A DNA stretch of 64,000 bases from an uncultured Christensenella sp. Its GTDB lineage: Bacteria; Bacillota; Clostridia; Christensenellales; Borkfalkiaceae. Positions 1 to 64,000 of this stretch are shown here, piece by piece (the first letter of the stretch is position 1; each line of letters opens with the position of its first letter). A program made the translations under genes and the position numbers. The notes under the pieces were generated by a model that saw only the letters and a program-made list of their open reading frames with translations, did no database searches and was not told the origin of the DNA. Location: positions 33,253 through 97,252 of the forward strand of contig CAJTYL010000008.1 of the NCBI GenBank assembly GCA_910583855.1, written 5' to 3'.

Positions 1-2250
1 ACGAATTTACACTCGCTGTCCTCGTCCTTAATCTCGTAGTTGCCTTCGGGGATAATGTATGCGTAATGAGTGCCCGCGTTTGTTTGCGCCCCGCCGACGG
101 TAAGGAACTCGAACGTTTCCTCGTCGGGGTCATAGGGGTCGTAAGAATTGCTTAAAATTCTTATTGCAACGGGGGTTTGCGCTTCACCGTTGTATATAAA
201 CTTGTAATCTTTTGCGGGAACGTGTTTGCCGTCTACTACGACCACCCACAAAATTTGCGCGACGCTTGCGCTGTGGGTTATGTTGGTAACCTCGAATTCG
301 AGAGTGTCGTTTATGCCGAGAGGCATATAGCACGCGTAACCCGCCTTATCCGCGCTTGATAAGCTTGCATATGCGGAGTAAGTGCCGATTTCCGTCCAGA
401 AGCCCTCGGAGAACTTATCGTAAGTTACGTTGAGCTTGATAAGCGATTGTTCGCCGCTGCTCCAAACGATATTTTCGTCCGCCGCGGTAAGCACGCCGTA
501 AGCCGAAAGCCTTGCGCCGTCTTCTTGACCGAATACCGAAATGTACTCATAGCTGGGGGTTACGCCCTCTTCGAGGGGTTCCGTTGCGCCGTATTCGTAC
601 CAAAGCACGCTTACGACTTTACTTTTAATAATATTGAAAGTAACTTCGAGCTCGCCGTCAAGCACATAGTTTGCGTTGCCGATAGACGCAACCGCTTTAT
701 AGCCGTTGCCGACGCTTTTGCCCGTGCCCGTTACGGTGAGTTGCATACCCTCTGCAGTTGCCTTGGGCTGTTGCGCCGTGCCGTTGTACAGATAGGTGTA
801 TACGCCGTCTATTTCCATTGCGTTGTCGCCGAAATTCCAACTGACGGTTATCGTCTTTGCGGTGATTTCGAACTCTGCCTTGTAGCTTGCTTGGTCTACG
901 TTGGCGTCGTCCACTTCAACGGTAAGAACGTACTTGCCCGCATTTACGGGAAGGGTTGCGCCCAAGTTTTCAAGCACGTTGCCGCTTGCGTCAACCTTTG
1001 CGTAAGTTACGGTGTAGTCGAGCGCGGTGCCGTACTCGTCCTCTACGCTTACCAACGGCGATTTGCCCGCGCCGTCGTATACGCCGTTAAAGTCTTCGTT
1101 TAAGGTAACGACGAGTTCGGCTTTGGTAATAACGAAGGTATCTTCCGTTTTGCCGACAAGCTTGTAATTGTTGTTGGAGTAAGCAATTACAACAGTGTAA
1201 ACGCCCGCGTCAACGGGGGTGACTTCATTGCCGTCCGCGTCGTAATAAGTATAAGTTACGTCGCCCGACAAGTCCTCGTCGTTAAGTCCGTTTAAGGTTA
1301 CTTCTATTTCCTTTGCGTCACCGTCGTATTTAAACTCGTATTCGCTCCATCCAGCCTCCACTTCCGCTTGCGCGATTGTATAGGTTACGGAAACGGTATT
1401 GTCGGTAAGCACATAATTTTCGTAGCCGCTTTCGGGAAGCGCCGCCGTTGCGGTGCCTTTGCCGGCGTTGGTAAGGTCGCCCGCCGTTACGGTCAACTCA
1501 ACCTCGTTGCCCTCGCTATCCACGAAATATGCGGTAAGCTCTTGCTCTTCGCCGTTGTAAACGAATTCCGTGTTGCTCCAAACTACGTCTACTTTTTTTG
1601 CCTCGATAAAGAAATATGTTTCGTAAGGCATAGTAAATTCGTAGTTGTCGTCCTCGATAGAAACGACTGCTTTGTACTTACCGATGTCTACGGGTTGACA
1701 CTCGTTGCCGTCAATGTCGTAATAAATGACGTTAAGCGTTACCTCGTCGCTGCCTTTAAGCCCTTCGGGGTAAACCGTAAGGCCCTGTGCCGCGCCGCTG
1801 TATGTGAGCGTAGTTACGCCCCAACGCACGCCGAGCTTTGCCTTTTCGATTGCGAACGTGCCGCTATAAGTACCCGTATAGTTGCCCATTGCGTTAATTA
1901 CAACAGTGCCTTCGCCCGCGGCTACGTTATTTTCATAGCTTACGGTGTAGTCCTTGTTAAGCTCCAACATAGTTCCGCTAAGGAAAACTTTTACGCTTGT
2001 AGAAAGCGCGCTGCCCGTGTAAACAACGGGGTCTGCCTTGACGGTTACGTCGGCTGTGCCGAAATCTGCGGGAAGAATTTCGAACGTGAAGAAAGGATTT
2101 ACATAATTGCCCGCGTTCTGATATTTAACGTTTAAATAATATTTGCCGACGTTTACGAAGTTGGTGACCGTTCTGCCGCTTTCGTCGGTTGCGGTCGCCG
2201 TGCCGTTAGTTATCGCTTCGAATACGAACGGTCCGCCCGTGTACGTTGCC
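1..2250 (-). repeat. Tandem ~85-95-aa Ig/MBG-like beta-sandwich repeats (stalk) of the truncated giant gene
   Basis: Recurring pattern ..YTGSA....V.....L..DYTVSYENNV.AG.GTV.I...GNY.G...GTF.I.KA.. seen repeatedly in the hand translation. Boundaries are approximate. Confidence 0.7.
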
Positions 2251-3767
2251 GTCGCCTCGAAAACGTTCTCGCCGATTTCGACCTCTTCGATTACGCCGAA
2301 CGACGCGTTATGCGAAACGTAAGACCAATCTACCGTGCTTCTTTCATCCGAGGAAGAAGCCGCAACTAAAGTAACTTCCGTGCCGTTGTTGGATATAACG
2401 TAATCATCGTTATCGCTTATAAAGTAGCTTGCCTCTCTACCGATTTTGTTTCCGCTTGACGTGTAGCCGCTTGTAAGCGTCTTAGCAGACTCGCCATTAA
2501 TACCTATGTGCGTAGATGAGGGAAGTCTTCCGGTAATATTTATTAATGCGGAGGATGTAAGGCAAAGGTTGCTTGTATCTCCCGCTGAGTTAGAGTTGCC
2601 GAAAATAACGCCGCCCGACAAATTCAGAATAGCGTTTCCGGTAACAGACACGCCGCTTGCGGTGTTACCGCTGATTTCACCACCGTTCAAATTAAAAGTG
2701 CTTTCTTCATCAATAGATACACCCGCGCCACCGGAACCGCCGATAATTTTGCCGCCGTTCATTGTAAACGTAGCGTAATGATATTGACCCTGTCCGACAT
2801 AGTCAGTCTCAATGCATACATTGCCGCCGCTGTTTTCAGAAACCATGCCGCCATTCATTACAAACGTGCCGCCTAAGATGTAAACGTAGTCATTATTTGT
2901 TGAAATCGTGCCGCCGTTCAACGTAAAAACGCTGTTGTCACTGATGAATATACAACCTCTATCGTGGTCGACTGTGTTTCCGGAAATTGTACCGTCGGAT
3001 ATTGTAACCACCGTATTGTTACAAGCATATATAGCAGAGCCGCCGCCTTCGACACTGTTGCCCGTTATATCGCCGCCCGACATATTGAACGTACTGTTGG
3101 AATCAATGTAAATACCGCCGCCGTAAATGCCATAGCTGTTACTTACCGTACCGCCTAACATATTGAACGTGCCGCCGGAAACATAGACGCCGCCGCCGTC
3201 GTTTGATATGTTGCCGGTAATTTTACCGCTGCTTAATGTTAACATTCCTCCGCCGTCCACATAAATACCGCCGCCTTCGTATCGCGTGTTGCCGCCGGTT
3301 ATTGCGCCTTCACCGACAGCATCGGTAATTTCAAGCGTACCGCGATTAACGTAGATAACACCGCCGCTTTCTACCATATTTTTAAGTCCGCGGTCTATAA
3401 TGTGACCGTTTAGGTCAAGGACAATATCTGCGCCCTCGGGAACGAGAATTCTTCCGTAGCTGAAGCCCGTGCCCGTACCGAACGAAGTAGAACTGCCGTT
3501 TGCGGGCGCCGTCCAATCGTCTTCAAGGGTGAAGGTGACTTGTTTGCCGGTATCTATACTTTCTTGAACCGCAGTATTCCAAGCCGCCGCGATTTGTTCA
3601 GCCGTCATCGAACGAGCGGAAACCTCGGTATTTGTTTCTGCCGCAGCGATAACCACTCCGTTATCCGCCTTTGAGCAGATTTCCGAAACGGCTACTGCGG
3701 AACCGCACGATAGCGCCGCGGCAAGGGCTAAAATTATACCGACTTTGCCTTTATTTGCTTTTTTCAT
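1..3767 (-). CDS. Giant cell-surface protein, N-terminal ~1255 codons only (C-terminus lies left of the window); paralog of the 6083-aa protein
   Basis: Absent from the ORF track because the frame runs off the window edge without a stop. ATG at 3765-3767 follows GTGAGGTATAAATT (GAGG RBS). Hand translation: MKKANKGKVGIILALAAALSCGSAV (signal peptide, lipobox-like AALSC), then an AAWNTAVQESI head domain, GGGIY/GGGVY rungs, then Ig/MBG-like repeats. The frame computed from the start matches my translation at nt 3-59 (..YIIPEGNYEIKDEDSECKF). Confidence 0.85.
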   Translation of the reverse strand, partial: MKKANKGKVGIILALAAALSCGSAVAVSEICSKADNGVVIAAAETNTEVSARSMTAEQIAAAWNTAVQESIDTGKQVTFTLEDDWTAPANGSSTSFGTGTGFSYGRILVPEGADIVLDLNGHIIDRGLKNMVESGGVIYVNRGTLEITDAVGEGAITGGNTRYEGGGIYVDGGGMLTLSSGKITGNISNDGGGVYVSGGTFNMLGGTVSNSYGIYGGGIYIDSNSTFNMSGGDITGNSVEGGGSAIYACNNTVVTISDGTISGNTVDHDRGCIFISDNSVFTLNGGTISTNNDYVYILGGTFVMNGGMVSENSGGNVCIETDYVGQGQYHYATFTMNGGKIIGGSGGAGVSIDEESTFNLNGGEISGNTASGVSVTGNAILNLSGGVIFGNSNSAGDTSNLCLTSSALINITGRLPSSTHIGINGESAKTLTSGYTSSGNKIGREASYFISDNDDYVISNNGTEVTLVAASSSDERSTVDWSYVSHNASFGVIEEVEIGENVFEATATYTGGPFVFEAITNGTATATDESGRTVTNFVNVGKYYLNVKYQNAGNYVNPFFTFEILPADFGTADVTVKADPVVYTGSALSTSVKVFLSGTMLELNKDYTVSYENNVAAGEGTVVINAMGNYTGTYSGTFAIEKAKLGVRWGVTTLTYSGAAQGLTVYPEGLKGSDEVTLNVIYYDIDGNECQPVDIGKYKAVVSIEDDNYEFTMPYETYFFIEAKKVDVVWSNTEFVYNGEEQELTAYFVDSEGNEVELTVTAGDLTNAGKGTATAALPESGYENYVLTDNTVSVTYTIAQAEVEAGWSEYEFKYDGDAKEIEVTLNGLNDEDLSGDVTYTYYDADGNEVTPVDAGVYTVVIAYSNNNYKLVGKTEDTFVITKAELVVTLNEDFNGVYDGAGKSPLVSVEDEYGTALDYTVTYAKVDASGNVLENLGATLPVNAGKYVLTVEVDDANVDQASYKAEFEITAKTITVSWNFGDNAMEIDGVYTYLYNGTAQQPKATAEGMQLTVTGTGKSVGNGYKAVASIGNANYVLDGELEVTFNIIKSKVVSVLWYEYGATEPLEEGVTPSYEYISVFGQEDGARLSAYGVLTAADENIVWSSGEQSLIKLNVTYDKFSEGFWTEIGTYSAYASLSSADKAGYACYMPLGINDTLEFEVTNITHSASVAQILWVVVVDGKHVPAKDYKFIYNGEAQTPVAIRILSNSYDPYDPDEETFEFLTVGGAQTNAGTHYAYIIPEGNYEIKDEDSECKF
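2575..3380 (-). repeat. Parallel beta-helix type rung repeats (GGGxY ... TFxMxGGxIxxN) inside the truncated giant gene
   Basis: Translation shows repeated units such as GGGIYVDGGGMLTLSSGKITGN, GGGVYVSGGTFNMLGGTVSN and GGGIYIDSNSTFNMSGGDITGN. A cap follows: NLCLTSSALINITGRLPSSTHIGING. Boundaries are approximate. Confidence 0.8.
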
Positions 3768-3843
3768 AATTTATACCTCACTTTTTCCCCTACCCTCCCG
3801 ACGGTTCGGGAGGGCGGAGAGAATTGTGTTTCCTTAAAAAGCC

Positions 3844-6800
3844 TTATAAATCACTTTCTGCAACGTCATCATAGAAGCCGTCGTCGTCAGAAGATTTTCT
3901 GCGTTTGACGAGTATGATTACGAGTGCAATGATGATTGCCGCCAAAACTATCGCCGCAGCGATAATTAACCAAAGCTTCCAATCTTCTATGCTTGCGCCG
4001 ACCGTTGTGCCGGGAACTTCACCCTCGTTAGCGGGTTCGTTAATGGATACCGAACGGAGCGCGTTTTCTTCCGAGATTGCGAAGTTTTCGCCCTCAACCG
4101 TAACGAGTAAGCTGTGTCCGCCCACTGCGGTGAAGTCGCCGTCAACCGTTACGGTAACTTTGACTTTTTCGCCGTTAACGGTGATTTCGTAAACACCGTC
4201 GGATACTTTGCAACCGTCGTCAAGCGTTATGCCCTCTACCTTGACTACGGGCATATGAGCCGCGCCGTCATAGGTGTAGTTGAGGTTGCTTTCGTCGCCC
4301 CAATCGATATCGAGAACGTACTTGGTGATTTCGATAGCCACCGTGCGCGTGCTTGCCTTGTAGATGCTGTATCTTTGGTCTGCGTTTTCGTTAAGCGCGA
4401 AGATTACTTTGTAGTTGCCTACGGGAAGTCTGCCGCTTACTTCGTTGCCGTTTTCGTCAATGACTTTCGCCGTTACCCATTCAAGGAAGGTTTCCTTGGA
4501 AATTACGCGGTTAAGGTCTTCGTCGTAATTTGCATAGCCGCTTTCCAAAAGCGTCTTTGCAAAGTCTTCTGCGGTTTCGAAGCCGTAGGTTTCGGTTAAG
4601 GTCTTGCTGCCGTCAACCGTTACATAGAGGTAATATTCCGCGTAGCTTACCTTGACAAGCAAGCGGCCGTAAAGCGTTTCGTGGTTGTCAACTCTTATCA
4701 TAAAGTTGAACAAGTACTCGCCTTCTTCGGTCAAGCCTTCGGGGATATCGCCCGTGTATTGGTCGCTATCGGGAGCGTGGTCGTTTTCGTCAACAAGCTT
4801 GAAGTAAGCAGTAACCGCCGCGTCTTGATAGCCCGCAAGCTTCAAGAAGTCCTTGGTGTTGGTTACAAAATCGCTTACATAGCCGTCCGTTGAACCGAGT
4901 ACGCCGTACGCGTCGTAAACATAGCCGTCTTTCTCGTCGTAGTCGACGATGATTTCCGCTTTTTCTACGACAAGTTCGCCGTCGCCCTCGTTTACAACTT
5001 TAAGCGAATAGTTATCGTTGAAGTCTTCTTCGTTCCAGCCGACGTTCAAAGCGTATACGCCGTTTGCAAGGTAGTTGCCGTCGTCGTAGCTGCCTTCGAT
5101 GGTGAGCTTAATATTCAAGTCGTCGCCGTCTACGGGCTTATTGTCGCCGTAAGTCCAACCGTTGCCGAGGCCGAGAATTGCTTCAAGCTCGTCAAGGTTA
5201 ACGTCGCCGTAAGTAAACTGCAAGTCTTTAACGTTTACGGTAATTTCAAGCTTGTTAATCTTGAATGCTGTACCGTAGTTTTCGAACGTGTAGTTGCCGT
5301 CCGCCTTGATTACGTTGCCGTTTGCGTCAACGATTACCGCGAAGTAGCTGCCCGCGTTTACAGCCTCGCCGTCGATTACGGAGTATTCGCCGCTCTCTTC
5401 GTCGTAGGTTGCAAGCTTAACGGTAAGCTCGTGCTTTCTGCCGGTTGAGTCGTAGTAGTAAGCTTCGGGCAAGTTCGCGTTGCCGTTGTATGTGAAGTCC
5501 GCACCGCTTTCGCCGTCGCCGACCCAAACAAGCGCGCCTTCCGCGGGATTAACGGTAAGCTTACCGTTTACGCCCGTTACTTCGTAGTTGTTAAGATACT
5601 CGTTCAACCACGCCGCGTCGATATAAATTTTATATTCGCCGGGTACGGTGGTGTTGACGTACGCGCATCTGAACCACTGACTGATAACGTCTGCCAAAGC
5701 CGCCTTAACTTCGTCCGCTTCGTCCGCCAAAAGTCCTTCGAACGTTGCGAAGTCGGTGGTGAACTCGGGCGCGTCGGCGCCGTAGTCGAAGGTTTGGTCC
5801 TTCGCCGTTACTGTGAGCGCAACTTTGTTGATATTGAACTCGTATTCTGCGTTAACGAGCTTATAGTTGCCCGCCGCCGTGCCTTCGAGGCTGACTTTGA
5901 TTACATATTCGCCCGCTTCGGTGACTTTTTCGCCGTCGCCCGCTACCTTTACGCCGTTCTTGGTGATTTCGTAAACAACGGTAAGTCCGTCCTTTTCGGA
6001 AGCCGAAACGGTTATTTCGGGCTTAGGCGCGTGCTTGTTGCGGTCGTATGTTACGTCCTCCCAAGTGTATTTGACTTCGATTTCCTTTTGAGCGATTTCG
6101 AACTCGTAAGTCTTGGTTTCCTCGTCAAGCTCGTAGTTGGTTGTGTCAAGCGACGCCGTTGCTTGGTACTTCGTACCCGCGTTTGCGCTGTCGCCGTCTA
6201 CGGTTACTTCAAGCTCTATTTTGTTGCCCGCAACGTCGGTGTAGTACGCCTTGGGTTGCTGCTTTTCGCCGTTGTAGACAAGGGGTGTTTCATCCCACTC
6301 GACTGCGACTTTCTTAGCCGTTACTATTACCGTCACCGTCTTCATATCTTCGGGAACGGTGTAATTTTCATCACGGCAAGTTACGGTTACTTTGTAGGTC
6401 CCGACTTCGGTGATGACCGAAACGGGTTCGCCCGCCGCGTTTGTAATTGTGACGTTGAATTCAAGGTCCTTAACGTTCGAAGTAGGCGTGGGCATTATTT
6501 CGCCGCCGCTGTATTCGTAAGTAAAGGTCAAGCCGTCTTCGGACACTTGCGCGTTCTCGTCGGTCCACTTGAAGCCGCTTTCGGCAAGGTCTTTTGCAAG
6601 CACCTTGTAGTTTTTGGTAAATTCTTCCGCGAAGTCGTAGTTAACAAACGTATCCACTGCTTGCGCGGTGTGTTCGCCCACTTCTGCTAAACCGCCGCTT
6701 ACTTCTACGGGGATTGCATTGCCGTCCTTATCGAGGAGAAGCTGCAATTCGCCGTTTTCGTCCTTATAAGCAAGGTATGCGGTAGGAGCGATTGCCGTAT

Positions 6801-9800
6801 CGTAGTCTACATAATCCCACTCGAAGTTTACGGTGTCGTTCTCTTCGTATCCGCCTACGCCGTACCAAATTACATATACTGTCATAGGTTTGATAACGTA
6901 AGTTTTTGCCGAATCGTTCTCGTTTGCGAATTCGTAGTTACCGTCGCTTTGCATAAGCGTTAAGGTATGCGTACCCGCGTCGGTTTCGAAGCCCGTAACG
7001 GTAAGCTCTGCGCCGTTTTCGCCGTTCTCGTTTCTGATATAAGCCTTGGGGGTTATATCGTCGCCGTAAGTCCAAGTGTAAACGCCGTTCTCGTCAGCTT
7101 CCAATTCGCCGAAGTCCCAATTAACTTCTATGGTTGCTTTATTGATGTAATACTGCTGCGTTGCGCTTGCGCCGTCAGCCAAAACGTAGTCCTCGGACAA
7201 CTCTGCCGTAGCAGTGTACGCTTTGTCGCGGGCATTCGTTTCCGCGCCGTAAACGGTAAGCTCTATATCGTTGCCGTCTTCGTCCTTGAAGCGCTGCACT
7301 TCGTTGTTTTCATCGGTGTACGCAAGGTAAGCCTTGGGGGCGTGCTTGCTTCCGTCGTAAGTCCAGAAGTAAATATCCTTTTCTTCGTCGTGCTTAGCGT
7401 CGCCGAAATCCCAATCAATTGTTACGGTTTGCGCAGTGATAACGTATTCCATATCGGCGCTGAACGCGAAGCTGTCCGTCACGTCAAGCTCGCCTATTTT
7501 CGCCGACTTGATATAAGCCGTTACCGTGTGCGTGCCTACGGTTGAGGTTACGCCCGTATAGCCTACTTCGAACGTAACTTCGACAGCGTCGCCGCCTTCG
7601 CCAATCGTGTAGCTTATCGTAAGCGTAGGTGCGTGCGGGTTACCGTCGAATAACCAGAAGTATCCGTCCTTTTCCGCGTCGTAACCCGTATCGGACCATT
7701 CGAAGTCGTCCTCGGTAATGGTTATCTTTTCGATGACGAACTCGCACGATGCGTTTTCTTCCGCAACCGTATAGTTAGCGTTGATGAATTTGATTGTAAC
7801 TTTGTAAACGCCCGCCTTAACGTAACCGGTCACAACGTAGTCCTCGCCCTCGGTGAGTTCTGCGCCGGTGAGAGTAACTTCGGGTTTCTGCTCGGAGCCG
7901 TTGAATGTGACATTCAAGTTGCTCCACTCTGCTTCGAGTTCCTTTGCGTTAATACTAAAGGTGCAAGAAGGTACGGATTCGATATCGACGTATGCAGAGT
8001 AGTTGCCCGCGTTGATTGCCGTACCGCCGATTACCGTTACGGTGAGGTAAACTTTGTCGCCGCTTTCGTCTAAGTAGTAAGCCTTGGGCGCTTGACCGTT
8101 CTCGTCGCCGTTATAGGTGAACACAAGACCCGTGTTGCCGCCCTTGCCGTCCTCGTAAACGTGACCGTCGTCGTCCTCCCAATAAACTTGACCTATCTTG
8201 ACTTGAACGATTTCAAACGTTGTGGAAGCCGTTCCCGTAAGATAGAAGTTGTTGTGCGCCGTAAGGCTGCTGTTGAGAACCGCGTAAGCCGTGTGAACGC
8301 CGATTTCGGACGTTTTACCCGTTACAAGGAGTTCGAGAGTAATGAAGTCGAGAGTTATCTTCGCTGCGGGAGAGTGCTCTTTTCCGTCGTATACCCAATA
8401 CCAACCGTTGTCTGCGTCGCCCGAAGCTCCCGCGCCGATGAAATCCCAAACGATTTTGCCGGCGTCTATTCCGAGCTTGGAAACGGTGTATCTTTGGGTT
8501 GCGCCGTCAACGATATTGAAGTTATCGCCGACTATTGCTTTTGCAAGGTAATCGCCCGCGTTTACGTTGCCCTCTACGGTAACGTTTACGGTAGTGAAGT
8601 CAAACTCGCCTTCGCCCGTTGCGTAAGCGTAAGGCGCTTGGGCTTTACCGCTGTACACATAGGAGTACGTAGTGTTGCTGTCATACTGACCGTCTTGCCA
8701 ATTAATAACCACATCGAGTTTCTTTATCTCGTATGCGCAAGCAAAGTCCTCTTCCTTAATATCATAGACGGAGGAAGGTTTTACCCTTGCCGTGTACTTG
8801 CCCGCATCTGCGCCGATGCTGTTTGCGTTGAGCGCAAGGATTTCGTAATCGCCGTTTTCCCTAAGATATATAGGCGTAGGCGACTGAACGTTGCCGTTAT
8901 ACACGAAACCGCCGTCGGTGAGATATTGTTCAAGCGCAACGTATTCGTATTCGTTTATAAACACTACCCACGTTACGTCGATAGGGGTCTTGAATCCGCC
9001 GACCGACTTAATGAAGAAGGTGAGCGATTCATATTCCGCTCCGTCTGCGAATTCGTAGTTTGCCGCGTCCGCCGTAGAAAGTCTTGCGTATGCGGTGTAG
9101 CCGATTTGCTCGTCTACTACCCATTCGCCTTCGTAGCTCTTGGAGTAGCTAACCACAAGTTCAAGCGTTCCGTTTGCAATCGCTACAAATCCGGGACCCT
9201 CTGCGCCGACTACTTTACCGAAGTCGAACTCTGCCGTGTCGCCCGTTTCGTATGAGTTCTTGAACGCATCGGTCCAAACTACGGAAGTTATCACAGCCTT
9301 TCTGACTTCGTAAACTTGCGAAGCGCTGCCGTCGATATAGAAGTTTGCGTTGAACGCGGTATTCGCAAGCTCAACCGCAGCCGTTGCGGAGTTAACGCCC
9401 GTAAGCGCCGTCTGCGCGTCGGTGCGCACGAGGTCGAGCGAGGAGATTATAACGCCGTCTTTGTAAACGTCGCCGTTCAATTCAACCTTCGCTTCAACCG
9501 AGTGCTCTTCGCCGTCGTAATACCAGAAGTAAACGTCCTTATCTTGGTCGTAGTTGAAGTTCTTTCCGCCCGTCCAAGTTATGTTTACGCCAAGCTTTTC
9601 GATGGTGAAACGCTGCGTTGTGGTAGTTTCGTCAAGAATGAAGTTACCGTCGTTGTTGGTAAGCGTCAAACGCACAATGTATTTGCCCGCGTTGACGGGT
9701 TGTTGCTTGCTGTAAACGCCTATGTTGCCGTTTTCCGCAACCGGAGCGTATTCAACGGTGTACGCCTCGTTAAGCGCTTCGCCCGTGATAGGGTTGATTA

Positions 9801-12800
9801 TGCTTGCAACGGGCGCTTTGCCTTGACCGTTGAACGTCCAAGCGTAGGTGCCGTCGTCGTTGCCTATCCAATCGACCGCAACGGTCTTTTGGGTTATAAC
9901 GATTTGGCAAGTATAAGTTTTGTCAAGTACATAGTTGTAGCAGTTTGCGGGAAGTTTTACGGTTGCGGTGTAATAGCCGACTGCCGTAGGAGCTTCCGCA
10001 AGCTCCTTGCCCGAACGGGACGCGTAGGTGACGTAAGGTTCTACGGTGTCGCCCGTGATTACGCCGCTGAGCACAAAGTTCACGCCGTGCTTTTCGCTGT
10101 CGTATTCGAACGTGAATTCGTCGCCCTCGTTGCCGTCCTCGTCCGTCCATACAAGCGAGAGGGTTATGCCGTTAATCTTATACTGTACGGAGGTGTTCGA
10201 AAGCACGATGTTTTTATCCGCCGTCTTTAACCCTACCGTCAATGTATAAGCGCCCGCATAGGACTGTGCCGCCGCGTAGCTTGAACCGCCGCTCCATGCA
10301 TAGCCGTAAGAAAGGTCAACGCCCGCAAGCTCGTTGCTAACGCCGCCGAGTACCGCTACGGGTGCATGAACAAGCCCGTCGTAGTTCCAATAGTAACCGT
10401 CCGTCGCGTTACCGAGAGCGTCGCCGAAGTTCCACTCTACATCTATGTATCGCGTTGTGATTGAGAAGTTCAATACGGGGTTCTCGTAAAGGTCCTCGTC
10501 AACCGTGAATTCGTAGTCGCCTACGTCCTTCATCGTTTCGGTGAATACCTTAACGGGAACGTATCCGTCATCGTATACGCAAGCGCGGATATTGTAAGTT
10601 GCTCCCGTATAGATAAGGGTGTTTACCGTCAAATCGAACCAAGTTCTGCCTTCGTCCGTCGAGTACTGCCAATAAAGCGTTGCCGGCAATACCTCGAATG
10701 TGAGCGAAGGATTGATATATTCTTCGCTGTTAATAACGAACTTGTAAGAACCTATTCCTTTGAAATTCAACGCGTCGATAGCTTCGCCTGCGCCGTTGGT
10801 TGCCCAAGTGAATGCAACGGTGTTGAATTCGCTGTTAAGCGCGCGGATAGCGTAGCTTTCACCCGCCTTGTATCTAAGCGAATAGTAAGGCGCGTCAATG
10901 CTTACCCAAGTTTTTCCGCCGTCCTTGCTGAGCTGCCAAATAAGAGAAGTTTGCGAATAGTCGTTATCCTTCAAAACCGCTTCGCCGTCTTCAAGTCCTA
11001 CCATATAATCGGTATCGTCAGAGAAGAATACCGTTTCGGGACGAAGGTTGGGGTTGTAGGCGGTGTTCTTTTCCGCAAAGCCCAACGTGAATTTCTTTTT
11101 GGAGGGGTCTGCCATAGTTACGCCGAGCCAAGCAATCATACCGTTGACGGCAAGCATACCCGTTACGGTAATAACTTGGTCTGCCGCGAGGTAAATATTG
11201 CTTTCCGCTCCGTTTGCGGTGTTGCCCGAAACTATGGGCGAGCCGCTTACGTTTAAGGTTGCCCCCTCAACGTTAGAAACATAGATGCCGCCGCCATTCA
11301 CCGCAGCCCTATTGCCGGTAATTTTACCGCCGCTAAGGTTCATTGTGGATTTGGTGTAGATATACACGCCGCCGCCGTCGGATTCAGTAGAGTTGCCCGA
11401 AATTTCGCCGCCCGTCATGTTGAACACAACTTCGTTACCCGCTAAATAAACACCGCCGCCAAAACCGGCTGAGGTATTGTTCGAAATTTTTCCGCCGGTC
11501 AAAGTGATTGTACTTGCATAAGCGCGAAGACCGCCACCCGACTCTGTTGCGTTGTTATCGGTAATCTCGCCGCCGCTCATTTCAAACGTTCCGCCGTTAA
11601 CATATACGCCGCCACCGTAGCTTGCTGTGTTAGCGCTGATAACACCGCCCGTAATTATGACCGTATTTGCTGCGGTATGAGAGTACACACCGCCGCCGAG
11701 AGTATCAGCCTTGTTTGCGGTAATTACACCGCCGTTCATGGTAAAGGAGCCGCCGTTGGCAAGCATAATACCCGCACCATCGCCGTTTTTAGTATTATCT
11801 GAAAGCTGAGTACCGTCGTAAACAGCGATATTACCACTTATTATGCCGTCGTTCATTTGAACAGTGCCGCCGTTGTTATAAATACCGCCGCCGTTTACTG
11901 CTTCATTGCCGCTGATTGCGCCGTCGTTGATAATTAACTCGCCGCCGTTTTCGACATGAACGCCGCCGCCGTTTACCGCAGTGTTGCCGCTGATTTCGCC
12001 GCCGCTTATTTCAGCTGTGCCGAAAACGCACATACCGCCGCCCTTGTTTGAATCGTTGCCGCTGATTTCGCCGCCGTTCATTTCAAACAAGCCGTATTCG
12101 GTAATTAAAGCACCGCCGCCGTTGACCGTTGCAGTATTGTTTGCAATCGTTCCGTCATTCAATATGAACGTACCGCTAGTAAGGTATATACCACCACCGG
12201 CAGAACCGTTGTTGCCCGTAATAGAGCCGCCGTTCATTGTAAAGACGCCGGAAGCCCCAATCACCACGCCCGCGCCGCTTGCTCCGATATTAGCATCGTT
12301 TGCGGTTCCGCCGATTGTGCCGCCCGTCATTTCAAACGTGCCGCCGTTAACATACACGCCGCCACCGCCGTTTGCGCCTACGCTGTTACCGGATATTTTA
12401 CCGCCGGTCATTATAACTTTGCCATAATTGCAATAAACGCCGCCGCCCCATGTGCCGGTATTGTAACCAATAGTGCCACCCGTCATTTCAAACGTGCTGC
12501 CGTTAACATACACGCCCGCGCCGTTTACCGCAGTGTTGGCAAAGGTTGTAGCCGTGCCGCCGATGTAACCGCCTTTTGCGATAAACTCGCCGCCCGCCAC
12601 ATACGCGCCGCCGCCGTTTTCGCTTGCGGTGTTGTTGCGGATATAGCCGCCGCTTAACTTAACCGTACCGTTGCTGTAAACGCCCGCGCCGTTAGTTGCT
12701 TCGTTTGCGTAGCCCGTACCGCCGATTGCGCCGCCCGTCATATTTAACGTGCCGCCTTCTTCAACGTAAACGCCCGCGCCCTCGTCGGCAGAGTTGCCGC

Positions 12801-15800
12801 GGATTGCGCCCTCCGCAAGTTCGAAGCGTGCTCCGCTTTCAACGTACACGCCGCCGCCTTGGGTAGCTTCATTCTGTTGAATGTACGCAACTTCCATCTT
12901 GAACAAGCCGCCTTCTTCAATATGAACGCCGCCGCCTTGTTCGGATTTACCGCCCGTAATAATACCCGTGGTACCGGAAATTTCCAGCGTGCCTTTAACG
13001 TAGAACACGCTGCCCGTTGCCGTTATGGTACTGAGGTTACGGTCGATTGAATAGTTATTGAGGTTTAATACGATGTACGCGCCCGAAGGAAGATAAAGCG
13101 CACCGTCATCGGTGAAGCCTACGCCCTCGCCGAACGAGCCGTTTTCTGCGCGCCAAGCTTCAGCCAAAACGAACGTTATGGGGTTGCCGTTATTGTCCAA
13201 GCTTGCTTGAACCGCAGCGTTCCATGCGTCTTTAAGGCTGACTTGAAGATAAATTTCGCCGTTGACGATTGCAACCACGGTACCTAATACGTCGCCGAAG
13301 AAATATGCTTTTTCGGTTTCGCCGTTGCCGTTTGTCGTATAGTCTTCGGTAATTTTATCTTTACCCGTTAAACCTATGCTTGCTCCGTCGGTTAATTTTC
13401 CGACGATTTTGATTGTTTTACCGTTATATAAATAGAGGTTACTGTCGGAATCGTTTAGCTTATTGCCGCTGATTATGGGGTTGCCCTTTACCGAGAAAGT
13501 ACCCGCATTGAGGTATACGCCGCCGCCGTTTACTGTTGCGGTATTGCCCGAAATAGAGCCCGAAGAAATGGTAACCGCACCGCCCGCAACGTACATACCG
13601 CCGCCGCGCGCAGACGTGTTCGTAAACGTATCCTCGCCGCCGATTGCGCCGCCCGACATCGTAAATACGCTGGTGCTGCCCGCAGCAACGTAGATTGCGC
13701 CGCCGTATTCAACTGCGCTGTTGCCGATAATTTCGCCGTCTTCGAGATTGAACGTACCGCCGTTGACGTATACCGCGCCGCCGCTTGTCGATGCTTCGTT
13801 GTAAGCAAGCGAACCGTCAGCCATGGTAAACGCGCCGCTTGCAGTTACATAAACCGCGCCGCCGTAGTTAGCGGAGTTGTGCGTAAGCGCGCCTTTTTCC
13901 GATACGGTCAGCGCACTGCCCGCGCCGGTCACATACGCCGCGCCGCCGTTTGCCGAAGCAGTGTTATAAGTTAAGAACGCATCGCCCGAAACTTCTACCT
14001 TTGCACCGCCGTATATTGCAACTGCGCCGCCGGAAGTCGTTGCGGTATTTTCCGATACCATTACAGAGCCGTTCAAGCTCAAATGCGCAAAGCTGCCCGT
14101 CAAGTACGCGCCGCCGCCGATTGTTGCGCCGTTTTCGCTAATCGACCCGCCCGAAATCTCTACGGTCGAAGTATCGGTGCTTCCGTCAATGCGAAGTCCG
14201 CCGCCGTATCTTGCGGAAGTATTTTTTGTTATTTTTGCCGTGCCGGACACGGTTAAATTACCGTTAACTACGAATAATCCGCCGCCGCCCGCTGTTTCGG
14301 TTGCATCGGTTGCACGGTTTTCGGAAATGTTACCGCCCGAAATTTCAACCGTGCTTGCGTTAACGTACACGCCCGCACCGCTGCCCGCAGTATTTTCAAC
14401 GATGTTACCGTCGGTCATTGCAAAGGTGCCGTTGCCGATATTGTATACGCCGCCGCCCAAAGTTGCGGTGTTGTTGGAAAGTTTGCCGCCCGAAAGGGTA
14501 AACTCGCCGATACTGTATACGCCGCCGCCGTTTGCCGCGGTGTTAGTTACGATTTCACCGTCGCTAACGATGAACTTATCGTTGTTGTATACGCCGCCGC
14601 CGTTATTTGTTGCGGTGTTGCCCGAAATGCTGCCGCCGTTTAATTCGAAGGTGCCGCTTAAATTATATACGCCACCGCCATAACCCGCTTCGTTGCCGCT
14701 TATTTCGCCGCCGGACATCGTATATTTGCCTTCTTCGAATAAGTATACGCCGCCGCCGTTTTCCGCAGTGTTATTGTTAATTTTACCGCTAATAATGCGG
14801 GCTGTGCCCATATTAGCAACGCCGCCGCCGTTGGTTGCCGTGTTGTGGGAGATTTCGCCGCCGCTCATTTCGAACGTACCGGCCGTCCATACGCCCGCGC
14901 CACGGTTTGCCGTGTTGTAGCTGATTTCGCCGCCGGACATTTCAAAGATACCGCCCGCTACCGCAGCAACGCCGCCGCCGTCGTATGTTGAAGTGTTTTT
15001 GTTGGCTTCGGAACCGCCTATTGTGCCGCCCGTCATTCTTAACGTTGCGCCGTCGGCAACGAATACGCCGCCCGCGCCGTTAGCTTGATTCCTACCGATT
15101 AAGCCCGCGGAAACGGTCATAGTACCGCCGGCAATGTACGCAGCGCCGCCACGGTTTGCCGTGTTATCGGTAATTTCGCCGCCCGCAACAGCCGCCGTAC
15201 CGCCCGTCATATACAGTGCGCCGCCGTTTTCCGTTGCCGTGTTGTTTTTAATAGAACCGTCGGTAATTTTGAAGTTACCGCCCGTCATATACAGTGCGCC
15301 GCCGTTTGCAAACGTGCTACCGGATATTTCGCCGCCCGTCATGTTGAACGTGCCGCCCGCCAAATATACGTTGCCGACTGCGTCGCTGTCTTCTTGGGGA
15401 ATATTGGTCGAAATCACGCCGTCACCCGTAAGAGTGAACGTACCGCCGTCTACATAGACGCTTGCGGCCTTGCCGCTTGCAACGTTGGGCAAGTCGGTCC
15501 CTTCATACGACCCGCCGATAGCGCCGCCGGCAATTGTAAGCTGAGTAGCCGCGCCCGTCATATAGATGCCCGCGCCGTTTACGGCTTCGTTTGAAGCAAC
15601 CAAACCGCTTTGCATTACAAGCCTACCGCCGGACATATACACGCCGCCGCCGTTTGTCGCAATATTGTATCCTATTACAGTAAGCTCGCCGCCATCTAAA
15701 GTTACCGCGCCGCCGGCAATGTACACGCCGCCGCCGTTTTCCGCAGTATTTAATAAAATTCCGCCGTTGACAAAATCAACGTTACCGCTTTCGACGTACA

Positions 15801-18800
15801 AACCGCCGCCGTTGCCGCTTGCGGTATTATTATTAATAGAGTTTAATAAGTTTTCATTATCAAAGGTGAAATCAAGCGTAATTCTTCCGCCACGCACATA
15901 TACGCCCGCGCCGTTTAATGCTGTGTTGTAGGAGATTACTCCGCCGTTCATTTCGAAGTTGCCGCTGTTGTCAACGTATACGCCGCCGCCGTACGATTGA
16001 GCGGTGTTCCCGCTATCTTCGGCGCCGATAATACCGCTTTCGAACACAAACGTGCCGTCCGAGATGAACACGCCGCCGCCGTTTTCGGCTTCGTTCAAAG
16101 TAATTTGGCTATCGCTGTCTCGAAGCACAAACTCGCCGTTGCCGTCGATATATACGCCGCCGCCGTAGCTTGCCGTGTTTTCGGTTATTACGGTATTTTT
16201 CTTTATGGTAAAGATACCGCCCGCAACATACACGCCGCCGCCGTTTTCCGCGTTACCGCCCTTAATGGTAGACGTTACGCGAGAGTCGAACACAAGGGTT
16301 CCTTCCACACGCATTACGCTTCCCGAAGTTCCGCTTCTGTCCAAAGTAAAGCCGTTACCGTCGAATAAGATATCCGCGCTTACGGGCACAAGAATGGTTC
16401 CGTCGTTCGTAAAGCCTATGCCTTCGCCGAAAGAGCTGTTTTTAACCGTCCAATCGAAGTAAAGGACGAAAAGTTCTTGCGTGCCGTTGTTCAAGCTGGC
16501 TTGAACTGTTTCGTTCCAAGCCAAAGCAACGTCGAATCTTAAAACGATTTCTTCGTTAATGTAGTTTAACGTAAGTCCGCGATTGTCGGACACGAAATAT
16601 TTCGCAATGTCCGCTTCGCTATGTCCCGCGGTTGTAAAACCGTCGGTAAGCACGAAATCTTCTTGGGTAATACAACCGCTTATGCCTATCTTCGCGCCGT
16701 CGCTGAGCTTAGCGGAGAAAGTAATTGCGCCTTCGACGTCCACATAAACGTTATTTTCGAATTCGCGGTAAGTATTACCGTATATATAAGCCGTGCCGCC
16801 GAGTTTGAACTCGCCGTCTCTGACCCAAACTCCGTTGCCGTAGGGGGTTGTGGCAGAGTTTTCGGTAATTCTACCCGCAGTCATTTCGAAAGTGCCGCCG
16901 CCTAAATAGACGCCGCCGCCTTTATTGGTAGAGGTGTTGCCGCTTATCACGCCGCCCGTCATTTTAAACGTTTTGCCGGTAAATACGGCGCCGCCGTTTG
17001 AAGTTGCCTTGTTATTGACAATTTCGCCGCCCGCCATAATAAACGTGCCGCCATTGTGCACGCCGCCCGCAACGTCCGAAGCGGTATTATCGGATATAGT
17101 GCCGTCGTTCAATGTATACGTTCCGTCAGCTTGAACATTTACGCCGCCGCCGCTTACGCCCTTGTTATGGACAATTTCGCCGCCGGTTTGGGTAAAGGTT
17201 CCGCTGAAAACGCATAAGCCGCCGCCGAATGCCGCAGTATTGTATGATATGGTACCCGCCGACATAGTACCCGTGCCGGTACCGTCTATAAGTACCGCGC
17301 CGTGACTTTGGGCTGTGTTGCCGTTACCCTCTCCGCCGATGACGCCGCCGGACATCTCGAATGAGCCCGCACGCACGGCAACCGCTCCGCCGTGGGTAGC
17401 GCTGTTGCTTGTTATTGCGCCGTCGGACATAACGAATTTACCGCCGCTCACATATACGCCGCCGCCGTAGCTAGCGGAGTTGTTGGTAATTATAACGTTA
17501 TTGTTGTTTAAAGTGAACGTACCGCCCGTAACCGCAACTGCACCGCCGCCGTAAACGCCGCTTGTAGCCGCTTTGTTGTAGGAGATGGCGCCGCCCGTGG
17601 GTGTAAACGTGCCGCTAGACATATATACGCCGCCGCCATCGCGCAATGCGGTGTTTGCAGCAGCGGCGCTGCCGCCTATCGTACCGCCCGTCATATTAAA
17701 TGTACCGCTGTGATAAGCCACCCCGCCGCCGTTTACCGCAGAGTTATTTGTAATAGTACCCGCGGAGAAGTTGAACGTGCCCGTCCATAAAAACACACCG
17801 CCGCCGGTACCGGTACTTGAATTGTACTTGATAGCCGCGTTTGCACCATTCATCGTAAACGTGCCGTTTGAGCTTATTTCAACGCCGGCGCCGCTTGACG
17901 AAGTGTTTGCATAGGAAGCGTTCGGTCCGCCTATTGTACCGCCCGACATAGTTACGGTACTGTTATGATATACGAATATGCCCGCGCCGCCCACGCTTGT
18001 AGTTGTTGTAACGGTTTTGTTGGCGTAAATCTGACCGCCCGAGATATTTACCTTTACCGCCGCCGTAGTTGCGGTTGAACTTGCCGCACAGATACCGCCG
18101 CCGTAAACGGCCGTATTGTATGCAACGATGGCTGTGCCGGACATGTTAAGGGTTGAACCGGTGTATGCGTATATGCCGCCGCCCCAACTTGTCGCCGTGT
18201 TATATGAAATAGTACCGCCCGAGAATGTTGCCGCGGTAGTGCTTGCCAAGAATAATCCCGCGCCGCTGTTTGCCGTGTTGCCCGCGCCGCCGCCGCCTAT
18301 GGTGCCGCCCGTCATTTTGAACGTTGCAGTGCCGACCACATACACGCCGCCGCCGTTGGTTCTTACAGAGTTTCCTCTGATTACGCCGGCGTTCATATTG
18401 AAGGTGCCGCCGCCCACATACACGCCGCCGCCGTTGGAACCAACGGTGGTGCTGCCGGTATTGGTTGCGGTATTATACTGAATGGCGCCGCCATTCATAT
18501 TCAACGTGCCGCCGTCCATATGTATGCCGCCGCCGTTTGTTACTGTTGTTGCCGTTGCCGACGTTGCTTGGTTCCTTGAAACGTAACCGTTGGCGCCGAT
18601 AGTCATGGTACCGGCAACCATATACACGCCGCCGCCGAGGGGCGCCTTGTTTGCGTAAGCGTTATCGCTTGCACCGCCTATATAACCGCTTGTAAGATTA
18701 AAAGTTCCGCCGGCAATGAATACGCCGCCGCCCACATTTGCCGCAGTGCATGCAATTACAGATGTTGCGCCCGGACTGGTTCCGCCGTTTATTGTATATG

Positions 18801-21800
18801 TTGCACCGACGTTTATCCAAACGCCGCCGCCGTTTACGGTTGCCGTATTATAATGAATTCCGCCCAAGGTGTGGGTGAGCGTACCGGTGTACACACATAC
18901 GCCGCCGCCGTTTTTGGCTTGGTTATAAGTGATATTGGAGGACATAGTGCAAGTGCCCGTAGTCTGAATAAGAACGCCGCCGCCGTATTCCGACGCCGTA
19001 TTTTTATTGGCTGTGCTGCCTCCGATATTGCCGCCCGTAAGCGCAAATTGTGCAGAGCCCATAACAGCTACGCCCGCACCGTTGGTTGAAGAGTTTGTAG
19101 CTATAGTACCGGCAGACATGGCAATTTTTGTGCTGTTGGTAAGAAACACGCCGCCGCCGTGCGACGTAGCCTTATTACTGTTAATTAACGCGTTTGCATT
19201 ATTAATCGTAAACGTACCGGCATTTACAAACACGCCGCCGCCGTTTGAAGTCGCCTTGTTATTGGTTATTTTACCGGCAGAAAAAGTATAGCTTGCATTC
19301 AAATACAAACCGCCGCCGTTTGCCGCGGTGTTGCCGCCGCCGCCGGAACTGCTTATGTAACCGATACAGCTGTTGGCTTGCATTTTAAACGTACCGCCGT
19401 TATAATACACGCCTCCGCCGTTTGCCGTTGCGGTGTTGGAGTGTATCCAAGAATACCCCATATTGAAGGTTCCGCCCGTAATATACACGCCGCCGCCGTT
19501 TTTTGCTGTGTTGTTGCGCAACGCAGTGCCGGTACCGTTTAAAACATATGTACCGCCGCTTATATATACGCCGCCGCCGTTTTCGCTTGCAGTATTATAA
19601 TAAGTTACTCCGTTTGCCGTAGAGCCCGAAGCGATAGCTATACCCTCTGTAAACGAACCGCTTGCTACCGCTATGCCGCCGCCGTTTTTTGCTGTGTTGT
19701 AAGAAATACCGCCGCCGGTAAAAGTAGACGCACCCGTAGAACCTTGATACACGCCGCCGCCGCTTCCCGTTGCAGTATTTTTATTTGCTGTACTGCCGCC
19801 GCCGATAGTACCGGCAGACATATGAAAGACGCCCGAACTTACAGTCGCCACGCCGCCGCCGTTTACTGCGGTATTCTTAATTATCAACGCATTTGCGTTA
19901 TTCATTGTCAGCGTACCGTTTTCCACGCAAATGCCGCCGCCGTTTGAAGTCGCGGTGTTGCCCGTTATGGTGCCGCCCGACAAAGTAAGATTGGCATACA
20001 TATAAATGGCGCCGCCGCTTACTGAAGCCCGGTTACCCGAAAAGGTGCCGCCCGAAATGGTATGCGTACCGGTCGTGCCGTTATAGAAAATAGCGCCGCC
20101 GTGGGTTCCGCTGTTGTTTGAAATTGTGCCGCCGGATATCCTTGTTGTTGCAGCACCCTGTGCATATACCGCGCCCGCCCATTTTGTAGCGGTGTTATGG
20201 TCGATAATACCGCTTGTCATGGTGAATTTAGAAGCATTTACACCTACGCCGGCACCGCTGCCGCTTGATGTATTGTACTTGATGTTACCGCCGGACAACG
20301 TGAATTCACCGCCATTGGTTACATATACGCCACCACCAGCACCAGCGCTATTAGCATAGGTGGAATCACTGCCGCCGATAGTACCGCCGGTCATATTGAA
20401 CGTGCCGCTATTATAAACACCGCCGCCGTTGTTTATAGCGTCGTTATGGTTAATATAACCGCCCGACATATTAAACGTGCTGCTATTATAAACGCCGCCG
20501 CCGTAAGCCGCTGTGTTGTGGTAAGAACTATAGCCTATATAACCGTTTGACATTGTAAACGTGCCGCTATTATAAACGCCGCCGCCGCCGTTTTTTGCTG
20601 TGTTGCCGTCTATATAACCGCCCGACATATTAAACGTGCCGTTACTATAAACATACAAGCCGCCGCCGTAGCTTTTCGCAGTGTTGACATCAATTTCACC
20701 GCCGGTTTTAGTAAAGGTTCCGTTGAGAACGCATAAGCCGCCGCCGTAATCCGCTGTGTTGCCCGAACCCGAAGTACCTTCCTTACCAATATAACCGGAA
20801 GACATTGTAAAAGTGCCGTAGCCCACATACACGCCGCCGCCGTCATTTGTTGCAGTGTTTGTTAATATATGAGCAGAAGTGCTGGTTATTCTAAATTGGT
20901 TGGTTTTGCTATCCGAGTTACCGCCCATAGCAACGCCGCCGCCATTTCTTGACGAGGTGTTACCGGCAATAATTGCAGAACCTTTCATCTCGAACGTGGC
21001 GTCCCACATATAGACACCGCCGCCGTCATAAGTCGCCGTGTTTGCAGCGTTGCTACCGGTGGAATTTCGTCCGATAACGCCAGCGGACATAGTGAACGCA
21101 GCTTTATACAAGTTTACGCCGCCGCCGTAACGTGCCGTATTGGAATAGATATAACCGCCCGTCATTGTAAACGTGCCGCTGCTCGAAACATACACACCGC
21201 CGCCGCCGTAGTTGACGTAAATTTCAGTAGTAACAACCTTATTGCTATATATATTGCCGCCCGACATATTAAACGTGCCGTTATTATAAACGCCGCCGCC
21301 TTGGGTGGTTGCGGTATTGTTGTAAATACTGCCGCCCGACATATTAAACGTGCCGTTGCTCGAAACATACACACCGCCGCCATAAGTCGAAGTGTTCTCA
21401 TAAATACTGCCGCCCGACATATTAAACGTGCCGCCGCTGACGTTTACTGCGCAAGCAGTGCTGTTGTGTATAAGCCCGCCGCCCATATAGACGCTGCCGC
21501 CGGCATTAATTTGGAAAGCCTTCATAGCAATGCTCGAAACGCTGTAAAAGTTAATTTGATTTGACGGATTGCTTACACAAAAATTAATTCTACCGCCATT
21601 ATTAACAGTAAATGCTGTAAGGGGGCTGTAAACAAATATATATGTAGCAGAAGAAACAGTAGCGTAAATGTTAAGGGTACCGCTTACGCTTATTGACCCC
21701 CCAGCCTGAAAAAGAAGCGAATCTGAAATAGCAATATTCAACGTTATACCCGCGGGTACCGATAAAGCAGTATTAACGGTTTTATTCGAACTACTATCCG

Positions 21801-22095
21801 ATATAGCTATCGTATTGCCCGAGGTTGCAACCGCCGTGCTCCATTGGTTAATTCCGGTATAAGTTGCCGTTGCAGTGGCTTCGATTTCGGGGTTTTCTAT
21901 TGTGCCGTCCCCGTTTGAATTGCCGCCGACTATTGCGGAGGACGCGTCTTTTTCGGGCGCGGTAATTTCCGCGGACGAATTCGCCCCCGTTAAGTCGTTT
22001 GTAGAAAGTCCAAATAACGCTATAGCTGCGCTTATAAAAAGCGTTGCTATCAGTATAATTAATATACTCAGCTTACCGTATCGTGACTTTTTCAT
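3844..22095 (-). CDS. Giant (6083 aa) membrane-anchored surface protein / putative fibrillar adhesin: N-terminal signal-anchor, three head plus beta-helix cassettes, Ig/MBG-like repeat stalk, C-terminal TM helix with acidic tail
   Basis: Single uninterrupted 18252-nt ORF in the track. The RBS context AAGTGAGGTATGAATTATG is nearly identical to that of the neighbouring giant gene. The N-terminus MKKSRYGKLSILIILIATLFISAAIALFG is hydrophobic. It has massive GGGVY/GTFxMSGG repeats. The C-terminus is WKLWLIIAAAIVLAAIIIALVIILVKRRKSSDDDGFYDDVAESDL, with no LPXTG motif. Confidence 0.93.
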   Translation of the reverse strand: MKKSRYGKLSILIILIATLFISAAIALFGLSTNDLTGANSSAEITAPEKDASSAIVGGNSNGDGTIENPEIEATATATYTGINQWSTAVATSGNTIAISDSSSNKTVNTALSVPAGITLNIAISDSLLFQAGGSISVSGTLNIYATVSSATYIFVYSPLTAFTVNNGGRINFCVSNPSNQINFYSVSSIAMKAFQINAGGSVYMGGGLIHNSTACAVNVSGGTFNMSGGSIYENTSTYGGGVYVSSNGTFNMSGGSIYNNTATTQGGGVYNNGTFNMSGGNIYSNKVVTTEIYVNYGGGGVYVSSSGTFTMTGGYIYSNTARYGGGVNLYKAAFTMSAGVIGRNSTGSNAANTATYDGGGVYMWDATFEMKGSAIIAGNTSSRNGGGVAMGGNSDSKTNQFRITSTSAHILTNTATNDGGGVYVGYGTFTMSSGYIGKEGTSGSGNTADYGGGLCVLNGTFTKTGGEIDVNTAKSYGGGLYVYSNGTFNMSGGYIDGNTAKNGGGGVYNSGTFTMSNGYIGYSSYHNTAAYGGGVYNSSTFNMSGGYINHNDAINNGGGVYNSGTFNMTGGTIGGSDSTYANSAGAGGGVYVTNGGEFTLSGGNIKYNTSSGSGAGVGVNASKFTMTSGIIDHNTATKWAGAVYAQGAATTRISGGTISNNSGTHGGAIFYNGTTGTHTISGGTFSGNRASVSGGAIYMYANLTLSGGTITGNTATSNGGGICVENGTLTMNNANALIIKNTAVNGGGVATVSSGVFHMSAGTIGGGSTANKNTATGSGGGVYQGSTGASTFTGGGISYNTAKNGGGIAVASGSFTEGIAIASGSTANGVTYYNTASENGGGVYISGGTYVLNGTGTALRNNTAKNGGGVYITGGTFNMGYSWIHSNTATANGGGVYYNGGTFKMQANSCIGYISSSGGGGNTAANGGGLYLNASYTFSAGKITNNKATSNGGGVFVNAGTFTINNANALINSNKATSHGGGVFLTNSTKIAMSAGTIATNSSTNGAGVAVMGSAQFALTGGNIGGSTANKNTASEYGGGVLIQTTGTCTMSSNITYNQAKNGGGVCVYTGTLTHTLGGIHYNTATVNGGGVWINVGATYTINGGTSPGATSVIACTAANVGGGVFIAGGTFNLTSGYIGGASDNAYANKAPLGGGVYMVAGTMTIGANGYVSRNQATSATATTVTNGGGIHMDGGTLNMNGGAIQYNTATNTGSTTVGSNGGGVYVGGGTFNMNAGVIRGNSVRTNGGGVYVVGTATFKMTGGTIGGGGAGNTANSGAGLFLASTTAATFSGGTISYNTATSWGGGIYAYTGSTLNMSGTAIVAYNTAVYGGGICAASSTATTAAVKVNISGGQIYANKTVTTTTSVGGAGIFVYHNSTVTMSGGTIGGPNASYANTSSSGAGVEISSNGTFTMNGANAAIKYNSSTGTGGGVFLWTGTFNFSAGTITNNSAVNGGGVAYHSGTFNMTGGTIGGSAAAANTALRDGGGVYMSSGTFTPTGGAISYNKAATSGVYGGGAVAVTGGTFTLNNNNVIITNNSASYGGGVYVSGGKFVMSDGAITSNSATHGGAVAVRAGSFEMSGGVIGGEGNGNTAQSHGAVLIDGTGTGTMSAGTISYNTAAFGGGLCVFSGTFTQTGGEIVHNKGVSGGGVNVQADGTYTLNDGTISDNTASDVAGGVHNGGTFIMAGGEIVNNKATSNGGAVFTGKTFKMTGGVISGNTSTNKGGGVYLGGGTFEMTAGRITENSATTPYGNGVWVRDGEFKLGGTAYIYGNTYREFENNVYVDVEGAITFSAKLSDGAKIGISGCITQEDFVLTDGFTTAGHSEADIAKYFVSDNRGLTLNYINEEIVLRFDVALAWNETVQASLNNGTQELFVLYFDWTVKNSSFGEGIGFTNDGTILVPVSADILFDGNGFTLDRSGTSGSVMRVEGTLVFDSRVTSTIKGGNAENGGGVYVAGGIFTIKKNTVITENTASYGGGVYIDGNGEFVLRDSDSQITLNEAENGGGVFISDGTFVFESGIIGAEDSGNTAQSYGGGVYVDNSGNFEMNGGVISYNTALNGAGVYVRGGRITLDFTFDNENLLNSINNNTASGNGGGLYVESGNVDFVNGGILLNTAENGGGVYIAGGAVTLDGGELTVIGYNIATNGGGVYMSGGRLVMQSGLVASNEAVNGAGIYMTGAATQLTIAGGAIGGSYEGTDLPNVASGKAASVYVDGGTFTLTGDGVISTNIPQEDSDAVGNVYLAGGTFNMTGGEISGSTFANGGALYMTGGNFKITDGSIKNNTATENGGALYMTGGTAAVAGGEITDNTANRGGAAYIAGGTMTVSAGLIGRNQANGAGGVFVADGATLRMTGGTIGGSEANKNTSTYDGGGVAAVAGGIFEMSGGEISYNTANRGAGVWTAGTFEMSGGEISHNTATNGGGVANMGTARIISGKINNNTAENGGGVYLFEEGKYTMSGGEISGNEAGYGGGVYNLSGTFELNGGSISGNTATNNGGGVYNNDKFIVSDGEIVTNTAANGGGVYSIGEFTLSGGKLSNNTATLGGGVYNIGNGTFAMTDGNIVENTAGSGAGVYVNASTVEISGGNISENRATDATETAGGGGLFVVNGNLTVSGTAKITKNTSARYGGGLRIDGSTDTSTVEISGGSISENGATIGGGAYLTGSFAHLSLNGSVMVSENTATTSGGAVAIYGGAKVEVSGDAFLTYNTASANGGAAYVTGAGSALTVSEKGALTHNSANYGGAVYVTASGAFTMADGSLAYNEASTSGGAVYVNGGTFNLEDGEIIGNSAVEYGGAIYVAAGSTSVFTMSGGAIGGEDTFTNTSARGGGMYVAGGAVTISSGSISGNTATVNGGGVYLNAGTFSVKGNPIISGNKLNDSDSNLYLYNGKTIKIVGKLTDGASIGLTGKDKITEDYTTNGNGETEKAYFFGDVLGTVVAIVNGEIYLQVSLKDAWNAAVQASLDNNGNPITFVLAEAWRAENGSFGEGVGFTDDGALYLPSGAYIVLNLNNYSIDRNLSTITATGSVFYVKGTLEISGTTGIITGGKSEQGGGVHIEEGGLFKMEVAYIQQNEATQGGGVYVESGARFELAEGAIRGNSADEGAGVYVEEGGTLNMTGGAIGGTGYANEATNGAGVYSNGTVKLSGGYIRNNTASENGGGAYVAGGEFIAKGGYIGGTATTFANTAVNGAGVYVNGSTFEMTGGTIGYNTGTWGGGVYCNYGKVIMTGGKISGNSVGANGGGGVYVNGGTFEMTGGTIGGTANDANIGASGAGVVIGASGVFTMNGGSITGNNGSAGGGIYLTSGTFILNDGTIANNTATVNGGGALITEYGLFEMNGGEISGNDSNKGGGMCVFGTAEISGGEISGNTAVNGGGVHVENGGELIINDGAISGNEAVNGGGIYNNGGTVQMNDGIISGNIAVYDGTQLSDNTKNGDGAGIMLANGGSFTMNGGVITANKADTLGGGVYSHTAANTVIITGGVISANTASYGGGVYVNGGTFEMSGGEITDNNATESGGGLRAYASTITLTGGKISNNTSAGFGGGVYLAGNEVVFNMTGGEISGNSTESDGGGVYIYTKSTMNLSGGKITGNRAAVNGGGIYVSNVEGATLNVSGSPIVSGNTANGAESNIYLAADQVITVTGMLAVNGMIAWLGVTMADPSKKKFTLGFAEKNTAYNPNLRPETVFFSDDTDYMVGLEDGEAVLKDNDYSQTSLIWQLSKDGGKTWVSIDAPYYSLRYKAGESYAIRALNSEFNTVAFTWATNGAGEAIDALNFKGIGSYKFVINSEEYINPSLTFEVLPATLYWQYSTDEGRTWFDLTVNTLIYTGATYNIRACVYDDGYVPVKVFTETMKDVGDYEFTVDEDLYENPVLNFSITTRYIDVEWNFGDALGNATDGYYWNYDGLVHAPVAVLGGVSNELAGVDLSYGYAWSGGSSYAAAQSYAGAYTLTVGLKTADKNIVLSNTSVQYKINGITLSLVWTDEDGNEGDEFTFEYDSEKHGVNFVLSGVITGDTVEPYVTYASRSGKELAEAPTAVGYYTATVKLPANCYNYVLDKTYTCQIVITQKTVAVDWIGNDDGTYAWTFNGQGKAPVASIINPITGEALNEAYTVEYAPVAENGNIGVYSKQQPVNAGKYIVRLTLTNNDGNFILDETTTTQRFTIEKLGVNITWTGGKNFNYDQDKDVYFWYYDGEEHSVEAKVELNGDVYKDGVIISSLDLVRTDAQTALTGVNSATAAVELANTAFNANFYIDGSASQVYEVRKAVITSVVWTDAFKNSYETGDTAEFDFGKVVGAEGPGFVAIANGTLELVVSYSKSYEGEWVVDEQIGYTAYARLSTADAANYEFADGAEYESLTFFIKSVGGFKTPIDVTWVVFINEYEYVALEQYLTDGGFVYNGNVQSPTPIYLRENGDYEILALNANSIGADAGKYTARVKPSSVYDIKEEDFACAYEIKKLDVVINWQDGQYDSNTTYSYVYSGKAQAPYAYATGEGEFDFTTVNVTVEGNVNAGDYLAKAIVGDNFNIVDGATQRYTVSKLGIDAGKIVWDFIGAGASGDADNGWYWVYDGKEHSPAAKITLDFITLELLVTGKTSEIGVHTAYAVLNSSLTAHNNFYLTGTASTTFEIVQVKIGQVYWEDDDGHVYEDGKGGNTGLVFTYNGDENGQAPKAYYLDESGDKVYLTVTVIGGTAINAGNYSAYVDIESVPSCTFSINAKELEAEWSNLNVTFNGSEQKPEVTLTGAELTEGEDYVVTGYVKAGVYKVTIKFINANYTVAEENASCEFVIEKITITEDDFEWSDTGYDAEKDGYFWLFDGNPHAPTLTISYTIGEGGDAVEVTFEVGYTGVTSTVGTHTVTAYIKSAKIGELDVTDSFAFSADMEYVITAQTVTIDWDFGDAKHDEEKDIYFWTYDGSKHAPKAYLAYTDENNEVQRFKDEDGNDIELTVYGAETNARDKAYTATAELSEDYVLADGASATQQYYINKATIEVNWDFGELEADENGVYTWTYGDDITPKAYIRNENGENGAELTVTGFETDAGTHTLTLMQSDGNYEFANENDSAKTYVIKPMTVYVIWYGVGGYEENDTVNFEWDYVDYDTAIAPTAYLAYKDENGELQLLLDKDGNAIPVEVSGGLAEVGEHTAQAVDTFVNYDFAEEFTKNYKVLAKDLAESGFKWTDENAQVSEDGLTFTYEYSGGEIMPTPTSNVKDLEFNVTITNAAGEPVSVITEVGTYKVTVTCRDENYTVPEDMKTVTVIVTAKKVAVEWDETPLVYNGEKQQPKAYYTDVAGNKIELEVTVDGDSANAGTKYQATASLDTTNYELDEETKTYEFEIAQKEIEVKYTWEDVTYDRNKHAPKPEITVSASEKDGLTVVYEITKNGVKVAGDGEKVTEAGEYVIKVSLEGTAAGNYKLVNAEYEFNINKVALTVTAKDQTFDYGADAPEFTTDFATFEGLLADEADEVKAALADVISQWFRCAYVNTTVPGEYKIYIDAAWLNEYLNNYEVTGVNGKLTVNPAEGALVWVGDGESGADFTYNGNANLPEAYYYDSTGRKHELTVKLATYDEESGEYSVIDGEAVNAGSYFAVIVDANGNVIKADGNYTFENYGTAFKINKLEITVNVKDLQFTYGDVNLDELEAILGLGNGWTYGDNKPVDGDDLNIKLTIEGSYDDGNYLANGVYALNVGWNEEDFNDNYSLKVVNEGDGELVVEKAEIIVDYDEKDGYVYDAYGVLGSTDGYVSDFVTNTKDFLKLAGYQDAAVTAYFKLVDENDHAPDSDQYTGDIPEGLTEEGEYLFNFMIRVDNHETLYGRLLVKVSYAEYYLYVTVDGSKTLTETYGFETAEDFAKTLLESGYANYDEDLNRVISKETFLEWVTAKVIDENGNEVSGRLPVGNYKVIFALNENADQRYSIYKASTRTVAIEITKYVLDIDWGDESNLNYTYDGAAHMPVVKVEGITLDDGCKVSDGVYEITVNGEKVKVTVTVDGDFTAVGGHSLLVTVEGENFAISEENALRSVSINEPANEGEVPGTTVGASIEDWKLWLIIAAAIVLAAIIIALVIILVKRRKSSDDDGFYDDVAESDL
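3907..3981 (-). other. C-terminal transmembrane anchor of the giant protein, followed by a 20-aa basic-then-acidic cytoplasmic tail (3847-3906)
   Basis: A 25-residue hydrophobic run, WKLWLIIAAAIVLAAIIIALVIILV, is followed by KRRKSSDDDGFYDDVAESDL and the stop. Confidence 0.8.
4040..10950 (-). repeat. Stalk of roughly two dozen tandem ~85-95-aa Ig/MBG-like repeats
   Basis: Recurrent pattern W.....F.Y.G....P.A.......G.....L.V.......AG.Y.A.......NY.L.......F.I.KA. One unit (LTVTAKDQTFDYGADAPEFT...YKIYIDAAWLNEYLNNYEVTGVNGKLTVNPA) resembles the MBG (YGX-type) domain. The domain count is estimated from length, not counted. Confidence 0.75.
11230..12960 (-). repeat. Beta-helix cassette 3 (preceded by head domain AWNAAVQASL...FGEGVGFTDDG...LNLNNYSIDR at ~12960-13230)
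   Basis: AWNAAVQASL is encoded at about 13200-13230. Rung repeats run to GGGIYVSNVEGATLNVSGSPIVSGNTANGAESNIYLAADQVITVTG (about 11170-11290). Confidence 0.85.
13450..16270 (-). repeat. Beta-helix cassette 2 (preceded by head domain AWNETVQASL...FGEGIGFTNDG...FDGNGFTLDR at ~16270-16525)
   Basis: AWNETVQASL is encoded at about 16497-16526. Rungs such as GGGVYIDGNGEFVL and GGGVFISDGTFVFESG follow. The cap is SNLYLYNGKTIKIVGKLTDGASIGLTG near 13370-13450. Confidence 0.85.
16750..21480 (-). repeat. Beta-helix cassette 1: long array of ~22-25-aa rungs (GGGVYxxxGTFxMxGGxIxxNTA)
   Basis: Translation from about aa 205 to 1780 is almost entirely rung repeats. It ends with the cap NNVYVDVEGAITFSAKLSDGAKIGISG (KLSDGAKIGIS encoded near 16680-16712). 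Boundaries are approximate. Confidence 0.85.
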
Positions 22096-22395
22096 AATTC
22101 ATACCTCACTTGACCCGCCGCATTTTTTGCGTGGGCTTTTGTTTTTTGAATTTTGATTTTTGTTTTGTTTTTGCCGCCTTTTGCACACAAAGCGGCGATT
22201 TTACCACACTTTACCACCATTATTTCACCACCCCGCGCTTGCGGGACAAAACAAAAAGGTGTGCACCTTTTCGGTCCACACCATTTCATAAAAATTAGCG
22301 TATCAAAAAATTATTACAAAACAGACACTGCGCCCACTTAGGGCAGTGTACGATTCCGCAATATGGCTATGTAAATGAAATAATGTGGTATGCTA

Positions 22396-22424
22396 AGTAT
22401 ATCACCTGATTTCAAGAATTACAA
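22396..22424 (-). promoter_or_regulatory. Candidate sigma-A promoter for the giant-gene operon (TTGTAA-17-TGaTATACT), implying a ~290-nt leader
   Basis: Minus-strand reading: TTGTAA (22419-22424), 17-nt spacer, TATACT (22396-22401) preceded by TGA (extended -10). This is the only decent match I found in the 590-bp upstream gap. Confidence 0.3.
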
Positions 22425-22624
22425 CTAAATTTACGGAATTTTTTTAAATTTTTATGAAAAAATTATTAGTTTATTAAGCCATATTTGGGCACTTTTGCCA
22501 AAAATGTTAACCGTTAACAGCGTTTTGTGAAAAATTTTCACCCGATTTTTGACCGAAAATGACGAAAAATGGGCTAAAAATGCGCCGTTTGGGGCTTGGT
22601 TGCCGCATATTGCGGGGGGAACCG

Positions 22625-22664
22625 AAACCCCGCCCCCAAACCGCAACGTTTGGGGGCGGGGTTT
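22625..22664. terminator. GC-rich 17-bp hairpin downstream of the NSS symporter gene (weak U-tract)
   Basis: AAACCCCGCCCCCAAAC (22625-22641), 6-nt loop, GTTTGGGGGCGGGGTTT (22648-22664). On the minus strand it is followed only by TTTCGGTT, so terminator function is uncertain. Confidence 0.4.
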
Positions 22665-22676
22665 GCAAAAAAATTT

Positions 22677-22701
22677 AAAATAAGGCATATTACGGGTTCA
22701 A
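22677..22701 (+). repeat. Dispersed ~30-nt motif, copy a (partial): AAAATAAGGCATATTACGGGTTCAA
   Basis: Aligns to the consensus CGTTAWTTAAGGCATATnnGGGGGTYAA. It overlaps the stop codon of the NSS symporter gene. Confidence 0.5.
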
Positions 22702-24210
22702 TTTTTTTCGCCGCCATATATTGCGGGGGGTAATTTTCGTGACCAAAAGCAAGGGCAACGTAAATACGGAAAAACTTAATCCCCACCCGAAAGCTATCTG
22801 CAACCACAGCGGGTAACATAGCCCTTGCGTTGCTAAACGGAAGATTTCGTACAGCGTTAAAGAGATTAGCACGGCGGGGCTTAAAAATTTGATTGAAGCC
22901 CCGAACGCGCGCTTGGGCATTTTCAATTTTTTTGTAAATTTGTTTATTTCGTCGGCAAGCGCGCACGTCTGTTTGCTTGTGCCGATAATAAGGCACTCCG
23001 CAATTCCCAAAAGCAGCACGTTGTAAAAGTTTATAAATCTGTCGTTGATGTCAACCACCGTCGGCGCGGCAGTGGTTGCGAAAATCAAAGTTATAGGCGC
23101 GCCGCATAGGCACACGATTGCCGCAATACGCTTTTTGGGTTTGCCGCGCTGCTCGGAAAAGGGGTTTAAAAAAGCTTCCAACATTGAAACGGCTGACTGC
23201 ACAGCCATCATTGCCAAGGACGAATAGAACAGCGCGCCCACAACCCCGTTTAGCGCGGTTGCCCCGCCGAACAGCCGACTTATCGCCACGGGATAGACGG
23301 CAAACGCCGTTATTATGCCGCTTGCGCCTATTTGGCTTTGAAGTCCGCAGCCGTAAAGCGTGGTGAACAGAACAACCGAAGCAAGCACCGAAACAAAAAA
23401 GTCGGCGGCGGCAATGGCAAGCGAACATTTGAAAATATTTGTGCCTTCGGGCAAGTACGAGCCGTATGCGGGCATAATTCCTACCACTATCGAAAGCGAA
23501 AAAAACACTTGCCCGAGCGCCGTAAGCCATAGCTCTGGGCTGGAAAGCTTGGAAAAATCGGGCACGAACAGCGCGGCAAGGGCTTGCCCTGCGTTATCGT
23601 AGAAAAGCCCGCGCACCGCCAAAAACATAAGTAAGGTTATGGGAATTGCTACGGTGAATTTGGCGGCTTTTGACAGCGATTTTGCCCCGCCTTTTAGGCA
23701 AAGGAACATCAAAACCCACGCGGCGATTATGCACCCCGCAACAAGTAAGGAAAACCCGCTTATAACTCCGTCGTTCCGCGCCGAGAGAATATCGTTAAAG
23801 AAAAACCCGCTTATTTGCGTATCGGTAAGCGCGGGCGCGGTAAGGCAAAGCGGAACGGCAGTGACCGCCGTGGCGATTATCCAACCCGCAAGTCCCGCGT
23901 AAATAAGCGCAGTAAAAACCGAGTTGATGCACGAAGCCCAACCCATACGCTCCGCAATTTTTGCACGCGACCCCTTAAGCAGACTTTGCATACACCTCGG
24001 CGCGCCCGCCTTTATCTTCCTGCCGAGCGCGACTTCGGCGTTTAAAAGCGGAAGTCCCAGCGCGACGAGGGCGATTGCGTAAATTACAAGAAAAGCTCCG
24101 CCGCCGTACTTGGCGCAAAGCCCGGGGAAACGCAACGCATTGCCGAGTCCGACCGCCGCGCCTATACTTGCGAGAATGAACCCGCTTTTGGATTGAAATT
24201 TTTCAGCCAT
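22690..24210 (-). CDS. Sodium:neurotransmitter symporter (NSS/SNF) family transporter
   Basis: N-terminus GFILASIGAAVGLGNALRFPGLCAKYGGGAFLVIYAIALVALGLPLLNAEVALGR is the canonical NSS signature. The 506-aa protein is multi-TM. Confidence 0.9.
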   Translation of the reverse strand: MAEKFQSKSGFILASIGAAVGLGNALRFPGLCAKYGGGAFLVIYAIALVALGLPLLNAEVALGRKIKAGAPRCMQSLLKGSRAKIAERMGWASCINSVFTALIYAGLAGWIIATAVTAVPLCLTAPALTDTQISGFFFNDILSARNDGVISGFSLLVAGCIIAAWVLMFLCLKGGAKSLSKAAKFTVAIPITLLMFLAVRGLFYDNAGQALAALFVPDFSKLSSPELWLTALGQVFFSLSIVVGIMPAYGSYLPEGTNIFKCSLAIAAADFFVSVLASVVLFTTLYGCGLQSQIGASGIITAFAVYPVAISRLFGGATALNGVVGALFYSSLAMMAVQSAVSMLEAFLNPFSEQRGKPKKRIAAIVCLCGAPITLIFATTAAPTVVDINDRFINFYNVLLLGIAECLIIGTSKQTCALADEINKFTKKLKMPKRAFGASIKFLSPAVLISLTLYEIFRLATQGLCYPLWLQIAFGWGLSFSVFTLPLLLVTKITPRNIWRRKKLNP

Positions 24211-24250
24211 ATATTATATATATTGTTACGCGCGCGTGCGTATGATAACT

Positions 24251-24288
24251 AAAAAACCCGCCCGCAAACGTAAAGTTTGCGGGCGGGT
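24251..24288 (-). terminator. Rho-independent terminator after rex
   Basis: Stem ACCCGCCCGCAAAC (24256-24269) / GTTTGCGGGCGGGT (24275-24288). A run of six A (24251-24256) on the plus strand gives the U-tract on the minus strand. Confidence 0.75.
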
Positions 24289-24297
24289 TTTATAAAA

Positions 24298-24328
24298 TTG
24301 ACCCCGTAATATGCCTTAAATAACGCAC
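24298..24328 (-). repeat. Dispersed ~30-nt motif, copy b: GTGCGTTATTTAAGGCATATTACGGGGTCAA
   Basis: Lies between the rex stop codon and its terminator. Confidence 0.65.
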
Positions 24329-24339
24329 TTTTCGGGTTT

Positions 24340-24948
24340 TTAAATCATACTTGAAAGAATAGCAAGGTTTGCCGCCACGTCGATGTTGCGGACTACACAT
24401 CCTTCCTTTACATGCAGCAAAACGGGCGCAAAATTCAAAATTTTATTAATTCCGCAATCAACCAACGTATCGGCAACCGTCTGCGCCGCGCTTGCAGGCA
24501 CGCAGATAACGGCAAGTCTGGGGGCAAGCTCCGCCAGTTTTTGCGACGCTTCTTCAAGGTCAAAAACAGGTTTGCCCCCCACATATGTGCCGACTTTCGC
24601 ACTATCGTTGTCAAAAGCCGCGACAATTTCAATGCCGTAATTACTGAATCCGCCGTACGACATAAGCGCCTTACCGACCTCGCCAGCGCCGAATATAACG
24701 GCTTTCTTTTTATCGTTACAGCCAAGATAATCTTCAAGCGCGGCAATAAGCTCCGTGCGGGAGTAGCCCACGCGCGTTCTGCCTTGCGCCGAAGTAAACG
24801 CCAAATCTTTTCTTACGAGGACCTCGCCCATTCCCAGCGCGCGCGCAATCGAACCGGACGAAATAAACCCGTCCGAATCCAACGATTTAAGATAATTCAA
24901 ATACACGGGCAGTCGCTGCAAGCTCGTTACGGGTATATCGCTTTTCAT
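24340..24948 (-). CDS. rex: Redox-sensing transcriptional repressor Rex
   Basis: LQRLPVYLNYLKSL... winged-helix N-terminus plus a Rossmann/CoA-binding segment KKAVIFGAGEVGKAL. Length of 202 aa is typical of Rex. Confidence 0.9.
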   Translation of the reverse strand: MKSDIPVTSLQRLPVYLNYLKSLDSDGFISSGSIARALGMGEVLVRKDLAFTSAQGRTRVGYSRTELIAALEDYLGCNDKKKAVIFGAGEVGKALMSYGGFSNYGIEIVAAFDNDSAKVGTYVGGKPVFDLEEASQKLAELAPRLAVICVPASAAQTVADTLVDCGINKILNFAPVLLHVKEGCVVRNIDVAANLAILSSMI

Positions 24949-24964
24949 TTTATCACCTGTCCTT

Positions 24965-25894
24965 TTATTCCATTACGGCAGCCGCCGCGCCGTAACCGCC
25001 CGCTCTGTTGCCGAGCGTTGCACATTCTATCTTCACCGGCGCGTAATCGGTACCGCCGAAAAGCTCTTCGTCGACGAGCTTCTGAAGTGGTATCGTAAGT
25101 CGGGAACCCTGCGCAGCCACGCCTCCGCCTATCAGAATAACCTGGGGGCGGAAAATGTTTGCCACGTTCGTAAGTCCGCAAGCAAGATACTTCAAATACC
25201 AGTTCACAACCATACGCGCCGTTCTGTCGCAGTCCATATATTCAAAAGCTGTTCTTCCGTCCGCCGTTGCAAGAGAATAGGTTTTCCACATCTCCGAAGA
25301 GGTGTCCTCTTCCATCGCCCACTTAGTTCTTGCAGTGAGTGCGCGTGCAGAGCAATATACCTCAAAGCAGCCGCGCCTTCCGCAAGTGCAGGCGTTACCT
25401 CCGCGCTCTATTACCATATGCCCGATTTCGGTACCGGCACCCTTGTAACCGTCAAAAAGCTTGCCGTCAATCACCACGCCGCCGCCGACGCCCGTACCGA
25501 GGGTTATCATAACGCTGTCCTTATAGCCCTTTCCCGCGCCGAACTTCGCTTCACCCAAAGCAGCCGCGTTTGCATCGTTGAGCACCTTGACGGGAACGCC
25601 CAAATTCTTTATAAGACGGTCCTGAAGGGGGAAATTTTTCAGTTTTAAATTGCCGGCAAAGACGATAATTCCGTTTTCGTCAACAAGACCGGGACAGCAT
25701 ACGCCTATGCCGTTCAGCCCCGAAAACGTTTTGCCGGTAAGTCTAACAAGCTTTTCGGCAATCTCTTCAATGCAACCCAAAAGCTCTTCCCCGACGCGAG
25801 TGGGAACGCTGTCCTCACAAACAATTTTCCCCTTTTCGTCTATAACCAAACCTTTTATCGCCGTTCCGCCGACGTCAAGCCCCATATATAGCAC
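24965..25894 (-). CDS. glcK: ROK family glucokinase
   Basis: MGLDVGGTAIKG ATP-binding motif, ROK zinc motif GHMVIERGGNACTCGRRGCFEVY, and LGTGVGGG. GTG start at 25894 with GAGGTGG upstream; an alternative ATG lies at 25885. Confidence 0.85.
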   Translation of the reverse strand: MLYMGLDVGGTAIKGLVIDEKGKIVCEDSVPTRVGEELLGCIEEIAEKLVRLTGKTFSGLNGIGVCCPGLVDENGIIVFAGNLKLKNFPLQDRLIKNLGVPVKVLNDANAAALGEAKFGAGKGYKDSVMITLGTGVGGGVVIDGKLFDGYKGAGTEIGHMVIERGGNACTCGRRGCFEVYCSARALTARTKWAMEEDTSSEMWKTYSLATADGRTAFEYMDCDRTARMVVNWYLKYLACGLTNVANIFRPQVILIGGGVAAQGSRLTIPLQKLVDEELFGGTDYAPVKIECATLGNRAGGYGAAAAVME

Positions 25895-25984
25895 TGTGCC
25901 ACCTCAGATTATTTTTATTTTTATATTTTAAGTATATACCTTCAATTAAAGTCCGTCAAGAGCAATCGTAAAAATATTATCTAT

Positions 25985-26008
25985 TAAAAAAGCACGCCGA
26001 CGCGTGCT
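25985..26008 (-). terminator. Rho-independent terminator after dut
   Basis: Stem AGCACGC (25991-25997) / GCGTGCT (26002-26008), loop CGAC. A run of six A at 25985-25990 gives the minus-strand U-tract. Confidence 0.7.
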
Positions 26009-26012
26009 TTGC

Positions 26013-26492
26013 TTATTTGGTACCGGTTGAACCGAAGCCGCCCGCACCGCGAACGGTTTCCGACAGTTCGTCCGATTCGACGAACTCTGCGGTAAGATAG
26101 GGCGTTATAACTAGTTGCGCTATCCTTTCCCCCGCGACAACCGTCTGCGGAACCGAGGAATGGTTATGTAGCGCAACCTTTACTTCCCCCCGATAGTCGC
26201 AATCGACTACGCCGACTTTGTTTGCGGGGGCAAGCCCTTTCTTGGTCGCAAGCCCGCTTCTTGCATAGATGAGCCCCGCAAAACCGAGCGGAAGCTCAAC
26301 GGCAAGCCCCGTAGGGACAAGGACCGTCTCGTGCGGGTTTATATTTAGCTCTTCGTCCACGCAGGCATACAGGTCCGCGCCCGCGGCATATTCACTGCCG
26401 TACGAAGGTAAAATCGCCTTAGAACTCAGTTTCTTTATACCGACTCTCATTTTTTTGATTTTTGAGCCAAATAATTTTACACTGTTTTTCAT
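26013..26492 (-). CDS. dut: dUTP diphosphatase (dUTPase)
   Basis: Motifs AAGADLYA, ARSGLATKKGL, VGVVDCDYRGEV, GERIAQLV and RGAGGFGSTG. The ATG at 26492 has AAAGGAA upstream. An internal ATG at 26450 (MRVGIKKL) would give a canonical-length protein. Confidence 0.9.
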   Translation of the reverse strand: MKNSVKLFGSKIKKMRVGIKKLSSKAILPSYGSEYAAGADLYACVDEELNINPHETVLVPTGLAVELPLGFAGLIYARSGLATKKGLAPANKVGVVDCDYRGEVKVALHNHSSVPQTVVAGERIAQLVITPYLTAEFVESDELSETVRGAGGFGSTGTK

Positions 26493-26511
26493 TTGTAATT
26501 TCCTTTAAAAT

Positions 26512-26542
26512 CGCGTTAGTTGGCGTATATGTATGGGTTAAA
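26512..26542 (+). repeat. Dispersed ~30-nt motif, copy i (diverged): CGCGTTAGTTGGCGTATATGTATGGGTTAAA
   Basis: Lies in the nrdG-dut intergenic gap. Its orientation is opposite to that of the flanking genes. Confidence 0.45.
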
Positions 26543-27071
26543 CTATCGTAACCTCGTCCCAAAGAATGATTTTATCCTCTTTCAGAGAAGGCTTTAAAAG
26601 TATAATCCGCTGGTTTGCGGAACCGCGAAACTTTAAGTTGAAATCCTTCAAATCCTCAACAAATCTGCCGTCGACGAGGACATCAAGACAGTTAAGCATA
26701 CGCATAACGTTATCCGCGCCGCCAAGCTTGCCGGTGAGCAAATCTTTCTCATAGTCGTAGCCCGTAAACGCCCAAAACGACTTTTCGGGGTAAGCTTTTC
26801 TCAACGTCTCCAAAAAAGGCGCTAAAACCTTTTGATTTTCGGGCTCGAACGGGTCGCCGCCCAACAGCGTAAAGCCCTTTATGTAATCGGGCTTCAGTCC
26901 TTCGATTATTTTTTTTTCGATATCTTCGGTAAAAGGCTCGCCGTAATTAAAGTCCCACGTTTCGGGGTTGAAGCAGTTCTTGCAGTGGTTGCGGCAACCC
27001 GAAACGTACAGGGAAACCCTGACCCCCGGCCCGTTGGAAATATCGTACCATTTTATCGTTGCGTATTTCAT
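26538..27071 (-). CDS. nrdG: Anaerobic ribonucleoside-triphosphate reductase activating protein (radical SAM)
   Basis: N-terminus DISNGPGVRVSLYVSGCRNHCKNCFNPETW (CxxxCxxC cluster). It lies immediately downstream of nrdD. Confidence 0.9.
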   Translation of the reverse strand: MKYATIKWYDISNGPGVRVSLYVSGCRNHCKNCFNPETWDFNYGEPFTEDIEKKIIEGLKPDYIKGFTLLGGDPFEPENQKVLAPFLETLRKAYPEKSFWAFTGYDYEKDLLTGKLGGADNVMRMLNCLDVLVDGRFVEDLKDFNLKFRGSANQRIILLKPSLKEDKIILWDEVTIV

Positions 27072-27102
27072 TTAACCCCCGTATATGCCTTAAATAACGG
27101 CA
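27072..27102 (-). repeat. Dispersed ~30-nt motif, copy c: TGCCGTTATTTAAGGCATATACGGGGGTTAA
   Basis: Fills the 37-bp nrdD-nrdG gap. Its GGGGG run sits 4 nt upstream of the nrdG ATG. Confidence 0.7.
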
Positions 27103-27108
27103 TTTTTC

Positions 27109-29235
27109 TTATAAATGGAGTACTCTTGCCTTAATCTCTTTGGTCTTACCTACGTTCCAGAAATTCTCGCCGAGGTAGCCGCAGGTACGGCGGGTTACGT
27201 TCATTTTGCGTTGGTCTTTATTGTGGCAGACGGGACATTCCCACTCGTTGTCGTCGTTAATCAGTATTTCACCGTCGAAGCCGCAAACGTGGCAATAGTC
27301 GGATTTGGTGTTGAACTCGGCGTACTGAATGTTATCGTAAATAAAGCGTACAACGTCCTCCATAGCGGTCAGGTTCTGGCGCATATTTGGAATTTCAACG
27401 TAAGAAATTGCTCCGCCCGAAGAAATTTTCTGGAATTGGCTTTCAAATTGGAATTTTGAAAATGCGTCGATTTTCTCGCGCACGTCAACATGATAACTGT
27501 TGGTATAATAGCCTTTGTCGGTTACGTCCTCGATAGTGCCGAAGCGCTCTTTATCTATTCTCGCAAAGCGGTAGCAAAGGCTTTCCGCAGGAGTGCCGTA
27601 AAGCCCGAAGCCAAGCCCCGTTTCCTTCTTCCACTTCTCGCAGTGTTCGCGCAAAACCGTCATTACTTTAACGGCGAATTTACAGCCCTCTTCGGTGGTG
27701 TGGGATACGCCCTTGACAAGCTTCGTCAACTCGTAGAGCCCTATATATCCCAAAGATATAGTTGAATAACCGTCTAAAAGGTACTTGTCGATTTTTTCTC
27801 CGCTTTGCAGTCTTGCAATCGCGCCATACTGCCAATGCACGGGAGAAACGTCGCTCGTTATACCCATAAGCGCGTTATGGCGACACATCAAAGCCTGATA
27901 GCACAGGTCAAGCCTTTCTTCCAAAATTTCCCAGAATTTCTTTTCGTCGCCTTTTGCAAGTATGCCGCATTGAGGAAGATTGATTGAAACTACGCCCTGG
28001 TTAAACCTGCCTTCAAACTTGTAATTGCCGTTTTCGTCTTTCCACGGGGATAAGAACGATCGACACCCCATAGGCGAGAACACGTTTCCTTCGTAATGCT
28101 CGCGCATTTTCTTTGCGGAGATATAGTCTGGATAGAGACGCTTTGAAGAGCATTTAACCGCAAGTTTGGTAAGATAGTCGTACTTCCCGCCCTTTAAACA
28201 GTTGTTTTCGTCCAAGACGTAAATGAGCTTGGGGAAAGCAGGAGTTACGTAAACGCCTTTCTCGTTCTTTATACCCTGATAACGCTGTTCGAGTATTTCC
28301 CCGATGATCATTGCGTTTTCTTCTATGTATTCGTCTTTTTCGTCAAGGTATAAAAACAGCGTTACGAACGGCGACTGCCCGTTGGTAGTCATAAGCGTGT
28401 TAATCTGATACTGAATAGTTTGTACACCCGCTTTAAGCGCTTCCTTTACGCGCATATCCACAAAGTGTTTCTTTGTCTCGGCACTGAGCGTGTCGCCGAA
28501 CTCTTCCTCGCACTGTATTACATACTTGTCCTTCGTGCGCCTTAAATATTTGCCGAGGTGCGCCATATTGACGGACTGCCCGCCGTACTGTGAGGACGCA
28601 ACCGACGCGATAATCTGCGTCGTAATGGTACATGCCGTCTGGAAGGATTTGGGACTTTCAATCATCTTGCCGTTCATAACGGTGCCGTTTTCAAGCATAT
28701 CTTTTATATTTATAAGACAGCAGTTGAAAATAGGTTGCAAAAAGTAGTCCGCATCGTGAAAATGAATTGCGCCCTCTTCGTGCGCCTTGGAGATATGTTC
28801 GGGAAGCAGAATACGCTTCGTAAGGTCCTTGGATACCTCGCCCGCAATGAGGTCGCGCTGTGTAGCCGCGGTGCGGGCGTTCTTGTTGGAATTCTCCTCC
28901 ATAACGTCTTTATTGGAATTTCTTATAAGCGAAAGTATACTCTCGTCCGTAGTATTTGCCTTACGGATTAAAGCGCGTTCGTACCGATAGAGAATGTACG
29001 ACTTCATAAGCTGATACTTCTGAAGCTCCATCAGCTTCTCTTCCACCATATCCTGAATGTCTTCAACGAGCATTCTCTTTCTGTGGCGGGAAGCGATTTC
29101 GTCAACGATAGCCTCAATCTGCGCGTCGGTAATCCTGTCCTCGAAGTCAACGGCAGAATTCGCCTTGCCGATTGCAACCGTAATTTTCTTCCTGTCGAAT
29201 TCGCACGTAGTGCCGTCGCGCTTGATAACTTTCAT
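27109..29235 (-). CDS. nrdD: Anaerobic ribonucleoside-triphosphate reductase (class III RNR)
   Basis: ATP-cone N-terminus MKVIKRDGTTCEFDRKKI, C-terminal Zn ribbon CHVCG...CPVCH, and glycyl-radical motif RRTCGYLG. I place the start at the ATG at 29233-29235, because GGAGGAAACTTAT lies directly upstream. The track start at 29259 is probably an over-extension. Confidence 0.93.
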   Translation of the reverse strand: MKVIKRDGTTCEFDRKKITVAIGKANSAVDFEDRITDAQIEAIVDEIASRHRKRMLVEDIQDMVEEKLMELQKYQLMKSYILYRYERALIRKANTTDESILSLIRNSNKDVMEENSNKNARTAATQRDLIAGEVSKDLTKRILLPEHISKAHEEGAIHFHDADYFLQPIFNCCLINIKDMLENGTVMNGKMIESPKSFQTACTITTQIIASVASSQYGGQSVNMAHLGKYLRRTKDKYVIQCEEEFGDTLSAETKKHFVDMRVKEALKAGVQTIQYQINTLMTTNGQSPFVTLFLYLDEKDEYIEENAMIIGEILEQRYQGIKNEKGVYVTPAFPKLIYVLDENNCLKGGKYDYLTKLAVKCSSKRLYPDYISAKKMREHYEGNVFSPMGCRSFLSPWKDENGNYKFEGRFNQGVVSINLPQCGILAKGDEKKFWEILEERLDLCYQALMCRHNALMGITSDVSPVHWQYGAIARLQSGEKIDKYLLDGYSTISLGYIGLYELTKLVKGVSHTTEEGCKFAVKVMTVLREHCEKWKKETGLGFGLYGTPAESLCYRFARIDKERFGTIEDVTDKGYYTNSYHVDVREKIDAFSKFQFESQFQKISSGGAISYVEIPNMRQNLTAMEDVVRFIYDNIQYAEFNTKSDYCHVCGFDGEILINDDNEWECPVCHNKDQRKMNVTRRTCGYLGENFWNVGKTKEIKARVLHL

Positions 29236-29268
29236 ATAAGTTTCCTCCGAATAGTGCAAGTAAAAACA

Positions 29269-29297
29269 ATTCTACCACTTATTTTGTGGTTTGTCAA
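29269..29297 (-). promoter_or_regulatory. Candidate nrdDG promoter P2 (TTGACA-17-TAGAAT)
   Basis: Minus-strand reading: TTGACA (29292-29297), 17-nt spacer, TAGAAT (29269-29274), about 34 nt upstream of the ATG. Confidence 0.45.
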
Positions 29298-29306
29298 TAC
29301 CGCCAA

Positions 29307-29322
29307 ATACAATATATTGTGT
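29307..29322. promoter_or_regulatory. NrdR-box-like palindrome 1 (ATACAATATATTGTGT)
   Basis: Matches 15 of 16 positions of the NrdR box consensus as I recall it (acaCwAtATaTwGtgt). It sits 10 nt upstream of the P2 -35. Confidence 0.6.
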
Positions 29323-29380
29323 TAATTGTCAAAAAATTACTTGTCTCCGCCACTGCCGTATCTTGGGCGCAGCAAAGACA

Positions 29381-29409
29381 AGTATAATACTTACGGAACT
29401 CAGTGTCAA
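29381..29409 (-). promoter_or_regulatory. Candidate nrdDG promoter P1 (TTGACA-17-TATACT)
   Basis: Minus-strand reading: TTGACA (29404-29409), 17-nt spacer, TATACT (29381-29386). Confidence 0.45.
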
Positions 29410-29417
29410 GTGTTGGG

Positions 29418-29433
29418 CTACAATATCTTGTGT
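29418..29433. promoter_or_regulatory. NrdR-box-like palindrome 2 (CTACAATATCTTGTGT)
   Basis: Matches 13 of 16 positions of the recalled consensus. Its centre is 33 bp from box 3 (about three helical turns), like tandem NrdR operators. Confidence 0.55.
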
Positions 29434-29450
29434 GAAAATTTTGAACACCG

Positions 29451-29466
29451 CAACTAAATATTGTGT
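29451..29466. promoter_or_regulatory. NrdR-box-like palindrome 3 (CAACTAAATATTGTGT)
   Basis: Matches 13 of 16 positions of the recalled consensus and shares the ATATTGTGT half-site with box 1. Confidence 0.5.
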
Positions 29467-29572
29467 AACAAAAAACAGCGGCAAATCCACGAAAACGCGC
29501 CCAAAACGCTGTTTTTTCGCAAAAAACGAGCAAAAAACTAAAACGAAATTTACAAAAACATTGTTTAACCTG

Positions 29573-29601
29573 TTGCTTTTCCACATAACAAGATTTACAA
29601 T
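29573..29601 (+). promoter_or_regulatory. Promoter of the lipase gene, leaderless geometry (TTGCTT-17-TACAAT-6 nt-ATG)
   Basis: TTGCTT 29573-29578, TACAAT 29596-29601, ATG 29608. No room for a Shine-Dalgarno sequence. Confidence 0.5.
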
Positions 29602-29607
29602 TTTATT

Positions 29608-30387
29608 ATGAAAAACAAGTATCCGATAGTTCTCGTACACGGAATAATGTTAAAGGACGTTAAATTTTTTAAAGCTTTCGGGCGGATAAAAAAATTTTTG
29701 AAAAAGTCCGGTTATACGGTATATACGGCAAACACGGACGGGTTCGGCACGATAGAACACAACGCCGCGCAACTCAAATCCGAAATCGAAACAATTATCG
29801 CCGCCGAAAACAGCGAAAAAGTCAACGTCGTCGCCCACTCAAAGGGCGGGCTTGACGCAAAATATATGATTAAAAACCTCAATATGGAGGACAAGGTCGC
29901 GTCGCTCACCACGCTTTGCACACCGCACAAAGGGTCGCAGATAGCCACAAAACTTCTTAACCTCCCAAAACCCGTAAAAAAGTTCATAGCATTCTGGATA
30001 AACACCGCATATAAAATGTTCGGAGATAAAAAACCAGACTCCCTTGCAGTCTGTATACAGCTTCAAAAGGTCGATAACGACGAAATTGCGCCGTCGGGAC
30101 TTTCAGACAAAGTGTATTGCCAAAGCTATTCGTCAAGGCTATTAAAGGGAAAAGACGACTTTATAATGGGAATACCCCTTTTCTTTTCAAAAAAATACGA
30201 AAAAGATTTAACCGACGGCCTCGTTTCAGTAGAATCGGCGAAGTTCGGAGAATACAGGGGCGACTGCGTGGAAGGTTCGGTGTCCCATTCGGAAATCGCA
30301 GGTTTTATGGTCAAAAAAAAGAAAAAGGAAAAAATTTACGCGTTTTATTTGCAGCTTGCAGACGAACTTGCGCAAATGGGATTTTAA
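29608..30387 (+). CDS. Alpha/beta-hydrolase lipase/esterase (small lipase-like)
   Basis: KYPIVLVHGIM oxyanion-region motif and nucleophile elbow VVAHSKGGLD (A-H-S-x-G). No signal peptide is visible. Confidence 0.75.
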   Translation: MKNKYPIVLVHGIMLKDVKFFKAFGRIKKFLKKSGYTVYTANTDGFGTIEHNAAQLKSEIETIIAAENSEKVNVVAHSKGGLDAKYMIKNLNMEDKVASLTTLCTPHKGSQIATKLLNLPKPVKKFIAFWINTAYKMFGDKKPDSLAVCIQLQKVDNDEIAPSGLSDKVYCQSYSSRLLKGKDDFIMGIPLFFSKKYEKDLTDGLVSVESAKFGEYRGDCVEGSVSHSEIAGFMVKKKKKEKIYAFYLQLADELAQMGF

Positions 30388-30396
30388 AACGGCAAG

Positions 30397-30419
30397 CCGC
30401 CGCGCTCAATGCGCGGCGG
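30397..30419. terminator. Hairpin terminator between the convergent lipase and HNH-like genes
   Basis: CCGCCGCGC (30397-30405), loop TCAAT, GCGCGGCGG (30411-30419), followed by ACCGTCTTTAATTTTT on the plus strand. Confidence 0.6.
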
Positions 30420-30426
30420 ACCGTCT

Positions 30427-30861
30427 TTAATTTTTAACAAATTTTTTCAAATAAGTCAAATCAAGCTTCCATTCGGGTATGCGGTTGCGGCGGCGATGCG
30501 CCTCCGTCGCCTCGCCCAAAGCCTTGCGGTATTCAGCGTAGGTGCAGCCGTTCACTTTCATAAAATGTCTGCTTGCGCGTTCCTCACCGCCCGTCAACGT
30601 GGTTCTGCCGATATGGATAACCTCGTGGCAGCTTTTGCACACGGCGATAACGTTTTTAAGCTTCTGCAGGGCGTTCTTTTCATCGTATTCCCACTGCTCG
30701 TGCGCCTCTAAACGCGCCGATACACCCCCGCATATGCTGCATTTACCGCCTGCGCGGGCATAAGCTTCCTTTCGCACGACGTCCCATTGCGCCGGTGTGA
30801 GCAGACTTCTTAAATTACTGTACCAACAACTGTCGGGCACCATTTCAAATTCCAACTTCAT
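30427..30861 (-). CDS. HNH-type zinc-finger protein (putative HNH nuclease family); function unknown
   Basis: Cys/His pattern GGKCSICGG...LEAHEQWEY...VIAVCKSCHEVIHIG fits CxxC...H...CxxCH HNH/zinc-ribbon proteins. Assigned by motif only. Confidence 0.5.
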   Translation of the reverse strand: MKLEFEMVPDSCWYSNLRSLLTPAQWDVVRKEAYARAGGKCSICGGVSARLEAHEQWEYDEKNALQKLKNVIAVCKSCHEVIHIGRTTLTGGEERASRHFMKVNGCTYAEYRKALGEATEAHRRRNRIPEWKLDLTYLKKFVKN

Positions 30862-30867
30862 ATTTAA

Positions 30868-30896
30868 GTTATATCATAAAATTCAATTATTTTCAA
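30868..30896 (-). promoter_or_regulatory. Promoter of the HNH-like gene, leaderless geometry (TTGAAA-17-TATAAC-6 nt-ATG)
   Basis: Minus-strand reading: TTGAAA (30891-30896), 17-nt spacer, TATAAC (30868-30873), TTAAAT, then ATG (30859-30861). Confidence 0.5.
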
Positions 30897-30903
30897 GAAA
30901 AAC

Positions 30904-30932
30904 TTGACGGAACAGACGCCATAGCTTAAAAT
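30904..30932 (+). promoter_or_regulatory. Promoter of the 202-aa membrane protein gene, leaderless geometry (TTGACG-17-TAAAAT-6 nt-ATG)
   Basis: TTGACG 30904-30909, TAAAAT 30927-30932, ATG 30939. It lies back-to-back with the HNH-like promoter, with 7 bp between the two -35 hexamers. Confidence 0.5.
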
Positions 30933-30938
30933 ATTAAT

Positions 30939-31547
30939 ATGCCTAATTTAAATACCGAAGAAATAAAAAAACTGAAAAAGGGAGAGCTGTGGGGTCTGAT
31001 TGCACTGTCTTTCGCCGGGATTAGTTGCGTTGCCGCAATCGTTTTTTTTGCCCTTGCGATAGCCCGCCCCGACGACGGTTTTCGCATATACGGTTCGATT
31101 TTATGCGCGCCTCTCAGCATCTTTGCCGCGGTTGCGGCGGTTTGCAATCTTAAATACGGCAGAGCGATTGATAAAATTATCAAAAACTACGTGCGCGAAG
31201 TTTTTATCGAAAACGCCGCGCTTATGCACCCCGAGCGCGACAGTCTAACCTATTATATTTCCAACGACGGATGGGAATTTTCCATCAAAGCAAATAACTT
31301 CAAGGAACGGATAATCTTTGATTTCTCGGCATTCGGCAAGCTTTCGGCTATAAGAAAGTCAAGCGTTACGACGACTATAATCGAAAGACTCGAATGGTCG
31401 TACTGCCGTCTTTACGAACGCGGCGGAACATACAAGACCGTATCTTACGCCGTGATTAAGAGCGGAAAACAAGGTAAAACATTCAATATAATCGAAAACG
31501 GCACGCCCGACAAAAAGGCGTACAAGGACTATAAAAAACAGCAGTGA
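30939..31547 (+). CDS. Hypothetical membrane protein (two N-terminal TM helices)
   Basis: Hydrophobic segments LWGLIALSFAGISCVAAIVFFALAIA and ILCAPLSIFAAVAAVCNL. The stop overlaps the start of the downstream ATP-grasp gene (ATGA-type 4-nt overlap at 31544-31547). Confidence 0.6.
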   Translation: MPNLNTEEIKKLKKGELWGLIALSFAGISCVAAIVFFALAIARPDDGFRIYGSILCAPLSIFAAVAAVCNLKYGRAIDKIIKNYVREVFIENAALMHPERDSLTYYISNDGWEFSIKANNFKERIIFDFSAFGKLSAIRKSSVTTTIIERLEWSYCRLYERGGTYKTVSYAVIKSGKQGKTFNIIENGTPDKKAYKDYKKQQ

Positions 31548-32425
31548 AAAGAGCGGTTATTATTATTAATGCATACTCCGCCCTCCCCACGGGGCTGAAC
31601 CAAGCCGAACGGCTTAAATCCGAATTCGAACGCTTAGGCGTATCTGCGGATATAAGACGAAACGGCTTTTTTGCGAGCCTTGACGACGGCGGCAAGCTTG
31701 TAAACACGCTTTGCGGCTACGACTTCTGCGTATACCTCGATAAGGACAAATACGCCTCCGCCATTCTGGAAATGAGCGGCTTGCGGCTTTTCAACAGCCA
31801 CGCCGCCGTACGCGTGTGCGACGATAAAGCGGAAACGCACCTTGCGCTTTCGGGTCGAGGGATACCAATGCCGCAGACCGTCCCTGGAACTCTTTGCTAC
31901 GACCCGCAGGCAAAGATAAAGGAGAAAGATATCTTTTTTTTGGAAAAAACCTTCGGCTACCCGATAGTAGTCAAAGAAAGCTACGGCTCGTTGGGTAAAG
32001 GAGTCTACAAGGCGGATAACCGCACGGAGCTTGAGGTGCTGTGCGAAAAATTGAAATGCACCCCTCATCTCTTCCAACGGTTTATTTCTTCAAGCGCGGG
32101 CAAGGATATTCGCGTTATTGCGATAGGGGGCAAAGCTGTTGCTGCAATGGAGCGCAAATCGGATACCGACTTTCGCTCCAACTTAGAGCTGGGCGGCACG
32201 GCAAAATCGATAAAAATAAGCGATAGCCTACGGAATATATGCGAATTAACGGCAAAAACTTTAAAACTCGATTATTGCGGAATCGACGTTTTACACGGCG
32301 AAAACGGGGGCTATTTGGTATGCGAAGTCAACTCCAACGCCTTTTTCGGGGGTATAGAGCGGGTTACCGGCGTGAATATAGCCCGCCTTTACGCGGAATA
32401 TATCTGCAAGCAAATATACGGTTAA
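31544..32425 (+). CDS. RimK-family ATP-grasp ligase (alpha-L-glutamate ligase-like)
   Basis: ATP-grasp motifs GYPIVVKESYGSLGKGVY, FQRFISSSAGKDIRVIAIGGKAVAAMERKS..DFRSNLELGG and CGIDVL....GYLVCEVNSN. Confidence 0.8.
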   Translation: MKRAVIIINAYSALPTGLNQAERLKSEFERLGVSADIRRNGFFASLDDGGKLVNTLCGYDFCVYLDKDKYASAILEMSGLRLFNSHAAVRVCDDKAETHLALSGRGIPMPQTVPGTLCYDPQAKIKEKDIFFLEKTFGYPIVVKESYGSLGKGVYKADNRTELEVLCEKLKCTPHLFQRFISSSAGKDIRVIAIGGKAVAAMERKSDTDFRSNLELGGTAKSIKISDSLRNICELTAKTLKLDYCGIDVLHGENGGYLVCEVNSNAFFGGIERVTGVNIARLYAEYICKQIYG

Positions 32426-32452
32426 CCCCCATATATTCATTAAATATCGCGC
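32421..32452 (-). repeat. Dispersed ~30-nt motif, copy g (diverged): GCGCGATATTTAATGAATATATGGGGGTTAAC
   Basis: Overlaps the stop codon of the RimK-like gene (the TAA within GGTTAACC). Confidence 0.5.
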
Positions 32453-32490
32453 TATTGTATATTTTTTGACGGGTTGCTCAAGCTACTGAT

Positions 32491-32655
32491 ATGAGCAAAC
32501 GCAAGCATAACAAAATGATTGAGGATATATTTGAAAAGTGCGTCAGCGCGAACGAATGCACGGGGCTTTTTCAAAAGGTTTCCCTCGACCCCGACGAGGT
32601 CAAAAAATTTCACGAAATGTATAATAACATAGATGGCAAAGACAGCGTAGAATAA
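32491..32655 (+). CDS. Possible small ORF (54 aa), below the track cutoff: MSKRKHNKMIEDIFEKCVSANECTGLFQKVSLDPDEVKKFHEMYNNIDGKDSVE
   Basis: ATG at 32491, TAA at 32653-32655, followed 8 nt later by a strong terminator. There is no clear RBS, so coding status is uncertain. Confidence 0.3.
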   Translation: MSKRKHNKMIEDIFEKCVSANECTGLFQKVSLDPDEVKKFHEMYNNIDGKDSVE

Positions 32656-32662
32656 TGATAAG

Positions 32663-32697
32663 GCGCCGCCCGCAGTTGCGGGCGGCGCTTTCGTTTT
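32663..32697 (+). terminator. Rho-independent terminator (also lies just 3' of the convergent glpK)
   Basis: 11-bp stem GCGCCGCCCGC (32663-32673) / GCGGGCGGCGC (32678-32688), loop AGTT, then TTTCGTTTT. Confidence 0.8.
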
Positions 32698-34287
32698 CTA
32701 TTTAAGCGTAGCTTTTTTTACGGCGGCGCGCCAACCGTTTAAAAGGTTTATCCTGTCCCCCTCGCCCATATTCGGGGTAAACGTTCTTTCAACCTCGAAA
32801 TTCTTTTTAATTTCTTCTATCCCGCTCCAACAGCCCGCGTTAAGTCCTGCAAGATACGCCGCGCCGAGCGCGGTCGTTTCCGCAACTTTCGGGCGGACGG
32901 CAGTACAGTCCAAAAGGTCGGCTTGGAACTGCATAAGAAAATCGTTCTTACACGCGCCGCCGTCGACGGCAAGCTGCGTTATCTTTATCCCCGCGTCCTT
33001 TTCCATCGCCTGCACCAAATCGCACACTTCGTAAGCAATGCCCTCCAATGCGGCGCGCACGATATGCTCGCGGGAGGTACCGCGGGTTATCCCCGTCACC
33101 GTTCCGCGCGCAGACGGGTCCCAGTACGGCGCACCAAGCCCCGTAAACGCCGGAACAACGTACACTCCGCCGCTGTCCTTCACCTTCAACGCCTGCGTTT
33201 CGCTGTCGTCAGAGGAGGATATTATTCTCATTTCATCTCTCAGCCACTGCACGACGGCGCCGCCGACGAAAACCGAGCCCTCCAAAACGTAACAGGGCTT
33301 ACCTTCAACCGTCGCGCCGAGAGTGGTCACCAAGCCGTTCTGACTTTTAACCGCCCTGTCGCCCGTATTCATTAAAAGAAAGCAGCCCGTGCCATAGGTA
33401 TTCTTCACGTCGCCCTTTTTTGTGCACAGTTGCCCGAACAGCGCAGCCTGTTGGTCGCCGACCACCCCGCAAACGGGAATTGCCGAGCCAAACAGCCGAG
33501 GGTCCGTACAGCCGAATAAATAGCTTGACGGATAAACCTGCGGCAACATGCTTGCGGGAATATCGAAAAGCCTTAAAAGCTCCTCGTCCCAGCGCAGGGT
33601 ATGAATATTGAAAAGCATAGTGCGGCTTGCGTTGGTGTAATCGGTTGCAAATATTTTGCCCTTGGACAGCTGCCATAAAACGAAGGTATCCACCGTACCG
33701 AAAACCAGCTCGCCCCGCTCGGCGCGTTCGCGCGCGCCGTCCACGTTATCCAAAATCCATTTTATCTTCGTTGCGGAAAAATACGCGTCGGGTACTAAGC
33801 CCGTCTTGTTGTAAATTTTTTCGGCAAAGCCGTCACGCCGAAGCGCGTCGCAATAGTCCGCCGTTCTGCGGCACTGCCACACTATCGCGTTGTACACGGG
33901 CTTGCCCGTTTTCCTGTCCCAAACGAGGGTGGTTTCCCTTTGGTTGGTTATCCCTATGGCGGAAATATCCTGCGCGGAAAGCCCTGCGCGAACCATGGCT
34001 TCGCCCGTCACTGCCACCGTAGACCCCATAATATCCTGCGGCGAATGCTCCACCCAACCGGGTTTGGGGTAAATTTGCGGGAACTCCTGCTGGGCGCGAG
34101 CGACTATCGTTCCGCGCCTGTCAAAGACGATTGCCCGCGTACTCGTTGTGCCTTGATCAATGGCAAGGATATACTTTTCGTCGCCCGATGAAAGCTCTTT
34201 CAGTATATCTTCTATTTGATTATCCGTCATCTCCTCGCTCGTCCTCGCAAGACGTCCATAGGCAAGCTTATCGTGATGAATAGTCAT
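32698..34287 (-). CDS. glpK: Glycerol kinase, with a ~35-aa N-terminal extension
   Basis: [28 protein letters not shown] and the full-length FGGY kinase pattern. The ATG at 34287 has GGGGAGGGGAAA directly upstream. Confidence 0.93.
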
Positions 34288-34302
34288 TTTCCCCTCCCCG
34301 TT

Positions 34303-35157
34303 TTAATAGTCGTCGGTAAAGCGGTGCCTTTCCCCGTCCTTGTCCTTGTACTCGATAATAGAACCCAAAGAAACGTTTTCCACGCTCTTGAAAATATTCT
34401 GCTCTATCCCCTTATCCTCGCTTTCAAGCCTGCGGATAAGCTCTTTCACCTTTTGCCGCTTCGACCCTGACAGGTCCGCCACGACCCCTTCCGTAAACTT
34501 GCAGGCGCACTGCAAAAAGCGCAGTCCGTTATAGTCCCGCCACGCCTTAATATCTTTTTCCCGCACAAGATACATCGGGCGGATAAGTTCCATTCCCTCG
34601 AAATTGGCGCTCTTAATCTTCGGCATCATCGTCTGTACCTGTCCGCCGTAAAGCATACCCATAAGAATGGTTTCAATAACGTCGTCGTAATGATGCCCTA
34701 ACGCAATCTTATTACAGCCCAAATCCTTAGCGCTGTGATATAGATGCCCGCGCCGCATCCGTGCGCAGATATAGCAAGGCGATTTATCGATATTTACCAC
34801 GCTGTCGAAAATATCGGTTTCAAAAACCGTCAACGGAATATTCAGAATTTTGGCGTTATGCTCTATAAGTTCGCGGTTGACCTTGCTGTAACCTGGGTCC
34901 ATAACAAGGAATACGAGTTCAAACGGCACCTTGTTGTGCCGCTTAAGCTCCTGAAACAGCTTCGCCATCAGGACGGAATCCTTTCCACCCGATATACATA
35001 CGGCGATTTTGTCGTTCGGCTTGATTAGCCCGTACCCGACTATCGCCTTTGCGAATTTTGAAAACAGCTCTTTATGAAATTTTTTCTGAATGCTCTTTTC
35101 CGCACGCCTTGCAATTTCGTTGTCGCTTACAGGATTTTCAGTCGTTTCTTTACTCAT
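34303..35157 (-). CDS. PP-loop ATPase, TtcA-like tRNA 2-thiocytidine synthetase family
   Basis: PP-loop CISGGKDSVLMA, then CYICARMRRGHLY and KIALGHHYDDVIETILM, as in TtcA-family proteins. Confidence 0.75.
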   Translation of the reverse strand: MSKETTENPVSDNEIARRAEKSIQKKFHKELFSKFAKAIVGYGLIKPNDKIAVCISGGKDSVLMAKLFQELKRHNKVPFELVFLVMDPGYSKVNRELIEHNAKILNIPLTVFETDIFDSVVNIDKSPCYICARMRRGHLYHSAKDLGCNKIALGHHYDDVIETILMGMLYGGQVQTMMPKIKSANFEGMELIRPMYLVREKDIKAWRDYNGLRFLQCACKFTEGVVADLSGSKRQKVKELIRRLESEDKGIEQNIFKSVENVSLGSIIEYKDKDGERHRFTDDY

Positions 35158-35881
35158 TGCCGCCCTTCCCGCCGCCTATTAAATCTTTTATAACCTCGCC
35201 CGCAACGATAAGCCCCGCCACAGACGGAACGAAAGCCACGCTCCCGGGAACGCAGCAGCGCGGCAAGTCCCCGTCAGTATCTTCCGCGGAGCAAATTACG
35301 GGTTCTTCTTTTGAATAAACAACTTTAAGCCGCTTGACACCGCGCTTTTTAAGCTCTCTCCGCATAACTTTTGCAAGCGGGCACACCGAAGTTTCGTAAA
35401 TATCCGCCACCTTGAAAGCGGTTGGGTCCAACTTATTCCCAGCTCCCATACAGCTTATTACGGGCGTTCCGCACTTCTGCGCGTTCTCTATAATCGATAG
35501 CTTGCCCGTCACCGTGTCAATCGCGTCGACGATATAGTCGTATTCTGAAAAATCGAACCCGTCCTGCGCGTCGGGCAAATAAAACGTTCTGTGCGCCGTC
35601 ACCTTGCAATCGGGATTTATCTCCGCAATTCTTTCGGCGGCAACGTCAACCTTGTATCTTCCCAACGTCTTATGCGTAGCGTATATTTGACGGTTTATGT
35701 TGGTCAGGCTGATTTTGTCGTTATCGATAATATCTATCGCGCCCACGCCGGAACGAGCAAGCGCTTCAACCGTATAGCCCCCCACGCCGCCTATTCCGAA
35801 AACGGCAACGCGCTTTGCGGCAAGAGCTTTTAGCCCCTCTTCCCCCAACAGCAATTCAGTTCTCGCAAATTGATTTAACAT
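35150..35881 (-). CDS. tcdA: tRNA threonylcarbamoyladenosine dehydratase (ThiF/MoeB-fold, TcdA/CsdL-like)
   Basis: RTELLLGEEGLKALAAKRVAVFGIGGVGGYTVEALARSGVGAIDIIDNDKISLTNINRQ is a typical TcdA N-terminus. Confidence 0.85.
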   Translation of the reverse strand: MLNQFARTELLLGEEGLKALAAKRVAVFGIGGVGGYTVEALARSGVGAIDIIDNDKISLTNINRQIYATHKTLGRYKVDVAAERIAEINPDCKVTAHRTFYLPDAQDGFDFSEYDYIVDAIDTVTGKLSIIENAQKCGTPVISCMGAGNKLDPTAFKVADIYETSVCPLAKVMRRELKKRGVKRLKVVYSKEEPVICSAEDTDGDLPRCCVPGSVAFVPSVAGLIVAGEVIKDLIGGGKGGNE

Positions 35882-36053
35882 CTTTTATCTCCACAGCAAA
35901 AAATTATAACGGATAAACGGTTTATTGTCAATCTCAATAAATTGCCACCGCCCGCGACATCGTTTAAACAAAAAGCCCCGCCCTAAAGCGAAGCTTTTTC
36001 TTGTTAATTGATAACGCAAATCAAAACCCCACGACTTGCGTTATTTTTTATAT

Positions 36054-36085
36054 TAATAAAGCAGGAAACTTTATGTTTCCTGCTT
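36054..36085 (-). terminator. Terminator after the Xre-type HTH gene
   Basis: Stem GCAGGAAAC (36061-36069) / GTTTCCTGC (36075-36083). The minus strand continues with TTTATT. Confidence 0.55.
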
Positions 36086-36095
36086 TTAATTTATG

Positions 36096-36335
36096 TTAAT
36101 CGTCGTCTTCTAAATCGTTAAAATAATCTCTATCGAAAAACTCTGACAAGGTAATACCTGCACCATCGCAAAAACTTTTAATAGTTGTTACTTTCGGGCA
36201 TTTCGTTCGTCCTTTCATTAAGTCGTAAAGAGCCGACGGCGACTTGCCACCGTTTAAGCACGCCTTACAAATATTATTACCTTTTTCTTCGCATATCTCT
36301 TTGATGCGCTTTAAAATCGCTTCGTTTGTTTTCAT
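36096..36335 (-). CDS. Xre/Cro-type helix-turn-helix transcriptional regulator (79 aa)
   Basis: ILKRIKEICEEKGNNICKACLNGGKSPSALYDLMKGRTKCPKVTTIKSFCDGAGITLSEFF fits the HTH_3-type layout. It has an acidic C-terminus. Confidence 0.8.
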   Translation of the reverse strand: MKTNEAILKRIKEICEEKGNNICKACLNGGKSPSALYDLMKGRTKCPKVTTIKSFCDGAGITLSEFFDRDYFNDLEDDD

Positions 36336-36344
36336 ATTAAAAAA

Positions 36345-36373
36345 TCGTGGTATTTCTTATCGTTATTCCACGA
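36345..36373. promoter_or_regulatory. Inverted repeat TCGTGG-N17-CCACGA (candidate operator)
   Basis: TCGTGG at 36345-36350 and CCACGA at 36368-36373. It uses the same half-site as the perfect palindrome at 36404-36419. Confidence 0.35.
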
Positions 36374-36403
36374 TTTATTATATTGAAGTTGAATAAATTT
36401 CTC

Positions 36404-36419
36404 TCGTGGAACTCCACGA
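36404..36419. promoter_or_regulatory. Perfect palindrome TCGTGGA-AC-TCCACGA, candidate operator for the adjacent Xre regulator
   Basis: 7-bp arms ending 2 bp upstream of the -35 of the SLOG gene promoter. A further half-site TTCCACGA lies at 36462-36469, downstream of the -10. Confidence 0.45.
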
Positions 36420-36421
36420 AA

Positions 36422-36450
36422 TTGACTTTATAATTTACTTTCGCTATAAT
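36422..36450 (+). promoter_or_regulatory. Near-consensus sigma-A promoter of the SLOG gene (TTGACT-17-TATAAT)
   Basis: TTGACT 36422-36427, 17-nt spacer, TATAAT 36445-36450. Confidence 0.6.
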
Positions 36451-36505
36451 ATTTTACGGAATTCCACGAAAATTAAACCGCATTTGTAGGTTAAAGAGAA
36501 ATATT

Positions 36506-37006
36506 ATGATAAAAAACTGCTGTTGCACGGGACATCGCCCGAAAGGTTTTCCGTTTGCGTACGGAAAGGACGAGCGGAAACATAAAGAATATTTAAAGCA
36601 ATTAAGGCAAAAAATTTTGCTTGCAATAAATGAATACGGCGTAAATTACTTTGTTTCAGGTATGGCTATCGGCGTTGATATGGACTTTGCGGAAATGGTT
36701 ATTGCCTTGCGTGATGCCGAAAATTATCCTATAAAATTAGAGTGTGCTATTCCCTGCCACAACCAAACGCTTAAATGGTCGAAAGCGGATATCTTGCGCT
36801 ATAATGAAATATTAAAATGTGCCGATAGTGTAAACTTAATTTCCGAACGATACACCACCGAATGTATGTTAAAGCGCAACCGTTATATGGTAGATAAAAG
36901 CGATATTGTGATTGCGGTATTCTACGGTATTGAAAAAGGCGGAACGTGGCACACAATAAATTACGCCCAAAAAAATAAAAAGTTAATTGAGTTTATAAAC
37001 TTATGA
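36506..37006 (+). CDS. SLOG-superfamily protein, DUF1273 (YpsA/YoqJ-like), copy 1
   Basis: N-terminus MIKNCCCTGHRPKGF, GVNYFVSGMAIGVDMDFAE, ECAIPC and KRNRYMVDKSDIVIAVF...GGTWHTINYA. This is my recollection of the DUF1273 layout. It is a paralog of the ORF at 59375-59824. Confidence 0.75.
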   Translation: MIKNCCCTGHRPKGFPFAYGKDERKHKEYLKQLRQKILLAINEYGVNYFVSGMAIGVDMDFAEMVIALRDAENYPIKLECAIPCHNQTLKWSKADILRYNEILKCADSVNLISERYTTECMLKRNRYMVDKSDIVIAVFYGIEKGGTWHTINYAQKNKKLIEFINL

Positions 37007-37158
37007 AGAAAAAGACTTTAATAATTATATTAACCGTAGTTGTTATTTATGTTGCGGTATGCGTTGCCGAATTTTGCTATATATTTGCAACGCAAGACGA
37101 TAACACTTGGAATTATCTTAAAGAATTTTTTGATTGGTACTTTACTTTGCTTTTTTAA
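37003..37158 (+). CDS. Small hydrophobic protein (51 aa), translationally coupled to SLOG copy 1
   Basis: The ATG at 37003 overlaps the SLOG stop (ATGA). Sequence MKKKTLIIILTVVVIYVAVCVAEFCYIFATQDDNTWNYLKEFFDWYFTLLF has one TM helix. It is below the track cutoff. Confidence 0.5.
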   Translation: MKKKTLIIILTVVVIYVAVCVAEFCYIFATQDDNTWNYLKEFFDWYFTLLF

Positions 37159-37197
37159 TTATGTACAATACGGTTTCTTACAACCGTTAAAATCGAA

Positions 37198-37232
37198 ACC
37201 CCGCCCGTGACGCTTTGCGTCACGGGCGGGGT
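37198..37232. terminator. 16-bp GC-rich hairpin, bidirectional terminator between the SLOG operon (+) and the tRNA cluster (-)
   Basis: ACCCCGCCCGTGACGC (37198-37213), loop TTT, GCGTCACGGGCGGGGT (37217-37232). The minus strand continues TTCGATTTT. Confidence 0.7.
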
Positions 37233-37233
37233 T

Positions 37234-37310
37234 TGGTACACCCGACTGGAGTCGAACCAGCGGCACATAGCGTCGGAGGCTATTGCTCTATCCATCTGAG
37301 CTACGGGTGC
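37234..37310 (-). tRNA. tRNA-Arg (anticodon CCG), CCA encoded
   Basis: Reverse complement GCACCCGTAGCTCAGATGGATAGAGCAATAGCCTCCGACGCTATGTGCCGCTGGTTCGACTCCAGTCGGGTGTACCA folds as a cloverleaf: acceptor GCACCCG/CGGGTGT, D arm GCTC/GAGC, anticodon stem ATAGC/GCTAT with loop CTCCGAC, and T arm with TTCGACT. Confidence 0.9.
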
Positions 37311-37502
37311 ATATTGAGTTGTCTTTGTCCGACGGCACATAGCGTAAGCACGTTCGTGCTTCGGTTCGACGGAAGGCATTGCTCTATCCATCTGAGCTAC
37401 GGGTACATATTGAGTTGTCTTTGTCCGGCGGCACATAGCGTAAGCACGTTCGTGCTTCGGTTCGACGGAAGGCATTGCTCTATCCATCTGAGCTACGGGT
37501 AG
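37311..37502 (-). repeat. Two tandem 96-bp repeats (94/96 identical), each containing a tRNA-Arg 5' half (acceptor strand plus D arm) and the GCTATGTGCCG segment but no T arm or 3' acceptor strand
   Basis: Unit 1 is 37311-37406 and unit 2 is 37407-37502. They differ only at offsets 22 and 96. Minus-strand reading: G(T/C)ACCCGTAGCTCAGATGGATAGAGCAAT + GCCTTCCG + a 25-nt insert with hairpin AAGCAC-GAAC-GTGCTT + CGCTATGTGCCG + TCGGACAAAGACAACTCAATAT. Confidence 0.9.
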
Positions 37503-37521
37503 TATTTGGTTTAATCAACCG

Positions 37522-37704
37522 CTAAATGCGCTTAAACGCGGCATATTCAGGGGCGTATCGGTAGCCAAGCCCTTCCAAACGGTTGATGATTTCTTGCTGC
37601 GAAACGCCCTCTTCTTCGCACAATTCCGCAAACGAAGAGTATTCGTCGCGGAGCTTGGTGTTTATTAAAGACAGCAAAATGAAATCATCCTCGGGCAAAA
37701 CCAT
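37522..37704 (-). CDS. DUF4250-family small protein
   Basis: MVLPEDDFILLSLINTKLRDEYSSFAELCEEEGVSQQEIINRLEGLGYRY matches my recollection of DUF4250 (LLS..NTKLRD). The start is taken at ATG 37702-37704. The track start at 37722 is a TTG lying inside the promoter. Confidence 0.7.
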   Translation of the reverse strand: MVLPEDDFILLSLINTKLRDEYSSFAELCEEEGVSQQEIINRLEGLGYRYAPEYAAFKRI

Positions 37705-37710
37705 AAAATG

Positions 37711-37738
37711 ATTATAGCACAAAATTTTTTATTTGCAA
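37711..37738 (-). promoter_or_regulatory. Promoter of the DUF4250 gene, leaderless geometry (TTGCAA-16-TGcTATAAT-6 nt-ATG)
   Basis: Minus-strand reading: TTGCAA (37733-37738), 16-nt spacer, TGC TATAAT (37711-37719), CATTTT, then ATG. Confidence 0.55.
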
Positions 37739-37761
37739 AACGAACTTAACCGTGTTATAAT
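37733..37761 (+). promoter_or_regulatory. mnmA promoter (TTGCAA-17-TATAAT) sharing its palindromic -35 with the divergent DUF4250 promoter
   Basis: TTGCAA 37733-37738 is its own reverse complement. TATAAT is at 37756-37761. The RBS AAGGA lies upstream of ATG 37789. Confidence 0.55.
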
Positions 37762-37788
37762 TAATTTATTATTTTTAAGGATAAAAAA

Positions 37789-38862
37789 ATGAAACAAACG
37801 GTCGTCGTGGGAATGAGCGGCGGGGTCGATTCTTCGGTTGCCGCCTATCTTCTCAAACAACAGGGTTACAACGTAATAGGGCTTTTTATGCTGAACTGGG
37901 AGGAAACGGGCGAAAACGGCGCATGCTCCGCGGAAAACGACTTTGCGGATGTTCGGCGGGTTTGTTCTGCGCTCGATATCCCCTACTATTCCGTCAACTT
38001 TGCCGCACAGTATCAGGAGAGGGTCTTCAAACACTTCCTTGACGAGTACCGCGCAGGCAGAACGCCCAACCCCGACGTTTTATGCAACAGGGAAATTAAG
38101 TTCGGACCCTTTCGCGAATACGCGCTTTCTATGGGTGCGGATTTTATCGCAACCGGTCACTACTGCGGGATAGACCACGCGGACGGCAGTCATCGCCTTA
38201 AAAAGGCGTTTGACGCGGGTAAGGACCAGACTTATTTTTTAAATCAGGTACGCGAAGAGCAGCTTGCAAACGTTTTGTTTCCGCTTGCGGACGTTCCTAA
38301 GCCCGAAGTGCGAAAAATTGCCGAAGATATAGGTCTTGCGACGGCAAAAAAGAAGGACAGCACGGGTATCTGCTTTATAGGCGAGCGCAACTTCCGCAAG
38401 TTTTTGCAAGGCTATCTTCCTGCGCAACCGGGAAAAATTATAACCCTTGACGGCGAAACTGTGGGCGAACACGTTGGTCTTATGTACTACACGCTCGGAC
38501 AGCGCAAGGGGCTTGACCTGGGCGGGAAGCGCGGCGAAGAAGGGCGTTGGTTCGTCGTTAAAAAGGATTTAAAAAACAATATCCTGTACGTCTCTCACGG
38601 CGACGAAGCTCCCCTCTACTCCAAATCGTGCAAGGTTTCGGGTCTGAACTGGATAGGCTTTTCACCCGAAAAAGAATTTGAATGCACCGCAAAATTCAGA
38701 TACCGCCAACCCGAACAAGCAGTTAAGGTTAAGCTCGTTGGCAACTCCGCGCTGGTTGAATTCGCGCAGCCGCAACGCGCCGTGACCGAAGGGCAGTACG
38801 CGGTATTTTACAACGAAACTTACTGTCTCGGCGGCGGGGTTATAGAAGAAGTAATTAAATAA
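37789..38862 (+). CDS. mnmA: tRNA-specific 2-thiouridylase (tRNA U34 2-thiolation)
   Basis: [32 protein letters not shown]-loop, CN..IKF and ATGHY motifs. Length is 357 aa. Confidence 0.93.
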
Positions 38863-38874
38863 CGGATATATGAA

Positions 38875-38904
38875 GCGGCGCGCGGGCAATAACCCGCGCG
38901 CCGC
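38875..38904. terminator. 12-bp GC hairpin between the convergent mnmA and rsmI genes (no clear U-tract)
   Basis: GCGGCGCGCGGG (38875-38886), loop CAATAA, CCCGCGCGCCGC (38893-38904). Confidence 0.5.
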
Positions 38905-38910
38905 TCTAAC

Positions 38911-39714
38911 TTAATCTAATTCCAACGCGATTTTGTATATTTCGGATTTTGCAACGCCACGGTCCTTCGCAACCTGCTTGATTGCTTCTTTTTTATCCAT
39001 TCCCCCAAATATATAGTGCAACAAATGCTCTTTTTCGGTCAACGAATTTAACGGATTTTCCGCCGACGCGCCCTCGACTATAAGCACGTATTCGCCGCGT
39101 TTTTCTCCGCTTAAGCCCTCTGAAAGCCTGAAAGTTACCGCTTCCTCATGCATTTTCGTTATCTCGCGCACAGCGCAAGCATTCCTTTCGCCAAAAACCT
39201 CGTAAATTGCGCATATATGCGGGTCTAAGTCTTGCGGAGCAATGTGAAATATTAAAGTCATGTCTAAATTTTTATATTTTTCAAGCGCCCTTTTGCGCTC
39301 CCCCGCCTTGTCGGGAAGGAAACCGATAAAGACAAATCTGTCCGCAGGGAACGCCGAAAGAATAAGCGCGGATAGAGCAGCGTTCGCGCCGGGAATTACG
39401 GTGTAGCTTACGCCTGCGTCTTTAAGCATTTTGCATACAGCGTTACCGGGGTCGGATATTACCGGCATGCCTGCGTCAGAGATAACCGCAATTTCTTTGC
39501 CTTCTTTTACCGCGGATATTATCTTTTCCGCCGCTTCCTTTTCGTTGAATTTATGACAGGAATAAAGCGGTTTTTTAATTTCGTACACGTTTAAAAGCTT
39601 TAAGGAATGACGCGTATCCTCGCAAAAAATCACGTCCGCGCCCCTTAAAACTTCAAGCGCACGCAGAGAAATATCCTTTAAATTACCTATCGGCGTTGAA
39701 ACGAAATAAACCAT
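38911..39714 (-). CDS. rsmI: 16S rRNA (cytidine1402-2'-O)-methyltransferase
   Basis: MVYFVSTPIGNLKDISLRALEVLRGADVIFCEDTRHSLKLL is the canonical RsmI N-terminus. Confidence 0.9.
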   Translation of the reverse strand: MVYFVSTPIGNLKDISLRALEVLRGADVIFCEDTRHSLKLLNVYEIKKPLYSCHKFNEKEAAEKIISAVKEGKEIAVISDAGMPVISDPGNAVCKMLKDAGVSYTVIPGANAALSALILSAFPADRFVFIGFLPDKAGERKRALEKYKNLDMTLIFHIAPQDLDPHICAIYEVFGERNACAVREITKMHEEAVTFRLSEGLSGEKRGEYVLIVEGASAENPLNSLTEKEHLLHYIFGGMDKKEAIKQVAKDRGVAKSEIYKIALELD

Positions 39715-39722
39715 TTTTATAG

Positions 39723-39753
39723 TTTAACCCCCACATATGCCTTAATTAACGGC
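39723..39753 (-). repeat. Dispersed ~30-nt motif, copy d: GCCGTTAATTAAGGCATATGTGGGGGTTAAA
   Basis: Fills the 38-bp gap between the ABC exporter and rsmI. Confidence 0.7.
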
Positions 39754-41498
39754 TAATTTGCCTTGAATTGGTATTTGTAAAGCTTCTCGTACGCGCCGCC
39801 CAAAGCAAGCAGCTCTTCATGCGTGCCACGCTCCTTTATCCCCTCCGCCGTCATAACTATTATTTCATCCGAGTTCTTTACGGTGGAAAGCCTGTGTGCA
39901 ACCACAAGCGTCGTCCTTCCCTCCGACAGCTTTTCAAGCGCGCCCTGTATAAGCGTTTCCGTTGCGTTATCCAATGCGGAGGTCGCCTCGTCTAAAATCA
40001 GTATCGGCGGATTTTTTAAGAAAGCTCGGGCGATGGACACCCTTTGCTTCTGTCCGCCCGAAAGCTTTACGCCCCGCTCGCCCACGCTCGTATCGTAGCC
40101 GTGCGGCAAGGAAATAATATAGTCGTGTATGTTAGCTTTCTTTGCCGCTTCTATAATCTCCTCTTCGGCGGCGTCAAAGTTGCCGTAGGCTATGTTCTCG
40201 CGTATAGTGCCGTTGAACAGATAAACGTCCTGCTGGACTATTCCTATGTTTTTTCGCAACGCCGACCGCTGTAAGTTGCGAATATCGTAACCGTCGACGG
40301 TTATTTTACCGCCGTCAATCTCGTAAAACCGCGGAATAAGGTGGCAAATCGTGGTCTTGCCGCCGCCTGACGGTCCGACGAGCGCCACAGTCTTGCCCGC
40401 GGGTATTCTCATTGAAAAGTCTGAAATAACTTCCTTTTCGTCGCCGTCGTTCTTATAGCTGAACGATACGCCGTCAAACTCTATGTCGCCCGCAAGCCTT
40501 TCGGGAAGTATCGCTTCGGGCGCATCCTCCTCTTCGGGAACGTCCATAATCTCGCAGAACCGTTTAAAGCCCGTCATCCCCTCCTGAATTTGCTCGAAAA
40601 TGTTGATAAGCGTACGGATAGGCGTTATCAGCGTGGTAACGTACAGCACGAAAGCGGCGAATTCGCCCGCGTCGATAAAATCGTAATAGAAGAACAATCC
40701 GCCAGAAAGAAGTACCGCGAAGTACAGAAAGTCCATAAAGAACGTCATCGAAGAATGAAATTCGCCCATTACCTTATACTGTCTGCTCTTCGCCTTGACA
40801 AACCGCGCGTTGCCCGCACCAAACTTTTCCTCCGCGTGCGCTTGCGCGCTGTACGCACGCGAAACGCGCATTCCCGACACCGCACTTTCTATATCGGCGT
40901 TTATTTCGCCTTGAACCACGCGGACTTCCTTAAACGCCCTTTTCATTCTTCGCCTTAACAGCACGGAAACGAGCACCCCGAACGGCACGACGGCAAACAC
41001 GATAAGCGCAAGATATACGTTTATAAAGCATAGCATAACGAACGCGCCGATTAAGGTTACGAGAGATAAAAAGACGTCTTCGGGACCGTGGTGCGCAAGC
41101 TCCGATATTTCAAACAGGTCGTTAGTCATACGGCTCATAATAACGCCCGTCTTGTTATCGTCAAAATAAGAAAACGGTAATTTTTGCAAGTGATTAAAAA
41201 GCTCGCTGCGCATATCCGCCTGCATTCTCACCCCGACGAGGTGACCCCAGTATTGCAAAACGTAGTTCAACGCCGCCTTTATAACGTACAGACCCAATAA
41301 AAGCCCTGCTGCAGCTAAAAGCAAATATAAAAACTTGTTCGGAACGTAGTTGTTTATAATCTCCTTCGTAATAAAAGGATAAACGAGGTTGAAAACCGAG
41401 ATTATAAACGCGCATATCATATCGATAATAAACAGCTTTCTGTGCGGGCAGTAATATTTTACAAACCGTTTTATCGTACCCTTTTTAATTTTTTGCAT
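39753..41498 (-). CDS. ABC transporter, fused permease/ATPase (type I exporter)
   Basis: Six-TM N-terminal half. Walker A GPSGGGKTT, signature LSGGQKQR, Walker B ILILDEATSALD. Confidence 0.9.
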   Translation of the reverse strand: MQKIKKGTIKRFVKYYCPHRKLFIIDMICAFIISVFNLVYPFITKEIINNYVPNKFLYLLLAAAGLLLGLYVIKAALNYVLQYWGHLVGVRMQADMRSELFNHLQKLPFSYFDDNKTGVIMSRMTNDLFEISELAHHGPEDVFLSLVTLIGAFVMLCFINVYLALIVFAVVPFGVLVSVLLRRRMKRAFKEVRVVQGEINADIESAVSGMRVSRAYSAQAHAEEKFGAGNARFVKAKSRQYKVMGEFHSSMTFFMDFLYFAVLLSGGLFFYYDFIDAGEFAAFVLYVTTLITPIRTLINIFEQIQEGMTGFKRFCEIMDVPEEEDAPEAILPERLAGDIEFDGVSFSYKNDGDEKEVISDFSMRIPAGKTVALVGPSGGGKTTICHLIPRFYEIDGGKITVDGYDIRNLQRSALRKNIGIVQQDVYLFNGTIRENIAYGNFDAAEEEIIEAAKKANIHDYIISLPHGYDTSVGERGVKLSGGQKQRVSIARAFLKNPPILILDEATSALDNATETLIQGALEKLSEGRTTLVVAHRLSTVKNSDEIIVMTAEGIKERGTHEELLALGGAYEKLYKYQFKAN

Positions 41499-41565
41499 TT
41501 TTTACCTTTAAGAATATCAGCCTGCGCGGCGTTCCTCCGCGCAGGCGCGTTAAATTTATTTTGCT

Positions 41566-42627
41566 TTAAAACCCCTTTACGACCTCTTCATTGAGAGCTT
41601 TGCAAAGCTCTTCGCCCAAGGCGACCACACTGTAGAAATCCTCTTTTACGGCAATGCAGTTAAAGGTGTGAATGTACCTTACGGGAATGCCCGCGACTAT
41701 TACGGGCGTACCGCCGTTTGCAGAGATAATATACGCGCCGTTATTGCCGCCGCCCAGCCTAACCGCCATCTGCACTTTAATGTTTTTCTTCTTCGCAACG
41801 TCCCTTGCAAACCCCGTAAAACGTGGAGTGCAAATAACGGTTGCGTCCATATGGCGGAGCATAACGCCCCCGCGCAGCGCGTCCTGCACCATATAGGAAG
41901 GCGCACTAGTGTCGTCGGCGGGACAGCCCTCGAAGCAAATTGCCGCCGTGGGTTTAAGCCTGTTCATAGCGGCAACGATTCCCCTTTCGCCCACCTCTTC
42001 CTGTGAAGAAATCACGCCGACCACGTCCTGCGGCAAGCTGCAATTTTGCAAGTCCTTTACACACTTTAAAAGCGCGGCTACGCCCAATCTGTCGTCAAAC
42101 GCTTTACCATGTAACACGCCGTGTTTTTCGTCGCAAACGAAAGGCGAATAAGGCACTACGGGTTGACCGATTTCCACACCGAACGACGCGGCTTCTTCTA
42201 AGCTAGTCGCACCTATATCTATCACAAGATTATCGTAGCTTACGGGCGCATTTCGCTGTTCCGCAGTCATTAAATGAGGCGATCCTGCAGCAATTACCCC
42301 CAATATATGCCCCGTTTTCGTGCATATTTGCACTTTCGAGGACGGCAGGCTTTTTTCGTTCCAACCGCCTACGGGTATAAACCTCAGCGTACCGTCGGGC
42401 TTTATCGCCTGCACCATAAAACCCACCTCGTCGGAGTGCGCGTCCAATAAAATATACGGGCGGTTGCCCTTGTTGTATTTGGGGTAAATATAGAGATTGC
42501 GCATGCTGTCCTCTTCGAAATCGGCAACACCTTTTAAGTACTCTCTTGCAACCTTCAAAACCTCGTCCTCAAAGCCCGAAGCCCCGCGGCAATTACATAG
42601 TTTTTCAATTAATTCCAGATCGTTCAT
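41566..42627 (-). CDS. M42 family metallopeptidase (FrvX/CelM-like aminopeptidase)
   Basis: LIEKLCNCRGASGFEDEV and LLDAHSDEVGFMV motifs. The start is taken at ATG 42625-42627 (AGAGGT RBS 8 nt upstream). The track start at 42750 would overlap the upstream gene by 110 nt. Confidence 0.85.
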   Translation of the reverse strand: MNDLELIEKLCNCRGASGFEDEVLKVAREYLKGVADFEEDSMRNLYIYPKYNKGNRPYILLDAHSDEVGFMVQAIKPDGTLRFIPVGGWNEKSLPSSKVQICTKTGHILGVIAAGSPHLMTAEQRNAPVSYDNLVIDIGATSLEEAASFGVEIGQPVVPYSPFVCDEKHGVLHGKAFDDRLGVAALLKCVKDLQNCSLPQDVVGVISSQEEVGERGIVAAMNRLKPTAAICFEGCPADDTSAPSYMVQDALRGGVMLRHMDATVICTPRFTGFARDVAKKKNIKVQMAVRLGGGNNGAYIISANGGTPVIVAGIPVRYIHTFNCIAVKEDFYSVVALGEELCKALNEEVVKGF

Positions 42628-42640
42628 AATTTTTACCTCT

Positions 42641-43318
42641 TTAATTTTTACCGTTAACAAGAACGGGCAAAACGTCAACGCCCTCTTTGCCGCCCTTGAC
42701 CGCCTCCACCATAACGAGGTAAGGCTTTGCAGACGGCGTGCCCGCAACAAACTGCATTCTTTTCGGCTCCAGCCCGCGCTTCTTCAAAAGGAAGATAAGC
42801 TCCGCCGCTCTGTCCGAGCGGTTAATAATATTCAGCCTTCCGCCGAATTTAAGCTTGCAGTATGCCGTCTCTACGATTTCTTTTAAGGTTAACGTAATTT
42901 CCTTACGACACACCGCGCGCTCGTATACCTCGTCCTCGAACCCGCTTTTTTCGTACGGCGGATTGCAAAGAATAAGCGAAAACTTGTCGTCGTACTCCCT
43001 GCCGATATCCTGTAAGCGGGTGCAGACCGCTTCGCAGTCAAATCCGTTCAGCTCAGCCGTGCGGCGGGACATATCGGCAAGCTGTTCCTGCATTTCAAAC
43101 AGCGTAAGGCTTTCCGTTTTAGGATTCAAGCAAAGAAAGTGAAAGCCGACTACACCGCTGCCCGAACAAAAATCGGCAACCCTGTCGCCGTATTTGAACC
43201 GCGCAAACCTTGACAGCAGCACGCTGTCGGACGTAAAACGGTATAATTTCGTATTCTGTATTATCTTTTTATCTTCAAAAAATTCTTCTAGAACTTCGTT
43301 TTCTTTAAGAACGGGCAT
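42641..43318 (-). CDS. SAM-dependent methyltransferase, TrmN6/YabB-like (tRNA adenine-N6)
   Basis: VADFCSGSGVVG SAM motif and LILCNPPYEKSG (NPPY) catalytic motif. Its position matches B. subtilis yabB downstream of yaaT. Confidence 0.75.
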   Translation of the reverse strand: MPVLKENEVLEEFFEDKKIIQNTKLYRFTSDSVLLSRFARFKYGDRVADFCSGSGVVGFHFLCLNPKTESLTLFEMQEQLADMSRRTAELNGFDCEAVCTRLQDIGREYDDKFSLILCNPPYEKSGFEDEVYERAVCRKEITLTLKEIVETAYCKLKFGGRLNIINRSDRAAELIFLLKKRGLEPKRMQFVAGTPSAKPYLVMVEAVKGGKEGVDVLPVLVNGKN

Positions 43319-43371
43319 AGCCGCCTCCGTACGTTAATCGTTGCGGTAAGATAAAACGTGAAGTTAACAAT

Positions 43372-43402
43372 AAAAAAGCGGGCTTTTGAAACCCGCTTTT
43401 TT
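43372..43402 (-). terminator. Terminator after the ferredoxin gene
   Basis: AGCGGG (43377-43382) / CCCGCT (43392-43397), flanked by A-runs and T-runs (AAAAAAGCGGGCTTTTGAAACCCGCTTTTTT). Confidence 0.65.
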
Positions 43403-43410
43403 ACTCATAA

Positions 43411-43581
43411 TTAGTCCGCGTGTATTGCTCCTGTAGGGCAAACGTCTTCGCAAGCACCGCAATCGATGCAAACGTCGGGGTCAACTACGTATTTATCGGG
43501 ACCTTCCGAAATTGCCTCTACGGGGCAAGTGCCGGCGCAAGCACCGCAGCTTACGCACTCGTCAGAAATAGAGTGTGCCAT
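43411..43581 (-). CDS. 2x[4Fe-4S] ferredoxin (56 aa), not in the ORF track
   Basis: Hand translation MAHSISDECVSCGACAGTCPVEAISEGPDKYVVDPDVCIDCGACEDVCPTGAIHAD has two CxxCxxCxxxCP motifs. GGAGGAACAAT lies upstream of the ATG at 43579-43581. Confidence 0.85.
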   Translation of the reverse strand: MAHSISDECVSCGACAGTCPVEAISEGPDKYVVDPDVCIDCGACEDVCPTGAIHAD

Positions 43582-43664
43582 ATTGTTCCTCCAAGTTTTG
43601 TCAGTAATTTGAATTATATCACAACTTTTTTAGCGTGTAAAGCGGTTGTTTAAAATTTTTATCG

Positions 43665-44816
43665 TTAATTTTTATTTGCGGGCTCTTCTTTTTTCCGCGG
43701 GCGTTCGTCTTTACGCTTACCGTTTTTCCCCGAACGGAAGTTTCCGCCACCGTTTTGCGGCTTGTTTTGTCCGTTTCCCGCGTTTTTCGGCGGTCTTTCG
43801 CCATGTTTATTTTCGCTGCCTGCCCCGCTTTGGGCTGCACGGGGGGTATTTCCGCCGTTTCTGTTCTTCTTTTTTCGCTTGTTGCGGTTGCCGTTCTTCC
43901 TGTTCTCTGCGCCGTCCTGCACCGCTTCTTCTCTTATTTTTTCCGAAATTACGTCTTTTATTCCGTTATCTTCGTCCGCCTCTTCGTAATTATCCGCCCG
44001 TCCGTCGCCGTTAAGCTCTTCAACAGTAAAGTCCTTATAGCTTACTATGTCGCGCGTCTTATCCTCAATTCTTACCCGAACCTGCATTTTCAGCATATTC
44101 ACGTTCACTACCGTGCCGACCCCTTCGGGAGTACTCAGCTCGGAACCTATTTTGGGCATCTGCTTGCAGGTTTCGGCGTAGTAGTCGTTCTCATACCCCA
44201 AACAGCACATCAGCCTTCCGCAAAGTCCTGAAATTTTCTGAGGATTTAAAGAAAGACCCTGCGTCTTCGCCATTTTTATGGATACTTTCTTAACGTCGGG
44301 CATGCAGCTTGAACAGCAGCATTCCCTTCCACAGGGTGAAATCCCGCCGATCAACTTGATTTCGTCGCGTATGCCCACCTGACGGAGCTCTATGCGCATA
44401 CGGAAGCAGGAAGAAAGCTCTTTGACCAATTCCCTGAAATCTACGCGTTGAGGCGCAGAATAGTAGAAAACCGCCTTGGAACCGTCGAAAGCGAACTCGC
44501 AGTCGATAAGCTTCATTTCAAGATTGTGTTTTTCAATCTTCTCCCGTACGGTTTTCATCGCTTCGGGGCGCCTCTCGATATTTCTCCTGTGCGTTTCGTC
44601 GTCTCTGGGCGTAGCCGCCCTTATAACGGGCTTTAGCGGAAGCACCAGCATACCGTCGTCCACTTCCGCGCGGGCAACCGTGACCGTAGCGTACTCTATC
44701 CCGCGGGAGGTTTCCACGATTACCCCCTCCCCTACCTTATATTCTTCGTTTTCTTTAGGCGCAAAATAATACGTTTTGCCCCCCTCCTTGAAAACTACTG
44801 CTGTAATCGTTGCCAT
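43665..44816 (-). CDS. ricT: PSP1-domain protein RicT/YaaT with a ~100-aa basic Gly/Asn/Lys-rich C-terminal tail
   Basis: PSP1 core with Cys cluster ISPCGRECCCSSCM...GLCGRLMCCLGYE. The tail is NRKNGNRNKRKKKNRNGGN...GGGNFRSGKNGKRKDERPRKKEEPANKN. Confidence 0.88.
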   Translation of the reverse strand: MATITAVVFKEGGKTYYFAPKENEEYKVGEGVIVETSRGIEYATVTVARAEVDDGMLVLPLKPVIRAATPRDDETHRRNIERRPEAMKTVREKIEKHNLEMKLIDCEFAFDGSKAVFYYSAPQRVDFRELVKELSSCFRMRIELRQVGIRDEIKLIGGISPCGRECCCSSCMPDVKKVSIKMAKTQGLSLNPQKISGLCGRLMCCLGYENDYYAETCKQMPKIGSELSTPEGVGTVVNVNMLKMQVRVRIEDKTRDIVSYKDFTVEELNGDGRADNYEEADEDNGIKDVISEKIREEAVQDGAENRKNGNRNKRKKKNRNGGNTPRAAQSGAGSENKHGERPPKNAGNGQNKPQNGGGNFRSGKNGKRKDERPRKKEEPANKN

Positions 44817-45709
44817 TTTTTATTCTCCTTGACGACTTTAAGTAAAAAGTCGTACAAAAGCCCTTGAAAGTTTGCGTTGAATTTCAAATCGGCAAACGCC
44901 CCGTTCAACTCTTCAAGCGCGTAAACTATAGCGGCGGTACTTAGAACCTTTGCCGCCTTCCCTTCGCCGTTCAATGCTGAAAAATAACACCTTTGCATCT
45001 CGCAAAGAAGCTCTGTTTTATACTTCGTTTCCCCGTACTTTATCGCAACCGCGCCGATATCTCCGACGCGCACAGTGGTGCAAATTTCCTCCGCCGCGGC
45101 AAGCACCTCTTCAAACCAACCGCCGCCCGTCATATTCTCCGCAACACCCAAAATCCCGCCCGAGCTTATTGCGGCGGCCGCGTTTATTTCCGCGTGTCCC
45201 GCGCGCTCCAAAGCGGCGTAAATCTGCTCCTCGGTAAAGGGAGGAACCGAAAGAATTTTTACGCGGGATTTGACCGTGTCCAGAACAGGCGCAAGCGATG
45301 ACGCCCCCAAGAGAAAATGAACGCCCTCGCAGGGCTCTTCCAAAGTCTTTAAAAGCTTGTTTTGCAGCAATGCGGAAGCGTTCTCGAACCCGCATATCGC
45401 GTAAAGCTTTTTGTCGCCCTCGACGGGGCGCATAACGCTGTCCTCTAAAATTTCGCCCACGCCGTCGGCGGCAATCTTCGCGCCCTCCTGCGGGTAAATT
45501 TTAAAATCGGGATAACTGCCGTTAAGTATTCTTGCGCCGAGAGCCGTTCCAGCGTCCGTTCCGAAAAACTCGAGCGCGAAAAGCTTCAACGCCGCGCGCA
45601 TGTTCTTAACGTCGGGAAAGTCAAGCATATATGCGTGCGAAAGTCTTCCCGTGAGCCTGTCGCCGGATAAAATTTTATACGCCGTCGTTCCCTTTAAAAG
45701 AATTTCCAC
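44795..45709 (-). CDS. holB: DNA polymerase III delta-prime subunit
   Basis: SHAYML, NKLLKTLEEP and HFLLGA motifs. Synteny with tmk upstream and ricT downstream. Confidence 0.85.
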   Translation of the reverse strand: MEILLKGTTAYKILSGDRLTGRLSHAYMLDFPDVKNMRAALKLFALEFFGTDAGTALGARILNGSYPDFKIYPQEGAKIAADGVGEILEDSVMRPVEGDKKLYAICGFENASALLQNKLLKTLEEPCEGVHFLLGASSLAPVLDTVKSRVKILSVPPFTEEQIYAALERAGHAEINAAAAISSGGILGVAENMTGGGWFEEVLAAAEEICTTVRVGDIGAVAIKYGETKYKTELLCEMQRCYFSALNGEGKAAKVLSTAAIVYALEELNGAFADLKFNANFQGLLYDFLLKVVKENKKWQRLQQ

Positions 45710-46348
45710 TTAATTTATTATCTTTCTGTCCCTTAATAATTTTCTTACGTTTTCAGCCGTCTCTTCCTTGCTTCCGCCGCAGTAAACGGCGCATATATCG
45801 GGGTGTTTCGCCAAAAGCGCCTTGTATCCCGCATATACTTTTTTATGAAATCCAAGCCCCATCTGCTCGATTCTGTCGTTTACGTCCGCCCCGCGCTTCC
45901 TTTTGAATGCGTCCTCTGGCGAAATATCGAGAAACACCGTTATATCAGGGGGGTAATCGCTTAAAGCGACGGCGTTTATCTCTTCTATGAACTTCTCCCC
46001 GAGCCCCCTTGCAAAGCCCTGATAGGCAAGCGAAGAATAAACGTATCTGTCGCAAATTACTGTTTTACCCGTTTCAAGCGCAGGCGCGATTATCTCGCGC
46101 AGGTGCTGTATTCTTGCCGCAGCGTATAAAAGCGCTTCGCACTCGTCGCACATCGCGGTATTCTTGCCGTTTAAAATAATTTTTCTTATGTCCTCGGAAA
46201 TGCCGCTTCCGCCGGGCTCCCTCGTCAAAATAAAGTCTGCGCCGATAGAAGTTAAATATTCGGAAAGCAACCGAAGCTGAGTGCTTTTACCCGAACCTTC
46301 ACACCCCTCGAAGGTTATAAATTTCCCTCTCATTTCTTGACCACCCAA
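45710..46348 (-). CDS. tmk: Thymidylate kinase
   Basis: GKFITFEGCEGSGKSTQ P-loop, TREPGG and DRY motifs. An alternative start lies at 46333. Confidence 0.92.
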   Translation of the reverse strand: MGGQEMRGKFITFEGCEGSGKSTQLRLLSEYLTSIGADFILTREPGGSGISEDIRKIILNGKNTAMCDECEALLYAAARIQHLREIIAPALETGKTVICDRYVYSSLAYQGFARGLGEKFIEEINAVALSDYPPDITVFLDISPEDAFKRKRGADVNDRIEQMGLGFHKKVYAGYKALLAKHPDICAVYCGGSKEETAENVRKLLRDRKIIN

Positions 46349-47670
46349 ATCTTATCGCCGACGAGTCCGAAAGTACTTCCCTGATACAAAAGGGATCTTA
46401 CCGCACCCTCCGTAATCATTTCACCCGCAGCGATTATGGGTATGCAAGGCGGGGTAACGCCCGCATTCTCTGCGCACATTCTTCCGACCGACTGCACGAG
46501 CGGTATAAGCTCCCTCTTCTGCTTCAACGCATACTGGAAGCTGTAAGTCCTTGCCGTCACGGGCATGGGCGGGCGTGCAATGAAATTCTTCTTCAATCGT
46601 TTGTCCCCCACGATAGCGGTAAGCGCCGTCAAGAGGTTGCTCAAATCGTTTGGCACCGTCATCGGCGAAAGATAAAAAAGTAAATACTTGCCGTCGGCAA
46701 GCTCGCTGTAGACGCCCCTCTTTTCAAGAATGTTCGCCGCCGTATAAGACGAAACGCCCAGTTCTTCGAAGTCAATGGCGATTTTCGTCCAGTCCTCCGA
46801 CGGATAAAGCTTCAATGGGCACTTTTCCCTGAACGTCGCAACGGCGTTCTTTGCGTCGGTAATAAGCTTGATATTGTTTGCGATATATTTGAACGCGTAC
46901 TCTACCGACGCCATTATGGGATAGCTCGGCGAAGTAGTCCTGAAATAAGACAGCCCCTCCTCGAGAAGGGGAAGCAACTTATCGTTATTCCCGGAAACGA
47001 CCGCACCCTGCGTTAATGCGGGCAAACTTTTGTGCGCGCCGTCTACCCAAAGGTCTGCAAAAGACCCGGCGTGCCCCTTCTTCGCCTCTTCGAATGCAAG
47101 GTGTGCGCCGTGCGCGCCGTCTACGAGAAGATACCGCCCATACTTTTTAAGTATATCTGAATATTCTTTCAGAGGCGCTATATTGCCGAAATAATCCGGC
47201 GAAGTCACAATCATTCCGCTTATAGTCCTGTCGTTCGACACGAGCTTTTCGATAAGCGAAGGCGAGGGCGGCAAAAGAACCCCTTCGTCGTGAGCGCCCT
47301 GAACTATAACGGGCTCGAGGTTGAAAAGCTTACAAGCGTTCCACACGCTGACGTGGCAATTCCTCGGCACGATGACCTTGTTGCCGAACTTGGACAGCGC
47401 GTACATCATTGCAAGCACGCCCGAGGACGAACCGTCGGTCAGAATAAAGCTCTTTTTTGCGCCGAGAATTTCGGCAAGCTCGCTTTGCGCCTTGGCGATT
47501 ATGCCCGTAGGGCATAAAAGATTGTCCGAATACGAAAGCTCGGTTATATCGAACGGCGCGACGGGGAATTTCGATTTGAAGTCCCCCCTTGCCTTGTGCC
47601 CCGGCATATGGAAGGACTTATCAGCCTTGGCGTACGCTTTTAATTGTGAATATATCAAATACTTATACAT
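46330..47670 (-). CDS. PLP-dependent Orn/Lys/Arg decarboxylase family protein (YaaO-like)
   Basis: SFHMPGHKARGDF N-terminal motif and DGAHKSLPALTQG (PLP lysine). It sits upstream of tmk, as in B. subtilis. Confidence 0.85.
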   Translation of the reverse strand: MYKYLIYSQLKAYAKADKSFHMPGHKARGDFKSKFPVAPFDITELSYSDNLLCPTGIIAKAQSELAEILGAKKSFILTDGSSSGVLAMMYALSKFGNKVIVPRNCHVSVWNACKLFNLEPVIVQGAHDEGVLLPPSPSLIEKLVSNDRTISGMIVTSPDYFGNIAPLKEYSDILKKYGRYLLVDGAHGAHLAFEEAKKGHAGSFADLWVDGAHKSLPALTQGAVVSGNNDKLLPLLEEGLSYFRTTSPSYPIMASVEYAFKYIANNIKLITDAKNAVATFREKCPLKLYPSEDWTKIAIDFEELGVSSYTAANILEKRGVYSELADGKYLLFYLSPMTVPNDLSNLLTALTAIVGDKRLKKNFIARPPMPVTARTYSFQYALKQKRELIPLVQSVGRMCAENAGVTPPCIPIIAAGEMITEGAVRSLLYQGSTFGLVGDKIWVVKK

Positions 47671-47777
47671 AACGTCTCCTCACAAATTTTCTTTGCTATT
47701 CTGCGCAAATAAAATTTCGTGAATTTCAGGTGCTTCTTTCTCAAACAGCGTGGTTTTTACCGCCGCCGATAATTATT

Positions 47778-49313
47778 TTATTTCTTTGGTTTCATAGTGG
47801 GGAATAAAAGCACGTCCCTTATTGTCGCGCTGTCGGTCAACAGCATAACCAGCCTGTCCACGCCGAAACCGAGACCGCCCGTGGGGGGCAATCCGTATTC
47901 GAGCGCCGTAACGAAGTCCTCGTCAATCTGCGCGTTACAGCTGGGCTCCTGTGCGCGTTTTTCCTCAACCTGCTTTACGAACCTCTGTTTTTGGTCTATG
48001 GGGTCGTTTAATTCCGAAAAGGCGTTGCCGAACTCGTGCGCACAGATAAAATATTCAAATCTCTGTGTGAATGCGGGGTCGCCCTCTTTGCGCTTAGCCA
48101 ACGGCGAATTTTCCACGGGATAATCGTAGATAAAAGTGGGCTGAATCAACTTTTCTTCGACGAAGTTATCGAAAAGCGCTATAAGCACGTGTCCCTTAGT
48201 CGCATTTTCTCCTTCTTCCACCGTAACGCCCAGCTTCTTTGCGCAGGCGCGGGCGTCCTCGTCCGTTGCCCAGTCGTCGTAGTCTGCTCCCGCAAACTTC
48301 TTTACGGCTTCCTTCATCGTCATACGCGCCCACTTGCCGCCGAGATGGATTTCCGTACCCTGATAGATAACGTCAGTCGTGCCGCAGGTGTTCTTGGCAA
48401 TCGTTGCGTACATATCCTCTACGAGGTCCATCATATCGAAGTAATCAAGATACGCCGCATAGCACTCAACCGTGGTAAATTCGGGGTTGTGGAAGGCGTC
48501 CATTCCCTCGTTGCGGAATATGCGCCCAACCTCGTAAACACGGTTTAGACCCCCTACTATGAGCCGTTTAAGGTATAATTCTGTCTCAATCCTGAGGTAC
48601 ATATCGATATCGAGCGCGTTGTGTTTCGTCTTGAAAGGTCTTGCCGCCGCGCCAATCTCCAGCGTGTTTAAAACTGGAGTATCAACCTCTAAAAATCCGC
48701 AGCCGTCAAGGTAATCGCGGATAGCCGAAATGATTTTGGAACGCTTAACGAAGGTGCTTTTCACCTCGGGGTTCACTATCAAATCGAGTTCCCGCCTGCG
48801 GTATCTTATGTCGGTGTCTTTCAGTCCGTGCTGTTTTTCAGGCAAGGGCAAAAGGCACTTTGAAAGCATCTCTATATGAGAACAGTGTACGGACACTTCG
48901 CCCGTCTGCGTCTTGAAAACGTAGCCCTTAACGCCCACCACGTCGCCTATATCGTAGTCCTTTTTGAAGGATGCGTATTCGTCCTCGCCAACGTCGTCGC
49001 GCTTCACGTAAATCTGCAAAAGCCCCTCGCCGTCCTGAATATGCGCAAAGGAAGCCTTGCCCATAATGCGGCGGGACATAAGCCTGCCGGCAACGGATAC
49101 CTCTTTACCGTCAAGGTTATCGAAGTCCGCTTTAATCTGCTCCGACTGCGCGGTGGTTTCGTACTTGACTTTTACAAACGGGTTCTTACCCTCTTCACTG
49201 AGCTTTGCAAGCTTTTCGCGGCGGATGCGCGCCTGCTCCGCAAGCGCAATCGCCTCTTCCTCTTCACTCGAAGCAAAGTCCTGATTGTTAACTTTTTGTA
49301 TGTTTTCTGCCAT
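47778..49313 (-). CDS. lysS: Lysine--tRNA ligase (class II)
   Basis: OB-fold N-terminal domain and class II motifs FRNEG...HNPEFT and GGLGFGVDRLVMLL. Confidence 0.95.
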   Translation of the reverse strand: MAENIQKVNNQDFASSEEEEAIALAEQARIRREKLAKLSEEGKNPFVKVKYETTAQSEQIKADFDNLDGKEVSVAGRLMSRRIMGKASFAHIQDGEGLLQIYVKRDDVGEDEYASFKKDYDIGDVVGVKGYVFKTQTGEVSVHCSHIEMLSKCLLPLPEKQHGLKDTDIRYRRRELDLIVNPEVKSTFVKRSKIISAIRDYLDGCGFLEVDTPVLNTLEIGAAARPFKTKHNALDIDMYLRIETELYLKRLIVGGLNRVYEVGRIFRNEGMDAFHNPEFTTVECYAAYLDYFDMMDLVEDMYATIAKNTCGTTDVIYQGTEIHLGGKWARMTMKEAVKKFAGADYDDWATDEDARACAKKLGVTVEEGENATKGHVLIALFDNFVEEKLIQPTFIYDYPVENSPLAKRKEGDPAFTQRFEYFICAHEFGNAFSELNDPIDQKQRFVKQVEEKRAQEPSCNAQIDEDFVTALEYGLPPTGGLGFGVDRLVMLLTDSATIRDVLLFPTMKPKK

Positions 49314-49327
49314 AAATTTACCTGTTT

Positions 49328-49798
49328 TTACTTAATTGCAAGCACTTTAAGCGTATATTCGCTGCCGTCGGGACACTTAACGGTCGCTTTATCCCCGACC
49401 TTTTTTCTTAAAAGAGCCGCGCCGACGGGCGAATCGACGGAAATTTTGTTCGCCATAACGTCGACCTCGGTAACCGAAGTTACGGTGAAGGTCTGTTCCT
49501 CTTCCATGTCCTCGTCGTACACCGTAACCACGCTGCCCAAATGGATATAGCTGGTATCTTTATTCTCTTCACGGATGTCGGCGTTCTTGATTTTATACTC
49601 TATCTCGGCAATTTTACCCTCGTTTGAACGCTGCTCTTCACGCGCCGCGTCGTACTCCGCGTTTTCGGACAGGTCGCCGTGGCTGCGCGCCTCGGCAATA
49701 CGCTCGATAATTTCAGGGCGTTTCACTTTAACAAGATAGTCAAGCTCTTTTTTTAAATCCTCGTAATTTTTTTTCGTCATAACGATTAAGTCTGCCAT
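49328..49798 (-). CDS. greA: Transcription elongation factor GreA
   Basis: AEARSHGDLSENAEYDAAREEQ coiled-coil acidic tip. Length is 156 aa. Confidence 0.93.
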   Translation of the reverse strand: MADLIVMTKKNYEDLKKELDYLVKVKRPEIIERIAEARSHGDLSENAEYDAAREEQRSNEGKIAEIEYKIKNADIREENKDTSYIHLGSVVTVYDEDMEEEQTFTVTSVTEVDVMANKISVDSPVGAALLRKKVGDKATVKCPDGSEYTLKVLAIK

Positions 49799-49816
49799 TT
49801 TCTTTCTGCTCCCGAT

Positions 49817-49857
49817 ATAAAAAATAATTAAAAGTGATTTCGCACGGCGAAATCACT
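49817..49857 (-). terminator. Intrinsic terminator/attenuator inside the greA 5' leader
   Basis: Perfect 11-bp stem AGTGATTTCGC (49833-49843) / GCGAAATCACT (49847-49857), loop ACG. On the minus strand it is followed by TTTTAATTATTTTTTAT (49817-49833). It lies between the promoter and the greA start. Confidence 0.55.
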
Positions 49858-49872
49858 GCTTCTTCTTACGCT

Positions 49873-49901
49873 ATTATATAATTTCCTTTAACATTTGTCA
49901 A
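49873..49901 (-). promoter_or_regulatory. Consensus sigma-A promoter of greA-lysS (TTGACA-17-TATAAT)
   Basis: Minus-strand reading: TTGACA (49896-49901), 17-nt spacer, TATAAT (49873-49878). Confidence 0.65.
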
Positions 49902-49954
49902 TAGAATAAACCCTTCCCCGCGCTATTCTCTTGGAATAAATTTGCTGCAAAAAG

Positions 49955-49983
49955 TTGCAAAACGTACCGGTTTTCAGTATAAT
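49955..49983 (+). promoter_or_regulatory. Promoter of the hypothetical gene at 49990, leaderless geometry (TTGCAA-17-TATAAT-6 nt-ATG)
   Basis: TTGCAA 49955-49960, TATAAT 49978-49983, GATTCT, then ATG 49990. Confidence 0.55.
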
Positions 49984-49989
49984 GATTCT

Positions 49990-50250
49990 ATGTTCAGAAT
50001 TTGGGCGAAAGTGATCGTCGGTGAAAAAATACAAAAACAGATAACTTACGTGCGCGAGGATAAATTTTCATATTCGCAGTTTTTTACGTATCTTGCGGAT
50101 ATTTGCGAAGCGCTGGATATTGCAACGCCCATACTTTTAAAGACGCACATTTTCAACTACGCAAAGTACAGAACGGTTAAGTTTCTTCCGCGCGATTTCG
50201 CGGAGAACCCTGAATTCGACAAGCTGGTTTTAGACAACATAACGATTTAA
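49990..50250 (+). CDS. Hypothetical protein (86 aa from ATG 49990; the track ORF begins at a TTG at 49942)
   Basis: ORF MFRIWAKVIVGEKIQKQITYVREDKFSYSQFF... I recognise no family. The TTG start would lie upstream of the promoter hexamers. Confidence 0.5.
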   Translation: MFRIWAKVIVGEKIQKQITYVREDKFSYSQFFTYLADICEALDIATPILLKTHIFNYAKYRTVKFLPRDFAENPEFDKLVLDNITI

Positions 50251-50252
50251 GC

Positions 50253-50279
50253 ATTCCGCATTCTGCGGAATATTTTTTT
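50253..50279 (+). terminator. Rho-independent terminator
   Basis: ATTCCGCA (50253-50260), loop TTC, TGCGGAAT (50264-50271), then ATTTTTTT. Confidence 0.75.
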
Positions 50280-50301
50280 ATTATAACGGCATACTGCTGA
50301 T

Positions 50302-50511
50302 ATGAAATTAACTTGCTACTTTTGCGTTGCAAACCTCGTTATTTTAGGCATATGCGGGGGTGTATACGCTTTTACGGGCTTTGATTTAATAAATTTTGCT
50401 TGCTTCGGCAACCCGACGGCATACAGAATTTTTTTCGCAATCTGCGGCGTTTCCGCCCTATTTACCGTCTACTCTCTTATAGCTTTCAAACCGTTTAAAG
50501 GACTGAAATAA
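50302..50511 (+). CDS. Possible small membrane protein (69 aa, two hydrophobic segments)
   Basis: ORF MKLTCYFCVANLVILGICGGVYAFTG...FFAICGVSALFTVYSLIAF. Caution: nt 50335-50364 is a copy of the dispersed ~30-nt motif, so the ORF may be fortuitous. Confidence 0.4.
   Translation: MKLTCYFCVANLVILGICGGVYAFTGFDLINFACFGNPTAYRIFFAICGVSALFTVYSLIAFKPFKGLK
50335..50364 (+). repeat. Dispersed ~30-nt motif, copy k: CTCGTTATTTTAGGCATATGCGGGGGTGTA
   Basis: Lies inside the 69-aa ORF at 50302-50511. Confidence 0.6.
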
Positions 50512-50545
50512 AGGCGTTGCCGATGATGGCAACGCCTTTATTTAT
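50509..50545. terminator. 13-bp hairpin, bidirectional terminator overlapping both convergent stop codons
   Basis: TAAAGGCGTTGCC (50509-50521), loop GATGAT, GGCAACGCCTTTA (50528-50540), then TTTAT. Confidence 0.75.
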
Positions 50546-51558
50546 ACATTGTTTACCCTTATGCTTGCGCCCGTTTCCGCGTCCTGATACATCACCCAGT
50601 ATCCGTTTTCCGTGTCCTCGGGCGAAGCCGGCAAAAACGATGCCAGCCCTTCCATGCTTTGGGGCGGATTATTGCTCTGCGTTGCGGGGACGCCGTAGCA
50701 AACATACCTCGGCTTGCCGTCGGAATACAGTACGCCGAACACGTAAAACCCTCCCTCGCCGTATGATATTCTTACCCATTTGGAATCCTCTATCATGTCT
50801 TCTAGCGGCTTTTCCGTCGGATACTTGGACAGAATTTTGTCAATCTCGTCCTTCATTCTCTCGTAGAAAATACCGTCCTGAACTATAGGGTTTATCGGGC
50901 CGCTTTTGCCATTGCTCCCCACATATGTCGCACTTTCGGCAGTTTTTACGCCGCTTTCTTCTTCTTTGACAGCGCTAAAAGCCGTCTCATCGCCGCGTAC
51001 TTCACCCCTATTTTTCTCTTCTTTTTTATCCGTGCGTATAGCTCCACCGTCTTTATAAGTTTCTGCATATTCATAGTAGTTTTCCTCCGCTATAGCTTCG
51101 TCCTCGTATTCCGCATTCGTCTTTTCTTTCCTGCTTGCCGCGCCTTCTCTCTTGGCGGCTTTTTCTTCCTGAGCGGCTTGCGCTCCTTTTAGGTTTTCCT
51201 CTTTTTCGATTTCAGCTTTTAATTTCAGCGTAATGTCGTGATTGTTGCCGCATACGGCGGAAGCCACGGGAAAAACCTGCCCCTTTACGTAAGCTATAAG
51301 CGAGGCAAACCCGTTCGCCGTATCAAGAGCGCTTTCCCCCTCGAACGCGCAGTCCTCTACCGTAAGCGTAGTCTTTCCGTCTGAAATCGCACAGACGTAC
51401 TTCCCTTCCGTTAGCGGCGCAAAGTTGATAAGACTTACTTCCACCCGCAGTTTCGCTCCGTACTTTTCCGCCTTTACGAGCCCCGACAGCGCTCCGCCGT
51501 CAACTGAAAACCCGTCTTTTATTCCCTTTATTACCGCTATGTTTTTAGTATAACCCAT
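50542..51558 (-). CDS. Hypothetical protein (338 aa) with an acidic Glu/Lys-rich linker
   Basis: Long ORF with AAGGGA upstream of the ATG. I recognise no motif. The central segment is EKEENLKGAQAAQEEKAAKREGAASRKEKTNAEYEDEAIAEE. Confidence 0.6.
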   Translation of the reverse strand: MGYTKNIAVIKGIKDGFSVDGGALSGLVKAEKYGAKLRVEVSLINFAPLTEGKYVCAISDGKTTLTVEDCAFEGESALDTANGFASLIAYVKGQVFPVASAVCGNNHDITLKLKAEIEKEENLKGAQAAQEEKAAKREGAASRKEKTNAEYEDEAIAEENYYEYAETYKDGGAIRTDKKEEKNRGEVRGDETAFSAVKEEESGVKTAESATYVGSNGKSGPINPIVQDGIFYERMKDEIDKILSKYPTEKPLEDMIEDSKWVRISYGEGGFYVFGVLYSDGKPRYVCYGVPATQSNNPPQSMEGLASFLPASPEDTENGYWVMYQDAETGASIRVNNV

Positions 51559-51813
51559 ATTTTCCCTTAAGCCCCACTACGCGCTTACGCGCATCGCACA
51601 CAGGCGGAAAGAGCTTTTAAAGTTTCTTTGATTATACTTATTCAAAACGCGCGTATTTTATAATAATTTGTAAAAAAATATATTTTTTACGCGTATAATT
51701 TCACGTTTCATTAATACATTTAATTTGATTTTTTTGACAGATTATAATATAATAGTATTCGTAGAAGTTTTTACTTCTTTAAGTATGTTTTAAATTTTAA
51801 GGAGTGGATATTT

Positions 51814-53709
51814 ATGGCGCTGACTAAAAATAAAAAAGTCTTGGATTTCGTTCAAGAAAGTGCAGATCTTGCACAACCTGACAAAATCGTGTGGATTGAC
51901 GGTAATCCCGATCAAATTAAAGCTTTGAAAGAAGAAGCCGTTAAAAGCGGTGAGCTTATTAAATTAAACGAACACCTTCTCCCCGACTGTTACCTTCACC
52001 GTACTAAGGTAAACGACGTTGCCCGCGTTGAAGACAGAACTTTTATATGTACCAAGAACGAAGAGGACGCAGGTCCCATCAACTACTGGATGGATCCCGG
52101 TCAGGCAAAAGAACTTGCCGACGAGATTGCGCGCGGCTCGATGAAGGGCAGAACGATGTACGTTATCCCCTATTCCATGGGCGTCGTCGGCAGCTCGTTT
52201 GCGAAGTACGGTATCGAAGTTACCGACAGTATCTACGTAGTTCTGAATATGAACATTATGACGCGCGTTGGCAAGTCCGTTTTGAATAAAATCGGCAAAG
52301 ACGGCGATTTTATCAAAGGTTTCCACGCAAAATGCAACGTTGACGCCGATAAGAGATACATAATGCACTTCCCCGAAGACAACCTTATTATCTCCGTCAA
52401 CTCGGCATACGGCGGCAACGTTCTTCTCGGCAAGAAATGCTTCGCTTTGAGAATTGCTTCCTGGTTGGGCAAAAACGAAGGCTGGATGGCAGAGCATATG
52501 CTTATTCTCGGCGTAACTTTCCCCGACGGCGAAAAGAAGTACGTTGCGGCGGCTTTCCCCTCCGCTTGCGGCAAAACCAACCTTGCGATGCTCATCCCCC
52601 CCAAACACTATGCCGATTTAGGCTATAAAATCGAAACCCTCGGTGACGATATCGCCTGGATAAGGGTAGGCGATGACGGCAGGCTTTGGGCTGTAAACCC
52701 CGAAAACGGCTTCTTCGGAGTTGCTCCCGGCACGAACGAACACAGCAACAAGAACGCGCTTGAATCCACTAGGCGCGGCACTATTTTTACCAACGTTGCT
52801 CTCAACACGGACGATATGACGGTTTGGTGGGAAGGACTTTCGAAGGAGCTTCCCCGGCACTGCATCGACTGGACGGGTAAGCCCTGGAACCCCGCCAAGT
52901 ACGATAAAAAGGACAAATCGACATGCGCGGCGCACCCCAATTCGCGTTTTACCGCACCCGCAGGCAACTGCCCTTGCATTTCCGACAAGTTCGGTAAAGA
53001 GAACGGACTTGACGCCGTCCCCCTCTCCGCAATCATATTCGGCGGAAGAAGGGCTTCCACGACTCCCCTCGTATACGAGGCGCGAGATTGGAATCACGGC
53101 GTGTTCATCGGCTCCGCAATGTCGTCCGAAACGACCGCCGCGGCGGCAGGAGCGGTCGGCGTTCTCCGCCACGACCCCATGGCAATGAAGCCTTTTGCGG
53201 GCTATCATATGGGCGATTACTTCGGACACTGGGTTGAAATGGGCAAGAAAATTAAAAATCCCCCCAAGATTTTTAACGTAAACTGGTTCAGAACGGACAA
53301 AGACGGCAACTTTATGTGGCCCGGCTTCGGCGACAATATGCGCGTTTTGGAATGGATTTTAAAGCGTTGCTCGGACACCCCCGTGGACGCAGAAGAAACG
53401 GCTATAGGCTACGTTCCCAAGCCCGAGGATATCGACCTCACTGATTTGGATTATGAAATCTGCGCAGGCAAAAAATTCGGCGTTGACGATTTAACCGCAA
53501 TACTCTCGGTCGACAAAGAGAAGTGGGCAAAGGAAGCCGAGGAAATAGAAGGCTATTACAACGGCACGGTCAAGAGCAGAATACCACAAGAACTTTGGGA
53601 TTGCCTTGCAACGTTAAAAGCTAACTGCAAGGTCGAGAAGAAAGCCCCCGCAAAAACCGCGGAAGGACCCGCAAAGTCTAAGACCTCTAAAAAGACGGAC
53701 GATAAATAA
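51814..53709 (+). CDS. pck: Phosphoenolpyruvate carboxykinase (GTP)
   Basis: Kinase-1a motif FPSACGKTNLAML, GDDIAWI, and NSRFTAP. The RBS AAGGAG lies upstream. Length is 631 aa. Confidence 0.93.
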   Translation: MALTKNKKVLDFVQESADLAQPDKIVWIDGNPDQIKALKEEAVKSGELIKLNEHLLPDCYLHRTKVNDVARVEDRTFICTKNEEDAGPINYWMDPGQAKELADEIARGSMKGRTMYVIPYSMGVVGSSFAKYGIEVTDSIYVVLNMNIMTRVGKSVLNKIGKDGDFIKGFHAKCNVDADKRYIMHFPEDNLIISVNSAYGGNVLLGKKCFALRIASWLGKNEGWMAEHMLILGVTFPDGEKKYVAAAFPSACGKTNLAMLIPPKHYADLGYKIETLGDDIAWIRVGDDGRLWAVNPENGFFGVAPGTNEHSNKNALESTRRGTIFTNVALNTDDMTVWWEGLSKELPRHCIDWTGKPWNPAKYDKKDKSTCAAHPNSRFTAPAGNCPCISDKFGKENGLDAVPLSAIIFGGRRASTTPLVYEARDWNHGVFIGSAMSSETTAAAAGAVGVLRHDPMAMKPFAGYHMGDYFGHWVEMGKKIKNPPKIFNVNWFRTDKDGNFMWPGFGDNMRVLEWILKRCSDTPVDAEETAIGYVPKPEDIDLTDLDYEICAGKKFGVDDLTAILSVDKEKWAKEAEEIEGYYNGTVKSRIPQELWDCLATLKANCKVEKKAPAKTAEGPAKSKTSKKTDDK

Positions 53710-53715
53710 TAGCAT

Positions 53716-53745
53716 AAGCCCGCAGGCAAATGCCTGCGGGCTTTT
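53716..53745 (+). terminator. Rho-independent terminator 1 after pck
   Basis: AAGCCCGCAGGCA / TGCCTGCGGGCTT hairpin followed by TTT. Confidence 0.8.
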
Positions 53746-53754
53746 ATAACACGT

Positions 53755-53790
53755 GCTGCCCGCGCAAGCTTTGCGCGGGCAGCTGTTTTT
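53755..53790 (+). terminator. Rho-independent terminator 2 (tandem)
   Basis: GCTGCCCGCGCAA / TTGCGCGGGCAGC hairpin followed by TGTTTTT. Confidence 0.75.
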
Positions 53791-53800
53791 GATCGCTAAA

Positions 53801-53832
53801 ACCCCGTTATTTAAAGCATATATAGGGGTCTA
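53801..53832 (+). repeat. Dispersed ~30-nt motif, copy f: ACCCCGTTATTTAAAGCATATATAGGGGTCTA
   Basis: Lies 10 nt after the second pck terminator. Confidence 0.6.
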
Positions 53833-53881
53833 CCGTTACTTTATATGTTGTTTTCGGCTCAAAGAAACGCTTTCGCGGCGA

Positions 53882-54841
53882 TTATTCTTCCGTCTTATTA
53901 TCGTTGCTGTTACCGAGGAAGGTGCCGAAATATATCTCCTTCTTGCCACGTTTTGCGCCGCCGCTTGCAGGTCTTGTACCGCCGTCTCTGCGCCTTTCTC
54001 CCCTTGCGTTTCCGTCGCGTCCGTGCCTGTCATGCCGCCCATCGCGTCTCCTGTCACCGCCGAAACGCACTCCCCTGTCGCCGGGACGGGCGTTGTTTGG
54101 AATAACGACGATATATCTGACGGGCTCCCTGCCCTCGGATGCCGTCTTAACCTCCGTGCTGTCCGCAAGCGTCGCGTGGATAACGCGCCTCTCGTAAGGC
54201 GTCATAGGCTCTAAAACAACCTTCCTGCCTGATTCAACCGCCTTATTTGCAATCTTTACAGCAAGGTTTTTAAGCGTCTGCTCGCGCTGCGCGCGGTAAT
54301 TCTCGCAGTCGACTATAACCTTCTTGTATTCGTCGTTGCCAATGTTCGCTACGGCGCTTGCAATGTTTTGGATAGCGTCAAGAACGTCGCCGTGCTTACC
54401 GATAACCCTTGCGGAGCTTTCAGTCTTAATATCTATATGAATACCGTTTTCTTCGCTTACGACCTCGCTTTTTCCCTCTACGCCGAGTTTTAAAAGCAAT
54501 CCGTCTATAAACTCTACGGGGTCGACGCTCTCTCCGCTACGTACGTACGCGGTCTTTTCCGATGCTCTCTTTTTAACGGGTTTTACTGATACTTCTTTCT
54601 TTTCTATCTTACCCTTTGCCGGCGTCTCCTTAGAGGTTTGCACAGCGTTTTCTTTTAACTTTTCTTTCGCTTCTGTTTTGGGAATAATTTTAACTTCAGC
54701 TTTAACCGAGCCGAAAAGCTTTTTCTTTCCCTCTTCCAATACCTCGTAATCCACGTCTAAAAGCGTAAGGCCCAATGCCTGAAGCCCTTTCTCAAGCGCT
54801 TCGTCTACGGTTTTGCCCGTAAATACGTTCTTTTCTTCCAT
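53882..54841 (-). CDS. jag: Jag/KhpB (Jag_N, KH and R3H domains) with an Arg/Gly/Asp-rich C-terminal tail
   Basis: Jag_N GKTVDEALEKGLQALGL, KH VIGKHGDVLDAIQ, and R3H PMTPYERRVIHATL. The tail is RFGGDRRRDGRHDRHGRDGNARGERRRDGG. It lies downstream of yidC. Confidence 0.88.
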   Translation of the reverse strand: MEEKNVFTGKTVDEALEKGLQALGLTLLDVDYEVLEEGKKKLFGSVKAEVKIIPKTEAKEKLKENAVQTSKETPAKGKIEKKEVSVKPVKKRASEKTAYVRSGESVDPVEFIDGLLLKLGVEGKSEVVSEENGIHIDIKTESSARVIGKHGDVLDAIQNIASAVANIGNDEYKKVIVDCENYRAQREQTLKNLAVKIANKAVESGRKVVLEPMTPYERRVIHATLADSTEVKTASEGREPVRYIVVIPNNARPGDRGVRFGGDRRRDGRHDRHGRDGNARGERRRDGGTRPASGGAKRGKKEIYFGTFLGNSNDNKTEE

Positions 54842-54864
54842 TACAAAATCTCCTATAAATTATC

Positions 54865-54896
54865 GTTGACCCCGCCATATAGTTCAATTAACGGGG
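54865..54896 (-). repeat. Dispersed ~30-nt motif, copy e: CCCCGTTAATTGAACTATATGGCGGGGTCAAC
   Basis: Lies in the 61-bp yidC-jag gap. Confidence 0.55.
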
Positions 54897-54902
54897 TTTA
54901 GC

Positions 54903-56225
54903 TTACTTTTTTAATCTCTTTGCCTTAGCCGTCGGCCGTGAAGAAACTGCCGCCTTAAATTCCTTGTTTGCAAACCTTACTGTTACTACTTTATTGATAA
55001 TCAGCGTTGATATAAGTCCGTACAGCGTGTTGACAATCATATATATCGAAAACGCCGCACTGTACATAAACGAAAATAAACCGAACATAATCGGCATAAT
55101 TATCATCATCCATTTGTTGGTTCTTGCCGCGCTGCCGTCAACGGACGAAAGCTCGTTCGCCGCCTTCTGCGACCGCATCATAATAAACTGCTGCAAGAAC
55201 ATCAAACCTATGGACAGAACTATCAAAACGAAATAACCGTTATAGTTATTCTTCTGTTCCGACAGGTTGAAAGTTACGCTGTTATAATCGTTTTCGCTGA
55301 CGGTAACGCCCGCGCGTGTTGTTGCCGAAGTAAATTTTGCGTAATCGGGAACTTCTTTATTCAGCATCGAGTCGGGATACCATAAGTTCCCTATCCAGCC
55401 GAAATGGATACCGTCGCTATTTTCTATATAGTACTGCGCAGCAGATTCGCGCGCGTGTATTTCTACATAATTGGATACGATTTCCCATTTGTCCCGCTCT
55501 GCCATTTCGCCGAACTTCAACGATGCAAAAGTTTTGGGCGCCGCGTTGCCCTCTTCGTCGGTATCGTTTGCATGCGCTTCGTCATAAATAGGCGCATAAT
55601 ACGTTTCAAATTTGTCGAAATGAACTTTATAAACGGTATTACCTTCGTAATCAACCGCTTCGAGGAAGTACTTGTCCTCCGTTTTTCCGTTTTCGGTATC
55701 GATAACGTACTCGTTAACGCTTGCATTGTAGTACTTAGACATTTCGCTGTAATCTCGCAAAACCGCGTAGTTTGAATACGTTGAAAACGAGCTTAAAACA
55801 ATCATGAACACGACGAGAGAAACTATCATCGGAAGGCACGCGCCGAGCGGATTATAGCCGTTGGCTTTCTGCAATTCCATTACCTTCTGCTGGTACATAT
55901 TCTTGTCGTTTGCGTACTGCTTTTGCAACTTTTCCATTTGCGGGCGCATACGCTCCATTAAAAGCGATTGTTTCTTGGTTTTAACCCTCGAATATATATC
56001 GAGCGGCAGAACCAGCGTTTTTAAGGCAAGCGTAAATACAATAACGCCGAGCGCGACCGCGCCGTAGAAGTTCGAAAAAAGGTCGAAAATCCAACCTATA
56101 ACCCAGCCTATACCGCTCAGGTCGCCCGCATTAACGGGCGCTACGCCAACAGTGTAATAGTTGGATGAAGTTGTAAGTAAATTTAAAAAATTCATAAGCT
56201 TTCCGTAAGCGTTCCGCTTAACCAA
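54903..56225 (-). CDS. yidC: YidC/Oxa1-family membrane protein insertase, unusually long (440 aa)
   Basis: Coiled-coil RMRPQMEKLQKQY, GACLPMIVSLVVF, GWIGNLWYPD, and C-terminal TM helices with a basic tail. About 125 aa are inserted between GACLPM and GWIGNLWYPD. Confidence 0.88.
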   Translation of the reverse strand: MVKRNAYGKLMNFLNLLTTSSNYYTVGVAPVNAGDLSGIGWVIGWIFDLFSNFYGAVALGVIVFTLALKTLVLPLDIYSRVKTKKQSLLMERMRPQMEKLQKQYANDKNMYQQKVMELQKANGYNPLGACLPMIVSLVVFMIVLSSFSTYSNYAVLRDYSEMSKYYNASVNEYVIDTENGKTEDKYFLEAVDYEGNTVYKVHFDKFETYYAPIYDEAHANDTDEEGNAAPKTFASLKFGEMAERDKWEIVSNYVEIHARESAAQYYIENSDGIHFGWIGNLWYPDSMLNKEVPDYAKFTSATTRAGVTVSENDYNSVTFNLSEQKNNYNGYFVLIVLSIGLMFLQQFIMMRSQKAANELSSVDGSAARTNKWMMIIMPIMFGLFSFMYSAAFSIYMIVNTLYGLISTLIINKVVTVRFANKEFKAAVSSRPTAKAKRLKK

Positions 56226-56306
56226 GTCGTTAAAGCTGCTTGTAATTAATTCTCAAAAATCTTGTTATTTGTGGCATATATTGGGGTCTTTTGCTAAAAA
56301 TGCCCT

Positions 56307-56597
56307 TTATAAAACCCATTTTAAGCGCAGTCTTCTTTCGGGAACAGGGTCGTATCCGCCCTTTGATAAAGGGTTGCAGCGCAGTAGTCTCCAACAACCT
56401 ATAATTATCCCGCGTATCACACCCTTGTTGTTTATTGCCCTTTTCATATATTCGGAGCAAGTAGGCTCATACAGGCAAGTGTGCTTGGAAAAGTTCCTTT
56501 GATATAAAACGATAAGCCGCATGAAAAACATTTTAAAATACGGCTTAAAGACTTTTTTTCTTGCGTTTTTAAAAAATTTTCTTATCTTTTTCCGCAT
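56307..56597 (-). CDS. yidD: Membrane protein insertion efficiency factor YidD
   Basis: LIVLYQRNFSKHTCLYEPTCSEYMKRAI...LLRCNPLSKGGYDPVP. The start is uncertain; an internal ATG lies at about 56531. Confidence 0.85.
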   Translation of the reverse strand: MRKKIRKFFKNARKKVFKPYFKMFFMRLIVLYQRNFSKHTCLYEPTCSEYMKRAINNKGVIRGIIIGCWRLLRCNPLSKGGYDPVPERRLRLKWVL

Positions 56598-56911
56598 TCG
56601 TTAACCTTTTTAAAGCACACCGTAAGGCTCTTTTTAAAGGCTTCAAAGGCGTACTCTCCGCCCACCTTAGGTATAAGTATAACGGAATACGCCTTATCCA
56701 GCACGTCCGAAGTTTCCGCAAAAGCCGCCCGTAAAAGTCTTTTTATTCTGTTCCTTTTTACGGCGTTGCCGTGCTTTTTAGAAACGGCGACTCCCATTGC
56801 AAGCTTTGGCGCGGAAAAATACAATAACGTAATATTAGGGGAAAACACTTTTTTCCCCTTGTTGAAAATCTTCTGAAAATCTGCGTTTTTCTTTATTCTA
56901 AGATATTTCAC
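56582..56911 (-). CDS. rnpA: Ribonuclease P protein component
   Basis: LRIKKNADFQKIFNKGKKV and GNAVKRNRIKRLLR (RNR motif). GTG start. It lies directly downstream of rpmH. Confidence 0.9.
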   Translation of the reverse strand: MKYLRIKKNADFQKIFNKGKKVFSPNITLLYFSAPKLAMGVAVSKKHGNAVKRNRIKRLLRAAFAETSDVLDKAYSVILIPKVGGEYAFEAFKKSLTVCFKKVNECGKR

Positions 56912-56914
56912 GCT

Positions 56915-57049
56915 TTAAGCCGTAAGATGTTTTCTGCCTTTATTTCTTCTTCTTTTTAACGTTTTTCTGCCGGCAGTCGTTGCCATTCTCTTTCTGAACC
57001 CGTGTACCTTGCTTCTCTGTCTTTTCTTGGGCTGATAAGTTCTTTTCAT
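56915..57049 (-). CDS. rpmH: 50S ribosomal protein L34 (44 aa), not in the ORF track
   Basis: Hand translation [55 protein letters not shown] lies upstream of the ATG at 57047-57049. Confidence 0.93.
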
Positions 57050-57148
57050 AATTTACCTCTTTTTTGGTCCTTTTTTAAAATATCTTTTTCTATTATATAA
57101 TCAAATAATCTTTTAAGTCAAGCGAAAAGCCGTGCGCCGTAAGTCAAT

Positions 57149-58261
57149 TTAATCGTTTGAGCTTGTCCTTACGGGCAAAATAAGGTACAATTTGCCTTTG
57201 TTTTCCTTGTTTTGGCATATAAACGGCTGAATATGATTGTTGAAAGACAGAGTTATTTCGTCTTCCTGCAAGGCGTTTACGGCGTCAATTATGAACTTGG
57301 AGTTCATTGCAATCCTTACGTCCTTGCCGTTTACGTCCGCCTTCACAGGCTCCTGTACGTTACCTATTTCGGAGGTTGAAGAAATTTCAATTTTATCTCC
57401 GCTTATATCAAAAATTATAAGGCTGTTTTTGTCGCTTCTGACGAGGATCGCCGCCCTCTCTATACTTGCTTTAAGCTTTTCCTTTTCAACCGTCACTTCC
57501 GTAACGAAATTTTTGGGGATAATGTTTTCTTTTTTGATAAAATCTCCGCCGTACAGCCTCGAAGTCAGCACCGTATTGTCGCAGGCAACCAAAATTATAC
57601 CGCTCTGCACGAATATTTCGGTCGTACCGTCACCGTCGGGTATCATTTTTTCGATTTCGTTAAGCGTTCTTGCGGGGCAGATTATTTCCATATTACCCGT
57701 TGAAGACACTACTTCACCCTTGACGGTGGCAAGTCTGAATCCGTCAAGCGACGTCACGCATATCTCTTTTCCGTTTATAACGAACTGGCAACCTTTTAAA
57801 ATAGGTCTTGAATCGTCCGTAGCGCAACAAAACGACGTTGAGCGGATAAAATCCTTCAGTTCCGTCGTTTTCATAACGAAACTGTTCTCGGTAATATCCA
57901 AATCTATACGGGGGAAGTCGTCTGCGGATAAAACCTGCATAGTCGTCTGACTGTCGGCGTATCCGATTTCCATTTTGTTTCCTTCTGTAGACAAAGAAAT
58001 TTGCACGCCTTCAAGTTTTTTAATGAAATCCGCAAAATATTTACCGGGAACGCAAACATTTCCCTCTTCGTAAATTTCTGCTTTTATGGTCTTTATAATA
58101 GAAATTTCACCGTCCGTTGCCGATAAAGTCAGGCAATCGTTCTTTGATGAAAGCTTGACGCATTCCAAAACGGGTACGGTCGTCTTTGAAGAACAAGCTT
58201 TTACAACCTTAAGCACTGCATCCGATAAATCAATCCCTTCACAAACACACTTCATAGTCAA
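57149..58261 (-). CDS. dnaN: DNA polymerase III beta subunit (sliding clamp)
   Basis: 370 aa with a three-domain clamp pattern (LSDAVLKVVKACSSKTTVPVLECVKL...). It sits next to the DnaA-box region. Confidence 0.9.
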   Translation of the reverse strand: MTMKCVCEGIDLSDAVLKVVKACSSKTTVPVLECVKLSSKNDCLTLSATDGEISIIKTIKAEIYEEGNVCVPGKYFADFIKKLEGVQISLSTEGNKMEIGYADSQTTMQVLSADDFPRIDLDITENSFVMKTTELKDFIRSTSFCCATDDSRPILKGCQFVINGKEICVTSLDGFRLATVKGEVVSSTGNMEIICPARTLNEIEKMIPDGDGTTEIFVQSGIILVACDNTVLTSRLYGGDFIKKENIIPKNFVTEVTVEKEKLKASIERAAILVRSDKNSLIIFDISGDKIEISSTSEIGNVQEPVKADVNGKDVRIAMNSKFIIDAVNALQEDEITLSFNNHIQPFICQNKENKGKLYLILPVRTSSND

Positions 58262-58350
58262 TCTCCGTTATTTTATCTTTTACTTATTAATTGTATTAAT
58301 AAAGATTTATTTAGTAATTATAATAGTAGGGGCTGGGGAAATGTGAATAT
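58262..58350. other. oriC-like unwinding module: AT-rich stretch (58262-58311), DnaA-trio-like triplets TAG TAA TTA TAA TAG TAG (58312-58329), GC cluster GGGCTGGGG (58330-58338), DnaA box TGTGAATAT (58342-58350)
   Basis: The order and strand of the elements match the box / GC-cluster / 5'-TA(G/A)-3' trio / AT-rich layout known from B. subtilis incC upstream of dnaN. Confidence 0.6.
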
Positions 58351-58449
58351 CTTTTCCCTAACGTACAATTTCATAAATATAATAACAAATTTCAGGGCAA
58401 AATGCAACAGAATGAGGGCGTTTTAGGGCATATTTCAAAATAAAAAAGG

Positions 58450-58592
58450 TGTGAATAACCGTAGTATAACTTCGTTGATAAAATGTGCAAAAAAGTTGAT
58501 TATGTTAATCTAAGTTTTATAATATCGTCCGTAAAAAAATAAACGACGCTCAAAGCGCAGGTTTTCCACAAAATAAAGTTGATAGTGGAAAA
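58450..58592. promoter_or_regulatory. Additional DnaA boxes upstream of dnaN
   Basis: TGTGAATAA (58450-58458, 8/9 to TGTGGATAA), TTTTCCACA (58562-58570, 8/9 to TTATCCACA), and AGTGGAAAA (58584-58592, 7/9). Confidence 0.55.
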
Positions 58593-58600
58593 CTAAAAGG

Positions 58601-58629
58601 TTGATAAAACACAAAAATGTTGATATAAT
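58601..58629 (+). promoter_or_regulatory. rsmG promoter, leaderless geometry (TTGATA-17-TGaTATAAT-6 nt-ATG)
   Basis: TTGATA 58601-58606, TGA TATAAT 58621-58629, TTAGTT, then ATG 58636. Confidence 0.55.
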
Positions 58630-58635
58630 TTAGTT

Positions 58636-59304
58636 ATGTTTTTTGAAGGCTACGAAGAATTTTCCGAAAAGTTTGAACTTTTTAAAGAAATTTTGAAAGA
58701 ATATAATAAAAAATGCAATTTGACGGCAATTTGCGACGAAAAAGAAGTGTATATCAAGCACTTTTTTGACAGCATAAAGCCGCAAAAAAACTTCCCAACG
58801 GGCGCAAAAGTTGTTGAAATAGGCTCAGGCGGAGGGTTTCCTTCAGTTCCCTTAAAGATAGTCAGAGAAGATTTAAACTTTACTCTTATAGAAAGCACCG
58901 GCAAAAAATGCGAATATCTGAAGCATGTTGTTGATAAACTCGGGTTTAAAGACGTACAAGTGCTTAATATACGCGCAGAGGACGGCGGGCGGGATAAGAA
59001 GTTAAGGGAGAGATTTGACGCCGCCACGGCAAGAGCTGTAGCAAGGCTGAACACGCTGTGCGAATACTGCCTGCCGTACGTCAGGTTAGGCGGTAGATTT
59101 ATAGCCTATAAAGGGGATGCGGACGAAGAGATTAAAGAGAGTGAAAACGCCGTAAAAATACTTGGCGGAGAAATAGAAACGGTTGAAAAATACGACCTTT
59201 TGGAAGGCTTCGGAAAGCGTACCGTAATAGTAATAAAAAAGGTGAAAGAAACGCCCGAAAAATATCCCCGCGGCAGAGGATTAGAGCGTAAAAAACCTCT
59301 TTAA
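58636..59304 (+). CDS. rsmG: 16S rRNA (guanine527-N7)-methyltransferase
   Basis: YNKKCNLTAI....KHFFDS and VVEIGSGGGFPSVPLKIV SAM motif. Length is 222 aa. Confidence 0.9.
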   Translation: MFFEGYEEFSEKFELFKEILKEYNKKCNLTAICDEKEVYIKHFFDSIKPQKNFPTGAKVVEIGSGGGFPSVPLKIVREDLNFTLIESTGKKCEYLKHVVDKLGFKDVQVLNIRAEDGGRDKKLRERFDAATARAVARLNTLCEYCLPYVRLGGRFIAYKGDADEEIKESENAVKILGGEIETVEKYDLLEGFGKRTVIVIKKVKETPEKYPRGRGLERKKPL

Positions 59305-59374
59305 AAAACAGGTAGCGCATAGAATTTTTTCAAAAAATCCGAGAGGGCGCAAAGAAAACCTGAAGGAAGAAATT

Positions 59375-59824
59375 ATGTATAAAAATTGCGCCTTTACAGG
59401 GCATAGAATTTTGCAAAAAGACTTCGATTATAACCTTCTCGACAGAGTAATTTTCAACCTTATTCAGGGCGGTACAAAGAACTTTTTTTGCGGTATGGCA
59501 ACGGGCTTCGATTTAGCTGCGGCGGAAAGCGTTTTGCAGTATAAAAAGGACTTTGATATTAAGCTTATCGCCTGCATCCCCTGTCTAGGGCAAGAGAAGA
59601 ATTTTAACAAAAAAAACAAGGAAAAATATACAAAAGTTTTAGAAAAATGCGATGAAAAGAAGGTTCTTTCCGAAAAATATTTTGACGGATGCATGTTCGT
59701 CCGCGACAGGTTCATGGTGGATAATTGCGACGTGCTCGTCACCTATCAGAGGAGAAAAAGCGGCGGCACCTCCTACACTGTGAACTACGCAAAATCAAAA
59801 GGAATAAATCTTATTGAACTTTAA
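59375..59824 (+). CDS. SLOG-superfamily protein, DUF1273 (YpsA/YoqJ-like), copy 2
   Basis: MYKNCAFTGHR, NFFCGMATGFDLAAAE, ACIPC, and RDRFMVDNCDVLVTY...GGTSYTVNYA. It is collinear with copy 1 at 36506-37006. The RBS GAAGGAAG lies upstream. Confidence 0.75.
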   Translation: MYKNCAFTGHRILQKDFDYNLLDRVIFNLIQGGTKNFFCGMATGFDLAAAESVLQYKKDFDIKLIACIPCLGQEKNFNKKNKEKYTKVLEKCDEKKVLSEKYFDGCMFVRDRFMVDNCDVLVTYQRRKSGGTSYTVNYAKSKGINLIEL

Positions 59825-59916
59825 AAACGCCGCAAACTAAGGCGGAAATATTTAACCGACAATAATTAAGCGATAATATAGACCGCGACGAAACGAATTA
59901 AAAGCGTAAAACACGA

Positions 59917-59950
59917 GGCGCAGAACTTAAAAAGTTCTGCGCCATTTTTT
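59917..59950 (+). terminator. Rho-independent terminator after SLOG copy 2 (also 3' of the convergent yyaC)
   Basis: GGCGCAGAAC (59917-59926), loop TTAAAAA, GTTCTGCGCC (59934-59943), then ATTTTTT. Confidence 0.8.
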
Positions 59951-60003
59951 ATTATAAACTAATTGCGGTTTGCGGTAATTTAACGCCGCTTGGATAGCAA
60001 CGG

Positions 60004-60588
60004 TTACACTGATTTTTTATCAAAAATATTTACTTCGTTCCCCCAGCTCCCCTTTTGTAAGTTTTCTAATATATATGAAGAAACGCCTTCTGCAATTATA
60101 GAAGCCATTTTGTATATAATATTCAGACGGGTTGCGGAAAAAAGCGAGTAATTAAACACCGACTTTTCGGCTACGATTCCCATTACGGACGCGTCGCCGA
60201 CGGTTGCGAGCTTCTTGTTTGCCCCGCTTCCCGGCTTAATTCCCGTTGGGGTAAGCTTAATTAGACCTATATCACCCGCAATGCCGACTGCAGCGTCAAT
60301 TGCTATTATCGGACTGTCCGGGTGGGTGGCGCGAAGAAATTCGTTCATATATTTAACTTCATGCGCCGTTATGGGTTTTGCAAGCGTACCGTAAACGTAG
60401 CAATTCAGCCCTGAAAGCTGCTCTTTCAGCATTGTTCCCGTAACAGGTCCCAAACTATCTCCGACAGATAAGTCGCTTCCAATACAGAGAACCGTCGGAG
60501 TTTTTGAAAATTTGGTTAACATTTTCCGCAACGTCAGGCAAATGCCCTGCGGAGCCAATGCATTGTATAAATTAAACGAATATTCCAT
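60004..60588 (-). CDS. yyaC: YyaC-family protein (putative sporulation protein / DUF1256 protease-like)
   Basis: PTVLCIGSDLSVGDSLGPVTG and IIAIDAAVG match my recollection of YyaC. Its origin-proximal position is as in B. subtilis. Confidence 0.75.
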   Translation of the reverse strand: MEYSFNLYNALAPQGICLTLRKMLTKFSKTPTVLCIGSDLSVGDSLGPVTGTMLKEQLSGLNCYVYGTLAKPITAHEVKYMNEFLRATHPDSPIIAIDAAVGIAGDIGLIKLTPTGIKPGSGANKKLATVGDASVMGIVAEKSVFNYSLFSATRLNIIYKMASIIAEGVSSYILENLQKGSWGNEVNIFDKKSV

Positions 60589-60727
60589 AAATACTGCTCT
60601 TAAAATAATAATATCGGTTAAATTATTGACCGATTACCGAAAATTTATAATTCTTATATATAATAATATCTTTAAATTTTCAGTAAAGTTACTCAAAAAA
60701 TCGCTCTCACGGGCTGAAAACAAAAAG

Positions 60728-61011
60728 TTTTCCACAAAATCCACAGCGCAAAATAGAAAAAAACAGTCGTGAAATGCTATAAAGCGGAATTTTATCCACA
60801 AAAAATGCACAAATTAATCAACATAAGGGGATTACTCGAAAATTTTGATAAAAACTTCAAGTAATTGTCCACATAAAAATTGCCGTTTTCAGTAAAAATC
60901 GGTAAAAAATGCCACATTTTTGAAAAATTATCCACAATTGCTAAAAATTGAGCGGTATACGTTTCACGTGAAACATAAAAAAGCTTAAAAAATTTGGTTG
61001 AATGTTCCACA
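60728..61011 (+). promoter_or_regulatory. Cluster of six same-orientation DnaA boxes (second oriC-like cluster), flanked on the left by a very AT-rich stretch (60589-60720)
   Basis: TTTTCCACA 60728-60736 (8/9), AAATCCACA 60737-60745 (7/9), TTATCCACA 60792-60800 (9/9), TTGTCCACA 60865-60873 (8/9), TTATCCACA 60928-60936 (9/9), TGTTCCACA 61003-61011 (7/9). Confidence 0.7.
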
Positions 61012-61154
61012 TGAAACATTTTTATTAACTAACTACGCGTAGCGCAATGCAAAATTTAATGATTTTCGACAAAAAGGCTGTTATTTGTTTAATAGACTGT
61101 GTGTGAAAAGTCTGTAAAATTTAAGTGATATATTAAACTTTTTTAACCAAATAC

Positions 61155-61184
61155 TTGCAAACAGGTAACTTTATCTGTTATAAT
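61155..61184 (+). promoter_or_regulatory. Candidate ftsH promoter (TTGCAA-18-TATAAT)
   Basis: TTGCAA 61155-61160 and TATAAT 61179-61184. Confidence 0.4.
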
Positions 61185-61214
61185 AAACTAAGTATCATAA
61201 TAAGGAGTCATATT

Positions 61215-63377
61215 TTGAATAAAAAAGGCAGAATCATATTTGGGTCTATCGTGTTGGTGCTTATAGTTGCCGCCATAATAATTATTTTGACGACTACTTT
61301 GAACGGTGGAGCAGCAAAAAAGACCACGACGCAATTCATATCTTACATGGAGAACGCGCAGTACTTTAAGGAAGATAAAGACGGCAAATATAACCCTAAC
61401 GGTGTAAGATATGCGCCCAATCTCGGAACGGGTGAATACGAGGGAAAAATCGTTAGCGCAAGCAAAAGTGAAAGCGAGGAAGGGTACGTTCTTGACGGAT
61501 ATAAGGTAGTTGAGGGTAAAATAGTTACCGACGACGAAAAAGAGTCCCCTTTAATAGTAATATGGAAAGTAGAGCTTAATTCCTACGAATATAAGGGTTA
61601 TACCTACAGCGACAAGAACGACAGAATGGTTTTATCCTATTACTGCTACGGACCGTCTCAGTACGGTTCCGAAGGGTGGGACCAGATTAAATCCTTCGGC
61701 GTAGAAGTTGATATGGCTAACCCCAACGCGGGCAGCTGGGTTTCAACGCTTTTTTCGGTTCTTTCAATCGTTATCGTCTGCGTGGTATTTTTCCTTATAA
61801 TACGCGCGTCGATGGGCGGTGGTGGCAAGATGATGAGCTTTGCCAAAACGAAAGCCCGCGTTACTACGAATATAAAGGTGCGCTTTACCGATGTGGCGGG
61901 CGCAGAAGAAGAGAAAGTAGAGCTTGCGGAGATTGTAGAATTTTTGCGCCAGCCCAAAAAATTCTCTGATTTGGGGGCGCGTATTCCTAAGGGCGTGCTT
62001 CTCGTGGGTCCTCCCGGAACGGGCAAAACTTTGTTTGCTAAGGCGGTTGCCGGTGAAGCGGGCGTTCCGTTTTTCTCAGTTTCGGGCTCCGATTTCGTTG
62101 AAATGTACGTGGGCGTGGGCGCGTCGCGTGTACGCGACTTATTTGAAATGGCTAAGAAAAACCAGCCTTGCATAATATTTATTGACGAAATCGACGCCGT
62201 GGGCAGACACCGCGGAGCGGGTCTTGGCGGCGGTAACGACGAACGCGAACAGACTTTAAACCAGATTCTCGTCCAGATGGACGGCTTTGAATCGAACGAG
62301 GGCGTTATCGTCATTGCGGCAACCAACCGTTCTGATATTCTTGACCCTGCTTTGATGCGACCGGGGCGTTTCGACAGGCAGGTATTCGTAAATCTTCCCG
62401 ACGTCAAGGGAAGAGAGCAGATTTTAAAAGTTCATGCGCGCAACAAGCCGCTTGCTCCCGACGTAAACCTCAGGAACGTTGCGCGTTTGAGCGCGGGCTT
62501 CTCGGGTGCGGATCTTGCAAACCTTTTGAACGAAGCGGCAATACTTGCAGCCCGCGCAAACAAGAAATTTATCGGCAATCCCGAACTTTACGAAGCTTTC
62601 GATAAAGTTGCTATGGGTCCTGCAAAGAAGAGCAAGGTTATTACCGAGCAGGATAAGCGGCTTACCGCATTCCACGAATCGGGACACTGCATTTTGGCGA
62701 AGCTTTGCACGAATTGCGATCCCGTTCACGAGGTTACGATTATTCCCCGCGGTAACGCAGGCGGTTTCACGATGATGCGACCCGAAAACGACCGTGCGTA
62801 CTACTCCAAAAATTATATGCTTGACGACATCTGTATGGCTTTGGGCGGCAGGGTTGCGGAAGAGCTTGTAATTAAGGATATTTCTTCGGGCGCGACGGGC
62901 GATATTAAGCAGGCAACCAAGTTTGCCCGTGCAATGGTCACCGAATTCGGTATGAGCGAAAAGCTCGGACTTATCAGTTACAGCGACGATTCGCAGCCTA
63001 TGTTTATCGGCAGAGATATGGCGACCCATAACACGTATTCCGAAGAAACGGCAAAGATGATAGACGACGAAGTTCGCGACATTATATCTACCCAGCACGA
63101 ACGCGCAATGAAGCTTCTGAGCGAGAACCGTAGCGTTCTCGACAATATGGCGAGAGTTCTTATCGAACGCGAAACCATTTACGCCGAAGAGGTGGATTTG
63201 CTTATGGAAGGCAAGAGCTATTCCGAGGTTATGAAGTATATGGACGAAGTGGACGATAAACGTTCGGAAAACCGTTTCAAGAAATTTGAAAACGATACTG
63301 CGGAATCTGCGGAAGGAGAAGAATTAGACGGTAAAAACGACGGCGGAGACGACGGAGAAAAGAATATCCGTTTTTAA
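61215..63377 (+). CDS. ftsH: ATP-dependent zinc metalloprotease FtsH
   Basis: Walker A GPPGTGKT, Walker [13 protein letters not shown], and zinc site HESGH. I place the start at TTG 61215, 7 nt after AAGGAG. The track start at 61155 lies inside the promoter. The loop between TM1 and TM2 is about 145 aa. Confidence 0.93.
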
Positions 63378-63449
63378 TATGTTTCCCGTGAAACCGTTGT
63401 CCGTAGGGAGTCGTTGAAAAGTACTTTAAAGAAGAGAGAGTTGAGGGTT

Positions 63450-64000
63450 ATGGGTAAAATCATTTCGTTTACTAACAAGAAGGGCGGAGTCGGTAAGACG
63501 ACGACCGCAATCAATATGTCGGCGTACTGCGCGGATATGGGCAAGAAGGTATTGCTCGTCGATCTGGATTCGCAGGGCAACGCAACGACAGGCTTGGGCT
63601 TTTCCAAAAGCGCATTGAAAAAGTCCGTCTACAACGTGCTGATTGAGGATGATTCGGTCGCGGCGAACGTGTTGCCTACGCAGGTAAAACTTTTGGATAT
63701 ATTGCCCGCTAACGTTGACTTGACGGGCGCGGAAGTCGACCTTGTTTACAAGCGCGGGAGAGAGCGCATACTTAAAAACGCGCTTGAAAAGGTGCGCGCC
63801 GACTACGATTACATATTTATAGACTGTCCGCCGTCTTTGGGGCTTTTGACCATAAACGCGTGGGTTGCGTCGGATTCCATAATTATTCCGATGCAGTCCG
63901 AATACTACGCCTTAGAGGGCGTAAGCCAGTTAATGAACACGATAGCGATGGTCAAGCAGCATTTAAACCCTCAGCTTATAATAGAGGGCGTCGTAATAAC
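63450..64000 (+). CDS. soj: ParA/Soj chromosome-partitioning ATPase (3' end beyond the window)
   Basis: Hand translation MGKIISFTNKKGGVGKTTTAINMSAYCADMGKKVLLVDLDSQGNATTGLG (deviant Walker A). It is not in the track because the frame runs off the edge. Confidence 0.9.
   Translation, partial: MGKIISFTNKKGGVGKTTTAINMSAYCADMGKKVLLVDLDSQGNATTGLGFSKSALKKSVYNVLIEDDSVAANVLPTQVKLLDILPANVDLTGAEVDLVYKRGRERILKNALEKVRADYDYIFIDCPPSLGLLTINAWVASDSIIIPMQSEYYALEGVSQLMNTIAMVKQHLNPQLIIEGVVI

Follow-up and report, generated by a model that had tools for sequence, protein, structure and literature searches.

Beta-helices resembling those of the chlamydial polymorphic membrane proteins (Pmps), which are type V autotransporters, have been described outside Chlamydia, and a Methanobrevibacter protein is reported to carry Pmp-like motifs (PMC10715098). 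Pmps carry paired GGA[ILV] and FxxN motifs every ~25 aa that are predicted to form a buried core (PMC10715098), and the giant protein described here has the related pair GGG[VI] and IxxN. Pmps are surface-exposed and polymorphic between strains; the giant protein would likewise be displayed at the cell surface. It is unlike Pmps in having a single TM-helix anchor, a Bacillota host and a long stalk, and contains up to 56 rungs per helix, in three capped helices in series, compared with 9-25 rungs in Pmps. The Pmp middle domain PF07548 was absent in Pfam scans of the whole giant protein and of 250-aa pieces. There was also no Pfam match to the autotransporter beta-barrel PF03797, and the C-terminus consists of stalk repeats, a TM helix and a 20-aa tail. 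With both domains absent, the term 'passenger-like', which had been applied to the modules, does not fit. We reject a type V autotransporter because the barrel is absent, and CdiA/Rhs-type toxin delivery because the C-terminus is an anchor, with no toxin there.

The nearest match in overall design is found in the adhesin-like proteins (ALPs) of the methanogens Methanobrevibacter smithii, Methanosphaera stadtmanae and M. ruminantium, which are also gut anaerobes. These ALPs have 1-7 right-handed beta-helix domains, each with an N-terminal alpha-helical cap, together with Ig-like stalk arrays, and are anchored by TM helices at one terminus or at both (PMC11532034). The likeness is to their architecture as described there (PMC11532034). 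ALP stalks are made of archaeal 'ABD' domains, whereas the giant protein has an MBG-like stalk and a bacterial host; a conserved cap-to-head junction and a TM helix followed by a DDGF tail are features of the giant protein and its relatives. The list of the 120 best homologs of the cassette contains no methanogen protein.

RbtA (PDB 9CDU/9CDV) provides the sole solved structure with significant profile similarity, which extends to the head and first rungs. This protein, Rhombotarget A of A. baumannii, is located at the cell surface and has an N-terminal beta-helix domain (PMC12643943). It differs from the giant protein in its size (617 aa), its single short helix, its diderm host and its lack of a stalk array, and it is named as a rhombosortase target. 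RbtA is a GlyGly-CTERM substrate. CmbA (Lar_0958) of Lactobacillus reuteri, a surface protein of a gut Bacillota and one of the MBG/MucBP-type mucus adhesins, resembles the giant protein in its tandem ~80-100-aa all-beta repeats. It has been shown to mediate mucus binding (PMC5339304) and is described as cell-wall-anchored (PMC13339910). CmbA is without a beta-helix; in the giant protein the repeats do not reach the Pfam thresholds and are probably a stalk. The anchor of CmbA is of the LPXTG type.

Long beta-helix rods act as adhesive surfaces in Fap2 of Fusobacterium (PMC12397386) and EtpA of E. coli (PMC10284417). Another E. coli beta-helix adhesin, Ag43, was together with EtpA a top (non-significant) Foldseek match. 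Unlike the giant protein, Fap2, Ag43 and EtpA need outer-membrane secretion systems (type V or two-partner). Staphylococcus Ebh is a precedent for a megadalton Gram-positive surface protein that is held by a C-terminal TM helix and not by LPXTG, but it has helical repeats instead of a beta-helix. An MBG-like stalk bearing a series of several capped helices is found in none of these four proteins. Uncharacterised beta-helix 'adhesin-like' proteins are widespread in gut anaerobes, and the giant protein is a very large one of these, not a new type of system. All of its components and its overall design have precedents, and current concepts are unchallenged. The novelty implied by the original prediction was too high, as Pmp-like helices beyond Chlamydia (PMC10715098) and the ALP design (PMC11532034) had already been described.

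The reading frame and its modules

The giant gene lies in a window of 64,000 nucleotides, the whole stretch of DNA that was analysed, which belongs to a mouse-gut Christensenella-like Clostridia MAG. A 99%-identical locus is present in 'uncultured Christensenella sp. MGBC104814', in agreement with the Bacillota host that had been proposed. Features of the locus are collected in Table 1. A stop-free run of 6,083 codons at the same composition has a chance of ~1e-127, and the two alternative frames of the same strand contain 308 and 320 stops. The RBS context, AGTGAGGTATRAATTATGAAAAA, is common to the giant gene and its downstream paralog. That paralog has its own signal peptide and a single head and cap; its rungs give 6 full-length matches to the rung HMM, and it carries 9 stalk repeats. 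The single head-helix-cap cassette that had been noted in the neighbouring gene is thus found there (3767..<1). A 76-nt spacer between the two genes holds a hairpin without a T-run; the upstream neighbour, an SNF symporter, is unrelated to the giant gene.

Table 1. Features of the giant gene and its surroundings, in window coordinates; the ribosome-binding site and the hairpin were read from the sequence
Feature	Residues (aa)	Position	Strand	Details
Giant ORF		3844..22095	minus	6,083 codons including stop (3844-3846); ATG start; one terminal stop
Ribosome-binding site		22104..22109	minus	GTGAGG, 8 nt 5' of ATG
N-terminal signal/anchor	1-33	21997..22095	minus	basic n-region MKKSRYGK and hydrophobic stretch
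Cassette 1	77-1855	16531..21867	minus	divergent head INQWSTAVATSG at aa 82; 56 rungs; cap KLSDGAKIG
Hypervariable distal block	~100-1000	19096..21798	minus	23-60% identity to ortholog block
Cassette 2	1856-2953	13237..16530	minus	head AWNETVQASL...SFGEGIGF; 34 rungs; cap KLTDGASIG
Cassette 3	2954-3700	10996..13236	minus	head with N-terminal capping alpha-helix (predicted); 22 rungs; cap; linker
Second hypervariable block	~3200-3400	11896..12498	minus	38-60% identity to ortholog
Asp-box-like pair	3701-3879	10459..10995	minus	two ~90-aa repeats, SxDxGxTW (SKDGGKTW, STDEGRTW)
Type-A array	3880-5426	5818..10458	minus	17 contiguous repeats, 77-103 aa
MBG_2 (YGX-type) domain	5427-5516	5548..5817	minus	34.1 bits vs Pfam cutoff 25; 6.1e-11
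Membrane-proximal stalk	5517-6021	4033..5547	minus	type-A at 5516-5617 and 5924-6021; MBG_2-like at ~5617-5712
C-terminal TM helix	6039-6063	3907..3981	minus	WKLWLIIAAAIVLAAIIIALVIILV; single
Cytoplasmic tail (predicted)	6064-6083	3847..3906	minus	KRRKSSDDDGFYDDVAESDL; predicted from KRRK after the TM helix
GC-rich hairpin		3793..3814	minus	perfect 8-bp stem, CCCTCCCG-aaccgt-CGGGAGGG
Downstream paralogous gene		3..3767, cut by window edge	minus	ATG at 3767; at least 1,255 aa

It is extremely improbable that this frame is an assembly artefact (collapsed, expanded or chimeric repeats) or a pseudogene. Such a reading could draw on the short-read MAGs from which the sequence comes, on three independent Logan contigs that each terminate after codon 230 of the giant gene, and on the difference of ~200 aa in cassette 1 of the orthologous MAG. 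Against it, DNA self-similarity within the gene reaches at most 80.5% over 113 nt and ~70% over >250 nt, too diverged for repeats to collapse, and 18.2 kb stay open against ~310 stops per alternative frame. The orthologous frame is open for >5,080 codons in a second, independent MAG, and its differences from the giant gene in the aligned parts are biased by codon position (75/57/133, a third-position excess; 99 synonymous vs 119 non-synonymous codon changes). The architecture is also common to dozens of relatives of 4,000-8,000 aa. Because internal DNA similarity is low and the orthologous frame is open, repeat misassembly is unlikely, and we reject it.

Motif and HMM positions agree on three cassettes of head, rungs and cap. 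The head motifs AWN..VQ (aa 1859 and 2957) and SFGEG (aa 1888 and 2987) mark heads 2 and 3, which the head HMM detects, head 1 being too divergent to score; the cap motif KL[ST]DGA[KS]IG occurs at aa 1796 and 2900, and the cap HMM finds three caps. A rung HMM built from the giant protein gave 112 matches (56/34/22 per cassette), all within aa 198-3628, and zero on the ~2,300-2,380-aa stalk; ~104 matches reach E<0.01, and a stricter filter retains 93. The commonest spacing is 25-27 aa, and rungs are composed of ~20-22% Gly, 9-13% Thr and 9-10% Asn. Pfam scans of 1,900-2,433-aa pieces returned no beta-helix match, a filter effect that 250-aa pieces resolve: PF02415 (Chlam_PMP) matches 16 of 24 such pieces (best E 2.8e-7). 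NCBIfam TIGR01376 scores slightly above its cutoff (16.7 vs 15 bits). The paired variant motifs GG[GA][VILM] / [FILV]xxN number 76, and the strict forms GGA[ILV] and FxxN number 19 and 16. PF13229 (Beta_helix) has no match on the giant protein, and PF05048 (NosD) has a weak one on a single 250-aa piece (E 0.031). Homologs of cassette 3 go by the name of right-handed parallel beta-helix repeat proteins, with PF13229, PF05048 and PF02415 among their domains; many homologs at 30-44% identity have PF13229 or PF05048. Long homologs were aligned in a 25-row alignment. A phmmer search of the PDB with cassette 2 gave spurious antibody matches only.

Most of the architecture set out in the original prediction is recovered in these data: a single intact 18-kb ORF of modular structure, with three head, rung and cap cassettes and rungs of the Pmp type in their GGG[VI] and IxxN variants. 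Its estimate of more than a hundred rungs was about right, given 112 HMM matches of which ~104 are robust. The N-terminal hydrophobic signal or anchor was likewise located, as were the ~2,300-aa stalk of beta-type repeats that follows the cassettes and, by hydrophobicity and motif check, the one C-terminal TM helix with its KRRK-acidic tail and no LPXTG.

Predicted fold, stalk and termini

An AF2 model of aa 2850-3700 (cassette 3) has a pLDDT of 85.4 and a pTM of 0.83, with pLDDT above 90 over most of the cassette. In the model, a capping helix at the head is followed by triads of short strands. For some repeat sequences, AF2 is known to predict beta-solenoids with high confidence although they are unrealistic (PMC11795689). 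Foldseek against the PDB gave no significant match to the model (best E 0.05), and the top-ranked hits, none of them significant, are with few exceptions adhesins or lyases of beta-helix fold (Ag43, EtpA, SPATE passengers, PL6 lyases, RbtA). A cassette profile matches the solved beta-helix domain of Acinetobacter RbtA with E 4e-6 (PMC12643943). The cassettes are predicted to form right-handed parallel beta-helices with three short strands per ~22-27-aa rung and an N-terminal helix cap. The AF2 solenoid and the RbtA profile match point to the beta-helical rungs for which a structure prediction had been proposed as a check.

The stalk of ~2,300 aa is a long tandem array of the kind looked for in fibrillar adhesins. 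It comprises 19 type-A repeats, 17 of them contiguous (consensus W..(F/Y)xYDG...P...G.Y....NY), an MBG_2 domain and other units, including Asp-box-like repeats with weak BNR matches; ~300 aa are unassigned, including ~210 aa in the membrane-proximal part. The MBG superfamily was represented by PF17883, PF18676 and PF18887. When 25 stalk units were scanned singly, three matched MBG_3, two MBG and one YDG, with E from 5.8e-5 (best, MBG_3) to 8e-4; against MBG_3, which has a cutoff of 25, the type-A consensus reaches 20.1 bits. A type-A profile from a single-repeat alignment matches repeat 4NG0 of L. reuteri CmbA/Lar_0958, which is Pfam MBG (E 1.1e-4), and hhalign detected no similarity between this profile and the protein's own MBG_2 domain. 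A single type-A repeat is modelled by AF2 as all-beta (pLDDT 91.6), with no significant Foldseek match in the PDB. The type-A repeats are thus predicted to be all-beta and distantly MBG-like, and their assignment to MBG is marginal. The Ig/MBG-like stalk of the original prediction therefore stands for one MBG_2 domain above cutoff; the 19 type-A repeats are marginal and below threshold.

Only two hydrophobic segments are present in the giant protein, at aa 6-33 and aa 6036-6068. Residues 1-33 are possibly a Sec signal peptide, with a putative cleavage site between AIA and L, or an uncleaved signal anchor. No LPXTG was found near the C-terminus; the sole LPXTG-like motif is SPLTA at aa 157, and we reject an LPXTG sortase substrate because the motif is absent. 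The tail motif RRK...DDGF[YG][DE] is kept in divergent relatives. An export signal and a surface anchor, which are also looked for in fibrillar adhesins, are thus both predicted from sequence alone.

Relatives, alleles and origin of the cassettes

The head-helix-cap unit is a mobile module. A profile of the cap-to-head junction matches 887 cluster representatives, and in-frame junctions are thus not unique to the giant protein. Comparison across relatives, as had been suggested, shows that cassette number varies, with up to 13 heads on the same type of stalk. Relatives are anchored by a TM helix and DDGF tail or have a dockerin-like end; the latter, recognised by eye, occurs in multi-head relatives of 7,000-8,000 aa and is absent from the giant protein. 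Queries with the C-terminal tail or the cap-to-head junction had almost no matches in an index that seems to return proteins only up to ~1,315 aa.

Head 2 is 60% and head 3 is 71% identical to the same-position head of the relative P0127, and heads 2 and 3 are 46% identical to each other. Because each is nearer its positional equivalent in P0127 than the other head, the three-cassette state is old, and at this age fusion is indistinguishable from ancient internal duplication. Origin by in-frame fusion of three stand-alone modules, as first proposed, is therefore not demonstrated; the head identities fit ancient internal duplication equally. We reject a recent tandem duplication of cassettes on the basis of the same identity between heads 2 and 3 and their positional orthology with P0127.

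Alleles of the giant gene are mosaic, with variation concentrated in the distal beta-helix. The hypervariable distal block is ~200 aa longer than that of the ortholog, which is elsewhere 86-100% identical. Flanking housekeeping genes are only 73-81% identical between the compared genomes. Differences in the variable blocks are replacements and indels instead of point substitutions, and a diversity-generating retroelement is rejected for this reason.

Function and wider meaning

The giant protein is probably a fibrillar protein of the cell surface, adhesin-like in character, and recombination would swap its distal segments. We infer export, surface display and adhesion; candidate ligands are mucus or glycans of the host and, within flocs, partner microbes. 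The N-terminal signal would direct Sec export, and the C-terminal TM helix would act as a stop-transfer anchor, leaving the KRRK-acidic tail in the cytoplasm, as the positive-inside rule predicts. A stalk of ~25 small all-beta domains (MBG-like and related) could span the wall and reach outward to display, distally, three right-handed parallel beta-helix rods in series, each capped at both ends. With ~104-112 rungs at 0.48 nm each, the rods would measure roughly 50 nm, and the stalk would add a similar length or more. Buried GGG[VI] and IxxN residues would provide the scaffold, and specificity would reside on surface strands and loops, especially those of distal cassette 1. Distal segments would be traded between alleles through recombination.

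The same protein could instead be a non-specific coat or spacer. As a long brush it would give shape to the envelope or floc matrix, hold off phages, host factors or other cells, or serve as a scaffold. The extremely regular, low-complexity rungs with few long loops in cassettes 2-3 are compatible with such a role, as is the lack of a recognised lectin-type or other dedicated ligand-binding domain in Pfam and NCBIfam scans, and the dockerin-like module that ends some relatives suggests scaffold-type assembly. We nevertheless consider a coat unlikely: block replacement by recombination in a near-identical allele is more typical of proteins selected for specificity or for evading immunity or phages, and the stalk repeats are similar to those of a proven mucus adhesin. 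That the beta-helices are carbohydrate-active (pectate/alginate-lyase- or glycosidase-like), making a surface-tethered enzyme that degrades host or dietary polysaccharide, is very improbable. PL6 alginate lyases, AlgE4 and other beta-helix enzymes do appear among the weak Foldseek matches, NosD on one piece, and PF13229 and PF05048 in homologs. However, the Foldseek enzyme matches are non-significant (E at least 0.13, TM 0.13-0.2) and generic to the fold, there are zero lyase or hydrolase family matches in Pfam or NCBIfam, and the sole significant repeat family, Chlam_PMP, is structural or adhesive. Each rod also has 22-56 near-identical rungs and no obvious catalytic groove.

Topology bears on how an adhesin-like protein would be presented. 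If the N-terminal segment stays uncleaved, both ends would be tethered, giving a giant loop on the surface in place of a fibre with a free end. In favour of this, the hydrophobic stretch at the N-terminus spans ~22 aa, which is long, a TM-like segment comes after a long basic N-region in multi-head relatives, and methanogen ALPs with anchors at both termini have been reported (PMC11532034). A loop is quite unlikely in our judgement, as a plausible signal-peptidase site follows a 14-aa core and allelic variability peaks just past the N-terminus, which fits an exposed distal tip.

More tentatively, and with considerable doubt, the giant protein and ~900 representative relatives may constitute an undescribed bacterial family of 'poly-beta-helix' fibres, with reiterated capped cassettes, an MBG-like stalk, interchangeable anchors (dockerin-like, or TM and RRK...DDGF[YG][DE]) and binding retooled by recombination, as a possible basis of Christensenella flocs and methanogen association. 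The hosts of such a family would probably be Christensenellales or other gut Clostridia. If this is true, distal swaps would retool specificity even across genomes whose flanking housekeeping genes have diverged as noted above. Because Pfam scans of long pieces miss the beta-helix, gut MAGs probably contain thousands of under-annotated relatives labelled 'hypothetical proteins'. Christensenellaceae are heritable, health-associated gut bacteria. Christensenella spp. flocculate, and their flocs house M. smithii, with the adhesin not identified in that work (PMC7002349). For such contact between cells, or between cells and mucus, the giant gene and the neighbouring paralog are concrete candidates. 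The cap-to-head junction, alternative anchors and allelic tip replacement offer a tractable system in which to study how giant surface proteins diversify.

An open reading frame of 6,083 codons

The translation of the giant gene meets one stop only, the terminal one. By the gene's own composition, such a stop-free run would arise by chance with a probability of ~1e-127; the other two frames on the same strand contain 308 and 320 stops, and plus-strand ORFs within the gene (e.g. 8092..9255) are its shadows. In a second MAG, uncultured Christensenella sp. MGBC104814, the orthologous frame runs on without a stop for over 5,080 codons. In the alignable parts, the two genes differ at 75/57/133 sites by codon position, with 99 synonymous and 119 non-synonymous codon changes, a pattern that marks the giant gene as coding and moderately constrained.

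Assembly is unlikely to have collapsed or expanded the repeats, because different parts of the gene resemble each other little at the DNA level: the best self-match is 80.5% over 113 nt, and stretches longer than 250 nt reach ~70% at most. The exact protein of the neighbouring SNF gene is present on 24 contigs, including one from NCBI MAG GCA_948899105.1, in which a 6,083-residue product is called. The first 230 codons are matched exactly by three Logan contigs, which then end. These are independent short-read contigs (ERR3199548, ERR3199639 and ERR3199522), and all end exactly after codon 230, where the rung region and a hypervariable block begin; the shared end is probably a graph break from strain variation.

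The genes upstream are unrelated to the giant gene (SNF symporter, Rex, ROK kinase, dUTPase, NrdG/NrdD). A terminator-like hairpin between the symporter gene and the giant gene (table) implies that the latter would have its own promoter, in the A-rich leader.

Features of the giant gene and its surroundings, with identities to the MGBC104814 ortholog
Feature	Window position	Strand	Residues	Description
Giant gene	3844..22095	(-)	6,083 aa	ORF listing, ATG start
Neighbour gene	ATG 3767, runs past window start		at least 1,255 aa	
GC-rich hairpin	3793-3814	(-)		perfect, 8 bp, CCCTCCCG / CGGGAGGG, 6-nt loop, without T-run
Terminator-like hairpin with T-run	22252-22273	(-)		downstream of SNF symporter gene, ~160 nt upstream of giant gene ATG
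Two Asp-box-like repeats	10459-10995	(-)	3701-3879	~90 aa each; SxDxGxTW (SKDGGKTW, STDEGRTW)
MBG_2 domain			5427-5516	34.1 bits, Pfam-significant
C-terminal TM helix		(-)	6039-6063	followed by tail KRRKSSDDDGFYDDVAESDL
C-terminal module	3847-3981	(-)	6039-6083	(G)LPxW, TM helix, RRK, cytoplasmic acidic DD(D)GF[YG][DE] tail
Hypervariable block	19096-21798	(-)	~100-1000	replaced in near-identical ortholog
Hypervariable block	11896-12498	(-)	~3200-3400	replaced in near-identical ortholog
Protein segment			1-100	90% identity
Protein segment			100-1000	23-60% identity; query ~200 aa longer
Protein segment			1000-3200	86-100% identity
Protein segment			3200-3400	38-60% identity
Protein segment			>3400	97-100% identity
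Flanking housekeeping genes NrdG/dUTPase/ROK/Rex	27071-24689			73-81% DNA identity
SNF gene				DNA identity climbing from 84% to 98.7%
Most of giant gene				93-100% DNA identity

Cassettes, stalk and anchor

The original prediction described three cassettes, each made of a head, beta-helix rungs and a cap, followed by a stalk; the cassettes map to aa 77-1855, 1856-2953 and 2954-3700 and the stalk to aa 3701-6021. Motif search found the quoted motifs in place: AWN..VQ at aa 1859 and 2957, SFGEG at aa 1888 and 2987, and KL[ST]DGA[KS]IG at aa 1796 and 2900. When aligned, the two cap-to-head junctions are 41% identical, and head and cap HMMs built from them recover three caps and two heads in the giant protein. 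The three-cassette description stands for all caps and for heads 2 and 3; the first 'head' (aa ~77-190) retains just a W..AV..-type start and is below head-HMM scoring.

An HMM built from 70 rung units of the giant protein (consensus GGGVYVNGGTFTMSGGEISGNTATN) yields 112 matches, all in aa 198-3628 (56/34/22 in cassettes 1/2/3); the stalk has no match. At E<0.01 the number is about 104, and under a stricter filter 93, which agrees with an estimate of more than a hundred made from lengths; the commonest spacing is 25-27 aa. The rungs do resemble the GGA[ILV]/FxxN logic of Pmp proteins, as was proposed, in the form of variants: GGG[VI] and IxxN make 76 pairs, and the strict motifs occur 19 (GGA[ILV]) and 16 (FxxN) times. 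A Pfam scan in long pieces gave no match in the beta-helix region; in 250-aa pieces, PF02415 (Chlam_PMP) matched 16 of 24 (best E 2.8e-7), and the NCBIfam model TIGR01376 (POMP_repeat) matches marginally over its cutoff. AlphaFold places these motif pairs in the buried core of beta-helix rungs, and similar motifs, GGGM variants included, have been noted in other bacteria, archaea and Trichomonas (Debrine et al., PMC10715098).

Among 8,000 candidates scored, 5,677 proteins from Clostridia, Treponema, Bacteroidales and others are homologous to cassette 3 at E<=1e-5. Many carry PF13229, PF05048, PF02415 or PF09479 and bear the name 'right-handed parallel beta-helix repeat-containing protein'. Their alignment shows two features shared across the family, the last strands of the head (GxVIxVxxGGxLTL....GxITG) and the cap (NVxL....I...G.L.....IGV). 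With this alignment as input, AlphaFold2 models aa 2850-3700 as a beta-solenoid (pLDDT 85.4, pTM 0.83), in line with the predicted fold, with an alpha-helix at the head, exactly at KDAWNAAVQASLDNN, and then short-strand triads as far as the cap. Foldseek against the PDB gave no significant match to this model (best E 0.05), and its list consists mostly of beta-helix adhesins and lyases (Ag43, EtpA, SPATE passengers, PL6 lyases, RbtA and tapirin, all non-significant). Since AlphaFold2 is prone to over-predict solenoids for repeat sequences (PMC11795689), we sought a match to an experimental structure. Over the head and first rungs, the cassette profile hits A. baumannii Rhombotarget A (RbtA) at E 4e-6, in a beta-helix domain of solved structure (PMC12643943). 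Another match, at E 7.7e-8 over residues 2982-3177, is to chain U2 of PDB 7W5Z (3,634 aa, 'putative transmembrane protein'); a solved structure would then contain a region of Pmp-like repeats.

The stalk is heterogeneous in composition. The Asp-box-like repeats follow cap 3 and precede the main stalk; they have weak Pfam BNR matches and no others. Type-A repeats, the main kind, number 17 contiguous and two further (77-103 aa each); besides the MBG_2 domain there is a second MBG_2-like unit, and ~210 aa are without assignment. Single type-A repeats have sporadic Pfam matches to MBG_3, MBG, MBG_2 or YDG, and against MBG_3 their consensus reaches 20.1 bits, under the cutoff of 25. The type-A profile hits the mucus-adhesin repeat of Lar_0958/CmbA (PDB 4NG0, E 1.1e-4), a sequence that is itself Pfam MBG (61 bits); hhalign detects no similarity between this profile and the giant protein's own MBG_2 domain. 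AlphaFold2, using 28 repeats as alignment, models a single repeat as all-beta with eight strands (pLDDT 91.6), and its Foldseek neighbours, all weak, include a SusCD-complex subunit (PDB 5FQ7 chain H), InlK and Sap S-layer domains. On these scores and matches, the label 'Ig/MBG-like' first given to the stalk is fair, with family membership marginal.

The giant protein has only two hydrophobic segments, at aa 6-33 and aa 6036-6068, where an N-terminal signal/anchor and a C-terminal TM anchor without LPXTG had been expected; the sole LPXTG-like string, SPLTA at aa 157, is irrelevant. Among relatives drawn from cluster representatives, the C-terminal module is kept in P0127 (86% identity) and in P0131, P0136, P0138, P0140, P0150, P0163, P0222, P0234, P0246 and P0254 (24-53%), and an alignment of 11 sequences shows no variation in its W, G and F. 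The conserved module resembles a signal for sorting or for binding a partner; against NCBIfam GG_III-CTERM it scores 13.6 bits, under the cutoff of 22.

Relatives, cassette number and mosaic alleles

The single head-helix-cap unit attributed to a neighbouring gene is present in the downstream one, which encodes a signal peptide, a head (AAWNTAVQES...SFGTGTGF), rungs (6 by the rung HMM), a cap and nine stalk repeats; the junction-derived HMMs likewise find one cap and one head. No other reading frame of the window contains cassette or stalk modules. The 76-nt spacer separating the two genes holds the GC-rich hairpin, which could be an RNA-stability element, an attenuation element or a weak terminator. 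The two genes have nearly the same translation-initiation context, AGTGAGGTAT(G/A)AATTATGAAAAA (22093-22110 and 3765-3782, both (-)).

Scored against 1.84 billion cluster representatives, the cap-to-head junction profile matches 887 proteins at E<=1e-3 and 238 at E<=1e-10, and many of the matches cover the whole junction internally. All named family members are MAG-derived and called 'hypothetical protein [Clostridia bacterium]'. Cassette number varies among them, and HMM domain counts show the cassette as a reiterated bead across the family. P0121-P0126 and P0128 (7,100-8,000 aa) have 10-13 heads, spaced by 250-350 aa, and 16-19 stalk repeats. P0136 (5,155 aa) has three heads and P0138 (3,706 aa) one scoring head, each with 19 stalk repeats and a C-terminal TM helix; P0127 (5,975 aa) has two scoring heads, three caps, 17 stalk repeats, and a TM helix and tail nearly identical to the query. 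P0125 and P0128 are without a TM-like end. In P0121-P0124, P0126, P0129 and P0135 (7,000-8,000 aa, 6-13 heads), the C-termini read have no TM helix and end in a dockerin-like YLSVLGDLxGDGxV...D......Y, recognised by eye, which suggests an alternative, cohesin-type attachment of the same fibre design.

Heads 2 and 3 of the giant protein are 60% and 71% identical to the heads at equivalent positions in P0127 and 46% identical to each other. This rules out a recent cassette duplication and argues that the three-cassette arrangement is old. The concatenation originally predicted is upheld as an arrangement; it may have arisen by fusion of separate genes or by ancient internal duplication.

The giant gene's host belongs to the lineage Bacillota; Clostridia; Christensenellales, and a locus 99% identical to this one is from an uncultured Christensenella sp. 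of the mouse catalogue. Sequence identity to the MGBC104814 ortholog varies along the protein (table). Against P0127 the pattern differs, with aa 1000-1750 alone at 85-92% identity and 47-69% elsewhere, and we infer from the two patterns that the locus is a recombination-shaped mosaic in which segments are replaced mostly in the distal helix. DNA comparison with the MGBC104814 contig CAJTKX010000002.1 in 600-nt bins (window 6258-27071) places the near-identical gene beside more divergent housekeeping genes, which suggests that the locus was exchanged, apparently recently, between otherwise quite diverged genomes. Chimeric MAG contigs could also account for the island of near-identity, but the MGBC104814 allele bears unique variable blocks of its own and so is not simply the same strain.

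A candidate surface fibre

The basic N-region and hydrophobic core would direct Sec export of the entire ectodomain, and the C-terminal TM helix followed by KRRK would leave the tail in the cytoplasm. Because the C-terminus would be anchored, the stalk is predicted to be membrane-proximal and the beta-helices distal. A beta-helix rises 0.48 nm per rung; ~104-112 rungs would give rods totalling roughly 50 nm, and ~25 stalk domains may add a comparable or larger length. To judge from its sequence, the protein would follow a fibrillar-adhesin design of stalk, distal binding region and anchor, and it may function as an adhesin, working like a Pmp-type beta-helix adhesin. Membership in the Pmp/autotransporter family is ruled out because the middle domain and barrel, both tested for, are absent. 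The protein can be placed among the right-handed beta-helix repeat surface proteins, a broad class. The nearest analogues described for its overall architecture come from archaea: methanogen adhesin-like proteins combine as many as seven capped right-handed beta-helix domains with Ig-like stalk domains and are held by TM anchors at one terminus or both (PMC11532034).

Size alone is unremarkable, since proteins of 10,000-30,000 aa have been reported in gut Clostridia (bioRxiv 10.1101/2023.11.21.568195). The new points are descriptive: a large bacterial family that lacks annotation and conserves its cap-to-head junction; a number of cassettes that varies; more than one kind of anchor; a DDGF motif conserved in the cytoplasmic tail; and mosaic alleles. 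Christensenella spp. flocculate and harbour M. smithii inside their flocs, with no adhesin identified (PMC7002349), and the giant-gene locus is therefore a reasonable candidate for the Christensenella floc/methanogen adhesin.

Follow-up and report, generated by a model that had tools for sequence, protein, structure and literature searches.

A probable core unwinding module of the chromosomal replication origin between dnaN and rsmG in an uncultured Christensenella sp.

Introduction

Where does chromosome replication begin in a bacterium whose dnaN gene is not accompanied by dnaA? The question is raised by a stretch of 64,000 nucleotides from an uncultured Christensenella sp. (the whole stretch that was analyzed, hereafter the window), in which a 380-bp spacer (IGR1, 58256-58635) separates dnaN, on the left and on the minus strand, from rsmG/gidB, on the right and on the plus strand. 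An earlier note on this DNA had placed in this spacer a DnaA box, a GC cluster, DnaA-trios, and an AT-rich stretch, and a renewed reading of the sequence located all of these elements at the same coordinates. Judging from the sequence, positions 58268-58350 are very probably the core unwinding module of the bacterium's chromosomal replication origin, i.e., a basal unwinding system (BUS) together with a DNA unwinding element (DUE), and we put the probability of this reading at about 0.85. BUS-type origins and origins unlinked to dnaA are both already known (PMC8287927; PMC10225481).

The gut of mice, chickens, rabbits, and humans harbors 'Borkfalkiaceae' and Coproplasma-like Christensenellales, and the sequencing runs with DNA matching the window are mouse-gut and faecal metagenomes. 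A full-text search by genus name found no replication literature on the family.

Locus and gene neighborhood

The dnaN gene is followed by rpmH, rnpA, yidD, yidC, and jag, all on the dnaN strand. On the other side of IGR1, rsmG is succeeded by a ypsA-family gene and a DUF1256/yyaC-like gene; past the latter lies a second spacer (IGR2, 60589-61214), with ftsH next on the right. Contigs of the same species extend the locus past the right end of the window and carry, beyond ftsH, parA, parB, ypeB, and sleB. The genes rpmH, rnpA, yidC, jag, rsmG, and yyaC found here are the classic origin-proximal gene set of Firmicutes. The coordinates of all features are collected in Table 1.

The start of dnaN had been set at a TTG at 58261. 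The ATG at 58255 is the likelier start, as it has a GGAG ribosome-binding site at 58263-58266 on the minus strand and the resulting length of 368 aa is also found in public gene calls. At the opposite end of IGR1, a promoter-like site with 11 of 12 consensus matches shares bases with two weak DnaA boxes and leaves 6 nt to the rsmG ATG; from its sequence, it may serve as the rsmG promoter. An Rfam search of the window for structured RNA in the spacers gave one tRNA and nothing else.

Table 1. Features of the putative origin region, in coordinates of the window
Feature	Position	Strand	Sequence or evidence
rpmH	56915-57049	-	3' of dnaN, same strand
dnaN (DNA polymerase III beta clamp, 368 aa)	57149-58255	-	Pfam DNA_pol3_beta, beta_2, beta_3, E 5e-35 to 1e-27
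AT-rich candidate DUE	58268-58311	.	between trios and dnaN ribosome-binding site
Putative DnaA-trios	58312-58329	+	5'-TAG TAA TTA TAA TAG TAG-3'
GC cluster, 4 bp	58330-58333	.	GGGC on plus strand, GCCC on box-sense strand
Proximal degenerate DnaA box, box#7 equivalent, 8 nt	58334-58341	-	TTTCCCCA
DnaA box, box#6 equivalent	58342-58350	-	ATATTCACA, 2 mismatches; faces trios, 12-bp spacer after
Distal box	58450-58458	-	TTATTCACA, 1 mismatch
Distal box	58473-58481	-	TTATCAACG
Distal box	58484-58492	-	TTTTGCACA
Distal box	58562-58570	+	TTTTCCACA, 1 mismatch
Distal box	58584-58592	-	TTTTCCACT, 2 mismatches
Distal box	58599-58607	-	TTATCAACC
rsmG promoter-like site	58601-58629	+	TTGATA, 17 nt, TG-n-TATAAT; 11/12 consensus matches, extended -10
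Distal box	58618-58626	-	ATATCAACA
rsmG	58636-59304	+	Pfam GidB 9.5e-46
ypsA-family SLOG gene	59375-59824	+	Pfam YpsA 6e-18
DUF1256/yyaC-like gene	60004-60588	-	Pfam DUF1256 8e-40
IGR2 DnaA-box cluster, oriC1-like	60728-60936	+	4 boxes with at most 1 mismatch, two perfect
IGR2 box	60728	+	TTTTCCACA, abuts AAATCCACA at 60737
IGR2 box	60792	+	TTATCCACA, perfect
IGR2 box	60865	+	TTGTCCACA
IGR2 box	60928	+	TTATCCACA, perfect
parS-like site	60960-60975		CGTTTCACGTGAAACA
parS-like site	61003-61018		TGTTCCACATGAAACA, 43 bp from first site
parS-like site	63380-63395		TGTTTCCCGTGAAACC, just past ftsH, before parA

Anatomy of the core module

Read on the dnaN-sense strand from 58350 to 58312, the module is ATATTCACA-TTTCCCCA-GCCC-CTA CTA TTA TAA TTA CTA. 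The box at 58342-58350 is present as had been claimed (TGTGAATAT, two mismatches to TGTGGATAA). Next to it, the earlier note had described a nine-base GC cluster, GGGCTGGGG, at 58330-58338, followed by AAA. Its position was right and its parsing was not: since the B. subtilis scaffold has the same layout, GGGCTGGGG is better divided into a GC cluster at 58330-58333 and a decayed equivalent of box#7 at 58334-58341. In TTTCCCCA, the window's version of this box, the CCAC core is changed to CCCC and the core A is thereby lost.

The six triplets TAG TAA TTA TAA TAG TAG stand at 58312-58329, and five of the six fit TA[G/A], as the earlier note had said. Read away from the box, they become 3'-GAT GAT AAT ATT AAT GAT-5', and the fourth (ATT) is off-consensus and breaks the central-A rule. 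The strand complementary to the trios (CTACTATTATAATTACTA) contains TnnT repeats like those by which the DnaD recognition element of B. subtilis is defined (PMC10201434).

Between the trios and dnaN, the expected AT-rich stretch (58262-58311) was found to be 84% A+T. Of all 60-mers in the 64 kb, the segment 58268-58327 is the least stable, with a nearest-neighbor dG of -56.6 compared to a window mean of -84.8 (sd 6.6), so that an AT-rich, helically unstable candidate DUE lies beside the boxes. A composite defined as a box with at most 2 mismatches, a spacer of 8-16 bp, and at least 5 of 6 [C/T]TA trios occurs once in the 64 kb, both strands included; dinucleotide shuffling of the intergenic region reproduces it in 1 case out of 5000.

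IGR1 is also rich in further DnaA boxes. Eight boxes have at most 2 mismatches to TTATCCACA (1.6 expected; none of 3000 shuffles reaches 8) and two have at most 1 mismatch (0.12 expected, P = 0.005). Seven of the eight are co-oriented, namely the BUS box at 58342-58350 and six boxes in 58450-58626. These include the extra boxes that had been reported previously, TGTGAATAA at 58450-58458 and AGTGGAAAA at 58584-58592, with 1 and 2 mismatches; the third reported one, TTTTCCACA at 58562-58570 (1 mismatch), is likewise present.

Comparison with known origins

The closest known counterpart of this module is the well-studied incC basal unwinding system of B. subtilis (Richardson 2016; EMBO J 2019, PMC6669920; Pelliciari 2021, PMC8287927). 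The B. subtilis scaffold that is unwound by DnaA in vitro reads TTATCCACA|AATCCACA|GGCC|CTA CTA TTA CTT CTA CTA, with the trios GAT GAT AAT GAA GAT GAT (PMC8287927 supplement). The likeness in order, polarity, and spacing that had been proposed for the window is borne out by a position-for-position match with this scaffold. In both, a 9-nt box is abutted by a second one of 8 nt, a GC cluster of 4 nt comes next, and the trios, which begin GAT GAT AAT, start after a spacer of 12 bp; an AT-rich stretch and then dnaN follow, and distal boxes lie upstream within the same intergenic spacer. The two differ in that the upstream neighbor here is the divergent rsmG and not dnaA, that the window's box#6 (2 mismatches) and box#7 (TTTCCCCA in place of AATCCACA, CCAC to CCCC) are weaker, and that the window's fourth trio is ATT; moreover, the B. 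subtilis scaffold was tested biochemically, whereas the module of the window is known from its sequence. The Listeria GC cluster is CGCG, at the same position and of the same length, and the spacer is 12 bp as in the window (PMC8287927 supplement). In C. difficile oriC2, the trio 5'-CACCTACTACTATTACTACTATGA (PMC7561715) has the polarity of the window's trios.

The published definition of a BUS (PMC8287927) includes a box with at most 2 mismatches to TTATCCACA whose 3' end points toward the trios, and ATATTCACA at 58350-58342 on the minus strand has 2 mismatches and this orientation. The spacer from box to first trio is 0-16 bp in the definition, with a mode of 10-13 bp, and is 12 bp here, a length that is fixed across 56 distinct relatives. 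The definition also asks for 3 or more trios in a row whose middle base, on the strand that carries them, is A (consensus 3'-GAT-5'); the window has 3'-GAT GAT AAT-5', followed by ATT, AAT, and GAT, i.e., five fitting trios of six. In function, a BUS separates the strands in a reaction that depends on DnaA and ATP and on boxes and trios alike, which would be predicted for the module in the window as well. A second, less conserved proximal box inside the spacer is optional and occurs in 57% of predicted BUS. For this box, the family consensus WTTCCACM matches AATCCACA of B. subtilis, and the window's TTTCCCCA is without the core A.

Origins that stand apart from the initiator gene have precedents outside Firmicutes. 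The Synechococcus elongatus oriC is adjacent to dnaN and not linked to dnaA, and the E. coli origin uses IHF and Dam. The BUS of S. elongatus was tested (PMC8287927), and E. coli oriC lies between mnmG and mioC, unlinked to dnaA, as a passage of PMC10225481 cites. Both share with the window an origin apart from dnaA and a BUS-type core of box, spacer, and trios. However, they belong to Gram-negative lineages with other box arrangements, whereas the core in the window is Firmicute-type down to its nucleotide layout.

Conservation in relatives

A DnaN scan of species-representative genomes yielded 62 related loci (47-94% identity) and one actinobacterial outlier; the related loci belong to Christensenellales/'Borkfalkiaceae' and, being homologous, are not independent samples. 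Through them, the bacterium of the window can be placed as a Coproplasma-like gut member of this group. Among the 56 loci that are long enough upstream, all but two keep the order rsmG <- and -> dnaN-rnpA-yidC-jag; in one locus (L053), rsmG has the same orientation as dnaN. A recognizable module precedes dnaN in all 60 upstream regions that were compared (the window and the 59 loci with at least 200 bp upstream), 74-180 bp from the dnaN ATG. Fifty-eight of the 60 could be aligned when anchored on the two-box motif with at most 3 mismatches, and the remaining two (L014 and L034) have a recognizable copy that is more degenerate or shifted by one base.

With the trio columns left out of the alignment anchoring, the box-sense strand has NTA at trios 1, 2, and 3 in 91, 89, and 91%, respectively, of the 56 distinct sequences. 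In the same three triplets, NTA in the other frames reaches at most 9% (+1) and 0-21% (+2). The family consensus of box#7 is WTTCCACM, with near-invariant T, T, C, and C in columns that served as anchors, and the CCAC to CCCC change is also seen in the closest relatives of the window. The GC cluster has the family consensus GCCC, and the box#6 position is occupied by TTATCCACA, TTATACACA, or TTATCAACA. The distal boxes of relatives stand at similar offsets. Neither the upstream flank nor the tail shows position-by-position conservation; the tail does stay AT-rich.

This pattern bears on the strongest competing explanation, that DnaA controls a promoter here for the divergent dnaN and rsmG genes, or that the region is a relic of an ancestral oriC2, and that the active origin lies elsewhere, e.g., beside an unlinked dnaA. 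It is true that dnaN must have its own promoter in IGR1, that a promoter-like TTCACA, 16 nt, TATTAT at 58347-58320 on the minus strand overlaps the module, that DnaA boxes often regulate transcription, and that dnaA is missing from the neighborhood. However, a promoter accounts neither for a three-base periodicity (three N-T-A triplets whose first base is free) at a constant distance of 12 bp nor for the identity in layout with the BUS, and the would-be -10 element is without its final T in most relatives. A relic, in turn, would not stay in phase across genomes diverged to 47% DnaN identity. Phase-locked conservation across such divergence argues for a working element and not for a relic or a generic promoter. 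The skew, the switch in gene orientation, and the parS sites with parAB at this locus, which are described below, also speak against this explanation, and we regard it as unlikely.

Skew and gene orientation

Along the window, the cumulative GC skew declines until about 58 kb and climbs thereafter. This is a local minimum, since to the right of the module the sequence covers 6 kb in the window, or 15 kb if contigs of the same species are added. In the family average, the sign of the skew changes exactly at the dnaN ATG, with every 1-kb bin upstream negative and every bin downstream positive. A large part of the raw skew comes from a coding-strand effect. Because gene orientation confounds skew, genes were split into co-directional and head-on, where co-directional means with the forks leaving IGR1. 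Across loci, the coding-strand skew was +0.092 for co-directional and +0.019 for head-on genes (P = 3e-27). As this difference has the same sign on both arms, a replication component of about 0.04 with opposite signs on the two arms can be derived. In the window alone, the replication-type component is about -0.04 (left arm) and +0.02 (right arm). Third-codon-position GC skew, in which a preference for C-ending codons prevails, was uninformative and was replaced by the co-directional/head-on split.

The switch in gene orientation noticed earlier in the window recurs across the family, where 70-74% of coding bases per arm are co-directional; in the window this proportion is about 86%. The read-depth change to be expected across 58 kb is about 4% at most.

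Second box cluster and parS sites

The earlier note had named better boxes at another, dnaA-linked locus as grounds for giving up the proposal. Better boxes do exist, as two perfect TTATCCACA boxes lie 2.2 kb off in IGR2, but there are no trios there. The four IGR2 boxes with at most 1 mismatch (0.18 expected; none of 3000 shuffles reaches 4) are spaced by about 64, 73, and 63 bp. When an oriC box cluster is defined as at least 3 DnaA boxes with a mean spacing below 100 bp, both spacers contain one: IGR1 with 8 boxes (at most 2 mismatches) in 380 bp and IGR2 with 4 boxes (at most 1 mismatch) in 209 bp, each above all 3000 shuffles. A cluster of 4-6 boxes is kept in most relatives that retain the DUF1256-ftsH spacer.

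One may therefore ask whether the origin is indeed in this neighborhood while melting occurs in IGR2 (60589-61214), with the dnaN-proximal module as an auxiliary. Such an arrangement would agree with the four boxes at 60728-60936 (two perfect, two with one mismatch), with the adjoining box pair and GCGC at 60728-60749, and with the second least stable 60-mer of the window (60641-60700). However, IGR2 was tried as a BUS and rejected: the tandem boxes and GCGC are followed by AAA ATA GAA AAA, and no correct-strand trios come after any IGR2 box. The unstable 60-mer lies behind the boxes, i.e., on the wrong side, and all boxes face away from it. Furthermore, no second cluster was found within 10 kb in most Borkfalkia-genus relatives, yet these retain the dnaN module, and B. 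subtilis and C. difficile melt in the dnaN-proximal half (PMC6669920, PMC7561715). Melting in IGR2 thus appears even less likely than a promoter or relic. Since most Borkfalkia-genus loci show the dnaN-proximal cluster alone within 10 kb, the BUS seems to be the constant part of the origin and its partner a clade-specific one. As for chance resemblance in AT-rich intergenic DNA, single elements are short and degenerate and (NAN)n runs are common in such DNA, but a composite that is unique in the window, arises in so few shuffles, and is conserved in about 60 genomes leads us to reject it.

Rather than competing with the module, the IGR2 cluster resembles the other half of a bipartite origin. 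In bipartite oriC1-dnaA-oriC2 origins, such as those of B. subtilis, C. difficile, and H. pylori (PMC7561715), two box clusters also stand about 2 kb apart, and trios and DUE are likewise confined to the dnaN-proximal cluster, with a box-rich partner without trios. The difference is that the presumed loop here contains rsmG, ypsA, and a yyaC-like gene (DUF1256) between the clusters, instead of the dnaA of the canonical form, as well as two parS sites. Given the stronger box cluster 2.2 kb away, the origin is probably bipartite and loops rsmG-ypsA-yyaC instead of dnaA; by analogy, the two clusters may work like a bipartite origin without the canonical architecture.

Three sites match the 16-bp parS palindrome TGTTTCACGTGAAACA with 1-2 mismatches, compared to 0.39 expected in the window, and all are in its last 3.1 kb. 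The pair in IGR2 and the third site are conserved in relatives. Together with parAB, they place a ParABS centromere 2.7-5 kb from the module. A weak DnaA 'box' at 61003 belongs to a parS-like site and was discarded.

Absence of dnaA from the locus

The incC region of B. subtilis lies between dnaA and dnaN, whereas the flanks here are rsmG and dnaN. In the window and same-species contigs, dnaA was not found from -58 kb to +15 kb of the module. No DnaA domain was detected by Pfam among the ORFs of the window, and tblastn with a B. subtilis DnaA query gave no match in the window. When the same search covered the window and 63 loci, the only match was the Actinomycetota control (L063), an outlier with a canonical dnaA-dnaN pair, which indicates that the DnaA probe works. 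In the 62 related loci, dnaA is absent within 10 kb on either side of dnaN, or up to the contig end.

Among indicator genes, dnaN, rpmH, rnpA, yidC, jag, rsmG, and parAB adjoin the module, and dnaA does not. Adjacency to dnaA is usual for origins and not defining (PMC10225481). What sets this probable origin apart is the lack of an adjacent initiator gene, and, along with a presumed loop that carries genes other than dnaA, this is mildly unusual for a Firmicute. That a canonical DnaA exists in the family is argued from the perfect consensus boxes kept across it.

Proposed mechanism

DnaA binding, melting, looping, and origin firing at this locus can be envisaged by analogy with B. subtilis and C. 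difficile (PMC6669920, PMC7561715, PMC8287927). DnaA-ATP would dock via domain IV on the box#6-like site at 58342-58350, aided by the weak abutting box at 58334-58341. The distal boxes of IGR1, and probably also the cluster at 60728-60936, 2.2 kb off, would supply more DnaA by looping. From the boxes, an AAA+ filament could extend over the GC cluster of 4 bp to reach the trios on the plus strand, from 58329 down to 58312, stretch the trio strand, and open the adjacent AT-rich segment at 58268-58311. Helicases would be loaded at this segment and forks would exit both ways, the leftward fork through dnaN-rpmH-rnpA-yidC-jag and the rightward fork through rsmG to ftsH-parA-parB.

A plausible history, offered as speculation, is that an oriC1-dnaA-oriC2-dnaN cassette was inverted beside rpmH and that dnaA was then lost or relocated. 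A bolder scenario is that an ancestral oriC1-dnaA-oriC2 cassette lost dnaA from between its halves and remains the active origin, or, in the extreme version, that the family is without any dnaA; we consider it very improbable. If the cassette did lose dnaA, the loop would work whatever gene is inside and DnaA would be supplied wholly in trans. If the family had no dnaA, another protein would have to read the boxes and trios.

Implications

With this module, an origin can be annotated at nucleotide level in a gut family that is widespread and uncultured. Metagenomic growth-rate (peak-to-trough) estimates may be anchored on it, and it may help to orient MAG assemblies for which rotation to dnaA is impossible. 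It adds to the evidence that the B. subtilis layout of box#6/box#7, GC cluster, and trios is kept almost base for base in distant Clostridia. If our reading is correct, this layout persists even after dnaA has left, and this is relevant to the question of whether bipartite origins depend on the dnaA gene itself.

DnaA boxes in the two spacers

In the spacer between rsmG and dnaN (IGR1), the GTTGATA words that recur at 58473-58626 are DnaA-box variants of the TTATCAAC type. Many relatives carry TTATCAACA as box#6, one of the two DnaA boxes of the basal unwinding system (BUS), which suggests that A at position 6 of the box is tolerated in the family to which the window belongs. An inverted pair, TTTTCCAC-N15-GTGGAAAA, places two DnaA-type boxes face to face at 58562-58592. 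The rsmG promoter-like site overlaps two weak DnaA boxes, and just 6 nt separate its end from the ATG of rsmG, a gap short enough to suggest a leaderless mRNA for this gene.

The abutting boxes in the DUF1256-ftsH spacer (IGR2), together with the GCGC behind them, resemble the box#6/box#7/GC portion of the BUS, but they differ from it in lacking DnaA-trios: none was found on the required strand after the GCGC, where the bases read AAAATAGAAAAA. This pair may represent a decayed or auxiliary module. A dense DnaA-box cluster with four perfect boxes was found in a Borkfalkia-like relative (L054:1308-1514), in a spacer approximately 4 kb upstream of dnaN and close to the contig end, and may be the equivalent of IGR2 in that genus.

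Features located in the window
Feature	Position	Location or strand	Description
Abutting boxes	60728-60749	IGR2	TTTTCCACA + AAATCCACA, then GCGC
rsmG promoter-like site	58601-58636		TTGATA, 17 nt, TGaTATAAT
parS-like site 1	60960-60975	IGR2	1-2 mismatches to TGTTTCACGTGAAACA
parS-like site 2	61003-61018	IGR2	1-2 mismatches to TGTTTCACGTGAAACA
parS-like site 3	63380-63395	Between ftsH and parA	1-2 mismatches to TGTTTCACGTGAAACA
Hairpin	59917-59943	Between convergent ypsA and DUF1256 genes	12-bp stem, T-runs on either side
Giant ORF	3844-22095	Minus	6083 aa
Giant ORF, in tandem with the 6083-aa ORF	3-3770	Minus	Open frame >1256 aa

parS-like sites and other features

All three parS-like sites, the first two of which are 43 bp apart, are kept in related genomes, and no further such site was found in the rest of the window. 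The hairpin is probably a bidirectional terminator. Both giant ORFs are probably giant surface adhesins: the 6083-aa ORF has GGGVY-type repeats by the hundred, with a single MBG_2 domain and a membrane anchor at its C-terminal end, and the other begins with a signal-peptide-like sequence and continues past the left edge of the window.

TTCGACA at 61065-61071 in IGR2 is the complement of the Spo0A-box core TGTCGAA; a single 7-mer of this kind is about what chance would give. The genes ypeB, sleB, spoIIR, and a yyaC-like gene lie near IGR2, and judging from gene content, the organism is apparently spore-forming.
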